Origin: an uncultured Chloroflexia bacterium
GTDB taxonomy: Bacteria > Chloroflexota > Limnocylindria > Limnocylindrales > CSP1-4
Assembly (NCBI GenBank): GCA_963696045.1
Contig: CAVOIR010000009.1
Location: 15,427-79,426 of the forward strand
DNA length: 64,000 nt
Direction: 5' to 3'
Every line of letters starts with the position of its first letter. Within the stretch, counting starts at the first letter, position 1. A program made the translations under genes and the position numbers. Below the pieces are notes generated by a model, which was not told where the DNA came from, searched no databases, and worked only from the letters and a program-made list of their open reading frames with translations. This document shows, piece after piece, positions 1 to 64,000 of this stretch.

Positions 1-1381
1 GGCCCATCCAGGCCGGGTACTCGGTGCCGGCGGACCGCAGGGCCGCGGCCGTGAGGCTGGCACCGGACGCCCGGTAGTCCTGGGCGGCGGATGTCACCGT
101 GTAGGTCTCGTCGGCCGTCAGGGGCGAGCGGAAGACGATCTCGGCCAGCCCCTCGCGATCGCCCAGGCTGCGCACGCGGACATCCCGGTCGACGAGCAGC
201 GGCTCGGCGGGCGCGACGACCATGCCCTCGGCCAGGCCCCCGCGGCGCGGGCTCACCGCGAGCGCGATCTCGAGGGGCCCTGCTGCGCTGGCGTCGGGCG
301 GGACGTCGATGGGCTCCCCGGCCGCGACGTCCTCCTCGGTCGCGTCCGCGCGCGTCCAGGCCCGGCCGTCGAAATCGGCGTATGCCGACAGCCACCAGTA
401 GTTCCCCCGCAGGCCACCTTCGACCTCTGCGACGAACGCCACGCCGTCGCCGGGCTGCCACGTGTCGGCGACCTCGAGGCGGTCCGCCATCGCCGCACCC
501 GAGGCGGGCGGCAGCTCGACGGCCAGCAGGGTGAGCCACTTGGAGAGCTCTGCTCCGAGCCCGCCCAGCGGCGCCCAGGCCCGCCCGACATCCTGCGCCG
601 GCGCACGAGCCACCACCGTCAGGGACGTGGCAGCGACCACGGCGAGCGCCACGAAGACCGCGCCCGTGCGCGTGGACAGTCGCCGCGCCTCGCCGGGATC
701 CTCGATGCGTCGACGTGCCCACCCGCGAGCCTGGCCGGCGAGTTGCAGCTGGACGATGAGCAGCATCGCCAGGGCGCTGTAGACGGCGATGATGAGGAGC
801 ATCGAAAGCTGCTGTGGCGCCATGTCGCTCGCAGGCAGAGCGACGTTCATGAAGAGGAGCGATCCGGTCGCCACGACCGCGGGGCCCGCGCGCTCATATC
901 GGAAGACCGCGAAGGCTGCGAACTGCGCCGTCGTCCAGCACACGACGCCGAGCAACAGGAACGCCAGGCCGATGGGAGCCGTGCCTTCATCGACGAGGAA
1001 TCGGCGCAGCTCCTCCTCGATGGACGCGCTGAGATCGCGTGCCCGTTCGAGCAGGCCGTCAGGTCGGAAGCTCACGACCGGGCCGTCAGCCGCCATCAGT
1101 GCGCCTGCCATGGCGAGAAGCAGCAAGGCTCCTGACACGGCACCGACGGCGTGCGCCGTCACCAGGCCCATGCGGCTGCGGGCCAGGAGGAAGCCCACCA
1201 GACCGGCTGCCACAAGGATGAGGACAAGGCCGCCGCCGCCGGCCCCACCCTGCCCCGGAAGCGCACGCGAGTCAGCCAGGGAGAGGCCGGTCACGAGCAG
1301 CATCCCGAGGAGCACCGCGAGGCTGGACCAACCCGAGGTCGGGCGACCCAGCAGCCTGGACCAGGAGGCTCGCCGCGTCAT
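1..1381 (-). CDS. Transglutaminase-family polytopic membrane protein (TgpA/DUF3488-like), N-terminal part; 3' end lies beyond the window start
   Basis: Hand translation of the minus frame that stays open from 1381 to the window edge (edge ORF, not in track): [38 protein letters not shown]..., several hydrophobic helices, then soluble ...TWQPGDGVAFVAEVEGGLRGNYWWLSAYADFDGRAWTRAD..., an aromatic-x-x-D-G-R-x-W element like those preceding transglutaminase cores. ATGA start/stop overlap with the DUF58 gene. MoxR-DUF58-TGase is a standard operon order. The catalytic core is not in the window. Confidence 0.55.
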   Translation of the reverse strand, partial: MTRRASWSRLLGRPTSGWSSLAVLLGMLLVTGLSLADSRALPGQGGAGGGGLVLILVAAGLVGFLLARSRMGLVTAHAVGAVSGALLLLAMAGALMAADGPVVSFRPDGLLERARDLSASIEEELRRFLVDEGTAPIGLAFLLLGVVCWTTAQFAAFAVFRYERAGPAVVATGSLLFMNVALPASDMAPQQLSMLLIIAVYSALAMLLIVQLQLAGQARGWARRRIEDPGEARRLSTRTGAVFVALAVVAATSLTVVARAPAQDVGRAWAPLGGLGAELSKWLTLLAVELPPASGAAMADRLEVADTWQPGDGVAFVAEVEGGLRGNYWWLSAYADFDGRAWTRADATEEDVAAGEPIDVPPDASAAGPLEIALAVSPRRGGLAEGMVVAPAEPLLVDRDVRVRSLGDREGLAEIVFRSPLTADETYTVTSAAQDYRASGASLTAAALRSAGTEYPAWMG

Positions 1382-2656
1382 CACGCGCGGGGCCCCACGG
1401 TCGATCGTCGCCCGGAGACCAGCTGCTCGCCCAACGGATGGTCGGGTCGGATGATGAAGGCCTCGATGTCGTGCTCCGTGAGCGCGTGGACGAGCCCTCG
1501 CAGCTGACGCTCCACCAGGGGATCGTCCTCGGCAGTGGCCCGTCCCTCGACCGTTTCGGCGGTGCTCGCCCGGCGGTGCGCCAAGGGGTCCACGACACAG
1601 GCGATGGGGGTCGCGCCGCCGCTCCGCAGCGTGGCCAGCGGCCGGACCCAGCTGGTATCGAGCGACGGCGTGACGACGAGCGCGATGGTGCCCCGTCGCG
1701 GTCGGCTCAGACCTCGGACGAGCATCTCTGCCAGCGGCGTGGTGCCCTCGGCGTGCGCCACAGCCAGGAGTCCGAGGATCTTCTGCTGTTGCCGAGACCC
1801 CCGATCGGGGGGCAGGACGGTCCTCCGCATGCCGACCGCCTCCAGGCCGACGTTCCGGCCCCCGCGGAGGGCATCGCCCGCCACGGCCGCCACGACCCTC
1901 ACGGCTGTCTCGACCGTCGAGGTGCGTGCCGGCGCCCGTGTGCGCGGCACGCTCGAGGTCGAGGAACAGCCACAGGTCAGCGGCCGGCTCGACATCGAAC
2001 TCCTTGACCTGCAGCTCCTGGTGCCGGGCGCTCGAACGCCAGTGGATGCGATTGAAGGCATCCCCGGGCGTGTAGGGACGGACGCTTGTGACCAGCGGCG
2101 TGAGGTGCCGTCCGGCTTCGCCCCGCGCCGAGGTGCCCTCGATGCTCGCCGTCGGGAGGTTCCAGGCGGGCAGCGGGCTCACCACCGGGTGGACGATGAG
2201 CGACACCCCGGAGCCGACCGATGCCACCGACTCGAAGAGGCCCATGGGATCCCCGCATCGGATGACCATGGGGTCCACTCGGAACTGGCCGCGCTCGGCG
2301 AGCAGGACCCGGGCCGCCCAGGTCTTCGACGTCCTCGGGCCGAGCGAGACGACACGGCCGGGGATGGGCAGCGGTAGCGTCGAGGGCCGATGGACCTCGA
2401 GCCACGGCTTGGGCAGCCGTGACATGGAGCGCAGCGTGAAGGTGATCGTGAGCACGTCGCCGACCGATGCCTGCTGGCTGTCCGGCCAGGACCCAGCCTC
2501 CAGGGCGGTCAAGCCACGCCTGGCCACCAGATACGCCATCCCGACGGTGATGACCGCGAGGTACAGCAGGAAGTAAAGGTAGACCGCTCCGCTCACGAGC
2601 GCGATGACGACGACGGCGCCTCCGGCTGCCAGAAGGCCCAGCCTGCGCGCCAGCAT
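1381..2656 (-). CDS. DUF58 family protein (vWA-like, MoxR-associated), one frame change near 1915
   Basis: Hand translation from ATG 2656: [43 protein letters not shown] (2 TM) ...[45 protein letters not shown] (DUF58 signature). The C-terminal half is track ORF 1381..2061 (...[24 protein letters not shown]...). Lies directly downstream of MoxR. Confidence 0.75.
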
Positions 2657-2674
2657 CGCGCCGGAGCCGTGACC

Positions 2675-3680
2675 CTAGGACCGGTGGAGGACCGGCCCGG
2701 CTGGGCCTGGGTGCGGCGTCCCCAACGGCACGCTCGAGAGGAGTTCTCCGACGATGCCTCGACCGTCCAGGCCGCGGATCGAGGCGGCCGTCCTGAGGAT
2801 GATCCGGTGCGCGAGCGCCGGCTCCGCGAGCGCCTTGACATCGTCGGGGATCGACGTAATCCCGGCCGGAGAGCGCCGCCAGCGCCTGGCTGGCGCGATA
2901 GAGCGACAGGGAGCCGCGCGGAGATGCTCCGAGGTAGACATCCGGGTGAGACCGCGTGGCTCCCACGAGCCGGACGATGTAGTCGGAGATGGCGGGGTCG
3001 ACGTAGATCTCGCGCACGGCGTGCTGCATCGCCAGCACCTCGTCCGCGTCCGCGACGGGCGCCAGCCCATCCACCGGATGCGCACGCTTCTGCTCGTCGA
3101 GGATGAGCATCTCGTGGAGCGGCTCGGGATAGCCCATGCGCAGTCGAAGCATGAAACGGTCGAGCTGCGCCTCCGGGAGCGGGAACGTGCCCTCGTATTC
3201 GATGGGGTTCTGGGTGGCGATGACCATGAACGGCTGCGGAAGCGGCCGGGTCGTGCCATCGACGGACATGTGTCGCTCCTCCATGGCTTCGAGGAGCGCG
3301 GACTGGGTCTTGGGGGTCGCCCGGTTGATCTCATCGGCCAGGACTACCTGGCTCACGATGGGACCCGGGCGGAACTCGAACTCCTGGGTCTTCTGGTTGA
3401 AGATCGAAAGCCCGGTGACGTCGCTGGGCAGCAGGTCGGGCGTGAACTGGATGCGGTGGAATGTGCAGGCCAGGCTGCGCGCCAGCGCCCGGGCGAGCAT
3501 CGTCTTGCCGGTGCCCGGGACGTCCTCGATGAGCAGGTGGCCCTGGCACAGCAACGCCACGAGCGCCAGCCTGACCTCGAGGTGCTTGCCCACGATGACG
3601 CGCTCGACGTTGGCCGCGACGCGCTCGCCGGATTCCTGGATCTTCGTCAACTGCTCATCCCTCATGAGCGCTCTCGCCAT
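2675..3680 (-). CDS. moxR: MoxR-family AAA+ ATPase, frame change near 2850
   Basis: Inside track ORF 1977..4685: [69 protein letters not shown] (Walker A) ...[24 protein letters not shown] (Walker B region). The C-terminus continues in ORF 2675..3334 (...[27 protein letters not shown]...). The start could be 3665, 3680 or 3696. Confidence 0.85.
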
Positions 3681-3860
3681 CCCGGCGGCTGCCCATGGTA
3701 CCGCCCTCCCTTTCGAATCCAAGCACGGGGATGGGACTGTTCGGTGCTCTGGCGGCAGTACCCGAGTGCTGGTAGCCTGCGCGCTCGACGAGCCACTACT
3801 CTTGATGCGATCCACCCTCAACCACCCCTGCCTGCCCCGAGGGAGGTGCGCCGCCTCGCC

Positions 3861-6549
3861 ATGACCGATACCGTCCTCCAGTCCTTCTGCGAGCGGTGCG
3901 GCACGCGGTACACCGTCGAGGCGCCCCACGAGCATCCCGAGCCGCCTCCGCCACCGACGAAGGGTCTGGGCCGTTTCAAGCGCAAGGGCACCACCGCGCC
4001 GGCACAGCCCAGCGCGACTTCCTTCCCCGCCGGTGACGAGTTCCGGGGCACGTTCCACTTCTGCCTCGAGTGTCGTCGGTACAACTGCGCGAACTGCTGG
4101 AACGAGCAGGAAGGCTATTGCATCAGCTGCCGGCCGCCCGGCGCAGCCGCGGAGGCGCCTGTGGAGGCGCAGCTGGAGGCGCGCGCCAGCGTCGCGTCGA
4201 TCGAGAGCCTCCGCGCCGACCCAGGAACGCGGGCATGAGCCGGTGGCGTGGCCGTCGGACGACCTGGCGCGTGCTGCAGCTGTGGCCGCCGCCGCGGAAT
4301 CTGCGCAGAGTGCAGAGCGCGCGCAAGCCGTAGAGACCGCGCAGAGTGCACGAGCCGTAGAAGCTGAGACGTCCACCTCCGGCATCACTGACAGCAGCCC
4401 CGTTGCGGAGCCTGCCTCTTCGGAGCACATCACGTCGGGCCATGTCGAGCTCGATGAGTGGGGACGACCCCGGTCCGCACAGCCTCTGCGCCCGACCCCC
4501 ACGATCGAGTCACCCGTCGCGACTCCGTGGGGTCCGGCGAGCGACGCCGACCCATGGCGCGGTGTCGTCTTCTCGTCCGGGGCTCCGGTGGCGGAGCGAA
4601 GTCCGGAGGCGAGCTCACCCGCTCCGGTCGAGCCACCCACCGACTGGCCGTCCCAGGACGGTCCACCCGTCGTGGACGAGACCACGAAGTCGGAGCCGAC
4701 CAGTTGGCCAGAGTCCGATCGAAGGCTGGAGGAGCCCGCTGCCGAAGTCCTCCGTCACCTCGGTCGCCGACACCGAGCCTCGGGTCGATGTCGCCGGTTG
4801 GGCGCGCGCCAGCTCGTCGGTCATGGGTCGGGGCAGCCTCCTGCCGCCGCCCCAGGCGGAACCCTCGCCCGAGATCGTGTCCGGCGCTCCTTCTGATGAG
4901 ATCGACTTGACGTCGGAGATCGTCGTCGAGGCGGAGGAACTCGTCGAGCCGGAGGCGGTCGTCGAGCCCGAGCCGGTGGTCGAGCCCGAGCCGGTGGTCG
5001 AGCCCGAGGTGGTGGTCGAGCCGGAGGTCGGTGGTCGAGCCGGAGACGGCTGGTCGAGCCCGAGAGCGGTGGCTCGAGCCCGAGGCGGTCGCCGAGCCGG
5101 AGGTCTTCGCCGAGCCCGAGGCCTTCGCCGAGCCGGAGGCGGTCGTCGAGCCCGAGGCGGTCGTCGAGCCGGAGGTCGTCGCCGAGCCCGAGGTCGATCG
5201 TCGAGCCCGAGACGCGGTCGAGGTCTTCGCCGAGCCCGAGGCGCGAGGTCTTCGCCGAGCCCGAGCGGTCGAGGCTTCGCCGAGCCCGAGACGGCGGTCT
5301 TCGCCGAGCCCGAGCGGCGAGTCTTCGCCGAGCCGGAGGTCTCGCCGAGCCCGAGGCGGTCGCCGAGCCCGGAGGCGGTCGCCGAGCCCGAGGCTGGTCG
5401 CCGAGCCCGAGGTCGTCGTCGAGCCCGAGAACCGGCGAGTCGCTCGAGCCCGAGGCGGTCGCCGAGCCCGAGCGGTCGTCGAGCCGGAGGTCCGAGCTGA
5501 CCCGAGGCGACGGCGACGCTGATGCAGTCGGAGCCGGAGACCGACTTCCAGCCCGAGGCCACCATCGAGCCCGATGCCGCAATGGCGCTGGCTGTCGCTG
5601 GGCTCGCGATCGTCAGCGAGCCTGAAACATCCGCGGAGCCCGACGTCGTGGTCGAGCCAGAGGCCGGCTTCGAACCGGAAATGGTCGAGCACACGATCGT
5701 CGAAGAGACGGAGCCAGTCTCCGGGGCCGACGCGGTCGCTGAGCCTGACGCCGCCATCGAGGCAGAGGTCACCTTCGAGGCCGAGGCAGTCGTCGAACCC
5801 GAGATCGTCGTCGAGCCTGAGGCCGCCATCGAGCCGGAGAGCATCACGGAGCTTCCGGCTCACGACCCGAGGGGTCGGCGAGCCCGAGGTGGTCGGCGAG
5901 CCCGAGGTGGTCGAACGGCAGGGGCTGACGCCCATCTTCGCGCCCACGCCGCTGGCCCCGCTACCACCCGGCCCGCCACAGGGTGACGTGCCGCCTGTCT
6001 CCGCGCCCGCCACAGGGGTCGAGCCATCGCCGCCCACGCGGCCGCTCGCTCCGATCACCCCAAGGCCGGGGCTGGAAGTCTGGACCACGCCCAAGGAGCC
6101 AGGACCCTTCACTGCCCCATATCAGCCACCAGATGCCACGACCAGCCCGATCGTGGCATCGATGGCGCCGCCGCCTCAGTCAGGACCGACGGAACAGCCG
6201 GCCCTCGCGTCCGCGCCCATCCCCCGCAGAACCGCTGGGATATGTCGCGTCGGCGTCGGCGCCACCGCAGGTCCCGCCGCCTCCGCCGGCGATGCCACCG
6301 GCGCCAGCCATCTTCCCTCCGACCCTGCAAGTGGCGGCACCCCCGCCGGTGGCCGCTGTTCCTCCGGGCGCTGTTGCACCTCCGCCCTCGCCGATCGCAC
6401 CTCCGCCCCCGCCGACCGCACCGCCGACGCCCCCGCGGCCCGTCGCGTCACGCGCGGTGGCCGGCATAAGAGCGTGCCCGAACTGCGCGCTGCCGCTGTC
6501 CACGAAGGCCCGCTTCTGCCGCCGCTGCGGAGCACCACAGCCACCCTGA
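3861..6549 (+). CDS. Large zinc-ribbon / acidic EPE-repeat / Pro-rich / zinc-ribbon protein (single gene inferred, read across all three + frames)
   Basis: ATG 3861 (GGGAGG upstream): [20 protein letters not shown]...[26 protein letters not shown] (Cys-rich zinc ribbons, tail of ORF 2754..4238). Then an Ala/Glu-rich segment (ORF 4033..4896). Then tens of E-P-E-x-V-x hexapeptide repeats (ORFs 4403..5500, 5031..5522, 5522..5986). Then a Pro-rich segment (5574..6632). Ends in a C-terminal ribbon, [25 protein letters not shown] (ORF 5983..6549). Composition is continuous, but the joins are inferred. Confidence 0.5.
4915..5915. repeat. Imperfect 18-bp tandem repeat array (consensus about GTCGAGCCCGAGGCGGTC, coding E-P-E-x-V-x)
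   Basis: Direct reading: gtcgagccggaggcggtc gtcgagcccgagccggtg gtcgagcccgagccggtg gtcgagcccgaggtggtg ... Tightest periodicity is about 4930-5480, degenerate to about 5915. Many units are 17 or 19 nt, which causes the frame hopping of the host gene. Confidence 0.8.
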
Positions 6550-6579
6550 TCCGGGCGCGAGACCAAGGGAGAGCCGCGC

Positions 6580-7809
6580 TCAGAGCGACAGGTCCGACCT
6601 GCGGTCGCGATCCCGATTGCAGCCGAGCGTAGGCCGCGCCGTAGATGAGCGCCTGGAACACCAGGTTGAGCCACATGAGCGCGATGAAGACGCTGCCGAC
6701 GATACCCAGCGCGAGCCACTGCCGGACAAGCAGCGGGGCGACCCAGCCGAACAGCGACGTGAACGCGCCGATGACCACACCGACGATGAGGGCGGGCCAG
6801 AAGGCCTGTCGCAGCGTCGCCCCGTGGGAGGGCACGATCACGTAGACCGCCACGGCCGCCAGGAACGCCACTGCCATCGTCGCCACGACGGCGACCGCGG
6901 CCCCGACCGTGCCGAAGTCGATGCTGCAGACCTGCGCCACCAGGGGCAGCGGGAGATCGGCCGATGCGCGACAACCCGCGGTCAGCCACTCGCTCACGAT
7001 CGGCAGGACGAAGATGAGAACGACCGCCGCGAGCATGCTGCCGAGGATGAGGACCACCGTCAGCACGCCGCGCACACGCGTCGGCAGCAGCCCACGCGAG
7101 GTCGGCCCCGGGAACATCCGCTGCATGCGCGTCCTGGAGCGCACCGTAGAAGCCGCTGGCGCCCCAGAGCAGACCGAGCACGCCGATGATGGTGCCGGTC
7201 CGGCCGCTGCCCGCCAGACCGTCGATGACCGACCGTCGCCACGTCGCTGATCGGCTCGATCCGGTCGACGAGGCCGCCGATGAGCTCCGCACGCAGGTCA
7301 GCCCTCCTCGACGAGCACGCCGAGGAGGCTGACGAAGAGCAGCAGTGCCGGCACGATCGTGAAGAACGCGAAGTACGACAGCGCGCCGACAGCATCGCGC
7401 CCCCGCCCTGGTCGTAGGCACGCATGACGTGCCGGATGGCGAGCACCTGGGCCGCCGCATGAAGGAGCGTTGGAGGGCCTCCAGGCGGTGCACGCCAGCC
7501 GAGGATGGGCCGCGACTCGTCGAGTGATCCGCCGTCGTCCGGAGGCTCCGCGCCTCCGTCCGTCACTCCGCCGAGGTCCTCGAACAGCCCCGGCTGCAGC
7601 TGATCGGCACTGACACCGCGTCTGGTCGGTCGGAGCATGGCCCGCACCTGCGCTCGTCGCACGTAGATGTGGCGTCCGGGCTGGATGGCCTGGAGCTTGC
7701 CCGTGTGCGCCCAGCGTGCCAGCGTCGATCGGCTGATGGGGACGTTGGCCTCGGCGAAGATGCGGGCGGCCTCGGTGAGGCTGATCCAGTCCGAGACGAC
7801 GCGCGGCAT
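6580..7809 (-). CDS. YihY/BrkB-family membrane protein with an in-frame N-terminal excisionase/MerR-type HTH domain (several frame changes)
   Basis: ORF 7060..7809 starts MPRVVSDWISLTEAARIFAEANVPISRSTLARWAHTGKLQAIQPGRHIYVRRAQVRAML (HTH), followed by an acidic linker. The same frame then enters the YihY N-terminus, ...LLHAAAQVLAIRHVMRAYDQGGGAMLSA. The body continues as ALSYFAFFTIVPALLLFVSLLGVL (hand-read), VIDGLAGSGRTGTIIGVLGLLWGASGFYGALQDA (ORF 6180..7493) and LTVVLILGSMLAAVVLIFVLPIV...IALMWLNLVFQALIYGAAYARL (ORF 6176..7144). The 3' end is uncertain. Confidence 0.6.
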
Positions 7810-7821
7810 GGCTGGGCCTCC

Positions 7822-8186
7822 CTACTGGCCTTCGCGCTCGAGCCGGACTTCTTCCCGCTCGTCGCGGCCGTGGGATCCTTGGTGGTCGCCGTGTCCGAGC
7901 TGGTAGCCGGAGCGCCGGGTGCGCTTCCGCCTCAGCGCCCGCGCCACCGCCATCCGCGCCGCCAGTCGAAGTGCCCTCCCCGCCGGCCTTCGTGGCCGAT
8001 GCGGCCGCGGCTCGGGCGTCCTTCTTGGCCCAGCCGCTGCCCTTGAAGTGGATGGCCGGCGTCGACAGGGCCTTGCTTCATGGGACCACCGCAGGCCGAG
8101 CAGCGTCTCCGGGCCGGGCGCGCCGATGCCGTGGCTGACCTCGACCTCACGGCCGCAAGCGTGCAGCGGTAGTCGTAGGTCGGCAT
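7822..8186 (-). CDS. FmdB-family zinc-ribbon protein (frame changes)
   Basis: ORF 7932..8186 begins MPTYDYRC, the family signature. Hand-read after frame changes: ...CGREVEVSHGIGAPGPET..., a second CxxC (CSACGGP), ...IHFKGSGWAKKDARAAAA..., and a Ser/Thr/Gly-rich tail. TAG at 7822 lies just before the SD (GGGAGG) of the next gene. Confidence 0.7.
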
Positions 8187-8193
8187 GCCTGTG

Positions 8194-8958
8194 CTAGCCG
8201 CGCAGGAGGCGCATGCCGCACTTGGGACAGAAGAAGGCGCTGCGGCCGACCTGCGCGAAGTGGCAATGCGGACACACCAGGCCGCTGCCCGAATCCGGCG
8301 GCAGCGGCCGCTCGAGCTCGACGAGCTCCGCCGCTCCCCGGCTCGAGACGATGGCCACGAGCACGCCGCTCAGGAACCGGGTCGCCGTTCGCTCCGTGTC
8401 ACCGCGGACGCCGCGACCGCCCCAGCCCACGATGCCGCGCACGATCTGGTCGCCGGTGACCTCGTCCCAGTAGGACGCCACGGCGCCCGACGACGCCGGT
8501 GTAGTCGGGATAGCCGCCCGAATCGAGGTTGCCGTCGAGCAGGCACATGGCGATCGATTCGTAGGCCGGATCGACGGCATCGAGCGACTCGAGGACCATC
8601 AGGCCGTGCCGGGTCACCGGGGAGCGGTGGTGATGGGCGTTCAGCCACTGCGACGCCTCGATGGTGCGCATGATGGCCGGGTTCGCATCGGCGAACTGCG
8701 GGTCGAGCGGCTCGACGAGCTCGATCGGCGACTTGGCGAAGTCCTCGAGCATGCGTGGCAGTGCGGCCACCGATCCCTCGCCCGGCCGGAAGCGCACGCC
8801 CTTGCTGCTTCGCGCCCGATAGGTCGATCTTGAGCTCGTAGTCCTCGGCCGGCGGCTCCTCGGTGAGGATGCCCGGGTCGGGCAGACCCACGCGACGGCG
8901 GCTTGCCGCGTGGCGACTCGGGCTTGCGCTTCAGGAAGTCGAAGGTCACGGCCGTCAT
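8194..8958 (-). CDS. Hypothetical protein with C-terminal zinc ribbon (three frame changes)
   Basis: Joined from ORFs 8641..8958 (MTAVTFDFLKRKPESPR), 8370..8891 (GLPDPGILTEEPPAEDYELKIDLSGAK), 8399..8797 (RFRPGEGSVAALPRMLEDFAKSPIELVEPLDPQFADANPAIMRTIEASQWLNAHHHRSPVTRHGLMVLESLDAVDPAYESIAMCLLDGNLDSGGYPDYTG) and 8194..8580 (...YWDEVTGDQIVRGIVGWGG...LVCPHCHFAQVGRSAFFCPKCGMRLLRG*). I recognise no family. Confidence 0.5.
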
Positions 8959-9034
8959 CGTAGCGCGTCAGCTAGCGGCCCGACGCCCAGTACGCTTCCG
9001 CCCGGACGCGATCGACCTGCGCCGGACGGGCTCC

Positions 9035-11780
<2,746 letters not shown>

Positions 11781-12755
11781 GTCCGAGCCGTGGCCCCTCG
11801 CGATCGGGCTCCCCGGCCGGCGCCTCGCTCATGCCCGACCCTCCCCTGCTCCCGACATGCACGACCTCGTCCACCCGTGGGCGAACGAGGTCGCGAACGC
11901 CAGCTGACCCGGTCCGCGGCCCGGCCGCGCGACGGCCGTCGCGAGTCTAGCGCACGCTGCTATCGTCACCGCCTCCGGAGGTGCCGCCCATGTGCTTCGA
12001 CGACGACAGCCATCCACCCATCGACCCCATCGCGGGAGCGGCCATCGAGCACGAGGTCCTCGAGCTGCGCGCCGCCGATGGCAACCGCCTCGCGGCCTTC
12101 CACGCGCTGGCCGAGCGGCCGAGCGGCATCGGCATGCTCGTGCTGCCCGATGTCCGTGGCCTCTTCCCGTACTACGAGGAGCTGGCACTTCGCTTCGCCG
12201 AGCTCGGCGTGGACGCCCTGGCCATCGACTACTACGGTCGGACCGCCGGTCCCGGCACGCCGGGACGCCCGCTTCGACCCCGGACCGCACACCAAGCGCT
12301 GCACCTGGGCCGGTCTGCGGGCCGACGCGCTGGCTGGGGCCACGGCCATCCGCGCGGCCGGCGCGGGTCCGCTCGCTCTACTCGGTCGGCTTCTGCTTCG
12401 GTGGCCGCATCTCGTTCCTCCTGAGCAGCGTGCCGGAGCTCGAGATGGCGGGTGTCGTCGGCTTCTACGGCTGGCCGGTCGGCGATTTCGGGAGCGCCGG
12501 GCCGGCGCCGCTCGAGGTGGCCGCCCGGATGAGCGCGCCGGTGCTGGGGCTCTTCGGCGGTGCCGACCCGCGCATCGGCCGATGCTGACGTCGCGACCTT
12601 CGAGCAGGCGCTGGCCGCGGCGGGCGTCGAGCATCGCATCGTGACGTACGAGGGTGCCCCGCACTCCTTCTTCGACCGCAAGCAGGAGGAGTTCGGGGAG
12701 GCCTCGGCGAGCGCCTGGGCGGAGGTCCTCGCCTTCATCGGCCCTGCGAGGCCGG

Positions 12756-14060
<1,305 letters not shown>

Positions 14061-14104
14061 GGGTGGTGCTCTCCTTCTGCCTCGGGTGCGCTACCGCTGG
14101 GTCG

Positions 14105-14732
14105 TCAGCCCTTGCTCGACGACTTGGCCTTCGACTCGCTGATGAGCGACTCGGCCCGCTCGGCGTAGACCTCGTCGATGATGCCATAGGCCTTGGCGGC
14201 CTCGGGCGACATGAAGTAGTCGCGCTCGGTGTCGGTGGCGACCTTCTTGGCGTCCTGCCCGGTGTGCCGGGCGAGGATCTGGTGGAGTCGGTTGTTGAGG
14301 TCCTCGAGCTCGCGGACCTGGATGAGCACGTCCGGGCGTGGAGCCCCGGAAGCCGCCCGAGCCCTGGTGGATCATGATCCGGCTGTTGGGCAGCGCGTAG
14401 CGCTTGCCCTTGGCGCCCGCCGCCAGCAGCACCGACGCCATCGAGGCCGCCATGCCGATGCAGATCGTGCTCACCGGCGCGCGCAGGTACTGCATCGTGT
14501 CGTAGATGGCCAGGCCCGACGTCACGACGCCGCCCGGCGAGTTGATGTAGAGGCTGATGTCGCGCTCGGGATCCTCGGCCTCGAGGAAGAGCAGCTGGGC
14601 GATGATGAGGTTGGCCATGTGGTCCTCGATCTGGTCGCCCAGGAAGATGATGCGGTCCTTCAGCAGCCGGCTGTAGATGTCGTAGGCCCGCTCGCCCCGG
14701 CTCGAGGACTCGATGACCATGGGCACGAGCAT
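14105..14732 (-). CDS. clpP: ATP-dependent Clp protease proteolytic subunit ClpP (one frame change near 14335)
   Basis: ORF 14091..14732: [123 protein letters not shown]. The C-terminus is in ORF 14105..14329: [53 protein letters not shown]. Confidence 0.95.
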
Positions 14733-14919
14733 GCCGGTCGTCCGGCGGGCCGCCTCGGCGGCCCGTGACGGCGTGCGGGACGGCTGGTCGGTGGCTCATC
14801 GGTGCGGCTCCCTCTGCGGCGGCCGCCTCGAGGGCCGCCAGCTCCTCATCGGCTTCGTCCTCCGCTGTCTCCTCGGGATGGCGTCCCCGACGAGGTCCGC
14901 TGAGGCCGGCTCATCATGG

Positions 14920-16276
14920 TCATGCGCGCTGGTGCTGGTGCTGGACCTCGGCGAACTCCGGGTGCGCCGCGATCCAGCGGTCGACGAGCGATTCCACCAG
15001 CGCCGAGCGGCGCAGCTGCGAGCGGATGTAGGCGCGGCCGCGGTCGGTGTCGAGATAGTCGGACACGCGAAGCGCTGGCCTCGCCCTCGGCGCGCAGGTG
15101 GGCGATCTCGGCCTCCACGTCCGCGTCCGGCACGTCGACGGCCTCGCGCTCGGCGATGGCACCGAGGACGAGGAGCACCTTGACGCGCTGCTCGGCGGCC
15201 TCGCGATAGTCCTCGCGCAGCGATTCCTCGTCTTCTCGGTGACCCGCAGGTAGTCCTCGTAGCGGATGCCCTGCTGTGCCACGCGGACCTTCAGCTCGTC
15301 GACCATCATGTCGACCTCGCGATCGACCATGAGATCGGGCAGCTCGACCGTGGCGTTGGCCGTGGCGTACTCGATGATGCGGTCGGCGAAGGCATGGCGG
15401 GCGCGATCGAGCGAGCTGGCGCGTCATGCGGGACCGCAGGTCCTCGCGCAGGGCCGCGAGGTCCTCGTAGGGTCCGACCAGGCCAGCGAAGTCGTCGTCC
15501 GCGGGCGGCAGGCGCCGCTCGCGGAGCTCGAGGAGCGTGACCTCGAACTCGACCGCCTGGCCGGCCAGCTCCTCCTCGCCGTAGTCCTCCGGGAACGTGA
15601 CCGTGAAGGTGCGCTCCTCGTCCTCGCGCATGCCGATGAGATTGGCCTCGAAGCCCGGGATCATCCGCTCCTTGCCGATGATGAGCGGGAAGCGGTCGGC
15701 CTGGGCGCCCTCGACCGGGGCGCCGTCCCGGCGGCCCTCGAAGCGGATGACGGCGAAGTCATCGGCCTGGGCGCCGCGGCCCTCGACCGGGACGAGCGAG
15801 GCCTGCTGGTCGCGGAGCTGCTCGACGACCTGGTCGATCTGCGTGTCGGTGACCTCGTCGACCTGGGGCTTGAACGGGTAGTCGGTGTAGTCGCCGAGCT
15901 TCACCTCGGGCCGCACGGCGAGCGTCACCCGGTAGCTGGCCCCGACGCCTTCCTCGAAGCGGGTCCACTCGGGCTCGCGAGGGAGCTCCAGGATGTCGCG
16001 GTCCGCCTCCTCGAGGGCCGCGATGACCGTGCGCTCGTAGAGGTGCTCGCGCGCCTCGTCGTGGATGGGGTTGGGCGACTCCGGGTCGGAGCGGTCGACC
16101 CCGAGCGCGCGCTCGAGGATGGGCCGCGGGGCCTTGCCAGGCCGGAAGCCCGGCACGCGGGTCCGGCGCGCGACGTGGCGCACGCCCTCGTCGATGGCGC
16201 TCTGGAGCTCCTGGGGGGTGATCTCGACCTCGAGCACGATCGTGCTGCGGCCGGCGTCGCGGATCTCGGTGTTCAC
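14920..16276 (-). CDS. tig: Trigger factor (three or more frame changes)
   Basis: Within ORF 14846..16756 from GTG 16276: VNTEIRDAGRSTIVLEVEITPQELQSAIDEGVRHVARRTRVPGFRPGKAPRPILE...RMIPGFEANLIGMREDEERTFTVTFPEDYGEEELAGQAVEFEVTLLELRERRLP (PPIase region). C-terminus in ORF 14920..15330. Canonical position upstream of clpP-clpX. Confidence 0.9.
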
Positions 16277-16320
16277 GGCGTCCTTGTCGTGGGTCGATGG
16301 GGTGTCGGTCGAGTATAGGT

Positions 16321-16407
16321 TGGTGCCGGGGACAGGACTCGAACCTGCACGACCTCGTCGGTCAACAGCTCCTAAGGCTGCCGCGTCTGCCATTCCGCCA
16401 CCCCGGC
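16321..16407 (-). tRNA. tRNA-Leu (anticodon UAG), 87 nt, long variable arm, CCA encoded
   Basis: Reverse complement reads GCCGGGGTGGCGGAATGGCAGACGCGGCAGCCTTAGGAGCTGTTGACCGACGAGGTCGTGCAGGTTCGAGTCCTGTCCCCGGCACCA. It has a 7-bp acceptor stem (GCCGGGG/CCCCGGC), anticodon loop CTTAGGA (U33, UAG, G37), variable stem GACC/GGTC, and T-loop GGTTCGAGTCC. Confidence 0.95.
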
Positions 16408-16419
16408 CGGTGGAGACCA

Positions 16420-17009
16420 TTATCGGAGCGGGACCCCGGCGCCTCCCTGGAACGCTTCGACCGGTCGCGATCGGCCTCCATGAGACGCTGCACGAGGATG
16501 CGCGCCCCTGCCGTGCCGAGCGGGCCTGCCAGCCGGTCGAAGGTCCGCCAGAACGAGGTCGCCGCCGTCGGTTGGGGGTCGTAGCGGCCCTTGCTCTTGA
16601 GGTACTCGGCGAAGTCCTGGTCGAGCGCCCGCCGGACCTCGGGATCGTCCGCCAGGCCGACGTCCTTGAGCACCTTCTCGATCTCGTCGGGCAGGAGGCC
16701 GGCGTAGGGGTCGGGCCGCTCCGGGCGCACGGTCCGGACCGCAGCCCGGATGACACGGCGCGGTCCGCCGGCCAGAAGGAAGCCGGCGCCTCCCACGAGC
16801 GCGGCGGTCTTCACGGGATTGCGCCGGACCTTGGCCGGGATATCGAGGGCCGACTGGGTCGCACTGCTCAGCTGGTCGAGCGAGGCCTCGACCTCCGCGC
16901 GGGCCGCCTCGAGCTGCGTCAGGGCCTCGGCCACCTCCGGCGTGGGAGCGGGGCGCTGGTCGACCAGCCGGCGCAGCCCGTCGTCCTCCGCCGGTCCCGG
17001 CCCGTCCAT
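16420..17009 (-). CDS. DUF3618-like membrane-anchored protein (3' end frame-shifted)
   Basis: ORF 16362..17009: MDGPGPAEDDGLRRLVDQRPAPTPEVAEALTQLEAARAEVEASLDQLSSATQSALDIPAKVRRNPVKTAALVGGAGFLLAGG (coiled segment plus one TM) ...LLPDEIEKVLKDVGLADDPEVRRALDQDFAEYLKSKG. As listed, the ORF runs into the tRNA. A TAA in the adjacent frame (stop of ORF 16420..17643) is the more likely end. Confidence 0.5.
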
Positions 17010-17021
17010 CGCGCTCGTCGT

Positions 17022-17890
17022 TCATCGCCCGGTCATCTTGCGCTTCTGGCGCGTCCACTGCTCGCGGGCGAAGTCCTGCGAGCCGTTCGAAGGCCGCGAT
17101 CGACTCCCGCGGCAGGAGGCCGGCATAGCGGGCCTCCGGGTCGAAGCCACGTCGGTAGGCCAGGAGGAGGCCCACGATGATCCAGGCCAGAAGGCCGACC
17201 ATGACGGCGAGGCCGGCCACGCCGTCCGGGTTGTCGTAGCGCGTGGAGGCCAGGATGGCACCCACGAAGCCGCCGACCGCGAGCCCGGCGATGGTCACGA
17301 CGAGGGGCGAGCCGAACGACCAGCGCGCGCGCCAGCCCAGGACGAGGGCGACGACGGCGGTGATGAGCGCCCCCGACGACGAGACCGACGAGGGTGGGCG
17401 CCCAGTGCTCATCGAGGCGCAGCTGGTCCTCGACCAGGCCGGCGCCCCATTCGGCGGCATCGTTGGAGACGTTGAAGCTGAGCACCAGGCCCAGCGACCA
17501 GGCCGACCACGAGCCCCCACGCCAGGCCCCAGGCATACGAACGCACCCGGCCCCCGGCGAGGTCGACCGCGATGCCGGCGACGATGCCGACGCCGATGAG
17601 GGTGCCGTGGATGATGCCCCAGCCCATCGACCCGAAGAGCCACTCCCCGAGGAACAGGAACGAGCCGACGTAGAGGAGGATGGCGACGAGGAAAGCCAGG
17701 AAGGCCGCGGCGGCCGCGAGGCCGACGATGATGCCGAGCTTGCGGCCAGCCTCGGCGAGCTCCGCCCGAAGGAGCGCGATGTGCGCCTCGAGGAGCTTCC
17801 GGAAGGAGTCGCGGGCCCGCCCGATGGACTCGCCGACGCCTGGAGCATCCGCTCCAGCACGAGTCTGCTCGCGACCCGGGGATCCGCCAC
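17022..17890 (-). CDS. Multi-pass membrane protein, N-terminus resembles the actinobacterial holin-X/DUF1469 family (several frame changes)
   Basis: Hand-read: MADPRVASRLVLERMLQAS..SIGRARDSFRKLLEAHIALLRAELAEAGRKLGIIVGLAAAAAFLAFLVAILLYVGSFLFLGEW. ORF 17409..17627: MGWGIIHGTLIGVGIVAGIAVDLAGG. ORF 16420..17643: ALITAVVALVLGWRARWSFGSPLVVTIAGLAVGGFVGAILAS...GLAVMVGLLAWIIVGLLLAYRRGF. Tail in ORF 17022..17261. Confidence 0.4.
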
Positions 17891-18182
17891 CCGGGGATGG
17901 CCCGGACGCCGGGCGTGGCGGCGCGGCGTCAGGTCGAGCGGCGGGTCGTGGTTCGGGATCGACGGTCAGGGCCGGCCTCGCATGTGCTGGGCTGCGCCGC
18001 GGGGCGCGCGTGCGCCCTCAGGATACCCGAGCGCAGTCCGCGTGAAGGACCCTACCCTCACAGATGCATCGCAGATGGAGGCCGGCGCATCAGCCTCTCA
18101 CGAGCGGGATGCACGCGGACGCGCATACTTGCCCCGTCGCGGCACGCCCCTGACCGCTGCCCAGCCCCAGGAGGAGTGCCCC

Positions 18183-19630
18183 ATGGTCATTCGCTTCGTC
18201 TCACGCGGCCTGATCGGTCGGGCCCTGACGTCGGCCACGCTGGCCGTCGTCCTCCTGGCCGCCACGTTGCAGGCTGCGGAACCCTCCAGCCCTCCAGCGA
18301 GCCTTCGACCGCCGCCACGCCGCCGCCGACGGCAGCCCCGGCCGTCTCAAGCCTGGGCGCTGGCCCCATGGCCAGCGTCACGACGCCGGTGTCCGCGGAC
18401 CCCGAGTACGCGGACCAGATCCTGGCCCTGGGACTGGACGAGGCCACCGCAGCCTTCATGGCCCGGACGCTCTCGACCGTGGACGTCATGGATGCGCACA
18501 CCTTCGTGGTCCATCACGCCATGCCGACCGGAGCGGTGGCCGACGAGACCTACCACCTGGTCCGGGGTTCCGGGATGAGCCCCGGCGACCCTCCGACGAT
18601 CGTGTACGAGGTCGTGGGCGACGAGCTGCACTACCAGTTGCGCTATGCCGTCGACAGCGCAGAGCTCCCCGAGGATCTCAGGGACCAGGTCCTGACCGGC
18701 CTGCCGGCGCTGGCCGAGACAGGCTCCAGCACGACCGCCGGGCCCATCCGACTGCTCGGCCTTGCTCGGGTCGGCCCGGTCCGCGGAGTCTTCGCGGCCG
18801 ACGCGCCTGGCACCGTCGAGGTGGTCGTCGACGGCGTCATCTCGCAGGGCAAGAGCACCGCCATCGGCAAGTTCGTCGAGTTCGGGAAGAAGCAAGGCTT
18901 CACCAAGACAGCGGCCTCGTACAAGGCCTTCAAGGCGGGCAAGAAGGTCTGGGAGGCGTTGGAGGCCAACGACCTGATCGCCTCTGCCCTCGACAGGCTC
19001 AAGGCGCTCAGGGAGTGTGCCGAGAACCCTACGAACCCCTTGACCCAGCAGCAATACGGCGAGAGCCCCGAGGCGAACAGCAGGCGGTCCTTGACGAGCT
19101 GACCGCGGCGGAGAACGACATCCGCGCGAGCACCGTGGTCATGTTCACCACGATGCTGGCGACCACCGGGTCCTCGCTCGTCAAGGCCGCCCCGTGGCTT
19201 GGCTTCATCACGAGCCCGGCCAGCAATTACGTCAAGACGACGAACCGGGACTTGATCATGGACCGTGTCCGGGCGGCCGAGGACCTTGTCGTTCCCTGCG
19301 AGCGGAGCGTTCGCATGGTCGGTGGTGCAGGTGACCTGAAGGTGGATGCCGTGGTCTGCGACATCGGCCAGCCCTTCACCGTCACCGGAGGCCAGATCAC
19401 GCTCGACTTCACCCCGAACCCGCGCGATCCGCTTCGCGGCGGCACGTACACGTACAAGTGGCGACTTCGGCAGGTTCCAGGTCGCGGGAGACGGCACATA
19501 CAAGGTGAAGCTCACCGCGGCCGGCGGCTCGCTCATCGCCAGCGGACCGGGCAGCGCCATCACCGAGCGCGGCACCTACTCGAATGCGGGCGAGGAGCAC
19601 TACGACCTGACCCCCGTCGACTGCCAGTAG
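18183..19630 (+). CDS. Secreted hypothetical protein, about 480 aa (three frame changes)
   Basis: SD CAGGAGGAG, then MVIRFVSRGLIGRALTSATLAVVLLAATLQAAEP (signal peptide, ORF 17394..18578). Then ORF 17897..19102 (...PVSADPEYADQILALGLDEATAAFMARTLSTVDVMDAHTFVVHHAMP...GKFVEFGKKQGFTKTAASYKAFKAGKKVWEALEAN...). ORF 19015..19710 (...VMFTTMLATTGSSLVKAAPWLGFITSPASNYVKTTNRDLIMDRV...). ORF 19346..19630 (...GDFGRFQVAGDGTYKVKLTAAGGSLIASGPGSAITERGTYSNAGEEHYDLTPVDCQ*). No domain recognised. Confidence 0.5.
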
Positions 19631-19950
19631 GCCCGGCGCGCGATCGGCCTTCACGCGCGGCGGGACCGAGGATCTTCGCCTTCGTGGCCGGGCTCCCGCG
19701 TAGCCCCTGATGCGGCGTGCCCGGCGACCCCGGTACCGAACGCATCTGGCATGTGTCATCGCAGGCGGCGCAAGACAGTCCCAGCACGGCCTCGACCCCG
19801 TGCGCCGGTCCTGCGGGGGGCACACTCAGAGCACGGGGTGAGCGTGAAGCGAACCCCGTGCGAGCGCGAAATGCGGTTCCGGAGGCTGACTCACGACTGG
19901 CCACGGCCACCCAGGACGACATACGACCAGACGTGCCCACGACACAGGAA

Positions 19951-19973
19951 GGCCCGGCCTTGCGGGCCGGGCC
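19951..19973 (-). terminator. GC-rich hairpin downstream of groEL (possible bidirectional terminator)
   Basis: GGCCCGGCC-ttgcg-GGCCGGGCC, a 9-bp perfect stem about 40 nt after the groEL stop. On the minus strand it is followed by TTCCTGTGT (weakly U-rich). Confidence 0.45.
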
Positions 19974-20012
19974 TCTCGGTACTGCGTTCGGAGCCGAGGC
20001 CCGGAAGAGTGG

Positions 20013-21665
<1,653 letters not shown>

Positions 21666-21770
21666 CTATCGATGCGCGCTTCGCGCGGTGCTCGCGACAC
21701 CTGCCCACCGGGCGCTGGGACTGCGCAGCCCGGATGCCTGCTCGGGGCGGCGTACGCGCCCCGTCGGTGG

Positions 21771-21797
21771 TTAGCACTCTCAGGCATAGAGTGATAA
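21771..21797. promoter_or_regulatory. CIRCE operator (HrcA binding site) upstream of groEL
   Basis: TTAGCACTC-tcaggcata-GAGTGATAA compared with the consensus TTAGCACTC-N9-GAGTGCTAA (one mismatch). Lies about 110-140 nt upstream of the groEL start. Confidence 0.85.
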
Positions 21798-21863
21798 CAC
21801 AGCCGCACCGCCGGCGTCAACCCGAGTGGCGAACCGTTGCGCCGGTTTCGTGCCCTTGACACA

Positions 21864-21955
21864 TGAACACAGGCACCGGAGCCTGCGTGGTCAGAGGAGC
21901 CGCGATGCGCGACCTCGTGGAGCGGGCCCGGGATGGCGATCATGACGCCTTCCCT
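21864..21955 (+). pseudogene. ECF-type promoter plus first ~17 codons of an ECF sigma-factor-like gene (possible relic) abutting cinA
   Basis: TGAAC (21864-21868), 17 nt, CGT (21886-21888) fits the ECF -35/-10 pattern, and TTGACA also occurs at 21856. SD AGAGGAG precedes ATG 21905, which reads MRDLVERARDGDHDAFP, typical of the start of sigma-70 region 2 in ECF sigmas (LV-x-RA-x-x-GD-x-x-AF). Only about 125 nt remain before the cinA ATG, so no full sigma gene fits. Confidence 0.35.
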
Positions 21956-22029
21956 GAGCCCGGCGCGGGCGAGCCGTGGCCTGTCGCCCCGCCGCCATGC
22001 TGGCCGGCCGTCGGTACACTCAGTCGCCC

Positions 22030-23215
22030 ATGCCGGACCGCCGACCCATCAGCACCGCCGAGATCCTGGCCATCGGCTCCGAGCTGCTCTTCGGTGAGAC
22101 GCGCGACACGAACACCGGAGACCTGGCTCGCGAGCTGACGGCCCTCGGCGTCGAGGTCACGGCGCATCGCGCTCCTGCCCGACGACCTCGACGCCATCAC
22201 GGAGGCCCTGGCGGCGGCGCGCGACCGCGCCGACCTGGTCGTCACCTCCGGCGGCCTCGGCCCGACGCCCGATGACCTGACGCGCGAAGCCATCGCCGCC
22301 GTCCTCGGGGTGCGAGCCGGCGGTCGATCCGGCCCTGGAGGCCTGGCTGCGGGAGCTCTGGGAGCGCCGCGGCATCCCCTTCCCGCCGTCGAACCTCAAG
22401 CAGGCCTGGCTCATCCCCGGCGCCGAGGCCCTGCCGAACCCCAACGGCACCGCGCCCGGCTGGTGGGTCGACACGGGTGACGCCGCTCTTCGTCGCGCTG
22501 CCCGGACCGCCTCGCGAGCTGCATCCGATGTGGCGCGACCACGTCGTCCCGCGCCTGCGCGGCCCGCGGCCTGGGCATCGACCGTGCGGCCGAGACCCTG
22601 CGCCTGACGGGCATCGGCGAATCGGCCGTGGCCGACCTGCTCGGCGAGGAGGTGCTGCGCGCCACTCGCCCTCACATCGCGACCTATGCCCGCCACGATG
22701 CCGTGGACGTGCGCATCTGGGCGACGGGCGATGCGCAGGCCACCGCGCGCGGACTCGTGGACGAGGGACTGGCGGCCGTCGAGCCCACTCCTGCGCCCCT
22801 ACGTCTTCGCGCGCGGGAGCGAGACCTGGGCCGATGCGCTGAGCGCGCGCCTCGCGGGCGGACCGGTCGCGGTGATCGAGGCCGGGACGGCCGGTCAGCT
22901 CACCGCCCTCCTCGGCGCGGCGCCATGGCTCCGGCATGCCGAGCTCGTCGCGCGATGTCTCGGACGCGGCCGACCTGGCCGCACGTTGCAGCGACCTCCG
23001 CGCGCGCGATGCCGGTGCGCAGGTCGGCCTCGGACTGCTCGCGACCGACGCACGGGGACGACATGCGCGCCGAGGTGGCGATCGACCTCGAGGGCACGGT
23101 CAGTCGGGCGCAGCACGCCGTCTTCCGTGGCGGCGACATCGGCCGTCGCCGCGCCGCGAACGCCGCCTGCGCTGAGCTGTGGCGCCGCCTGACGGCCGCG
23201 CAGGATGTCAGCTGA
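22030..23215 (+). CDS. cinA: CinA-family competence/damage-inducible protein (several frame changes)
   Basis: ORF 21976..22275 from ATG 22030: [43 protein letters not shown]. Hand-read: ...[26 protein letters not shown] (MoCF-binding domain). ORF 22628..23215: ...[32 protein letters not shown]... ORF 22686..23192: [21 protein letters not shown] (CinA C-terminal domain). Confidence 0.8.
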
Positions 23216-24279
23216 TGGTCAGGACCGGGACCTGCTGGGCGGCGCGGACGCTCATGCGGGCGGCCACCTGGCGGGCCACGTCGCGCATCACCGAGCGCGG
23301 CCGGCCCGGGCTCCCGCTGGGCGACCGCGGGCACGCCGGCGTCACCGCCCTGGCGAACCTTGACGTCGAGCGGGATGCCGCCGAAGAAGTGCAGCTCGTG
23401 GCGCTTCGCGAAGCGCTCGCCGCCGCCGCGGCCGAAGATCTCGGTGGCCTCGCCGCAGTGCGGGCAGATGAAGGCGCTCATGTTCTCGACGAGGCCGATG
23501 ATGGGCACCGACAGCCGCCGGAACATGGCCAGGGCCTTCTCGACGTCGGCGAGCGCCACGTCCTGTGGTGTCGTCACCAGGAGCGCGCCGCTGACCGGCA
23601 CCGACTGGGCCAGCGTCAGCTGCGCATCGGATGTGCCCGGCGGCAGGTCCACGACGAGGTAGTCGAGCTCGCCCCACTCGACGTCGCGCAGGAACTGCTG
23701 GATGGCGCCGCCGACGAGCGGCCCGCGCCACACGATGGGCTGTCCCTCGGGCACGAAGAACTGGATCGAGATGACCTTGACGCCGTGAGCGCTCGAGGGG
23801 GCGGATCTTGCCGCTCTCGGTGGCCGTCGGCGCACCCTCCACGCCCATCATCTGGGGGATGTTCGGGCCCGTGATGTCGGCGTCGAGGAGGCCCACGCTG
23901 GCGCCCTCGAGGGCCAGCGAGGTGGCCAGGTTCGACGGAGACGCTGCTCTTGCCCACGCCGCCCTTGCCGGAGGCGACGGCGATGATGTTCTTGACGCCG
24001 GGCACCGGGTTCTCCGGCTGCTGCGGCGTCGCGCGGCGGACCGTGGCGCCCCAGGTGAGGTCGACCTCCGTGGCCCCGAGCCCGCGGATGGCGGCCTCGA
24101 TGTCCCGCCCGATCTCGTCCTTGAGCGGGCAGGCGGGCGTGGTCAGGTCCACCTTGAGGGCCACCGATGATGCCATCGATGCGGACGTCCTTGACCATGT
24201 CCAGGCTGACGATGTCGCGATGGAGCTCGGGGTCCTGGACGTGGCGGAGCGCGTCCCGGATGGCGGTCTCGGTGAGCAT
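23208..24279 (-). CDS. mrp: Mrp/ApbC-family iron-sulfur cluster carrier ATPase (several frame changes)
   Basis: ORF 23848..24279: [35 protein letters not shown] 23616..24329: [29 protein letters not shown]...[24 protein letters not shown] 22900..23835: ...[59 protein letters not shown]...[25 protein letters not shown]. Confidence 0.9.
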
Positions 24280-24444
24280 GGGCGATATCTTACCTGCGCA
24301 CTCGGGATTGACGGGCTGGGCGCGGACACGACCCGTCAGCGGGCCGCAGCCGGGCGCGGCCCGCCCATCGGCCGTCTGACCGTCAGGCTCGCAGCGCGAC
24401 GGCCTGCAGGCTCGCCGGCACCGGCTTGTGCCGCTCGGGCGCGG

Positions 24445-25808
24445 TCACGAAGCGCTCGACGATGGCCTCGATTGCCCGGGATGCCCGAGCTGCTCGAAGA
24501 GGAACTTCATCTTGGCCTGCTGGCTGGCGATGATCGTCGTCCTTGGTCTCGAGGTCCCAGAGCTGCCGCTTGAACGTGCCCGAGGGCCTTCTTGCGGGTC
24601 TTGTAGACGAACTGCGTCTCGGTCTCGCCGTCCTTGCGCTCGTCGGCGCAGTTGGCGTGAGCAGAAGGCCTCGATCTCCGCGTACAGCTCGGCCGGGAAG
24701 GCCTCGTGCTCGTAGAGCGCGTTCTGGAAGCCGGTGGCCAGGTGGATCTCGGCCGTCTCGACCTGCGGGAAGCGGTGGAAGAGCTCGTCGGGCAGGGTCG
24801 AGGCGCCGTGCTGGACGGCGCCGGCCAGGCCGTGCTCACGGGCGACCTCACCGAGCACGCGGAGCGTCTCGAAGTCGAGCTTCACCTCGGCCACGCCGCC
24901 GCCCGGCAGCGGCACGCCGCCGTGCGAGGTGCCGGTCTGGACGCTCACCTTGGACAGGCCGATGGCATCCGCGCCGGCGCGGGCGTCGAGCTCCCGGCGG
25001 TAGCCCTCGAGGTAGGCGCGCAGCTCGTCCGGCGTCGAGTTCTGCTTGCCGACCTCGCCGATCTCGCCGCCGATGGAGACCGATGAGGCCCTCGTCCTGG
25101 TGGCTCGCGGATGAGCGCCGAGAGCTCGGCGGCGCGGGTGTAGTTGACCTTCTGCTGCTCGTCGAGCGAGGCGAGGGAGAGGTCGACGAGCGTCGAGGAG
25201 TCGATGTCGATGTTGCCGTAGCCCACCGACAGGGCGTTGACGGTGGCCTTGCGGAGCGTGTCCGTGACGCCCTCCGGGTCGGCCTTGTACTTGGCGGCGT
25301 TGAACTGGTAGTGGTCGCCCTGCACGAAGACGGGACCCCGCCAGCCGGCCGCGATGCAGCCGGCCAGGACGCTGGTGATGTACTCGCCGGGCCGCTGGAA
25401 GGTGTACTCCTGCTCGGAGCGGGCGAGCTCGAAGATGACCGTCCCGGCGTCGAGCTCCATGGCCGCCCGGCAGGCCGCGGCCGGCCATGTCGAAGACCTG
25501 CGTGCGCAGGTTGATGGCCGGCACCGTGAAGCCGCTGTACTCGCCACGGGCGCGGGCCATGTACAGGTCGTGGATGCTCGCCGACGGAGCACCCAGCTCC
25601 TGCGAGGCTTCCCAGACGATCCAGCGCGCTGCCTCGACCGTGCTCGTCGTCCTGGCTGAAGGTGGCGGTCCAGACGACGTCGCGGATGCCGCTCGAGCGG
25701 AAGGCGGCCTCGTCCTCGATGACGAGCCGCTCGCCCTCGACGCTGGGCGATGCCGGAGAGGAAGGCGAGCAGCTCGCCGGGGGACGCGGCGACACGAGGG
25801 GCGGACAT
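24445..25808 (-). CDS. Class II (metal-dependent) fructose/ketose-bisphosphate aldolase family, long form (several frame changes; 3' end uncertain, 24383-24445)
   Basis: ORF 24945..25880 from ATG 25808: MSAPRVAASPGELLAFLSGIA...TVIFELARSEQEYTFQRPGEYITSVLAGCIAAGWRGPVFVQGDHYQFNAAKY...VGYGNIDIDSSTLVD. ORF 24445..25560: YSGFTVPAINLRTQVFDMA...SVSIGGEIGEVGKQNSTPDELRAYL...SVQTGTSHGGVPLPGG...AVQHGASTLPDELFHRF. Confidence 0.65.
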
Positions 25809-25970
25809 GGGTGGACCTCCGATGGGCGTCGCGAAGGACGCGGACGTGTTGCCTGAGCCGATGCTAGCGCCTCCCGCCATCGGGCACCCGTGCCCTCAGA
25901 CCCGCCGGAGCGGGTCCGGCCGGCACGTTGGGAGCGTCCGCTTGCCGGCCGGGCGGATACTGCGCGGGTC

Positions 25971-27160
25971 ATGGCGAAGCGCTGGCCAGCTGCCGCCGTC
26001 CTGGTCGGGGCCGCTCGTCGGGTGCCTGTCCCTGGGCACGCTCGGGCAATCGCCGCGCGCCGACAAGCCCTGCCCGCGACCGCGCCTGCCGCTCGAGGGC
26101 ACGCCATGGCGGCTGCGCTCCTACCTGGAGGACGAGCAGCGGCAGGCCCCGCCCGAGGTGGCTGTCTGGATGACGCTGCGAGCGGGCGAGCTGACCGGGC
26201 ACACGGGCTGCGGGCCACTGCGAGGCCGATACGGGACGATGGGCGAGGTCATCCGCTTCGAGCTGGTCGACGTCCCTGCTGAGGGCCAGGACTGTGGTGC
26301 GCGGGCCGACGCGGCTGGACAAGGCGGCACGGGAAGGCCTGCGCCGCGCAGCCTCGTTCGAGATCATCCCGCCGAACGGACCGTTCACCGATTCCCTGGT
26401 CCTCCGCGACGGAGGCGGCGCCGAGATCCTGCGGTTCGAGGTGGACGACATCGGCGGCCTGGAGACCGAGGAATGGCAGCTTGAGTCCTACACCGTCGAC
26501 GGGCAGACGGAGGCGGCGGCGGCAAGCCTGCCCGCGGTGCTCGCGTTCCGGTCCGACGGAGGTTCGGGACCTGCAACGCCGTTCGGAGGGCGAGGTCACC
26601 GGCTCGAGCGGCTGCAACGGCATCGTGGGCACGTACAGCCGCGAGGCCGACGTCCTCACGTTGGCGGACCTCGAGCTCACCGAGGCAGCCTGCCCTGCGG
26701 ACCTCGCTGCCCAGGAGGCCGCCATGGCGGCGGTGCTCCGCGCTCCGTCCGTGACCCTCGCGCTGGCGCCCGATCGGCTGACGCTCATGGCCACCGGTAC
26801 GGACGATGCGCTCGAGCTCGTGACGACGACGCCCCTCGAGGGCTCCACCTGGCTGCTGGGGAGCATCCCCGGCAAGCCGCGGCCGAAGACGCCCGTGACG
26901 CTGCGCCTGGAGGGCGGCGTCGTGAGCGGCGAGGGTCCCTGCGGCGCCTACACCGGGACCTATCGGACCGACGGCCTCTTCGTCTCGATCCGGGAGCTCC
27001 GCGGCATCGGCTGAGGCAGATTGCCCGCGAAGGGAGCGGCAGCGCGAGTTCTTCAGCGCGCTCGAGCGAGCCACGCTGCTGGAGCGCGACCAGCCGGTCC
27101 TCGGCATGCTCGATGCGCAGGGCCAGGTGGTGGCCCGCTTCAAGCGCCCGGGCGCACCGT
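25971..27160 (+). CDS. Lipoprotein with three META (HslJ-like) domains (frame changes)
   Basis: MAKRWPAAAVLVGAA..LVGCLS (lipobox-like, hand-read). Repeat 1: LEGTPWRLRSYLEDEQ...LTGHTGCGPLRGRYG (ORF 25750..26484). Repeat 2: EEWQLESYTVDGQ...VTGSSGCNGIVGTYSREADVLTLADLELTEAAC. Repeat 3: LEGSTWLLGSIPGKP...GEGPCGAYTGTYRTDG (ORF 26481..27014). Tail hand-read to TAG at 27158-27160. Confidence 0.7.
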
Positions 27161-27882
27161 AGCCGCGCTCAGCAGGGCGTCGGTCGCGGCGATGGGGTCC
27201 TCGTCGCCTCTGTGGCGAGGTACCGTCGGACCATCATCGTGCCACTCATCGGTCGTCACCGGCCCGGTCCGGGCCATCGTCGCCAGAAAGCCGGCGCGGT
27301 CGAGCTGACGCTGCTCGAGGTCGGCCTGGGAGCGGTCCACGCGGTCGGCCAGCTCCGGCATGATCGCCCCAGGCGTAGTGCTCGAATCCATCGGTCGCTT
27401 CGTCCCAGGTCGGCCAGGACCGCGGGCGGGCGCCGCTGCAGGTGTCCCTGGCCGTCGCGCTCGGTCGGCCGCAGGTAGTGAGCCGCCCTCGACGCGGGTG
27501 CCTCGGACGGTCTCATCGACGACCAGGACCAGACCGAGCCGACGGATGGCATCGTCGGGCAGCGATGCCGGCACGGCACGCAGTCGATCGAAGACTCCCT
27601 GGAGGTCCGGCCCCGCCAGCACGAGGCCGACACAGAGACCACCGCGCAGGAGAGCCGACAGGCGCGCGAGCGTCGGTGCCTCGTCATCCGCGTCGAGGAG
27701 CACGAACGGGCGCCCGGGATCGACCGACAGCAGGGCGCCGGCGACGGCCGACCGCTCCGCCAGCGACGCCGGCCCCGTGACGACGAGCGGCACCTCGCCC
27801 TCGACGAGCAGCCAGACAAGCGCTGCCAGCTCCGGGTCAACGGCACGTTCGACGACCAGCCCGGCGAGGTTCGTGTGCTGCA
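27140..27882 (-). CDS. Hypothetical protein with a secretion-ATPase-like (VirB11/CpaF-type) layout but no intact Walker A (frame changes; start uncertain)
   Basis: ORFs 27140..28264 and 27256..27846: ...DPELAALVWLLVEGEVPLVVTGPASLAERSAVAGALLSVDPGRPFVLLDADDEAPTLARLSALLRGGLCVGLVLAGPDLQGVFDRLRAVPASLPDDAIRRLGLVLVVDETVRGTRVE...MPELADRVDRSQADLEQRQLDRAGFLATMARTG. GPASLAER sits where GxxGSGKT would be. The similarity is judged by eye only. Confidence 0.35.
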
Positions 27883-27997
27883 CGAGCCCAGTATGGGTCA
27901 GGCGTGCGAGCCGAGCCGCATGTCGACACGATGGCGCAGCGTTGGCAGAGGCCGCCGGCCGACGGGATCCTGTCCACGACGATCCGGAGCACGTCGC

Positions 27998-28027
27998 TTG
28001 ACGAACGTGACAGGGCGCGCATAGACT
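27998..28027 (+). promoter_or_regulatory. Sigma-70-type promoter candidate (TTGACG-18 nt-TAGACT)
   Basis: cgcTTGACGaacgtgacagggcgcgcaTAGACTgcg. Good -35 and -10 hexamers in otherwise GC-rich DNA, about 50 nt upstream of a small ORF that has its own SD. Confidence 0.55.
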
Positions 28028-28077
28028 GCGCGGCGGCCGACGCTCGCCCGGCCTTGCACACAGGAGAACCCTGCCAG

Positions 28078-28173
28078 ATGACCAGCATCCGCCTGACCAG
28101 CACCGTGGCCGCCCGGCCGCGGACGGGCGCGCCCTTCGGCGCCCCGGATGCGGGAGATCTGTGCCCTTCGTAG
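28078..28173 (+). CDS. 31-codon leader ORF upstream of the ABC-2 exporter
   Basis: SD AGGAGA (28062-28067), ATG 28078: MTSIRLTSTVAARPRTGAPFGAPDAGDLCPS*. This is the tail of track ORF 27904..28173. It lies between a promoter-like element and an intrinsic terminator. Confidence 0.4.
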   Translation: MTSIRLTSTVAARPRTGAPFGAPDAGDLCPS

Positions 28174-28208
28174 ACCCTCCAGGCGCTGACGCGCCAGCAG
28201 GTCGAGTG

Positions 28209-28240
28209 CCGGAGGGCCAGATGGGGCCCCCGGCTTTTTT
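28209..28240 (+). terminator. Intrinsic terminator / attenuator hairpin with T6 tract
   Basis: CCGG-A-GGGCC agatgg GGCCCCCGG (9 bp with one bulged A, 6-nt loop), followed by C-TTTTTT (28235-28240). It ends about 95 nt upstream of the ABC ATPase ATG. The upstream ACCCTCC (28174-28180) can pair with GGAGGG of the 5' arm, giving an alternative structure. Confidence 0.6.
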
Positions 28241-28336
28241 GATGCCCTCACGCTCCCGAGGCATCGACGCAGCCGAGACTCCCGCGCCTCCACGAGGCAG
28301 CCCGTCCCGACGACATCGAAAGCCCAGGAGCAGACC

Positions 28337-29288
28337 ATGGCCATCACCACAGAAGAGCTCCCGACGGCGGATCGCGACCTGACCCGCGCCTGCCCGACGT
28401 GCGACGCATCGAGCGCGCCGGGCGCGCCGCCTTCCCGACGGCCCGCCGGCCCTGCTCGTCGAGCACGTCTCGCAAGCGGTTCACGCTCGGCCGCAAGAAG
28501 AAGGTCGTGACCGCCGTCGACGACGTCTCGCTGCGCATCGAGCGCGGCGAGGTCTACGGCGTCCTCGGCGCCAACGGGGGCGGCAAGTCGACGCTCATCC
28601 GGCTCGTCAGCACGCTGCTGACGCTGGACTGCGGGCCGCATCGAGGTCTTCGGCCACGACGTCGTCCGCGACGAGATGGCCGTCAAGCGGCTCATCAACC
28701 GGGTCTCGGTGGACGCCGCCTTCTTCAAGAAGCTGTCGCCCTACGAGAACCTCGTCTACGCCGCCCGCCTCTACGGCCTGCCGGCCGGCGAGGCGCGCCG
28801 GGAGGCCGAGCGCATCCTGGCCCGCCTCGGCATCGCCAGGAACGCGGCTCGGCGAGCCGCTCGAGCAGATGAGCCGCGGCATGCAGCAGAAGGTCGCCAT
28901 CGCCAGGGCCATCCTGACGAGCCCGACCCTGCTGCTCCTCGACGAGCCCACGACCGGCCTCGACCCGCGCAGCAAGCTCGACGTCCAGACCTTCATCGAG
29001 GAGCTCCGCGAGCAGCACGACGCGACGATCGTGCTGACCACGCACGACCTGGCCGAGGCCGAGCGGCTCTGCGACCGGCTCGCGATCCTCGATCGCGGCC
29101 GCCTCGTCGTGGAGGGCACGCCCGACGAGCTCAAGGCACGCGTCCAGCGCGAGCACGGCCTGCCGCCCACGCTGGACAGCGTCTTCATGACCTGGACCGG
29201 ACGCTCCCTCGACGACGACGTCGAGAGAGGACGACGCGCCGATGACTCGACGCCCGCACGACACACCACGAGAAAGGAGGTGGGTTGA
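28337..29288 (+). CDS. ABC transporter ATP-binding protein (ABC-2/DrrA-like exporter ATPase; frame changes)
   Basis: SD AGGAGC, ATG 28337. ORF 28399..28872: FTLGRKKKVVTAVDDVSLRIERGEVYGVLGANGGGKSTLIRLVSTLL (Walker A). ORF 28676..29245: VKRLINRVSVDAAFFKKLSPYENLVYAARLYGL. ORF 28869..29288: MSRGMQQKVAIARAILTSPTLLLLDEPTTGLDPRSKLDVQTFIEELREQHDATIVLTTHDLAEAERLCDRLAILDRGRLVVEGTP. Confidence 0.85.
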
Positions 29289-29292
29289 CGTG

Positions 29293-29497
29293 ATGCACCC
29301 CGAGATCGCTCGGCACCTGCACGAGCAGCGCCTGCGCGACCAGCGACGCCGCTGGCCGGTCGTCGACCGGATGGCGGCGGCCGAGCGGCGCGCCCGCGCC
29401 GCGGCCGCTCGGTGCGCCGCGCGGTCGGTCGGCACGCTCGTCCGCATCGGCACTGGCCATCGAGGCCGAGCCGCGTCAGCCGGTCGCCTCCCGATGA
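29293..29497 (+). CDS. Possible small Arg-rich protein between the ABC ATPase and permease genes (needs one frame change)
   Basis: ATG 29293 (within ORF 29242..29901): MHPEIARHLHEQRLRDQRRRWPVVDRMAAAERRARAAAARCAARSVGTLVRIG... An alternative frame ends ...LAIEAEPRQPVASR* at 29497. It resembles small actinobacterial ORFs of the type E-x-A-R-x-x-x-x-E-R-x-x-D-x-x-R, from memory only. Confidence 0.25.
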
Positions 29498-29509
29498 CGG
29501 AGGCGACCG
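29481..29509 (+). other. Perfect 11-bp inverted repeat (stem-loop) in the ATPase-permease spacer
   Basis: CGGTCGCCTCC-cgatgac-GGAGGCGACCG, about 30 nt before the permease SD (GAAGGAG) and ATG 29540. Confidence 0.7.
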
Positions 29510-29539
29510 GCTCCCTCCCGACCGAAGGAGCCCCCACCC

Positions 29540-30342
29540 ATGGCCTTCCTGACGCGCGAGCTCACCGCGAGCTTCGCCTTCATCGAACGCAACTTCTTCC
29601 TGACCCGGCGCTACTGGGGCTGGGAGATCGCCTGGCTCGTCTACGCCACGACGAGCGCGCTCTCGATCGCCTTCATCGGCGTCGAGCAGGGCGACCAGGC
29701 CCTGGTGCTGACGCTGATGATCGGCGCCGTCTTCTGGAACTTCCTGTCGATCGTCTTCGGCTTCATCGCCGAGACGGTCGCCTGGGAGCGCTGGGAGGGC
29801 ACGCTCGAGTACACCTTCATGGCGCCCATCCGGCGCTGGACCCAGCTGCTGGGCTCGACGCTCTACGCGGTCATCTACGGGCTCGTGCACACGGCTCGTG
29901 ATGCTCGTCGTCCTGACCCTCTTCTTCGGCCTCGACCTCGGCGCACGCGGACCCGCTGACGGCCATCGTCTTCCTGGCCATCGGCTCGCTCTCGTTCATC
30001 GGCATCGGCATGATGGCCGCCATCCTGCCGCTCATGTACGTGGAGCGGGGCGCGCAGATGACGTTCGTGCTGCAGTCGGCGCTGCTCCTCGTGAGCGGCG
30101 TGTACTACAGCATCGAGGTGCTGCCCGAGTGGATGCAGGTGCTGGCGCGGCTCTCGCCGGCGACCTACGTCCTGGAGGGCATGCGCGCCGGCCTCATCGA
30201 GGGACGCCCGTGACGGACCTGCTCGCACCTGCTCTGGCCGCTGCTGATCATGGCCGTCGTCTTCATCCCGCTGGGCCTCTGGACCTTCGGCCGCGCCGAG
30301 CGCTACGCCAAGCGCACCGGCCGCCTCAAGAGGGTCGGCTGA
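29540..30342 (+). CDS. ABC-2 type transporter permease (frame changes)
   Basis: ORF 29540..29959: MAFLTRELTASFAFIERNFFLTRRYWGWEIAWLVYATTSALSIAFIGVEQGDQALVLTLMIGAVFWNFLSIVFGFIAETVAWERWEGTLEYTFMAPIRRWTQLLGS. ORF 30010..30213: MMAAILPLMYVERGAQMTFVLQSALLLVSGVYYSIEVLPEWMQVLARLSPATYVLEGMRAGLIEG. Tail hand-read: ...LWTFGRAERYAKRTGRLKRVG*. Confidence 0.8.
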
Positions 30343-31455
30343 TGGACGCCATCGAACGCCCGCGTCGCTCCTGGCCGAGCTCGGCTGGTCGGACGAGCGG
30401 GCGGCCGCCTTCGCGCCGCACGCCGCTGGCGGGCTCGTGCCCGGCCGCGTCGTGAGCAGCGGCGGGCGACGATGCGCCGTGACCGCGTGACGGCCTCGCG
30501 GAGGTCATCCTCCAGCGACGCTTCCGCCGTGAGGCGGCGGACGACGACCGACCTGCCCGCGGTGGGCGACTGGCTGGCCCTCGAGCCGGTCAGCGCGGTC
30601 CCGCCGCAAGGCCGCGCTGCGGGCGGTCCTGCCCCGGGCGGGCACGTTCATCCGCAACCGCGTCACCGACGGCACGGGCCAGGTCCTGGCCGCCAACGTG
30701 GACCTCGCCTTCCTCGTCTCGGGCCTCGACCACGACCTCAACCTGCGCCGCCTCGAGCGCTACCTCGCTGCTCGCCTACGACGGCGGGGTGACGCCCGTC
30801 GTCGTCCTCAACAAGGTCGACATCGCGCTCGACCTCGAGGCGGCCGTGACCGAGGTCCACGGCATGGCCGCCGGCACCCGCGTCGTCGTCACGCAGCGCC
30901 CTCACCGGCGACGGCCTCGACGAGCTCCGGAGCGATGCTCCCGGCGGGCCTCACCGGCTGCCTGCTGGGCTCGTCGGGGGTGGGCAAGTCCATCGATCAC
31001 CAACGCGCTCCTCGGCGAGGAGCGCCAGGCCGTCCGAGCGCTGCGCGAGGACGACAGCAAGGGCCGCCACACGACCACCCGCCGGGAGCTCTTCCGCGTG
31101 CCCGGCGGCGGTCTGCTCATCGACACGCCGGGCCTGCGCACGGTCGGCGTGCTCGCCGACGAGGCGGCCTGGCCGCCGTCGTTCGCGGACGTGGAGTCGC
31201 TTGGCGCGGCGCTGCCGCTTCACCGACTGCCGGCACGAGGGCGAGCCAGGCTGCGCCGTCCAGGCGGCCATCGATGACGGCGGCTCTCGAAGCCGCGCGC
31301 CTGGCCAGCCATCACAAGCTGGAGGCCGAGCGAGCGCTGGCTCGAGCGACGCACCGACGCGCGCGCCCGCCACGCCGCAGAGCGGCGCTTCGGACGCCTC
31401 GTACGCGACGCCTCGCAAGACGGCCGCGCGGCACAAGCGGGGTCGAGACGCATGA
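30342..31455 (+). CDS. rsgA: Ribosome small-subunit-dependent GTPase A (RsgA/EngC; many frame changes)
   Basis: TGATG overlap with the permease stop. Fragments: ...LAELGWSDERAAAFAPHAAGGLVPGRVV; PAVGDWLALEP; ORF 30789..31277: TPVVVLNKVDIALDLEAAVTEVHGMAAGTRVVV...[54 protein letters not shown]; ORF 31201..31455: CRFTDCRHEGEPGCAVQAAIDDG (zinc-finger motif). Confidence 0.8.
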
Positions 31456-31466
31456 AGGGACACGAC

Positions 31467-32499
31467 ATGCCGACCGAGACCATCGATGGCTGAGCCGTCC
31501 CGGCGCGCCGGCCATCCAGCGGCTGCGCTTCCGCACCTACGCCGGCCCGGAGGACATCGCCGGCCATGGCTCGAGCTCGCACCGGACGGTCAACCGCGCC
31601 GACGGCAACCCGGAGGTGTGGAGCGCGGAGGAGCATCGCCTCGAGTACGGGAGTCGGACGAACATCGACCCGCGCGAGGACGATCGTCCTGGCACTTCGT
31701 CGACGAGCGGCTCGTGGCCCTCTCCCGCATCGAGTGGATGGACAGCAACGATGGGCGAGCGTTTCTACGTCCACAACGGGCACGTCCATCCCGACTGGCG
31801 ACGACGGGGCCTCGGCCGGGCCATGTTCGGGCGCAACGACGCAGCGGCTGGCCGAGAGCTGGCCGCCGGCCACGAGCACCCCGGCCGCGGGTGCTCGTCA
31901 CGCATGGCGGAGCAGGGCGACGTGGGCGCGCATCGCGCTCGCCGCGCGCGGAGGGCTACGACCGCGTCCGCATCTACCACCACATGGTCCGGCCGGACAT
32001 GAAGGACATCCTCCTGCCCCCGATGCGCCGACGGCCTCGAGGTGCGGCCGCTCCGGACGACCAGCTGCACCGCGCTCTGGGACGCCATGACCGAGGCCTT
32101 CCGCGACCACTTCGGTGGCGACGACACGCTCGCCCGCCGCCTACCGCCGCTGGTCGCAGGACCCCCACCTCGACCTCTCGCTGACCATGGCCGCCTTCGA
32201 CGGCGACGAGATCGCCGGCGGCGCGTCATGGGCTACATCTACCCTGAGGAGAACGAGAGCACAGGGCTACCTGCGCGGCTGGACCGACCCCGTCTTCGTG
32301 CGGCGGCCCTGGCGCCGGCGAGGCCTGGCCTCGGCGCTCATCGGGCGGACGCTGGTCGCGCTGCGCGATCGGGGCATGACCTCGGCGCAGCTGGGCGTCG
32401 ACTCGGAGAATGCCAACGAGGCCCTGACGCTGTACCAGCGCCACGGCTTCGAGGTCGTCCGCTCGACGATCCGAGTGGCACAAGCCGCTGGCGACGTAG
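31467..32499 (+). CDS. Two-domain GNAT N-acetyltransferase (MshD-like architecture; many frame changes)
   Basis: ATG 31467. Fragments: LRFRTYAGPEDIA; NRADGNPEVWSAEEHRLEYGSRTNIDPRED; FVDERLVALSRIEWMDSNDG; FYVHNGHVHPDWRRRGLGRAMF (acetyl-CoA motif A-like); second domain in ORF 32115..32654: ...LTMAAFDGDEIAGGAS...GWTDPVFVRRPWRRRGLASALIGRTLVALRDRGMTSAQLGVDSENANEALTLYQRHGFEVV. Probable end ...WHKPLAT* (TAG at 32497). Confidence 0.55.
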
Positions 32500-32546
32500 C
32501 CGAGCGCAGCGACCGGTCGGACGTGCCGCAGGCTCGCCGAGCTGAG

Positions 32547-33201
32547 TCAGCCGGCCATCACCAGGGCAGGCGCCGGCGCTCGCGCCACGAGCGAGAGCCA
32601 GGGCTTCTCGCGGCCGATGCGTCGTCTGCGGTCCGTGGCCGGGCAGCACGGTGAGCCGTCATCGAGCGTCGCCAGGCGAGCGAGCGACTCGATCATCTGC
32701 TCCTGGCTGGCCCCGGGCAGGTCGACGCGTCCCCAGCCGCCGGCGAAGAGCGTGTCGCCGGTGAAGAGGAGGCGGTCCTCCTGCGGCAGAGCAGGCAGAC
32801 GGAGCCCTCGGTGTGACCGGGGGTGTGGAGGACCTCGAGGTCGATCTCGCCGAAGCGGATGTGCGAGCCCTCGGCGAGGTCCAGGGCGGGCAGGCTGGGC
32901 GGGATGGGGAAGGGCGCCGACATGCGCTTCGGGTCGCTCGAGGCCGTGGCGATCGGCGCGGTGGACGGCCAGCGTGGCGCCGGTGGCGATGACGACCTCG
33001 GCGTTGTCGCCGATGTGGTCCCAGTGGCGGTGGGTGCTGATGACGAAGCGCAGCGCCCAGCCCTCGTCCGCGAGCTGCTGCGTCAGCCAGCGCACCGATG
33101 GGCGTGGCGGTGTCGATGGCGATGGCCTCCCGCGTGCGGTCGTCGGCCAGGACCCAGACGTTGGTGGCGACCGGCCCGGTGGTCAGCTGCAGCACCTTCA
33201 T
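32547..33201 (-). CDS. MBL-fold metallo-hydrolase (hydroxyacylglutathione hydrolase-like; frame changes)
   Basis: ORF 32659..33213 from ATG 33201: [35 protein letters not shown] 32547..33095: [33 protein letters not shown] (HxHxDH)...[36 protein letters not shown] 32693..32923: [19 protein letters not shown]. Confidence 0.75.
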
Positions 33202-33306
33202 GGCGCGGAGCATAGCGGCGCCGTCGGGCCCCGTCGACGCATCCGTCGGGCTCGGGGTGGCTACGATTGGCGCGAGTCAGGGCCCTGCGACCGGAGGAGG
33301 TGGCCG

Positions 33307-34079
33307 ATGGCCGAGCGACTCGGGCTTCCGCTTCACCTGGTACGGCCACTCCTGCGTCGAGGTCGAGAGCGAGGCGGGCACCCGCATCCTCTTCGACCCC
33401 TGGTTCGGCAACCCACGCTCACCGGTGCCCGCCGACGAGCGTCGACCGCTGCGACGTCCTGCCTCGTGACCCACGGCCACCACGACCACCTCGGCTGCGG
33501 CGCCCGGCGAGCATCGCGGCAGGCCGACTGCGCTCGCCATCGCGCGCCGGACGCCGACCGGCCTGGCCGGCCATCCACGAGCTCAGCCTGTGGCTCGAAT
33601 CGCTCGACGCTCGGGGCCGAGGTCATCGGCATGAACAAGGGCGGCACGGTCGAGGTGCGCGGCCTCCGCGTGACGCATGGTCCACGCCGACCATTCGGCG
33701 GGCGACTGTCGAGCGCCCGCGCCGGCGATGCCCATGCACCTCGGCGAGCCGGTCGGCTTCGTCGTGCGAGCTCGAGAACGGCCGCCGCATCTACCACGCC
33801 GGCGACACGGCCGTCTTCGGCGACCTGCGCCTCATCGGCGAGCTGCACCAGCCCGACGTCGCCTTCCTGCCCATCGGCGGCCACTTCACGATGGGTCCGG
33901 CCGGTGCTGCGCGCGCGGTCGAGCTCCTCGGCGTCACGACGGTGGTGCCCATCCACTACGGCACGCTTCCCGATCCTGGCCGGCACGCCGGACCAGCTGC
34001 GCGAGGAGCTCGAGCACCTCGAGGCTCGGGCGACGTGCCGCGTGCCATCGCGCCCGAGCCCGGCGAGACGGTCCGCTGA
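33307..34079 (+). CDS. UPF0173-type metal-dependent hydrolase (beta-lactamase fold; frame changes)
   Basis: ORF 33098..33469: [38 protein letters not shown] 32617..34110: [11 protein letters not shown]...[23 protein letters not shown] 33267..34079: [68 protein letters not shown]. Confidence 0.75.
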
Positions 34080-34159
34080 AGTCGACTGGCGGCCCTTACA
34101 TCGCCGCTGACGTCGCCGCGCCGCGGCGCGCTCACGGGCGGCGATCTATCCTGCCGTCC

Positions 34160-34853
<694 letters not shown>

Positions 34854-34856
34854 GGC

Positions 34857-36448
34857 GTGAGGACGCCATGGGCACCGTCCGCGCGCGCATCGGCGCTGGC
34901 CCTCCTGGTCGTTCGCCGTCGTCACGCTCGCTGACGGTCGGCGGCGCGCTCTGGGTCGCCCTGCGGGACCTGCACCGCGACGCCGCACTCGGCTCGCTCG
35001 CCGAGCTCACGGTGCCCTACGCGAGCCAGGCCCGCCAGCGCTTCCCGCTCGAGCTGCTGCGACCGCTCTCGGACGACGAGCCATCCGCGCACCGAGGCCT
35101 GCGCGCCGTTCCGGGAGAGCCGCCAGGGCGCAGCGCGCCACCGAGGCCTTCGACGACGTTCGTGCAGGACAGGCCCAGGAGGAGATCGATGCCGCCGGGC
35201 ATCTCGGTCCTGCTCGTCTCGGACGACCGCACCATCGTCCGCGATCCCGACACCGGCGCCATCGGGACGGTCGATCCAGCGCCCGGCGTCTGCGAGCCGC
35301 GCCGACGCGCGGCGAGCGTGCAGACGGGCACGGCCGAGATCGAGGGCCTCGGCGAGGTCCTCTACGCGGCCACGCTCGATCCGCGAGCCGCTCCTCGACC
35401 GCGCCGTGCCCACGCTCGTCCTCGCGCGCGCGGACGACTCGGCGCGCTCGCCACGGCCGACCTCGTCCGGGCCCTCGCGGTGGCCGCGCTCGTCCTCCTC
35501 GCTCGTCGGCATCCCGCTGGCCGTCGGCCTGAGCCGCTCGGTGGCCGCGCCGCTGCGCCGCCTGGCCGCCGCCTCGGGCACGGTCGCCGCGTGGCGTGTG
35601 CCCGACGCCGCTGCCGACCAGCGGGCCGACGGAGGTGGCCGAGGCGAGCGCAGCCTTCAACGCCATGGCCGCCGAGGTCGACGCCACGCGCGCAGGCGCA
35701 GCGCCAGCTGCTGGCCGACGTGCGCCACGACCTGCGCACGCCGCTCACCGTCATCGGCGGCTTCGCCGAGGCGCTCCGCGACGGCACGGCCAGTGGCGCG
35801 GCGGCCGAGCGGGCCGCCGACGCCATCGCCGACGAGGCCGGCCGCCTGGAGCGCATGCTGAGCGACCTCGACCATCTGACCGTGCCGGGGCCGAAGGCCC
35901 GCTCCTGCGCCTCGGAGCCGCTCGATGCGCGCTGGACGTGGCGGCGTCAGCCGTGGAGCGCTTCACGGGCGAGGCCGAGGCGCGCGGCCAGTCGCTCGCC
36001 CTCGCCGGCGGACGGTCTCGAGCGCCGGATCCGGCCTCCTGATCGCGGACCGCGACGCGCTCGACCGCATCCTCGGCAACATCGTCGCCAACGCCCTCGC
36101 CCACGCACCGTCGCCCGGCGGCCACATCGGCGTCGAGGTCAGCGCCCGTCCGGCCGGACGAGCCGGCCATCGGCGGCCCCGGAGGCTGGGCGGGTCGCGC
36201 CGGCGTGCTGCTCGCCGTCCGCGACGACGGCCCCGGCATCCCCGCCGCAGCGCTGCCGCACGTCTTCGACCGCTTCTATCGCGCCGACCCGTCGCGCGCG
36301 ACCCGCGGCTCCGGCCTCGGCCTGGCCATCGTCCGCGACCTCGCCGATGCGCACGGCGGCCGGGTCTTCGCCGAGAACTCCCGTCGACGGAGGCGCACGC
36401 GTCGGTGTGGTCTGCCGGTCGACGGACGGCCGCCGCGGCCGCCCCTGA
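34857..36448 (+). CDS. Sensor histidine kinase (HAMP-HisKA-HATPase; many frame changes)
   Basis: ORF 34673..36448: [29 protein letters not shown] (H-box). ORF 35596..36042: [19 protein letters not shown] (HAMP end). ORF 35925..36602: [25 protein letters not shown] (N-box). ORF 36205..36897: [57 protein letters not shown] (G1/G2 boxes). Lies immediately after the response regulator. Confidence 0.85.
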
Positions 36449-36598
36449 TCGAGCGGCGCCGCGCGGGCACCGATCCGGCAGGCCGAGGGTCGCGCGCGTG
36501 CGGGCGCGTCGCTATACTCGTGCACAGGCCGGTCGCGCCGCGCTCACGACCCTCGCGGCTGGCCCATCCCTCCTCCTTCATCCGGGAGCGCTGCACGC

Positions 36599-36897
36599 GT
36601 GAGCTCGAACATCGGCCAGAGCTACCCCTACAGCAGCGAGACGGAGGCGCGAGCGCGCGGCGGCCGTGGCCGCAGGCCCTGGAGGCGTTCAGCGGTCTGG
36701 CAGACCGCGTCGCGGCCGAGTCCTCGCCGCTCGGTGATGTCGAGCCCGCCGACCATGGCGCGACCCGCCACGATGGTGGACGTGGGTCTGCCCCAAGGGT
36801 GACGCCAGCGGGGCGGCTGCACGTCGCGGGCTACGCGCGCGAGCGCCACGCGCTGTACACGGTCTGCGACACCTGCGGAGCGACGTTCCTGCGCTGA
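36599..36897 (+). CDS. Possible small protein with C-terminal CxxC (frame uncertain)
   Basis: GTG 36599: VSSNIGQSYPYSSETEARAR... (ORF 36599..36802). A second frame (tail of ORF 36205..36897) reads ...EAFSGLADRVAAESSPLGDVEPADHGA...RLHVAGYARERHALYTVCDTCGATFLR*. No family recognised. Could be non-coding. Confidence 0.25.
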
Positions 36898-36973
36898 AGG
36901 CCGCCGGCCGCGGCGTTCCCGAGGGCGGGTCAGGCCGTGCCGTGCGAGGCACGCTGACGGTAGAGTCGTGGGG

Positions 36974-37835
36974 ATGCAGTCGCGCCAAGGCCTGCTCCGG
37001 GACCCCGGTCGTCTCCTGGCCATGGCCATCCTCGTCGTCTGCGGGGCCGCCGTGGCCGTCTGGGTGCTGGCGCGTGGTGACCTCGTCGGGGCGGATGCCC
37101 GGGCCTACTGGGGCGGCGTCCGACTGTGGCTCGGCGGTGGCGACCCGCTCGACCCGCCTCCGCCGTACCTGCCGTACGTCTACTGGTCCTGGTCCCTGCC
37201 GCTCTTCGCGCCATGGGCGGCGCTGCCCTGGGAGACGGCCTGGTTCGTCTATCGGGCCTTCAACGTCATCCTGCTCGTCTGGAGCGTGGCCTGGGCCTAT
37301 CGCCAGCATCCGCTGGCCACGGCCCTCCTGTTCCTGCTCATCACGCCGGCGCTCGCCGCGACCCTCGACACCGGCAACGTCACGTTCCTCTGCGCCATGG
37401 GCATCTGGGCGACGCACTTCGTGGGGCCACGACTCGGCGGCTTCCTCTGGGCGCTCGCGGCGGCGCTCAAGTGGTTCCCGGCGCTCCTCTTCCTCATCCT
37501 GCCGGCACGAACCAGGCTCTGGGGCCTCGGCTGGGTCGCGCTCTTCGGCATCCTGACGCTCGCGACGTGGCCGCAGGCGGTGCGGCAGCTCGACCTCGTC
37601 ATCGGCTTCCCGCGGCCCTTGCGCATCGACTACCTGCTGCTCATCTGGGCCGCCGTCCCCTGGATCTGGGCGCACCCGTCCTGGTTCGAGTGGCGGACCT
37701 GGGACCGGCCAGCTCCGCGAGGCGCGGCGAATCATCGGCACGGCGCTTGTGGGCTGGTGGCGATCACCGCGACGGCTCGGCGCGGCGCGCGATGCGACCC
37801 TCCGGGAGGCTCGGACGTTCCTCGGCCTGGCCTGA
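36974..37835 (+). CDS. DUF2029/GT87-like integral membrane glycosyltransferase (3' end probably frame-shifted near 37700)
   Basis: ORF 36968..37942: MQSRQGLLRDPGRLLAMAILVVCGAAVAVWVLARGDLVGADARAYWGGVRLWLGGGDPLDPPPPYLPYVYWSWSLPLFAPWAALPWETAWFVYRAFNVILLVWSVAWAY...ALAAALKWFPALLFLILP... (multi-TM with a D-x-x-x-Y...GGDPL motif region). An alternative tail, ...REARTFLGLA*, ends at 37835 and abuts the nei stop. Confidence 0.5.
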
Positions 37836-38691
37836 TCAGCGCTGCTCGGGACTGGCCGCCATGCCGTCTGCCCCTTCCGTCTGGCATGCGGCACACCAGT
37901 AGAGCCGGCGAGGCGGTCGTCCCAGGGCCACCGACCGGATGAGCGTCCCGCAGCGCAGACAGGGCCTCCCGGCCCGCCGATAGACCCACAGGCGCTCACC
38001 TCTGCGGTCCGGCCGCGCGCCCGGGGAAGCGCCGTCAGGGTCGGGCCGTGTCGTCCGAGGCCCGCCAGCGAGGTTCGCGCGCAGGAGGCGTGCACCGGTC
38101 CGCGCGAGACGCTCCAGCGTTTCGGGCGAGAGGGAGCCGACAGGCGCGAAAGGGTCGACCCGCTCGACGAAGAGGATCTCGCTGCGGTAGACGTTGCCCG
38201 AGGCCCGCGACCGCCCGCTGGTCGAGGAGCGCCTCGGCGATCGTCTGGGAGCCTCGCGCCGGGAGCCTGCAGGCGAGCCACCGCGGCCTCGACGTCAGGC
38301 GGCTCGGCGAGGAGGTCCGGGCCGAGGGAGGCGAGGCTCGGATGGAGCGCCACGGCGCGGCTGTCGAGGAGCTCGACGACCGGCGCATCGAAGCAGACGG
38401 CCACGTTCGACCGGGTCTCGAGGACGGCGACCGCGGCGTCACGGCGTCGTCGCCACGGCTCCCCGGGTCGGTAGCGGTGCCAGGAGCCCTGCATCCCCAG
38501 GTGGGTGTGCAGCGTCAGCCCGCAGTCGAAATCGATGAGCAGGTGCTTGCCCTGGCTTCGCACCGCGCCGATCCGGCTGCCCACGACCCTCGCCAGCTGG
38601 GCTCCGCCCGGGCGCGCCGGAGGCAGCCACGACCTCGGCGCCGACCAGCGCTCGCTCCAGGACGTCCGCCGTCCGGCGGAGGGTGTCGCCC

Positions 38692-38699
<8 letters not shown>
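37836..38699 (-). CDS. nei: Endonuclease VIII (Nei/Fpg family DNA glycosylase; frame changes)
   Basis: GTG 38699 (ORF 38439..38699): MPEGDTLRRTADVLERALVGAEV. In ORF 36689..39394: GKHLLIDFDCGLTLHTHLGMQGSWHRYRPGEPW...AVCFDAPVVELLDSRAVALHPSLASLGPDLL. ORF 38035..38442: IAEALLDQRAVAGLG. Hand-read: NVYRSEILFVERVDPF and the zinc finger ...RAGRPCLRCGTLIRSVALGRPPRRLYWCAACQ. Confidence 0.8.
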
Positions 38700-43506
<4,807 letters not shown>

Positions 43507-43584
43507 GGGACCCGCATCCTACCATCGACGCCGCGATTCAGCACATGCGTTCTACATAATATGGCGTGCTGATACCATGATGAC

Positions 43585-43727
43585 ATGCATCGCACCACAC
43601 TCATACTGCCTGACGACCTGGCGGCCCGATCTGCGGACGGCTCGCCGCGGACCGAGGCGTGTCCATGACCACCATCATCCGAGAGGCGATCGGCCGATGG
43701 GCGATCCAGCTGCTCCCCAGGCGTTGA
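43585..43727 (+). pseudogene. Ribbon-helix-helix (CopG/VapB-like) antitoxin remnant in a low-GC spacer
   Basis: ATG 43585: MHRTTLILPDDLAAR, then a stop after 27 codons. The other two frames continue LRTARRGPR and GVSMTTIIREAIGRWAIQLLPRR* (TGA at 43725-43727). Together these resemble M-H-R-T-x-I-x-L-P-D-D-L...S-x-x-x-I-I-R-E-A-I of RHH antitoxins. Confidence 0.4.
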
Positions 43728-44030
43728 CACTCGACTCGCTCCGCCTCGCGATGGTATCGGGCGTCGCAGCCGGCGCTACTTCTGGCATTCATTCGCCCAC
43801 GGAATGCGACGCAGCGGGACACAGCCAGGAGCGAGGTCGATCCCAAGCGCCGGCGTCAGATCGAGGTCATCTTGAGCGTGGACACGCTCAGTCTCCTTGG
43901 CACAGACACCAGGGACGCCTTCCGGCCCGCTCGAAGCCTGCCTCCCATTGCGTCCTCGAATGAGCGGCAAGAACGCGAACGCCGTGAGACGTGCTTTCCG
44001 CCGAACGCGCACCAATTCACGGGCGTATGC

Positions 44031-44041
44031 TCGATAATCGA
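44031..44041. promoter_or_regulatory. Palindrome TCGATAATCGA, copy 1 (candidate operator upstream of the SDR-MBL unit)
   Basis: Perfect 5+1+5 palindrome. Context is gcGTATGCTCGATAATCGATgattg. A TATGCT -10-like hexamer ends at the first base of the palindrome. Lies about 80 nt upstream of ATG 44122. Confidence 0.55.
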
Positions 44042-44121
44042 TGATTGACTGAGCTGGTCGAACGTCCTGCATGCGCGGTGCCGTCGTCGTGCGGCGGACT
44101 CGCTCCGAAGGAGGTGACTCG

Positions 44122-44906
44122 ATGGGCCAGCTGGACAGGTTCAGGCTCGACGATCGCGTCGTCTTCATCGGCGGTGGCGGGGGCGCCATCGGGTCGGCCA
44201 TGGCCGTCGCCTTCGCCGAAGCGGGCGCCAGGGTCGCCGTCGTGGACGTCGCCCAGGAATCGGTCGATTCCACCGCGACGCGGGTGTCCGAGGCCGGCGG
44301 CGAGTGCCTGCCCATGGCGGGTGACATGACCGACCGGGCTGCAGCCGACGAGGTCGTGCGCCAGACCGTCGAGCGGTTCGGCCGGCTCGACATCGTCGTC
44401 AACGCCATCGGCGGGGGGCGGGCAAGGTCCTCTTCGACGCGCAGGAGTACCCCGACGACGCCTGGCAGTGGATCTACGACATCAATGTCCGCTGCACGCT
44501 CGTGCCCACGCAGGCGGCCGTCAAGGCGATGATCGCGGCCGGCACGCGGGGCAAGGTCCTGAACATCAGCTCGGTGCGCGCGGCACTCGGCATCCGGGCC
44601 GGCTACTCGGCCTACGTCGCGGCGAAGGGCGCCATCAGCTCGCTCACCCGTCAGTGGGCCACCGAATGGGCGCCCCACGGGATCAACGTGAACGCCATCT
44701 CGCCGACCTTCGTCGACACGCCGCAGGTGGCCATGCTCCTGGGCGACCCGGCATTCAAGAAGGCTCTCACCGACCGCATCCCGTTGGGGCGCGTGGGCGG
44801 CACCGATGACCTCGTGGGCGCGGCCATCTTCCTCTGTTCGGATGCGGCAGCCTTCATCACCGGCCAGATCCTGGGCATCGATGGCGGCCTGACCGCGACC
44901 CAGTAG
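44122..44906 (+). CDS. Short-chain dehydrogenase/reductase (SDR; one frame change near 44425)
   Basis: SD GAAGGAGGTG, ATG 44122 (in ORF 44071..44532): [42 protein letters not shown]...RLDIVVNAIGGG. ORF 44502..44906: GKVLNISSVRAALGIRAGYSAYVAAKGAISSLTRQWATEWAPHGINVNAISPTFVDTP (Y-x-x-x-K)...FITGQILGIDGGLTATQ*. Confidence 0.9.
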
Positions 44907-44944
44907 CCAGCACGACCGGGAGGGATTCGATCGTGGAACCGCCC

Positions 44945-45815
44945 ATGGAACAGGTCACCGCGAACGTCTATGCGAACACGCGCATCCGCGGCTGCAACCC
45001 GAGCTACGTCGTCACGAGCGACGGCGTCGTGGTCATCGACACGCCGCAGCTGCCGACCCGCGCCGTGGCCATGCGTGCCGAGGCCGAGGCGCACGGGCCG
45101 ATCCGATACCTCATCAACACCGAGCACCACGTCGACCACATCTTCGGGAACTACTGGTTCAAGGGCGCTGGCACGGTCGTCAACCACCAGGGGCTGTACG
45201 ACAACTTCATGGTCGTGGCGCCCATCCTCGACCCGTTCGCCTATGCGCGAGGAGGCCATCCCGACCGACGACCCCGATGGCGCTGCCCTCTTCCCCGACC
45301 GTGACGAGTACTACAGGGACCCCAACAAGGGCCGCATCGTCTTCACCGGCGACCTCGTGCTGCGGGTCGGCGAGACGACCTTCCGCTGCCTGCACACGCC
45401 GGGCCACACGCCGGGGCAGCTGGCCGTGCACGTGCCCGAGGAAGGCGTCGTGTTCACGGGCGACACGATCTTCAACCAGTGCCAGACCTGGCTGATGACC
45501 TCGGACATCGACGGTTGGCTGACGGCCCTCGAGCGCATCCGGACGCTCGACTTCGAGCACCTCGTTCCAGGGCATGGTCCGGTCACCGATCGCTCGGCTC
45601 TCGATGACCAGCGCGCCATCCTGCTCGAGTGGCGCGCCGGCGTCGCTGCCGCTGTGGCCGAGGGGCTGTCGCGCGAGGAGACGCAGGCCCGCGTCAACTT
45701 CAAGGACCGCTTCCCGGTCGACATCGGTCAGGAGTACATGATGGACTACATCATGTCCCACAACGCCGGCGCCCTCTGGGACAGGATGACCGCGCAGCCG
45801 CCCCGCGACGGCTGA
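44945..45815 (+). CDS. MBL-fold metallo-hydrolase (one frame change near 45245)
   Basis: ORF 44933..45304: MEQVTANVYANTRIRGCNPSYVVTSDGVVVIDTPQLPTRAVAMRAEAEAHGPIRYLINTEHHVDHIFGNYWF (HxHxDH). ORF 44970..45815: ...FRCLHTPGHTPGQLAVHVPEEGVVFTGDTIFNQCQTWLMTSDIDGWLTALERIRTLDFEHLVPGHGPV... Confidence 0.85.
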
Positions 45816-45823
45816 TCCGCGGG

Positions 45824-47960
45824 TCAGGCGCGGCCGGCGGCGACCTCGTCCTCGCGGGTCCGACCGGCCAGGCGGATGAGGTCCTCGTGGAGCTCGAACC
45901 AGACGCCGTGGTAGCTGTCGACGCGCGGTGAGGCGATGAAGCGTCCGTCACCGCTGGCGGCCGCCTCGGCCGCGGCCGACAGGCGCCGGGCGTAGCTCTG
46001 CAGGCGGGGCAGGCCCGCCACGAGCGGCGCGATCCAGGCATCGGCATCGGCGTGCAGGGCGGCGAGACGGGCCAGCACATCCGCGTCGTAGGCGGCGTCG
46101 GTGTGATCGTTCAGCACCTGCCGGCCGTCCATCTCTCGCATCTGCCAGGCGGTGACGATGACCTTCATGCGCCCGTCGAGCGCGATGAACCCGTCGAGCG
46201 CGGCATCGGCCGCGGCCGGCCCCATGGCCTGTCGGTCGGCCGCCAGCATCTCCGCGGCCAGAGACTGGCCCGTCGCGGTCAGGCTGAACATGCCGCCGCT
46301 GGCACTGGCGATGCCGGTCCGCCGCAAGCGCGTCGAGGAGCCGGGCAGCCTCCTCGGGCGCGACCCCGAGGGCCGGGGCCAGCAGGTCCGGGGTCACGTA
46401 GCCCTTGATGGTGAGCGCGCGGATGGCGTCGTCACGCGTGGCCTCGCCTGCCCCGGGCGCGGTCGGCTCGTCGACCATCGTGCGCACCTCCCCTCCCCCG
46501 ATGTCGATCCCCAGCTCGGCCGCCCAGGCGAGCAGCACGGCGGCCTCCGGCACGGTCGAGTGGGTCGCAGCGACGACGCCGGCGTAGACCTCGCCGCTGT
46601 GCCCATCGATGCTGAGCACGTCGCCCTCACGCCAGCTGCCCCCGCCGATCGATCACCCGTGCCGTCGGTCACCTGGACCTCAGAGGCTCCGACGACCGCC
46701 GGGATGTCCCAGCCCCGCGCCACGACCGCGGCATGGCAGGCGAGTCCGCCGGTCGACGTCAGGATGCCGACCGAGCGGGCCATCCCGTGGACGTCGTCGG
46801 GAGAGGTCTCCGTGCGCACGAGCAGCACCTCGGTCCCCGCATCGGCCATGCGCACGGCAGCCTCCGGCGTCGTGGCGATCGCCCCCGATACGAGGCCCGG
46901 TGACGCTCCCAGACCGCGGGCCACCACGGGGACGTCGATCCGCGCCTCACGCATGACTGAGGGCGGGTCGGCCAGGATGTCGCGCACGCGCTCGACGGCC
47001 TCGGCACGCGAAAGCGGGAAGTCGGGATCCTCCGCCATCTCGATGGCCATCCGCAGGGCGGACTGGGCGCCACGCTTGGCGATGCGGTTCTGGAGGAGCC
47101 ACAGCCGCCCCTCCTCGATGGTGAACTCGATGTCGCAGGCGTCGCGATGATGGCGCTCGAGCAGGCGCGCGACGCTCCGCAGCTCGGCCGCCACTCGCGG
47201 CAGCCGGTCATCGAGGACGGCGATCGGCTCTGTCACGTGGGTGCCCGCCACGACGTCCTCGCCCTGGGCGCCGAACAGGACGTCGCCGTAGAGGACGTCC
47301 TCCCCGGTCGCCGGGTCGCGCGTGAAGAGCACGCCCGTGGCCGAGTCCGGTCCGCGGTTGCCGAAGACCATGGCCTGCACGACGACGGCCGTCCCGAGGT
47401 CCGCGGAGATGCCTTCTCGCTCCCGGTAGGCCTTCGCCCGATCGCTGTCCCAGCTCCGGAAGACGGCCTCGATCGCGTGGCGAAGCTGAAGCCATGGGTC
47501 CTCCGGCACGTACGTGTCACCGACGACGTCGCGGAACATCGTCACGAGGCGGGCGCGGCAGGCCGTGGCGAAGGCAGCATCCCCGGCGGCGCGCGCGAGC
47601 CCCGGCGTCGCCGCGTCGGTCAGCCCGAGGTTGAGGATCGTGTCGAGCATCCCGGGCATGGACACGGGCGCCCCGGAGCGCACGCTCACGAGCAAGGGGT
47701 CAGCGGGCGCACCGAATCGACGGCCCGTCCGGCCTCGACCTCGGCCATCCGCTCGCGCAGCTCCTCGTCCATTCCGGCCGGCCAACCCAGTACTCGCGTA
47801 GGCACGACACGCTTCGGTGGTGATGACGAATCCCGGGGGGCACGGGCAGCCCGAGGTCGCGGGCCATGACCACGAGGTTGGCGCCCTTGCCACCGAGCAG
47901 CGCCGTCAGGGCCTCCGGGTCGAGCGGGGGCGGCGCGTCGAACGGGTAGGTCCAGGGCAT
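45824..47960 (-). CDS. Truncated pyruvate-phosphate-dikinase-like protein: ATP-grasp plus phospho-His swivel domain plus a novel ~230-aa C-terminal region, with no PEP/pyruvate TIM barrel (frame changes)
   Basis: ORF 47700..47960: MPWTYPFDAPPPLDPEALTALLGGKGANLVVMARDLGLPVPPG. ORF 46394..47893: FVITTEACRAY...PLLVSVRSGAPVSMPGMLDTILNLGL...VVVQAMVFGN...GVLFTRDPATGE...GAQGEDVVAG...DIEFTIEEGRLWLLQNR...VLLVRTETSPDDVHGMARSVGILTSTGGLACHAAVVARGWDIPAVVG. ORFs 45948..46619 and 45824..46327 give the C-terminal extension, ending ...SYHGVWFELHEDLIRLAGRTREDEVAAGRA*. Confidence 0.8.
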
Positions 47961-47975
47961 GCGGTCCAGCGGCCC

Positions 47976-49035
47976 TCAGGGCTTCACGATGATCTTGATG
48001 GCGCCACTTTCGGGGTCGCGGAACGTGGCCAGCGCCGTCGCGAAGTCCTCGAGCGGGAACTCGTGCGTCATCACCTCGCGGAGCCGCATCCGCCCGTCGG
48101 CCACGAGGGGCAGGACGCGGCGCATCTCGCCGGCCGACGCGCGCGAGCCGGCCAGCTCGAGCTCGTAGAGCACGAGGTCACGGACGTCGATCTCGACGCC
48201 CTCCGTGGGGATGCCCACCGCGGCGACGCGTCCGCCCTTGCGAAGCGCGGCGAGCGCCCATCGCAGGGCAGCGGGCACGCCGGCCGCCTCGATGACGCGA
48301 TCCACCCCGAGGCCGCCCGTCATCTCGCGAAGGGTGGCCGCCGCGTCGCCGACGGTCGCATCGATCGTCTCGTAGCCCATCTCCCGGGCCTTCTGGCGAC
48401 GGGAGGCGCGACGCTCGACGACGATGACCCGGCCAGCGCCTCGGATCCGCGCGGCCTCCGCGCTGAGCAGGCCGATGGCCCCGCCGCCCATGATGGCGAC
48501 CGTGTCGCCGGGCTGGATCCGGGCACGGTTCGCGACGTGGAGAGCGATCGACGCTGGGTCGACGACCGCGCCGACCTCGAAGCTCAACGCCTCGGGCAGC
48601 CGGGAAGACGGACTTCACGCCGTGGACGACGTACTCGGCGTCGGCACCCTGGTAGTTGTGGCCGTACTGGCGGTGCAGCGCCATGACGCCGTAGTTCTCG
48701 CAGAGGTTGTAGCGGCCCTCGACGCATGGCTGGCAGATGCCGCAGGCGTCGTGGCTGGTGCCCGCCACCCGGTCGCCGACCTGCCAGCCGGCCTTCTCGG
48801 CGCCAGGGCCAAGGCGCACGATCTCGCCCGCCCACTCATGTCCGGGGATGATCGGGAAGGCCGGCGGCCAGAAGCCCGGGTAGTCGCCGGCGATGAGGTG
48901 CGAGTCCGTGCCGCAGATCGACACCGCGCGGACCCGGCAGAGGACCTCCATGGGCCCGGGCTCGGGGACGGGCACCGTCTGGACCTCGAATCGCTCCGGC
49001 TCGAGGACCACGAGGGCCCGCATCGTCTCGGTCAC
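47976..49035 (-). CDS. Zinc-dependent medium-chain alcohol/polyol dehydrogenase (one frame change near 48590)
   Basis: ORF 48178..49035: MTETMRALVVLEPERFEVQTVPVPEPGPMEVLCRVRAVSICGTDSHLIAGDYP...PIIPGHEWAGEIV...DACGICQPCVEGRYNLC (structural Zn). ORF 47976..48587: ...VAIMGGGAIGLLSAEAARIRGAGRVIVVE (Rossmann)...IKIIVKP*. Confidence 0.9.
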
Positions 49036-49074
49036 GTCGTCGGCTCCTTGCTCTCTCGCGGCGGTGTCGATCGT

Positions 49075-49965
49075 CTAGATGGCGGCCACGGGATCGACCA
49101 TCGACGCGGTCGCGCCCCGGATCTTGAGGGGCAGGGCGATGAAGGCGAACTCGTAGACCTTCTCACGGGCGAGCTCCTCGAGGTCGAGGCTCTCCATGAG
49201 GTAGATGCCGTGGTCGATGAGGAGGTGCTTGTGCACCGGCTGCGGGTTGCCCTCGGGACCCGGGTCGGGCGCCGGCTGGACCTCGTATGTCTCGGTGTCG
49301 GTGCCCGGTGGCGACGACGCCTCGGCGCAGGAGCCAATCCGCCGCAGAGAGGTCGGGCCCAGCCGTCTTGTTGGCCGCCATCCGCTCGGCGTCGGGCCAC
49401 AGGCTCATGTACCCGGTCCGGATGAGGACGACGTCCCACGGCCGACCTCGACGCCCTGGCTCCGCGCGATGTCCTCGAGCTCGGCGGCGCCCACGGCCTC
49501 GCCACGCCCGAGATGGGGAACGCCGCGGTGGCCGGGCACGTCGAGGAGCACACCGCGCGTGAACATCGGGGGCATGTGGGAGGCGTCGCCGAAGACCGGT
49601 CCGTGGTCGGTGAGGTGCTCGTCCGCGCGGCCGCCGCCGTACCAGTGCATGTCCTCCCCCACCGTCATGTGCGCGAGGGCGTCGATGTGGGCCCCCGAGT
49701 GCGAGGTGCACATGAGGTACTCGGCCATGTAGCCCAGGCCGATGTCGTTGATGGGTCCCCAGGGCTGCCGCTTGCCGGCGCGGATGCCGCGCGGGCTCAC
49801 GGCGTTGAGCACCTGGAAGGGCGGATGTCCGGGGAAGAGCGGCATGCCCGTGAATCGGGCCGCGGCGAGCGAGATGAGGCGGCCCTGCCGGATCATCGCG
49901 GCCGCCTTGACGACCTGCTCGGCGGGCATCGCTCCGATGGGGCCGACCTCCGGGTGTGCGCTCAC
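49075..49965 (-). CDS. Cyclase-family protein (PF04199-type; kynurenine formamidase / isatin hydrolase-like; two frame changes)
   Basis: ORF 49405..49965: MSAHPEVGPIGAMPAEQVVKAAAMIRQGRLISLAAARFTGMPLFPGHPPF...YLMCTSHSGAHIDALAHMTVGEDMHWYGG (H-x-G-x-H-x-D-x-x-x-H). ORF 49163..50041: WDVVLIRTGYMSLWP... Hand-read tail: ...VHKHLLIDHGIYLMESLDLEELAREKVYEFAFIALPLKIRGATASMVDPVAAI* (TAG at 49075). Confidence 0.75.
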
Positions 49966-52267
49966 GTTCGGACCTCCTCTGTCGCGTGGGCCTCATCGGC
50001 CTTCCGGTCCCTGGCGGCTCCCGGGCCGCCGCGGGCCTCACGCAGCGCGCGCCAGACCCGCTCGGGCGTCAGGGGCAGGTCCCGGATGACGACCCCGGTG
50101 GCCTCGGTCACGGCGGCACCGACGGCGGCCGCGACGCACAGGAGCGCGCCCTCGCTCATGCCCTTCGCGCCGTAAGGCCCAGGACCGTCGCCGTTCTCGA
50201 CGATCTCGCTGACCATCTCACCGGGCAGGTCCATGCTCGTGGGGATGCGGTAATCGATGGCGCCCAGGTTGCGGATGCGACCCTGGTCATCGAAGTGGTA
50301 CTGCTCCATGAGCGTGTGCCCCAGGCCCTGGATGGCGGCGCCCTCGTCCTGCATCCGCACCTGCAGCGGGTTGAGGGCCTTGCCCACGTCGGAAACCATG
50401 ACGTGGCGCACGACCGTGACGTCGCCTGTCTCCTCGTCGACCTCGGCCTCGATCGCCGTGCAGTCGAACTCGAAGAAGGCCGGCGCTCCGCCGAGCGGAT
50501 GGTCTGGCTCGGCGTCCTTGCGCGCCTCGCCCAGGCCGACCAGCTCACCCCCCAGACGGCCGAGCCCATCCGCGAGCACCTCGCGGATGGGGACCACGCG
50601 GTCGGCTACGCGCACGACGCCCTCGCTCACGACGACGTCGGTCTCCGGGACGCCGAAGGACTGCGCAGGCCATGGTCCGGAGGCGGTCCTGGATCTGGCG
50701 GCAGGCGGCCAGCACCGCGTTGCCCATCAGCACGGTCGAGCGGCTCGCCGAGGTCTGCTGGTCGTAGGGCACGATGGCCGTGTCGCCCATGACGACGGTG
50801 ACCCAGTCGAGCGACGCACCGAGCTCCTGGCCTGCGATCTGGGCCAGGACCGTGCGCGCGCCCTGGCCCATGTCCGAGGTTCCCGCGTAGACGACGACGC
50901 TGCCGTCCGCGAGGAGCCGGACCGTGGAGTACGAGAGCCCCGTCGTGGGACCCGACTTCAGGCCTACGGCGATGCCCCGGCCGCGCCCGGCGGCAGGGGC
51001 GTGTCCCAGCCGATGAGCTCGGCGGCCCGTCGCACGCTCTGCTCCCAGTCCCCGTCGGCCGGGGTGTCCCAGGGGATGAAGGCCTCACCCTTGCGAGCGA
51101 GGTTGCGCAGGCGGATCTCGAGCCGGTCGATGCCGAGGCGCCGGGCGCCCTCGTCGAGGTTCGACTCCACGGCCCAGTTCACCTGCGGGTTGCCGAAGCC
51201 GCGGAAGGCTGTCGAGGGCACGGTATGGGAGAGCACGCCACGGGCCACGATCCGCGCAGCCGGCATGCGATACGGTCCAGCGCCGACATAGCTGCCCTTG
51301 CTGACCACGCGGTCAGCGATGTCGACATAGGCCCCGATGAGGTAGTCGGCCGCGATGTCCTGGAACGCGATGGAGCCGTCGCCCAGGAGCCCCGTGCGCA
51401 CGCGCACCTCGGCCGCCGCCCGTCGCACGGCCTGGAACGACTCCTCGAGGGACAGGACGAGGCGGACGGGGCGCTGCGCCCGCAGGGCGAGGAACGCGAC
51501 CAGCGGCTCGTACTTGGCATGCTGCTTCCCGCCGAATGCGCCGCCCGGGTCGGGCGCCAGGACGCGGACCTTCGAGAGCGGCAGACCGAGCACCCGCGAG
51601 AGGATGCGCTGCAGCCAGTAGGGGTGCTGGATGGCGCTCCAGACGGCGATGCCGTCGCCTTCCGGTGTGGCCATGAAGGCGTGCGGCTCGATGGCGAAGT
51701 GGGTCACCATCGGGAACGTCCAGGTCCCCTCCACCACGACATCGGCCGGGGTCGTCTCGACGTCGCCCCAGCCCACGCGATGCTCGCGCAGGACGTTCGT
51801 GGCCGCCAGCGGGTCCCCCGGTCGAAGCGCCGGGTCCTGGACGAGCGGTGCGTCTGGCGCGAGGGCCGCCGCGAGGGTCACCACGGCGGGAAGCTCCTCG
51901 TAGCGCACGTCCACGAGCGCCGCCGCCGCCGCCGCGGCATCCTCCGTTTCGGCCGCTACCACCGCCACGGGCTCGCCGTGGTAGTGGGTCTCCCCGACGG
52001 CGAGGACGGGGCGATCGTCGAACTGTGGTCCGAAGCGGGGCACCGGCTGGGGCAGGTCTGCGGCCGCATCACGACCCGGACGCCCGGCACGGCCAGGGCG
52101 GCCGCCGTGTCGATGGAGACGATGCGGGCGCGGGCCACGGGCAGGGTCACGAGTCGCGCGTGCAGCTCGTCCGGCAGGTGGATGTCCGCGACGTAGCGCT
52201 GTCGCCCGGTGACGCGGGCGTCGCCGCCGACGCGGACGAGCGGATCCCCGACCCGCGCGCCGCTCAC
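49962..52267 (-). CDS. Molybdopterin-binding large subunit of a xanthine-dehydrogenase-family hydroxylase (frame changes)
   Basis: ORF 51956..52267: MSGARVGDPLVRVGGDARVTGRQRYVADIHLPDELHARLV. ORF 50964..52466: ...HYHGEPVAVVAAETEDAA...TFPMVTHFAIEPHAFMATPEGDGIAVWSAIQHP...VLAPDPGGAFGGKQ...TAFRGFGNPQVNWAVESNLD. ORF 50545..50871: MGQGARTVLAQIAGQELG. ORF 49962..50630: ...VSDVGKALNPLQVRMQDEGAAIQGLGHTLME...GPGPYGAKGMSEGAL. 4-nt overlaps with both neighbouring genes. Confidence 0.85.
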
Positions 52268-52758
52268 AGCTCGCCGCCCGGTCGCGCCGGCGCCTGGACC
52301 GCTGCCGACTGCACCGCGGCGATGATCTGCTCGTAACAGCCGCAGCGGCAGAGGTTGCCGGCCAGGCCGTCCTCGATCTCGGCCACCGTCGGCTGCGCCA
52401 CCCGACGCAGCAGGTCATCGGCGGCCATGAGCTGTCCCGGGATGCAGAAGCCGCACTGGACGGCACCCTCGTCGAGGAAGGCCTGCTGCAGCGGGACGAG
52501 GACGCCCTCGGGCGCGAGCCCCTCGACGGTCGTCACCTCTGAGCCATCCGCCTCGACCGCGAGGACGAGGCACGAATTGACGATCCGTCCGTCGAGACGC
52601 ACCGTGCAGGCGCCGCACTCGCCCACGAGGCAGCACTCCTTGGTCCCGGTCAGCTCGAGGTCGTCGCGCAGGACGTCGAGGAGGGTGTGATGTGCCGCCA
52701 CCTCGAGCCTGCGGACCCGACCGTTCACGGTCATCTCGATGGTAACGCGCTCGCTCAT
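52264..52758 (-). CDS. (2Fe-2S)-binding small subunit of the Mo-hydroxylase (uninterrupted)
   Basis: ORF 52264..52758: MSERVTIEMTVNGRVRRLEVAAHHTLLDVLRDDLELTGTKECCLVGECGACTVRLDGRIVNSC...VQCGFCIPGQLMAA...GNLCRCGCYEQI. Both [2Fe-2S] cysteine motifs are present. Confidence 0.95.
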   Translation of the reverse strand: MSERVTIEMTVNGRVRRLEVAAHHTLLDVLRDDLELTGTKECCLVGECGACTVRLDGRIVNSCLVLAVEADGSEVTTVEGLAPEGVLVPLQQAFLDEGAVQCGFCIPGQLMAADDLLRRVAQPTVAEIEDGLAGNLCRCGCYEQIIAAVQSAAVQAPARPGGEL

Positions 52759-53626
52759 CGCGCCCGGGCCTCCGCAAGCCTGTCCTGCGCCGTGTGCAGG
52801 GCGCGGGCGCCCAGGACGCGGAGCATCGCGAGGCGGTACTCGGGACTCGCGCGCATCGAACGGGGCGAAGGCGATGCGGCCGCGAAGAGACGCTCGAAGG
52901 CTGCCGCGCGGTCGGCTTCGGCCGTCGCCGGATCGGCCAGGAGGCCGTCACCTTCCGTGACGAGCACCGGTCGCGGGCCGACGCTGCCGTAGGCGAGCCG
53001 CGTCACGCCCGCATCGTCGACCGCGCAGCAGAGGGTCACGGACGCGAGGTCGTGGCCGCGCCGCCTGGTGCGCCGTACATGCGTCGAACCCGCCGCGCGG
53101 GTCGGCCGCGGCAGCTCGATGGCGGTCACGAGCTCGCCGTGCCCGAGCGTCGTCTGGCCCGAGCGGACGAAGAAGTCGTCGAGCGCGACGCGGCGCTCGC
53201 CCCCCGGCCCGGCGATGACGAGGACCGCGCCGTAGACGAGGAGCGGAGGCGCCGTGTCGGCAGCGGGTGAGGCGTTGCAGACGTTGCCGGCGAGCGTGGC
53301 GCGGTTGCGGATCTGGACGGAGCCCACGACCTCCGCCGCTTCCACGAGGGCCGGGAAGTGCCGCCGCATCCGCTCGTCGGCGACGATGTCGGTCATCACC
53401 GTCCCGGCGCTGATCGAGAAGAGCCCATCGCGCTCGACGATGCGGGGCTGGAGCTCGGCGATGCGCTTGACGTCGACGACGAGCGACGGCCGCAGGCTCC
53501 CGTCGCGGAGCCGGATGATGAGGTCGGTGCCGCCAGCCAGGAGGCGCACCTCACCTCCGGACGGGATCCGAGGATCGAGATCGCCTCGGCGACCGTCGAC
53601 GGCCGCTGGTAGGCGAACCGCTGCAT
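52755..53626 (-). CDS. FAD-binding medium subunit of the Mo-hydroxylase (one frame change near 53555)
   Basis: ATG 53626 (tail of ORF 53396..54358): MQRFAYQRPSTVAEAISILGSRPE. ORF 52755..53549: RLLAGGTDLIIRLRDGSLRPSLVVDVKRIAEL...VQIRNRATLAGNVCNASPAADTAPPLLVYGAVLVIAGPGGERRVALDDFF... Confidence 0.9.
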
Positions 53627-53645
53627 CGTCCCGCCTCCCTGCCGC

Positions 53646-54534
53646 CTAGAGGACCTTCTCGACCTCGTCGAGGAGGATCTGCGGGTTCGCCGCTCGGATG
53701 AAGAAGAAGGGCCGCTCGCAGAAGTCGGCCACGAACCCGGCCCGGCGCCGCCGCAGTGCGTCCGAGTCGACCAGGGGCATGACCTGCCCGGTGCCAGGAG
53801 CTCGTTGGTGAGGAAGTAGTTCTGCAGGGAGTGGAGGAACTGGAACTGCGCCTCGAACGGGATGAGCCGGCTCGACGCGGGGTCGAAGTTGCCGTCGATG
53901 GCCGGCACGATGACGAGGTCGATGGGCGGCTGGCCCTCGTAGCGCCCCCAGGTCGGCATCTCGCCCCAGAACTTCTCGACGCCCTTGTTGGGGGCGGCCT
54001 TGTCGGAGCGCTCGGTGCCCTCGGTGCGCTTGACGAGGAACGTCGCCTCCGATCCCATCACGGCGCGTCCCGACTCGTCGATGACGGTCGTCTCCGAGGC
54101 CACCTGGAGGGCACCCCGTCGCCCTGCTTCGATGAGGCCCATGCTCTTGCCGTGGTTGGACTCGCCGCCGAGGAACAGGAACGTGCGCCCGCCGGTAGTG
54201 GACGGCGGCACTGTGCGAGGGATGGAGGCCCACGGCCTCCATGCGCAGCGCCAGGACGGCCACGATGACCTTCTGCAGCGGACCCGCCGGCCATGGCCCG
54301 GTGAAGGTGACGACGCGCCCGTCATAGCGGACGTCCTTCTCGCCCGTCCTGGTCCCACACGATGTCCGGCTCGGCCAGCGTCACCTCGGGCGAGATGCGC
54401 ACATCGGCCAGGCGGTAGTCGAGGAACGACAGGTCATCGAGGACGTGGTCTCGCGGCGCGCCCCCGTGGACATCGACGCGCAGGCGGGCGGCTCCGGCGG
54501 TGAACTCCTCGATGAGCTGTGGTCGGCGGTCCAT
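53646..54534 (-). CDS. Hypothetical P-loop protein with an HPr-kinase/phosphorylase-like (HprK C-terminal domain type) core, about 296 aa (three frame changes)
   Basis: ORF 54322..54534: MDRRPQLIEEFTAGAARLRVDVHGGAPRDHVLDDLSFLDYRLADVRISPEVTLAEPDIVWDQDG. Hand-read: EKDVRYDGRVVTFTGPWPAGPLQKVIVAVLALRMEAVGLHPSHSAAVHY. ORF 53396..54358: GRTFLFLGGESNHGKSMGLIEAGRRGALQVASETTVIDESGRAVMGSEATFLVK... ORF 53646..54263 tail: ...VMPLVDSDALRRRRAGFVADFCERPFFFIRAANPQILLDEVEKVL*. The pattern L-H-x-S-A-V...G-x-x-x-x-GKS...RG-x-x-x-x-S/D-x-x-x-V-x-D matches HprK-like kinases by eye. Confidence 0.45.
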
Positions 54535-54548
54535 GGTCTCCTTCAGGG

Positions 54549-55268
54549 TCAGGGTGGCGACGACAGGCGGGCGACAGGCGGACGGGGCGCGGGCGTCGGC
54601 TCGTCCGCACCGGGGTCCACCCAGACCCGGGCGAGCGAGCCTGCCGCCTGCTGGAAATGATGCTCGATGGCCACCCGCACGGCCTCGGGGTCGCCCTTGC
54701 GCAGGGCCTTCACGAGCGGTGCGTGGCGGTCGGCGATCTCGCGGCGGTCCACGCCCGCCGAGGCGATGGTGATGTAGGTGCGCAGGAACGGCTCCAGCGT
54801 CCGCCAGACCCGTTCGAGGGTGGCGTTGCCGGAGAGATGCATGACGTGGCCGTGGAAGTCCGCGTCGGCCTTGGCTTCGGCATAGGGGTCGCCAGCCTCG
54901 GCGGCCTTGCGCATCTGTCCGACATAGCCATCCAGCGTCTCGAGGTCGTCCCGGGTGATGGCTGCCAGGGCGAGGCAGGCGGCCTCGGTCTCGAGGATGG
55001 CGCGCACCTCGAAGGCCTCGAGGAGCTCCCCGACGCTGGGATGGCGGACCCTGGCACCCCGAAAGGCCGTGACCTCGATGACCCCCAGGGCCTCGAGGTC
55101 ACGCAACGCCTCTCGAACGGGCGCCTGGCTGGTGCCGAGCTCGCGCGCCACCCGCGTCTCGACGATGCGCGCGCCGGGCGGGTAGCGGCCGTCGAGGATG
55201 GCCTGGAGGAGCCGACCCTTGACCTGGTCGCTGAGGACGCTCCGGGTGATGGCGGCCTCGTGCGCCAC
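54549..55268 (-). CDS. GntR-family transcriptional regulator, FadR/FCD subfamily (uninterrupted)
   Basis: Within ORF 54549..55355 from GTG 55268: VAHEAAITRSVLSDQVKGRLLQAILDGRYPPGARIVETRVARELGTSQAPVREALRDLEALGVIEVTAFRGARV (wHTH), then an all-helical FCD-like domain ...EVRAILETEAACLAL...DADFHGHVMHLSGNATLERVW...HAPLVKALRKGDPEAV. Confidence 0.9.
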   Translation of the reverse strand: MAHEAAITRSVLSDQVKGRLLQAILDGRYPPGARIVETRVARELGTSQAPVREALRDLEALGVIEVTAFRGARVRHPSVGELLEAFEVRAILETEAACLALAAITRDDLETLDGYVGQMRKAAEAGDPYAEAKADADFHGHVMHLSGNATLERVWRTLEPFLRTYITIASAGVDRREIADRHAPLVKALRKGDPEAVRVAIEHHFQQAAGSLARVWVDPGADEPTPAPRPPVARLSSPP

Positions 55269-55284
55269 GGGTGGCCGGCGCTCC

Positions 55285-57057
55285 CTAGGCCCCGACGCCG
55301 GCGGGAGCCGCGGCAGCGACGCCCGACAGGATCTCGACCACGCCGGCATCGCCATCCACGCGGATGCGGTCGCCGGTCGTGATCCGGTACGTGCCGACGG
55401 AGGTGCCCACGACCGCCGGGATGCCGTACTCGCGGGCGAGGACGGCCGGGTGGGCGACGAGGTCGCCCGCGTTGGTCACGACCGCGATGATCTTCCCGTA
55501 CAGGACCTGCCACGCCGGGTTGGTCATCTCGCACACGAGGATCTCGCCCGTCTGGAGGCTGTCGAACTCGTCGGTGGACATGACCACGCGAGCGACGCCC
55601 TCGACGACGCCCGGCGAGCCGCCGATGCCAGTGATCGTCTCGCTGTCCATCTCCCGCGGGCGATGGAACTTGTCCGGGAAGCCCCACAGGCTGAGGTACG
55701 GGAAGGCGAGCTGGGTCTCGGTGACGGTGCCCACCCAGTCCCGGGGCCGGATCGTCTCGGCCGCGGCGCGCTTGGCTCGGGCCGCCGCCACGATGGCGCG
55801 ACCGCTCTCCGGATCGGGCGCGCCGATGAACTCTCTCAGCGCGTTGTAGCGGAAGTAGACCGTGTCGTCGGGCTGGTCGAGCATGCCCATCTCGACGAGC
55901 TTCTCGCCGAGGGCGATGAGCACGAGTCGGACGTGGGCGTTGGCGCCCTGGTCGATGTAGAAGTGGTGGTCCGGCGTGAGCGGCGCCATCTTGAGGTTGA
56001 TGTCGTTGGCGGTGCGCATCTTCTCGAGCGCCTCGCCCTCGAGGCCCGCCAGGATCTCCTGCGACGCGGCTTCGATGTCGGCTTTCAGGGCCGCCACCTT
56101 GGACGGGTAGTCGTAGTCCGAGGCGTACTGGTCGCGGACCAGCTGGATGACCGGGTTCATGTCCTCGCGGAAGCTCGGGTACACGAACTCGTGGCTCCAC
56201 ACGGCGTGCCAGCCGAACTCCTTCTGGTACGGGACCACCCGCTCGTCGATGAAACGGCGACCGCGGTCGCTGGCCTGCAGGGCGGGGACGATCTCGACGG
56301 CGGTCGCGTGGTCGAAGGCGGCCTTGAGCGTGGCGTCGCCCTTGATCTCCTCCTTCATCTCCCAGAGCGCCCGGATCTTGTCCCAGTTCCGGTCGTCGGC
56401 GGAGTTCTGGAGCCGGCCCAGGAGGACGTCGTCGACCTTGCCGTGCGTCTCCTGCATGACCGCCTTGAGGTTGAGCGTCGCGCTGAGCTGCGCGAAGTTC
56501 AGCATCCAGTGGATCTTCCAGTGGCGGTCGTGCATGTCGATGGCGTCCTCGAGCAGGACCGCCACGTCGGCCAGGCTCAGCTCGGCCTTGCGGTCGAGCA
56601 TGGCCTCGATGTAGTCGAAGTTGCGCTGCATCTCGGGGACGAAGCGCGTCCGCCACCAATGGGTGAAGTTGTTGCCGTAGACCGGCAGCACCGCGCCGAG
56701 GTAGGCGCCGATCTTGCCCGCGTAGTCGTCGTCCTCGGGGACGATCGGGTTGGTCCGGAAGTTGTACTCCTGCGTGTCGACGATCAGGCCCTTCTCCGCC
56801 GGGACCGCCGCCGTGTACAGATAGCCGTTGACGTTCTTGTAGATCCAGTCCGACGCGAAGGGCGTTCCGAAGCGGCGGAACATGTGATCGCACGACAGCC
56901 ACCAGCCGCCGATGTCCTCGTACATCGGGCTGAGCGGCTTGGGGCAGTGGAGGTCGTCGAAGACCCAGAACAGGAGCTTCTCGGTCTCGGACGTCCATTC
57001 GATGGGGAATGTCTCGTCCCCCAGGAACTGCCCGAGGACCTCTTCCTTGAGCGGCAT
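55285..57057 (-). CDS. PEP-utilising-enzyme mobile (swivel phospho-His) domain protein with a ~470-aa N-terminal domain of unknown function (PpsA-like; uninterrupted 590 aa)
   Basis: ORF 55285..57057: MPLKEEVLGQFLGDETFPIEWTSETEKLLFWVFDDLHCPKPLSPMYEDIGGWWLSCDHMFRRFG... It has no GGKGANL-type ATP-grasp start. C-terminus: ITGIGGSPGVVEGVARVVMSTDEFDSLQTGEILVCEMTNPAWQVLYGKIIAVVTNAGDLVAHPAVLAREYGIPAVVGTSVGTYRITTGDRIRVDGDAGVVEIL (swivel domain with conserved His). SD GAGGAGG upstream. Confidence 0.8.
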   Translation of the reverse strand: MPLKEEVLGQFLGDETFPIEWTSETEKLLFWVFDDLHCPKPLSPMYEDIGGWWLSCDHMFRRFGTPFASDWIYKNVNGYLYTAAVPAEKGLIVDTQEYNFRTNPIVPEDDDYAGKIGAYLGAVLPVYGNNFTHWWRTRFVPEMQRNFDYIEAMLDRKAELSLADVAVLLEDAIDMHDRHWKIHWMLNFAQLSATLNLKAVMQETHGKVDDVLLGRLQNSADDRNWDKIRALWEMKEEIKGDATLKAAFDHATAVEIVPALQASDRGRRFIDERVVPYQKEFGWHAVWSHEFVYPSFREDMNPVIQLVRDQYASDYDYPSKVAALKADIEAASQEILAGLEGEALEKMRTANDINLKMAPLTPDHHFYIDQGANAHVRLVLIALGEKLVEMGMLDQPDDTVYFRYNALREFIGAPDPESGRAIVAAARAKRAAAETIRPRDWVGTVTETQLAFPYLSLWGFPDKFHRPREMDSETITGIGGSPGVVEGVARVVMSTDEFDSLQTGEILVCEMTNPAWQVLYGKIIAVVTNAGDLVAHPAVLAREYGIPAVVGTSVGTYRITTGDRIRVDGDAGVVEILSGVAAAAPAGVGA

Positions 57058-57072
57058 CGGTCGATCCCCTCC

Positions 57073-57083
57073 TCGATAATCGA
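57073..57083. promoter_or_regulatory. Palindrome TCGATAATCGA, copy 2 (abuts the SD of the PpsA-like gene)
   Basis: On the minus strand: ...ctaATCGATTATCGAGGAGGggatcgaccATG. The palindrome ends 15 nt from the ATG and overlaps the SD. Confidence 0.55.
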
Positions 57084-57099
57084 TTAGCGATGACGATAC

Positions 57100-57120
57100 G
57101 CCGCCCGTGCGTCGGGCGGC
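57100..57120. other. GC hairpin in the divergent control region
   Basis: GCCGCCCG-tgcgt-CGGGCGGC, an 8-bp perfect stem about 45 nt upstream of the PpsA-like ATG. No U-tract. Function unknown. Confidence 0.5.
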
Positions 57121-57418
57121 TCAACCGAACCGTGCCGAGGCGAGCGGTGCTCGGGATCACGCCCAGGCGCGTGTGTCGCGGGACGGCACGATGGACCACC
57201 GAGCACCCCGTCCAGGCCCTGCCGCTTCCGCCTTGGCACTTCCTGGTGGCCGATCGCGCCGCCGGGCGGCACCATCGGCGATCCCGGGGCGTGGTGAAGC
57301 CGCCGACTGCGGGTGCTGGGAGCGCCGACGGTCCACTGTGCCGTCCCTGGAAGTGGATCGAGAGGGCTGCCCGGACGTGACCCGGCGTGGTGCCGGGTGG
57401 CCCCCTGCTGCGGGCCGC

Positions 57419-57449
57419 TTGACAATGGCGACCTCGAGAAGCGTATCCT
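57419..57449 (+). promoter_or_regulatory. Promoter candidate TTGACA-19 nt-TATCCT for the cupin/transketolase/ABC operon
   Basis: cTTGACAatggcgacctcgagaagcgTATCCTcgataatcga. The -35 is perfect but the spacer is long (19 nt). The -10 last base is the first base of palindrome copy 3. Confidence 0.35.
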
Positions 57450-57459
57450 CGATAATCGA
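57449..57459. promoter_or_regulatory. Palindrome TCGATAATCGA, copy 3 (candidate operator at the cupin operon promoter)
   Basis: Context is gcGTATCCTCGATAATCGATtgtgg. It shares the 18-mer GTATSCTCGATAATCGAT with copy 1. Lies about 50 nt upstream of GTG 57511. Confidence 0.55.
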
Positions 57460-57510
57460 TTGTGGGCCCGACGGCGCGGGGTATGGAGGGAGGCGCCAGG
57501 AGGATACGAG

Positions 57511-57889
57511 GTGCTCGGATGTTCAAGCGGGTCGCCCGGGACGAAGCGAGTCCTCCTGCCCCTGCCCGGTCGTGACTGGCGCACCTACATCGGCCCGCAC
57601 AACACGCCGACCGAGCGCGTCTCGATGGGGGTCTCGGTGTTCCCCGCCGGCTCGCGCCCCGAGGGGCACGTCCACGAGACGCAGGAGGAGACCATCTACT
57701 GCGCTCGCCGGGCGCGGACGCATCGTGACGCCCGAGGGCAGCGCCGAGATCGAGGCCGGGGTCACGGTCTGGGTCGGCGTGGGCACCCCGCATGCCACCG
57801 AGTCGGACGGCCCGGAGCCACTCGAGCTGGTGTGCTTCTTCTCGCCTCCCGTCGTGCCCGGCTCGTACGAGAAGGGCCCACGACCATGA
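57511..57889 (+). CDS. Cupin-domain protein (one frame change near 57705)
   Basis: SD AGGAGGA, GTG 57511 (in ORF 57313..58773): VLGCSSGSPGTKRVLLPLPGRDWRTYIGPHNTPTERVSMGVSVFPAGSRPEGHVHETQEETIYC (G-x5-H-x-H-x3-E motif). Tail of ORF 57107..57889: LAGRGRIVTPEGSAEIEAGVTVWVGVGTPHATESDGPEPLELVCFFSPP. ATGA overlap with the next gene. Confidence 0.7.
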
Positions 57890-58773
57890 CGACGGCAGCC
57901 GCGGCAGGGGGCGCGACGGCCGAGGAGATCGTCCGGCTCGAGGACATGGCGCGGCGCATCCGCGTGGCCGTCGTCCGCACGGTCATGCGCGTCCGGGTCG
58001 GCCATGTGGGTGGTCCCCTCTCGGCGGCCGACATCCTGGCCGCCCTCTACGGTCGCATCCTGCGCATCCGCCCGGACGAGCCCGACTGGCCGGACCGCGA
58101 CCGCTTCATCCTCTCCAAGGGTCACTCATCGCTCGGCCAGTACGCCGCCATGGCGCTGGCCGGCTACTTCCCCGTGGCCGAGCTCGACACGTTCGACCAG
58201 AAGGGCTCGCGCCTGCAGGGCCATCCGGACATGAACAAGCTGCCCGGCATCGACATCTCGACAGGGTCGCTGGGCATGGGTCTCTCGGCCGGCCTGGGCT
58301 TCGCTCTCGGCGCCCGGCACCTGGGCCTCGACGTGCTCACGTACGTCCTCCTCGGCGACGGCGAGTGCCAGGAGGGCCAGGTCTGGGAGGCTGCCCACGT
58401 GGCGCCCCGCCACGGCGCCGACAACCTCATCGCCATCGTCGACCACAACAAGCTGCAGCAGTTCGGGTGGCGCGGCGAGGATGCCCACCATCGCCTGCCT
58501 CCGGAGGACCCAGGGGCGCTGGCCGCCCGCTTCGCGGCCTTCGGGTGGCGCGTGCTGGAGGTCGACGGCCACGACATGGCCGCCCTCCTCGAGACGCTCG
58601 AGGCGGCACGCCGGCGGGAGGGCCTCCCGGTGGCCGTCATCGCGCATACCACGAAGGGCCGCGGGGTCTCGTTCATGGAAGGTGACTTCGTCTGGCACAT
58701 GGGCGTGCCCACGGACGAGCAGTTCGCCCAGGCCATGGCCGAGCTCGGGGAGCCCACGGAGAACACGCCGTGA
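57886..58773 (+). CDS. Transketolase, N-terminal (thiamine-diphosphate-binding) subunit of a split enzyme (uninterrupted)
   Basis: In ORF 57313..58773 from ATG 57886: MTTAAAAGGATAEEIVRLEDMARRIRVAVVRTVMRVRVGHVGGPLSAADILAALYG...DRFILSKGHSSLGQYAAMALAGY...GHPDMNKLPGIDISTGSLGMGLSAGLGFALG...VLLGDGECQEGQVWEAAHVAPRHGADNLIAIVDHN (ThDP motif). Confidence 0.9.
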   Translation: MTTAAAAGGATAEEIVRLEDMARRIRVAVVRTVMRVRVGHVGGPLSAADILAALYGRILRIRPDEPDWPDRDRFILSKGHSSLGQYAAMALAGYFPVAELDTFDQKGSRLQGHPDMNKLPGIDISTGSLGMGLSAGLGFALGARHLGLDVLTYVLLGDGECQEGQVWEAAHVAPRHGADNLIAIVDHNKLQQFGWRGEDAHHRLPPEDPGALAARFAAFGWRVLEVDGHDMAALLETLEAARRREGLPVAVIAHTTKGRGVSFMEGDFVWHMGVPTDEQFAQAMAELGEPTENTP

Positions 58774-59735
58774 GCCTGCCCAAGGGCCGCGCGCTCCGCG
58801 ACGTCTTTGGTGACGTCGTGACCGAGCTCGCGGCGACTGACCGACGCATCGTCATGCTCGACGGCGACCTGGGCAGCTCGACGCGCGGCCAGGTCTTCGA
58901 GAACGCCTACCCCGAGCGCTACTTCCAGATGGGCATCGCCGAGCAGAACATGCTGGGCGTCGCGGCCGGCATGGCGAAGATGGGCTGCATCCCGTTCATC
59001 AGCACCTTCGTGGCCTTCGCGCTCCATCGGCCGCTCGACCAGATCCGCGTCCTCATCGCCCAGACCGGGGCCAACGTCAAGATCACGGCCGGCTACACGG
59101 GCCTCTTCACGGGCCGGGCCGGCAAGACGCACCAGGTCGTCGACGACATCTCCATCGCCCGCGCCATGCCGGGCCTGGTCGTCATCTCTCCTGCCGACGA
59201 GGTCGAGACGCGGGAGGTCCTGACCTGGTCGGTCGCGTACGAGGGGCCCGTCTTCATCCGGCTCGTCCGGGACGTGACCCAGACCCTCTTCGCGCCCGGG
59301 CACCGCTTCCAGTTCGGCAAGGTGAAGGTCGTCCGCGAGGGCGCCGATATCACGCTCATCAGCACCGGGACGCAGACGCCGCGCGTCGTGGATGCCGCCG
59401 AGATCCTGGCGGCCTCCGGCATCGAAGCCCACGTCGTCCACGTGCCCACACTGAAGCCCATCGACGTGGCCGGCCTCGTGGCCGCGGCTGAACGCACCGG
59501 CCGGGTGGTCACGGTCGAGGAGCACAGCGTGATCGGCGGCCTGGGGGGTGCCGTGGCCGAGACCCTCTCCGAGCATCGCCCGACGCGCGTCGACCGCATC
59601 GGCATCCAGGACCACTACACGGAGTCGGCCAGCGACGACGAGCTGCTCGACATGTACTGCCTCTCCGCCGAGCGAGTGGCCCAACGCGTGCGCCGGCTCC
59701 TCGCCAGCGAGGGGCCCACCGGCTCCTGCACGTGA
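58770..59735 (+). CDS. Transketolase, C-terminal (pyrimidine-binding) subunit (uninterrupted)
   Basis: ORF 58770..59735: MSLPKGRALRDVFGDVVTELAATDRRIVMLDGDLGSSTRGQVFENAYPERYFQMGIAEQNMLGVAAGMAKMGCIPFISTFVAFALHRPLDQIR...MPGLVVISPADEVETREVLTW...VVHVPTLKPIDVAGLVAAAERTGRVVTVEEHSVIGGLG. GTGA overlap with the N-terminal subunit gene. Confidence 0.9.
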   Translation: MSLPKGRALRDVFGDVVTELAATDRRIVMLDGDLGSSTRGQVFENAYPERYFQMGIAEQNMLGVAAGMAKMGCIPFISTFVAFALHRPLDQIRVLIAQTGANVKITAGYTGLFTGRAGKTHQVVDDISIARAMPGLVVISPADEVETREVLTWSVAYEGPVFIRLVRDVTQTLFAPGHRFQFGKVKVVREGADITLISTGTQTPRVVDAAEILAASGIEAHVVHVPTLKPIDVAGLVAAAERTGRVVTVEEHSVIGGLGGAVAETLSEHRPTRVDRIGIQDHYTESASDDELLDMYCLSAERVAQRVRRLLASEGPTGSCT

Positions 59736-59823
59736 GCCGACACTCGCGCATGAGCCTCGTCCCGACGTGATCGAGACTCCTGGTGCACACGGCCGCCAGC
59801 GTTCGGGACTCGGGTGGCCGCTG

Positions 59824-60696
59824 ATGGATCTCGTCGCCGAGTCGGTCGTCATCGGCCTCGTGGAGCAGGCTCCGCTGGTCCTCGCGGCGATCGGGTTCGC
59901 GCTCATCTACCGCCTGACCGGCCTCATCAATGTCGCTTACGCCGAGACACTGACGCTGGGTGCCTACTTCGCCATCTGGCTGAGCCAGACCTTCGGCCTC
60001 GACTTCTACGCGGTCCTCGTCCCCACCGCGATCCTCTCCGGACTCCTGTCAGTGGCCACGTACCTCCTCATCTTCCGGCCCGCCAAGCAGCGCGACGTGG
60101 GCGTCCTGGAGATGATCATCATCTCCTTCGGCCTCTCGATCTTCCTGCGCCACGGACTCCAGTTCATCTTCGGCTATCCGACCATCTTCTTTGACGTGCC
60201 CCCGCCCGACACCGTCCTGGTGCTCGGCGTCGGGGTGACGTCCTTCCGGCTGCTCGCCCTGGTCACCGTCGCCCTCCTCGCCCTGGTGCTCTATCTCTTC
60301 ATCCAGCGTTCGGACTATGGACTCCAGATCCGGGCCCTCGCCAGCGACGAGCAGCTGGCCCAGGTGAGCGGCATCCGGCCCCTCGTCGTGACCGTGATGA
60401 TCTGGTTCATCGCCGGTGTCGCCGGCGGCCTCGCTGGGGCCTTCCTGGGGGTCGGCTCGTCGGTCTCGCCACTGCTCGGCTGGCGCCAGTTCCTCTTCAT
60501 CCTGTTGGTGGTGCTCGTCGGTAGTCGATGGGGGATCGGCGGTGTCATCGCGGTGGGGGTAGCCGCCGCCATCGCGCTCACCGCCATGGCGCTCACGTTC
60601 GACCAGGTCCTCTACGCCCAGCTCGTCCTCATCGTCGCCTTCGTCATCCTGCTGAAGTGGCGCGGCCGGCGGCTGGCCGAGATGGCCAAGGTCTAG
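59824..60696 (+). CDS. Branched-chain-amino-acid-type (HAAT family) ABC permease, LivH-like (uninterrupted)
   Basis: In ORF 59548..60696 from ATG 59824: MDLVAESVVIGLVEQAPLVLAAIGFALIYRLTGLINVAYAETLTLGAYFAIWLSQTFGLDFY...GLQIRALASDEQLAQVSGIRP... Confidence 0.85.
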   Translation: MDLVAESVVIGLVEQAPLVLAAIGFALIYRLTGLINVAYAETLTLGAYFAIWLSQTFGLDFYAVLVPTAILSGLLSVATYLLIFRPAKQRDVGVLEMIIISFGLSIFLRHGLQFIFGYPTIFFDVPPPDTVLVLGVGVTSFRLLALVTVALLALVLYLFIQRSDYGLQIRALASDEQLAQVSGIRPLVVTVMIWFIAGVAGGLAGAFLGVGSSVSPLLGWRQFLFILLVVLVGSRWGIGGVIAVGVAAAIALTAMALTFDQVLYAQLVLIVAFVILLKWRGRRLAEMAKV

Positions 60697-60700
60697 CGCG

Positions 60701-61648
60701 ATGCTCGACTGGCTCGACAGCTTCCTGATCACCGGCCTCTTCGGCGTGGCCATGATCGTCGGTCTCGCCCTGCTCCTGCACCTCCAGCTGGGACTCACCC
60801 GGATCGCCAACTTCGGGGTCGTCGGATTCTGGGGCCTCGGCTACTACGCCTTCGGGGTGCTCTACCTCCAGGTCGACTGGCCGTTCGGGGACCCCTGGCA
60901 GTTCCTCGCATGTGCTGCCGGGGCCATGGCTGTCGCCGGCCTCGCGGGCCTGGTGGTGGGGTGGCTCATCTCCGACCTCGACACCGATGGCGTGCTCGTG
61001 GTCACGCTGGGCTTCGCCGCCATCGTCCAGATCCTGGCGACCACCGAGGCCGAGTGGACGGGTGGGTCGCGTGGCCTGGGTGGGCTCCGTATCCCGTTCG
61101 ACGTGGGCACGGTCAAGGAGGACGAGTTCGCCTGGCTGCTGGTCCTGACCGCGGTGGTCGTCGTCATCTTCCTCTACGCCCGCCAGGTCCACCGCTCGCC
61201 GTACGGGCGCCTGCTCATCGCGATGGGCGGCAACGAAGCCCTGGCCCGCAGCCTTGGCAAGTCGACGTACCGCACCAAGCTGGGGCTGTTCGTCGTCACC
61301 TCGGCGGGGATGGGGCTGCTCGGCGCGATGTTCGGGTCGATGGAACGATCCCTCGATGTCGGCAGGATCGGCGTCGACGTGACCCTGGCCGCGATGGTGG
61401 GCCTGGTCCTGGGCGGCACCGCGCGTGTGTGGGGCGCGGTCGTCGGTGTCTTCCTCTCCGTTGGCCTGTTCGACATCGTGGTGCGGTCCTACCTGCCTCT
61501 CCCTCGCGAGTGGTACACGCAGGCGATCCCCGTGCTCAGGGAAGTCATCTTCGGTGCGACCCTCATCGTGGTCCTCATGTTCCGACCACTCGGCGTCCTC
61601 GGCGACATGCGGCGCGACAAGCTGATGAGGAAGCTCCATGGCAAGTGA
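60701..61648 (+). CDS. HAAT-family ABC permease, LivM-like (uninterrupted)
   Basis: ORF 60701..61648: MLDWLDSFLITGLFGVAMIVGLALLLHLQLGLTRIANFGVVGFWGLGYYAFG...TGGSRGLGGLRIPF...YGRLLIAMGGNEALARSLGKSTYRTKLGLFVVTSAGMGLLGAMF... Confidence 0.85.
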   Translation: MLDWLDSFLITGLFGVAMIVGLALLLHLQLGLTRIANFGVVGFWGLGYYAFGVLYLQVDWPFGDPWQFLACAAGAMAVAGLAGLVVGWLISDLDTDGVLVVTLGFAAIVQILATTEAEWTGGSRGLGGLRIPFDVGTVKEDEFAWLLVLTAVVVVIFLYARQVHRSPYGRLLIAMGGNEALARSLGKSTYRTKLGLFVVTSAGMGLLGAMFGSMERSLDVGRIGVDVTLAAMVGLVLGGTARVWGAVVGVFLSVGLFDIVVRSYLPLPREWYTQAIPVLREVIFGATLIVVLMFRPLGVLGDMRRDKLMRKLHGK

Positions 61649-62432
61649 CGTCACGGCCCCGACCGAGACGGCACGTCCGCGGGTCCACGTCCGCGGTGTC
61701 GTCAAGTCCTTCTCGGGGCGGGTCGTCGTCGACGTCGACGACCTCGTCCTTGGCGAGCGGCCGATCGAAGGTCTCATCGGCCCCAACGGCGCCGGCAAGA
61801 CGACCTTGATGCGGATGATCATGCACTCGATCCCGCTCGACCGTGGCCGGATCTCGCTCCTCGCGCCCGAGCGGTCCGAGGTGACGCTGTCGGATCTGCC
61901 GGCCGACCGGATGGCTCGGCACGGCGTGGTGAAGTCCAACCAGGTGATCATGGACTTCGACAAGCTCACCATCTGGGACTCACTCCTGCTGTCGGTCACA
62001 GGGGCGCACCACGAGCAGCCGCACCGCGTCTTCAGCGAGGCCACCGTCTTCAGGCGCCACGAAGAGGAGATGCGGCACTACCTTGACCTCTTCGGATTCG
62101 CCGACCCCGCGTCGTTCGCCTTGTCAGCCGGCGAGAAGAAGCTGCTCGACATCGTTCGCTGCCTGCTCCTGAAGCCCCGCTTCCTCCTGCTCGACGAGCC
62201 GACGGCCGGGTTACCCGACGACACCACCGAGAAGGTCATGGACGTGGTCCGGCAGCTGGCCGCCTCCGGCACGTCGGTGGTCATCGTCGAGCACGACCTC
62301 AACGTCATCTGGGGCCTTTGCGAGCAGGTCCACTTCATGGCCGAGGGCAAGGTCATCCTGCGCGGCGACCCGCAGGCCATCCGCGAGCACCGTGTGGTCG
62401 TCGAGAAGTACCTGGGTGAAGGCCATGTCTGA
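61638..62432 (+). CDS. HAAT-family ABC ATP-binding protein, LivG-like (uninterrupted)
   Basis: ORF 61638..62432: ...VRGVVKSFSGRVVVDVDDLVLGERPIEGLIGPNGAGKTTLMRMI (Walker A)...LSAGEKKLLDIVRCLLLKPRFLLLDEPTAGL (signature/Walker B)...VVIVEHDLNVIWGLCEQVHFMAEGKVILRGDP. Confidence 0.9.
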   Translation: MASDVTAPTETARPRVHVRGVVKSFSGRVVVDVDDLVLGERPIEGLIGPNGAGKTTLMRMIMHSIPLDRGRISLLAPERSEVTLSDLPADRMARHGVVKSNQVIMDFDKLTIWDSLLLSVTGAHHEQPHRVFSEATVFRRHEEEMRHYLDLFGFADPASFALSAGEKKLLDIVRCLLLKPRFLLLDEPTAGLPDDTTEKVMDVVRQLAASGTSVVIVEHDLNVIWGLCEQVHFMAEGKVILRGDPQAIREHRVVVEKYLGEGHV

Positions 62433-63142
62433 GGCCACGACCGAGGCCGTCATCGAGGTCACCGGCCTGCGCAGCGGCTACCACGGGGTGCTGGTGCTCA
62501 AGGGCCTGGACTTCTCCCTGGGCAAGGAGGTCTTCGCCGTCCTCGGTGCCAACGGGGCCGGCAAGACGACGCTCCTGGCGACGATGGCTCGCTTGCTCCC
62601 ACTGATGGGCGGGGCCATCCGCTTCCAGGGTGTCGACGTCTCGCATCTCCCGCCGTACGAGACCGCCGCACGGGGCATCGCCTACGTCCCACAGGAGCAG
62701 GGGGTCTTCCCCTACCTCACCGTCCTCGAGAACCTGCGGGTCGGCGGCATGATCGGCTCGCGCCCTCGGCAGGAGCGCATGGACGAGGTGTTCGACCTGT
62801 TCCCGGACCTCAAGACCATGCTGAGAGCAGCCGGCGGGGACGCTCAGCGGTGGAGAGTCGCGCATGGTCGCCTGCGCGCGGGCACTCATGCAGGATCCGA
62901 AGGTCCTGCTCCTCGACGAACCCACGGCTGGCCTCTCGCCGCTCTACGTCGACCTCTTCATGGACAAGATCAGGGAGATGCACGAGACCCGAGGGGTCAC
63001 CATCGTGCTCGCCGAACAGAACGCGACGAAGGCCCTGCAAGTGGCCGACCGGGTGATGGTGCTCAGTCTCGGCGAGGCACACGCGGTGATGGACGCCGCC
63101 GATGTCACGACGCAGCAGCTGAAGGAGGGCTACAGGATCTGA
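62425..63142 (+). CDS. HAAT-family ABC ATP-binding protein, LivF-like (one frame change near 62825)
   Basis: In ORF 62392..63366 from ATG 62425: MSEATTEAVIEVTGLRSGYHGVLVLKGLDFSLGKEVFAVLGANGAGKTTLLATMARLL...IAYVPQEQGVFPYLTVLENL. ORF 62864..63142: MVACARALMQDPKVLLLDEPTAGLSPLYVDLFMDKIREMHETRGVTIVLAEQNATKALQVADRVMVLSLGE. Confidence 0.85.
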
Positions 63143-63187
63143 CGACACGTCGACCATGGACCAGAGCACGACAGGAGGAGAACGCTC

Positions 63188-64000
63188 ATGAGGATAGGAA
63201 CACCAAGCGGGTCGAGCGGCGGTGGCCATCGCCGCAGTCGACCCTCCTCGTCACCGCCCTCGGCAGGGGCCGCCACGGCGCAGGACGAGACGGAGCCGGT
63301 GCAGGTCTGCGAGCTGGCCTACTACACCGGTTCGTTCGCGGCGTACGGGCCGTCGCTCACCAATGACGTGCGCTTCGCCGTCGAGGACGTCGTCAACCAG
63401 GATCCGCCACTCGGCCGGACGTGGGAGCTCATCTCCGAGGACATCGGCGACAGCTTCGAGGGTGACGCCGCCAGGAAGTGCATCGAGCAGCACGGTGCCG
63501 AGATCCTGGTGAGCATCGCTCACCAGTATCGGACCTACCGTGACTACATGATGGAGACGTGGGCCGAGAACGACGCGCCGCTCGGGCCGTCGGTCCACGG
63601 TGGGGCCATCCCGGGCAACCTGGGTGGCAAGGCAGCCGAGCCCATCTTCCGGGCCCAGGGCCTGGATGAGGCGCTGGGCACCTTCGGCAGCCTCTACGCC
63701 GCTTCGATCGGCGCCCAGGATGTCGTCATCTTCGCCACCGAGGTCGAGGGCTTCCAGCTGGCGGCCGACGCCAACCAGGAGGCCGCCGAGGCCCTCGGTC
63801 TCAACGTGCTGGAGCGCATCGACGCCCCGGCTGACCAGGCCAGCTACCGGGCCGATGCCGAGAGGATCGCGAACCTGGACCCGGACGCCGTCCTGGTCCA
63901 GGCCGGATCGACCGAGTCCGCGACCCTCATCAAGGCGGCGGCCGAGGCCGGCCTCTCGCTCAACTGGATCGGCGAGACCGGGTGGGCCGAGGCCGAGTTC
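63188..64000 (+). CDS. Periplasmic-binding-protein type I (LivK-like) ABC substrate-binding protein; 3' end beyond the window; N-terminal signal region frame-shifted
   Basis: Hand translation (edge ORF, not in track). SD ACAGGAGGAGAA, ATG 63188: MRIGT..., with a neighbouring frame giving STLLVTALG (lipoprotein-like). Then ...ETEPVQVCELAYYTGSFAAYGPSLTNDVRFAVEDVVNQDPPLGRTWELISEDIGDSFEGDAARKCIEQHGAEILV...DVVIFATEVEGFQLAADANQEAAEALGLNVLERIDAPADQASYRADAERIANLDPDAVLVQAGSTESATLIKAAAEAGL. Confidence 0.7.
   Translation, partial: MRIGTPSGSSGGGHRRSRPSSSPPSAGAATAQDETEPVQVCELAYYTGSFAAYGPSLTNDVRFAVEDVVNQDPPLGRTWELISEDIGDSFEGDAARKCIEQHGAEILVSIAHQYRTYRDYMMETWAENDAPLGPSVHGGAIPGNLGGKAAEPIFRAQGLDEALGTFGSLYAASIGAQDVVIFATEVEGFQLAADANQEAAEALGLNVLERIDAPADQASYRADAERIANLDPDAVLVQAGSTESATLIKAAAEAGLSLNWIGETGWAEAEF

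Follow-up and report, generated by a model that had tools for sequence, protein, structure and literature searches.

What would a bacterium do with one block of genes that encodes two dikinase-type proteins, a molybdenum (Mo) hydroxylase, an orphan P-loop protein, a split transketolase (TK) and an ABC importer? Such a cluster, ~20 kb long, lies in the window analyzed here, a 64-kb stretch of DNA from a soil Chloroflexota bacterium of the Limnocylindria type. A first-pass annotation had divided it into three units, and GC3 frame analysis with stitched translations recovered all 19 genes where that annotation had put them: a minus-strand operon from g1 to g9 (57057 down to 45824), a plus-strand operon (~57433 to 64000+; Cupin_2, split transketolase, two BPD_transp_2, two ABC_tran and Peripla_BP_6) and a convergent pair, SDR (44122-44906) and Lactamase_B (44945-45815), the latter ending 8 nt from the g9 stop. 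Its figures for the gene junctions also agree with the ORF list and stitched coordinates, which give minus-strand intergenic spacers of 14, 19, 39 and 15 nt and 4-nt ATGA/GTGA overlaps at g4/g5, g5/g6, g6/g7, cupin/TK-N and TK-N/TK-C. Pfam agrees with 18 of the 19 families that had been named, the exception being g3, whose 'HprK-like' label finds support at the level of fold only. As the gene before the left edge encodes an Lhr helicase unrelated to the cluster, the left boundary is sound. The features are:

55285..57057, minus strand: g1, 590-aa stand-alone dikinase H-component; clean ORF (Pfam PF00391; precomputed PF27448)
54549..55355, minus strand: g2, GntR/FCD transcription regulator (Pfam GntR + FCD)
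53646..54534, minus strand: g3, 295-aa orphan P-loop protein (GGESNHGKS); frame switches near 54339, 54194 and 53788
52755..53626, minus strand: g4, FAD-binding (CoxM-type) subunit, 288 aa (Pfam FAD_binding_5 + CO_deh_flav_C); frame switch near 53550
52264..52758, minus strand: g5, 2x[2Fe-2S] small subunit (Pfam Fer2 + Fer2_2)
49962..52267, minus strand: g6, molybdopterin-binding large subunit, 768 aa (Pfam Ald_Xan_dh_C/MoCoBD_1/MoCoBD_2); frame switches near 52070, 50987 and 50667
49075..49965, minus strand: g7, 296-aa cyclase-family (PF04199) metal hydrolase (Pfam Cyclase); frame switches near 49435 and 49305
47976..49035, minus strand: g8, Zn-dependent medium-chain alcohol dehydrogenase (Pfam ADH_N + ADH_zinc_N); frame switch near 48603
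45824..47960, minus strand: g9, 709-aa VadK-like protein (Pfam PPDK_N + PEP-utilizers); five frame switches
57433..57889, plus strand, start uncertain: p1, small monocupin (Pfam Cupin_2); frame switch near 57703
57886..58773, plus strand: p2, N-terminal (ThDP-binding) half of split transketolase (Pfam Transketolase_N; PDB 6yak, 245 bits)
58770..59735, plus strand: p3, C-terminal half of split transketolase (Pfam Transket_pyr + Transketolase_C; PDB 6yaj, 269 bits, alignment)
59824..63142, plus strand: p4-p7, HAAT-family ABC importer (Pfam BPD_transp_2 x2, ABC_tran x2), with permeases at 59824-60696 and 60701-61648 and ATPases at 61638-62432 and 62425-63142; frame switch near 62826
63170..64000, plus strand, cut by the window end, N-terminus unclear: p8, Peripla_BP_6 (COG0683-type) solute-binding protein (Pfam)
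44122..44906, plus strand: s1, classical SDR oxidoreductase (Pfam adh_short_C2); frame switch near 44416
44945..45815, plus strand: s2, metallo-beta-lactamase-fold (MBL) hydrolase (Pfam Lactamase_B); frame switch near 45248
57072..57084, no strand: operator-like 13-mer CTCGATAATCGAT, 15 nt upstream of the g1 start codon and adjoining GGAGG
57448..57460, no strand: second exact 13-mer, upstream of the cupin-TK-transporter operon
44030..44042, no strand: third exact 13-mer, ~80 nt upstream of the SDR start codon

Sequence comparison confirms that this is a genuine, co-conserved gene set. Among the 44 related loci having full 10-kb flanks, the core of g1, g3, g4, g5, g6 and g9 is complete in 43, and g2 is found in all 44, g7 in 39, g8 in 37, and the cupin and TK in 33-36. 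g7 co-varies with g8 and TK: TK is absent from all five loci without g7 and g8, four of which have SDR and MBL. Hundreds of species share the core gene pairing, and the operon is intact on a Binatia-labelled contig.

The palindrome that had been reported in all three control regions is indeed common to them. The exact 13-mer, with the core TCGAT-A-ATCGA, occurs three times in the 64 kb (44030, 57072 and 57448) and nowhere else; each copy is intergenic, one per unit, upstream of SDR, g1 and cupin. When one mismatch is permitted in the 11-nt core, 0.30 chance matches are expected, and 0/100 shuffles attained the observed count. A degenerate copy (57079-57091) overlaps the one before g1. TCGAT-N-ATCGA is found in 69/81 related loci, where it precedes cupin orthologs in 35 cases and those of g1 in 28, LivH in 19 and SDR in 6. 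The relatives also carry accessory genes for transaldolase (39/81), UPF0261 (30/81) and an MMSDH-like ALDH (20/81); the transaldolase and ALDH genes sit under the same palindrome, which also lies between the transaldolase and UPF0261 genes and adjoins UPF0261 in the loci inspected. The presumed binder is g2, whose real start is probably near 55265, as its orthologs align from residue ~30 on. The common operator and co-conserved neighbors uphold the earlier view of a single functional catabolic unit with its own importer.

How would such a unit begin its work? g1 joins an RPH-type region for substrate binding (PF27448, Rph_4th) to a phosphohistidine swivel (PEP-utilizers) at its C-terminus, with a predicted catalytic His536 in the motif TNAGDLVAH; read against PMC12167813, the T-x-x-G-x-x-x-x-H motif is kept and the regulatory Thr is absent. 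NCBIfam ranks the PRK08296 family first and RedH/PigC/RPH next, and the PDB match is RPH (5fbs, E 2e-21). g1 aligns end to end with a genuine PpsA of a pps-ppc phenol cluster at 24.6% identity, and HpeH/AcvA-type proteins match it in its C-terminal third only, so substrate specificity is not transferable from PpsA, HpeH or AcvA. As a stand-alone 'substrate-binding + swivel' protein, it is like the H-component of PpsAB, CreHI and HpeHI/AcvAB, which belong to a published subfamily of two-component dikinases acting on small molecules; its characterized members phosphorylate phenolic hydroxyls (PMC12167813).

The other half, g9, carries a PPDK-type ATP-grasp and its own swivel domain (His410 in GGLACH), and scores above the cut-off of the VadK/Rv1127c family (NF004531/PRK05878, 480 bits vs 456). 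It had been called a truncated PPDK-like protein, and its Pfam domains indeed include no PEP/pyruvate TIM barrel, but a conserved ~200-aa winged-helix and helical-bundle domain replaces the barrel (orthologs ~710 aa; AF2 model pLDDT 81, winged-helix topology at 508-559; weak PF25213 match). Because a PEP-binding domain is absent, the PEP-dependent phosphorylation once suggested is unlikely. g9 is thus unlike the canonical ~40-kDa ATP-grasp partner of a dikinase; its nearest described relative, and the single studied member of its family, is VadK, a truncated-PPDK-type autokinase that autophosphorylates its swivel His and has been assigned a regulatory role (PMC13400623). With both the PpsAB/CreHI/HpeHI subfamily (PMC12167813) and VadK on record, the idea that the dikinase module has no known precedent falls. 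A Rhodococcus plasmid also pairs a truncated PPDK with a 'PEP-utilizing enzyme'.

The closest solved relative of g6 is the alpha subunit of 4-hydroxybenzoyl-CoA reductase (1rm6_A, 327 bits), followed by Qor (238) and CODH (215); its best NCBIfam matches are all under equivalog cut-offs. g6 contains GAKGMSEG, which we take to be the catalytic-Glu motif, and g4 has only three Cys. For g3, neither Pfam nor NCBIfam gave a match; its orthologs are 295-aa 'hypothetical' proteins (100% coverage) in a family of only 189 representatives out of 1.84 billion. Foldseek with the low-confidence AF2 model (pLDDT 61) returned ATP-PEPCK and HprK/P (E ~5e-4 to 8e-4, TM 0.2-0.45), which, with the P-loop motif, hints weakly at a PEPCK/HprK-like fold that sequence-level searches do not support.

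In the most likely reading, to which we give about an even chance, the cluster is a single GntR/FCD-controlled regulon through which the cell takes up a ring-hydroxylated aromatic or N-heteroaromatic compound and degrades it by phosphorylation followed by Mo oxidation. The HAAT-type system would import the compound; g9 would take phosphate from ATP and pass it to g1, which would phosphorylate a ring hydroxyl through its substrate pocket and second swivel His; and g4-g6 would then hydroxylate or oxidize the phosphorylated intermediate, using water. The Zn-ADH, cyclase-type hydrolase, cupin and atypical TK may form a co-varying module that processes the oxidized product or side chain, with SDR and MBL as an alternative or additional module. 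g3 might move phosphate on or off the intermediate, as kinase or phosphorylase, or regulate the dikinase, and an inducer would free the TCGAT-N-ATCGA operators from g2. Of the substrates first guessed, an N-heterocycle stays viable and fits a 3-hydroxypyridine cluster in which a Mo dehydrogenase reportedly requires such dikinase-type proteins, but a polyol or amide is less likely than a ring-hydroxylated (N-hetero)aromatic.

Several observations favor this aromatic reading. The dikinase relatives PpsAB, CreHI and HpeHI act on phenolic OH groups (PMC12167813), and the solved relative nearest g6 acts on 4-hydroxybenzoyl-CoA. p8 has no informative solved relative in the PDB; COG0683 binding proteins often take aromatic acids, not branched-chain amino acids (PMC3223731). 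In relatives, UPF0261, a Y_phosphatase3 protein (six loci) and a His_Phos_1 phosphatase (alphaproteobacterial versions) are pointers to phenolic or aryl-phosphate chemistry: MarK, the only UPF0261 enzyme characterized, phosphorylates phenolic compounds, and its residues DTK, G195, H219 and H304 are kept (PMC12624787), a check that discriminates poorly because they are conserved family-wide, including in plant Tm-1. Against it, g1 is only ~25% identical to PpsA and its substrate role is predicted, g9 departs from the canonical ATP-grasp and has a regulatory protein as its sole studied kin, and confidence in the g3 model is low. UPF0261, transaldolase and the tyrosine-phosphatase-like gene are missing from the 64-kb window, and no ring-cleavage dioxygenase is obvious in its cluster, the small cupin (metal motif GHVHETQEE...PH, His/His/Glu...His) being the only candidate. 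The operator also counts against it, since the usual GntR-family operator has a GT...AC core and TCGAT-N-ATCGA does not.

Transketolase here, and transaldolase and MMSDH-like ALDH in relatives, also sit awkwardly with an aromatic substrate, as all three usually belong to sugar or cyclitol metabolism. An unlikely alternative is a sugar, cyclitol or keto-polyol pathway, in which an imported polyol or carbocycle would be oxidized by Zn-ADH and SDR, the lactone or cyclic diketone opened by MBL or the cyclase-type hydrolase (g7; motif HSGAHIDALAH, sole PDB relative the uncharacterized 5ibz), and the product isomerized by the cupin, phosphorylated by the dikinase and fed to central metabolism by TK. 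Transaldolase and an IolA-like semialdehyde dehydrogenase would join in relatives, and the Mo enzyme would be an aldehyde/aldose oxidoreductase. The window holds TK, cupin, Zn-ADH, SDR and MBL; NCBIfam places scyllo-inosose 3-dehydrogenase IolM (223, cut-off 450) and Tdh (212, cut-off 380) at the top for g8, gluconate and glucose dehydrogenases for s1, and glyceraldehyde dehydrogenase alpha among the matches of g6, but all these scores are far under curated cut-offs. (The best match of s2, a SoxH-related Zn hydrolase, is likewise under cut-off.) Nor is TK canonical: p2 conserves His26/66/100, Asp155, Asn185 and His261, but in every ortholog the p3 substrate channel is remodelled (canonical His to Tyr, 'GEDG' to 'GRAG') and has lost the Asp and His residues that contact sugar hydroxyls. 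A split transketolase had been rightly recognized, but it need not transfer C2 units from a sugar phosphate. The importer belongs to the HAAT type rather than to the sugar ABC systems, and known relatives of both kinase types take phenolics (PMC12167813, PMC12624787).

A sister operon found in six phyla bears on this too. It combines a PpsA-like protein, a PpsB-like ATP-grasp, Mo hydroxylase, cyclase and GntR regulator, with an FAH hydrolase and an ABM monooxygenase as frequent additions; in 79 loci of the sister g1 clade, we counted short ATP-grasp in 72, Mo hydroxylase subunits in 60-61, cyclase and GntR in 64 each, FAH in 39 and ABM in 42. T. roseum carries this set plus HAAT, UPF0261 and PEP_hydrolase. 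The multi-phylum core lacks TK and TAL; what it carries are FAH and ABM proteins, of a kind commonly met in aromatic pathways.

We judge it quite improbable that g9 (as histidine autokinase), g1 and g3 form an ATP-driven phosphorelay that tunes the activity or expression of a Mo-hydroxylase pathway, much as VadK does for the methylcitrate cycle and HprK/P for carbon catabolite control. The VadK-family score of g9, its relative's regulatory role (PMC13400623), its modelled winged helix and the HprK/PEPCK-type fold and P-loop of g3 speak for it, and the swivel His in both g1 and g9 suggests His-to-His transfer. g1, however, keeps the complete ~450-aa RPH/PpsA-type substrate-binding region, which a pure relay would not need, and the cluster already has its own GntR regulator with conserved operators. 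Moreover, g1 relatives in the sister clade are paired with a plain ATP-grasp of the PpsB type (39.9% identity to PpsB) without swivel, winged helix or g3, which makes ordinary two-component phosphorylation of small molecules the ancestral function.

It is very improbable that decay has left only a non-functional remnant here, or that unrelated genes simply happen to be neighbors: 19 frame switches do interrupt 10 of the 19 genes, with only 3/19 in long homopolymers (18% background, hence no concentration there), but third-position GC is 0.85-1.0 on either side of every switch, stitched proteins align full-length with intact orthologs at 60-94% identity, other nanopore-derived MAGs and the adjacent helicase gene are fragmented likewise, and content, operator and gene order are kept in dozens of species. 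Since intact single-ORF orthologs in Illumina MAGs span the stitched models end to end, the switches are assembly errors, not pseudogenes.

Returning to phosphorylation-initiated aromatic catabolism, how does the cluster compare with known systems? We found no published account of its biochemistry and no characterized pathway with the whole gene set; to our knowledge, the Cre pathway does not match it. The Pps and Acv/Hpe clusters differ from it in gene content, and the Hpe and MarK/Acv pathways are unlike it by their descriptions (PMC9618137, PMC12624787), in keeping with the first proposal. The nearest characterized counterparts are PpsAB, CreHI and HpeHI, all of them two-component dikinases, and VadK, a truncated PPDK.

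The window has a G+C content of 72%, and ordinary ORF lists were flooded with spurious frames. In a third-position GC frame plot, the coding signal is unbroken between about 44.1 and 64.0 kb, although the frame changes within genes, and by stitching the high-GC3 segments together we obtained 19 gene models. Pfam bore out the families named in the first-pass annotation for 18 of these 19, the exception being g3, which had no match.

Features of the cluster and its left-hand neighbour
39361-43525, minus strand: Lhr-type helicase (DEAD, Helicase_C, WH_Lhr, DEAD_assoc), directly upstream of the island
44122-45815: convergent SDR and metallo-beta-lactamase (MBL) pair (Pfam)
57057 to 45824, minus strand: operon of the nine genes g1 to g9, in this order
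g1, first gene, minus strand: PEP-utilizers swivel domain (Pfam)
g2, second gene, minus strand: GntR and FCD (Pfam)
g3, third gene, minus strand: P-loop protein, no Pfam match
g4, fourth gene, minus strand: FAD_binding_5/CO_deh_flav_C (Pfam)
g5, fifth gene, minus strand: Fer2/Fer2_2 (Pfam)
g6, sixth gene, minus strand: Ald_Xan_dh_C/MoCoBD_1/MoCoBD_2 (Pfam)
g7, seventh gene, minus strand: Cyclase (Pfam)
g8, eighth gene, minus strand: Zn-ADH (Pfam)
g9, ninth gene, minus strand: PPDK_N and swivel (Pfam)
About 57433 to 64000 and beyond, plus strand: cupin; Transketolase_N; Transket_pyr/Transketolase_C; two BPD_transp_2; two ABC ATPases; Peripla_BP_6 (Pfam)

The junctions between genes are as first described, with spacers of 14, 19, 39 and 15 nt and five 4-nt overlaps. 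As the left-hand neighbour is an unrelated Lhr helicase, the left boundary of the cluster also holds, and the first-pass observation as a whole was confirmed. The HAAT-family ABC importer is made up of a pair of BPD_transp_2 permeases, a pair of ABC ATPases and one binding protein (Peripla_BP_6). Among solved structures, the binding protein had no relative informative on its ligand; for binding proteins of COG0683, labelled 'branched-chain amino acid', aromatic acids are often the ligands (PMC3223731).

The helicase is also split over two frames, so the indel problem extends across the window. We counted 19 frame switches, in 10 genes, and GC3 is high on either side of every one. The stitched proteins match intact single ORFs from Illumina-assembled MAGs end to end. 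In addition, g3 and g9 match database proteins of 295 aa and about 710 aa, respectively, at 100% coverage, and other nanopore-derived MAGs show the same fragmentation. Long homopolymers occur at 3 of the 19 switches against a background of 18%, which is no enrichment; because homopolymers leave the switches unexplained, the argument for error rests on the orthologs and not on sequence context. As judged from those orthologs, the switches are errors, not decay. Pseudogenes were ruled out by the intact orthologs together with the preserved coding signal, and an actinomycete origin, suggested by the 72% G+C, was ruled out by relatives that are Chloroflexota.

Exactly three copies of the 13-mer CTCGATAATCGAT occur in the 64 kb, at 44030, 57072 and 57448. 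They lie upstream of the SDR gene, g1 and the cupin gene, respectively, so that one palindrome does stand ahead of all three units, as had been claimed. With one mismatch allowed, the expected number of matches to the 11-nt core TCGAT-A-ATCGA is 0.30, and in 100 shuffles the observed count was never reached. The pattern TCGAT-N-ATCGA is present in 69 of 81 related loci, upstream of orthologs of the cupin gene (35), g1 (28), the first permease (19), the ADH (7) and the SDR (6), and also between the accessory transaldolase and UPF0261 genes. The product of g2 has a GntR wHTH and an FCD domain (Pfam), and the conserved palindrome lies upstream of the units. We thus read the palindrome as the phylogenetic footprint of a single predicted regulon, presumably under the control of g2 as the putative operator binder.

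A degenerate copy of the palindrome, ATCGCTAATCGAT on the minus strand, follows the putative g1 operator and overlaps it (57072-57091). This site can also be read as three TCGAT-like units 7 nt apart (TCGATAA TCGATTA GCGAT), and the direct-repeat reading also fits the two other palindrome sites of the window. In the divergent gap between transaldolase and UPF0261, the palindrome is paired at a distance of about 70-90 bp (TCGATCATCGA and TCGATTATCGA; for example, at 7739 and 7831 in locus L001 and at 8516 and 8606 in L032), which suggests two operators for a divergent promoter. The 88-nt spacer between the transketolase (TK) and transporter genes of the window (59736-59823) carries no palindrome, and the transporter has its own palindrome-bearing promoter in 19 related loci; in the window genome, the importer is fused into the TK operon.

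Relatives of g1 occur in at least 592 species-level genomes and are named Chloroflexota, Candidatus Limnocylindria/Limnocylindrales and Dormibacterota; the median identity of g1 across species is 79%. Comparison of the 19 window proteins with 80 loci by tblastn gave strong synteny, bearing out the expectation that the neighbours are co-conserved. Presence was counted where the 10-kb flanks are complete, which is the case for 44 loci: g1, g2, g4, g5, g6 and g9 are found in all 44, g3 in 43, g7 in 39 and g8 in 37. For cupin and TK the count is 33-36, for the transporter 18-20 and for SDR/MBL 11-13. The five loci without g7 and g8 all lack TK, so the cyclase, ADH, cupin and TK behave as one module; four of these five have SDR and MBL. 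The same operon is found on a Binatia-labelled contig. Accessory genes in the related loci encode a transaldolase (39/81), UPF0261 (30/81), a PEP_hydrolase-like TIM barrel (23), DUF1097 (21), an MMSDH-like aldehyde dehydrogenase (20) and a tyrosine-phosphatase-family protein (6), and none of these genes is in the window.

At 4883-5740 of locus L012, and in five other loci, a Y_phosphatase3 gene (tyrosine/aryl-phosphate phosphatase family) lies inside the regulon region, adjoining a GntR paralog and DUF1097. In a Dormibacteria MAG (L077) the cluster is rearranged, with g3 and g4 moved jointly away from g5 and g6, which suggests that the P-loop protein and the flavoprotein subunit are functionally linked.

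Two-component small-molecule dikinases (the HpeHI, CreHI and PpsAB subfamily) pair an H-component of about 70 kDa, with an RPH-like substrate-binding region and a swivel His, with an I-component of about 40 kDa that is ATP-grasp only; the catalytic His of this subfamily lies in a motif close to the C-terminus, T/S-x-x-G-G-x-x-x-H, in which position -2 is not a regulatory Thr (PMC12167813). The g1 protein has the build of an H-component, being a stand-alone protein with an RPH-type substrate-binding region (PF27448 Rph_4th) and a C-terminal swivel domain (PF00391). It matches ~600-aa PRK08296 'hypothetical protein' models over its whole length; next come RedH, PigC and rifampin phosphotransferase, each matched in its C-terminal two thirds. 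Its dikinase-type motif, TNAGDLVAH, contains His536, 54 residues from the end, with Asp in place of the second Gly and Val, not a regulatory Thr, at position -2. The characterised two-component dikinases phosphorylate phenolic hydroxyls (PMC12167813), the substrates being phenol for PpsAB, 4-cresol for CreHI and acetovanillone and 4-hydroxyacetophenone for HpeHI/AcvAB, and in the Hpe pathway a phosphatase later removes the phosphate (PMC9618137). For calibration, we used PpsA and PpsB from the textbook pps-ppc phenol cluster of an Azoarcus plasmid and an acv/hpe-type cluster of a Rhizobium plasmid. The identity of g1 to Azoarcus PpsA is 24.6% over residues 23-578, and the acv/hpe-type cluster matches g1 in the C-terminal third only. 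Although its architecture is the same, g1 thus forms a separate and distant clade, and orthology does not allow its substrate to be inferred. No short ATP-grasp protein of the I-component type was found in the window, whose sole ATP-grasp is g9.

The g9 protein is PPDK-type and has 709 aa, scoring 487 bits against TIGR01828 and 480 bits against NF004531/PRK05878 (curated cut-off, 456), the latter of which we take to be the Rv1127c family. It combines a PPDK_N ATP-grasp with a swivel His (His410, in GGLACH; ortholog consensus, GGLASH) and lacks the PEP/pyruvate TIM barrel. In the AlphaFold model (pLDDT 81), residues ~508-706 form a winged helix of three helices and a beta-hairpin and then a helical bundle, which stand where PPDK has its PEP/pyruvate barrel. 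All ~710-aa orthologs of g9 share this C-terminal winged helix and bundle, so g9 departs from the pattern of the VadK-type truncated PPDKs, which have no further domain (about 490-534 aa). Its match to PpsB is weak (28% over 196 aa). An unrelated cluster on plasmid pLW3 of Rhodococcus sp. LW-XY12 (L086), with acyl-CoA dehydrogenases and an AMP-binding protein, encodes a 'PEP-utilizing enzyme' of 412 aa and a truncated 'pyruvate, phosphate dikinase' of 463 aa. As this plasmid also pairs a swivel protein with a truncated PPDK, pairing of the g1/g9 type is not unique.

The g4-g6 products make up a xanthine-dehydrogenase-family Mo hydroxylase with L, M and S subunits (MoCoBD_1/2 and hammerhead, FAD_binding_5 and two [2Fe-2S]; Pfam). 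In g6, GAKGMSEG at residue 700 is presumably the catalytic-Glu motif of the family and GGAFGGK at residue 242 another of its motifs. The closest solved relative of g6 is the alpha subunit of 4-hydroxybenzoyl-CoA reductase (4-HBCR; HcrA, 1rm6_A), at 327 bits versus 238 for quinoline oxidoreductase, and its NCBIfam scores fall far under the equivalog cut-offs (for 4-HBCR, 435 versus 994 bits). The FAD subunit of 4-HBCR, seen in the HcrB structure, has an insertion that binds an extra [4Fe-4S] cluster; the FAD subunit g4, with 288 aa and only 3 Cys, is too short and too poor in Cys to bind that cluster. Identity as 4-HBCR was ruled out on score and on the size and Cys count of g4. The active-site loop of CO dehydrogenase reads CSFR in form I and GAGR in form II, and neither string occurs in g6, so aerobic CO dehydrogenase was ruled out by the missing active-site signature.

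Both halves of the split TK match the solved split-chain enzyme of Carboxydothermus hydrogenoformans (PDB 6yaj/6yak), at 245 and 269 bits. Compared with TktA, all ThDP/catalytic residues are conserved (His26, His66, His100, Asp155, Asn185, His261, Glu411 and His473 in E. coli). The canonical sugar channel (His461 and Asp469, E. coli numbering; 'H...GEDG') is altered: in the window TK the channel His is Tyr and the Glu-Asp of 'GEDG' is Arg-Ala. Every ortholog likewise has Tyr for His, and Arg, Gln or Lys plus Ala or Thr for the acidic pair.

Neither Pfam nor NCBIfam returned a match for g3. Searching 1.84 billion representatives with a profile built from 32 orthologs retrieved 189 proteins, mostly fragments, too few to include the large HprK and PEPCK families. 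With a structure model of low confidence (pLDDT 61), Foldseek gave matches to ATP-dependent PEP carboxykinase and HPr kinase/phosphorylase, with E values of 5e-4 to 8e-4, probabilities of 0.77-0.99 and TM scores of 0.2-0.45, and the P-loop segment GESNHGKSMGLIEAGRRGALQVASE resembles what we take to be the HprK motif, GxSGxGKSxxALxLxxRGHxLVADD. No HPr or PTS genes lie nearby. The label 'HprK-like' given in the first-pass annotation thus keeps a fold-level suggestion from Foldseek and loses any sequence relationship, with no membership in Hpr_kinase_N/C by Pfam, NCBIfam or profile search. Assignment to HprK, PEPCK or any named family was ruled out, as the profile search stays within a narrow orphan family.

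The best g1 match in cultured organisms lies on the megaplasmid of Thermomicrobium roseum (45.5% identity; L083, NC_011961.1, 59-75 kb). Its neighbourhood encodes an SDR, a VOC protein, a HAAT transporter, GntR, a cyclase, a DUF4202-like protein, the FAD subunit, an FAH-family hydrolase, an ABM monooxygenase, the g1 homolog and the Mo and Fe-S subunits. The short PPDK_N ATP-grasp of T. roseum is 39.9% identical to PpsB, and its UPF0261 and PEP_hydrolase proteins share 69% and 77% identity, respectively, with their Limnocylindria counterparts. The T. roseum homologs trd_A0070 and trd_A0076 are expressed in a published transcriptome but vary less than 2-fold there. A 205-aa protein of T. roseum, considered as a cryptic g3, is unrelated to g3; considered as an HD phosphohydrolase, it gave only a sub-threshold DUF4202 match.

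With the T. roseum g1 homolog as seed, we collected 79 loci of this sister clade, whose g1 relatives have a PpsB-type partner, from Thermomicrobia, Ktedonobacteria, Actinomycetota, Bacillota, Alphaproteobacteria and Acidobacteriota. Of these 79, 72 have the short ATP-grasp; the Mo subunits are found in 60-61, the cyclase and GntR in 64 each, ABM in 42, FAH in 39 and the DUF4202-like protein in 36, in the recurring order g1-GntR-cyclase-ATP-grasp-(DUF4202)-FAD-Mo-FeS-FAH-ABM. In the alphaproteobacterial versions the set is extended by a MocA-like transferase, a His_Phos_1 phosphatase and a CoxG/SRPBCC protein encoded separately. By comparison with the sister clade, the window cluster is a lineage-specific elaboration in which the VadK-like g9 replaces the plain ATP-grasp, g3 is gained and the ADH/cupin/TK module is attached. 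In a Devosia MAG (L139, 16338-18347), a few kb downstream of a dikinase and Mo-hydroxylase operon, a 669-aa protein gives a 29% tblastn match to the TK C-half. Its sequence resembles that of a ThDP-dependent dehydrogenase with fused E1 alpha and beta parts, so a further ThDP enzyme may be tied to the dikinase/Mo-hydroxylase system.

Collectively, the core of the cluster is of a known kind, catabolism initiated by a two-component dikinase, and its individually novel parts are the VadK-like partner with a winged helix, the orphan P-loop family and the remodelled transketolase. Literature searches on the gene combination, on Limnocylindria metabolism and on phenylphosphate synthase in Chloroflexi returned nothing relevant, and the gene content matches none of the pathways examined, in agreement with the first-pass annotation, which knew of no characterised pathway that joins a dikinase-type phosphotransfer module to a Mo hydroxylase and a thiamine-dependent transketolase. 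The first-pass interpretation, a catabolic route for an imported small polar compound, is partly supported. The conserved PpsAB-type dikinase, Mo hydroxylase and cyclase-type hydrolase, with FAH and ABM in the sister clade, point to a ring-hydroxylated aromatic or N-heteroaromatic compound as the probable substrate, and the dikinase would phosphorylate a hydroxyl of it before oxidation. A bolder and rather improbable model makes the dikinase and the Mo hydroxylase one mechanistic unit. The ring hydroxyl would have to be phosphorylated for the Mo enzyme to act at all, the phosphate serving as an activating or anchoring group for that enzyme; the lineage-specific g3, with its suggested HprK/PEPCK fold, would recover or remove the phosphoryl group by passing it to ADP or Pi; and the remodelled split TK would cleave an aryl- or heteroaryl-substituted ketol, not a sugar phosphate. 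If true, this would be an undescribed phosphorylation-dependent route for aromatic hydroxylation and C-C cleavage in very abundant soil Chloroflexota, with a simpler form across six phyla. A sugar or cyclitol pathway is a possible alternative, with TK, the transaldolase, an IolM-like ADH and the MMSDH-like aldehyde dehydrogenase in its favour; so is a regulatory phosphorelay.

The regulon is among the best-conserved accessory clusters of Limnocylindria-type Chloroflexota, for which most related soil and freshwater MAGs are named and which are essentially uncultured. The dikinase/Mo hydroxylase/cyclase core is also present in the cultured genera Thermomicrobium, Thermogemmatispora, Bacillus and Chelativorans, so the question why a Mo hydroxylase should require phosphotransfer is directly testable. 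Solving the cluster would link three subjects of recent work, namely the two-component phenolic dikinases, the truncated PPDKs of VadK type and the UPF0261 kinase MarK. It would also assign a function for the first time to the orphan P-loop family and the altered-pocket transketolase subfamily, and could provide enzymes for conversion of lignin-derived or N-heterocyclic compounds.

Among known systems, g1 resembles PpsA, CreH and HpeH in having an RPH-type substrate region and a swivel His and in lying in a catabolic operon, although its identity to PpsA is about 25%, compared with about 45% among the characterised H-components. Its partner in the window, of PPDK type and 709 aa long, has a winged helix and a swivel domain of its own, whereas that of PpsAB, CreHI and HpeHI is an ATP-grasp of about 40 kDa; the sister clade, unlike the window, retains a true PpsB-type partner, the one with 39.9% identity. 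The Cre pathway uses the P450 CreJEF. UbiD-type phenylphosphate carboxylase, biotin carboxylase, HAD phosphatase, CoA ligase and cytochrome P450 are all absent from the 19 genes by Pfam, so that they lack the downstream enzymes of Pps-Ppc (compared with the Azoarcus cluster) and of Hpe/Acv (acv-type, compared with the Rhizobium cluster; PMC9618137). The Mo enzyme shares with HcrABC the three-subunit L/M/S architecture with all diagnostic domains. The window TK shares the two-gene N/C split of the C. hydrogenoformans enzyme; however, the 6yaj split TK and human TK keep the H...GEDG motif. The truncated PPDK Rv1127c (VadK) of Mycobacterium tuberculosis autophosphorylates its swivel His and acts as a regulator (PMC13400623). 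Like VadK, g9 has a PPDK-type ATP-grasp and the equivalent swivel His and no PEP/pyruvate domain; unlike VadK, it has an extra conserved winged-helix and helical-bundle domain of about 200 aa, and it lies in a catabolic operon beside a PpsA-like partner, whereas VadK regulates the methylcitrate cycle.

MarK, a member of UPF0261, uses ATP to phosphorylate acetovanillone and further phenolics (PMC12624787). UPF0261 adjoins the cluster in 30/81 related loci and in T. roseum, with palindromes beside it in the loci inspected. The regulon UPF0261 matches MarK (PDB 9MPY) over its full length at 233 bits, with Tm-1 closer at 312 bits. It keeps the DTK, G195, H219 and H304 of MarK (PMC12624787), a weak check since these residues are conserved across the whole UPF0261 family, and the ketone-binding H348 is Ile. 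Unlike MarK, it is always paired with the PEP_hydrolase-like TIM barrel.

A last comparison is with the 3hpd cluster for 3-hydroxypyridine catabolism in Ensifer adhaerens HP1, which Wang et al. are said to have described in Appl Environ Microbiol in 2020. There, 3-hydroxypyridine is reportedly hydroxylated by HpdA, a Mo hydroxylase of several components whose SRPBCC subunit is separate, and its activity is said to depend on cluster-encoded PEP-utilizing and pyruvate-phosphate-dikinase-like proteins, whose role was reportedly left unexplained. Such a dependence would be the same pairing of dikinase with Mo hydroxylase as in the window. Ensifer was not among the 80 closest loci of the alphaproteobacterial g1 clade. 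A Devosia locus shows a 3hpd-like trait, a separate CoxG/SRPBCC gene adjoining the g1 homolog. The window, unlike 3hpd as reported, has no SRPBCC gene, and it has in addition g3, the winged helix of g9, the ADH, the cupin and the split TK. If that account is right, the 3hpd system would be the nearest characterised precedent for the cluster, a lead that would revive the N-heterocycle put forward in the first-pass annotation.
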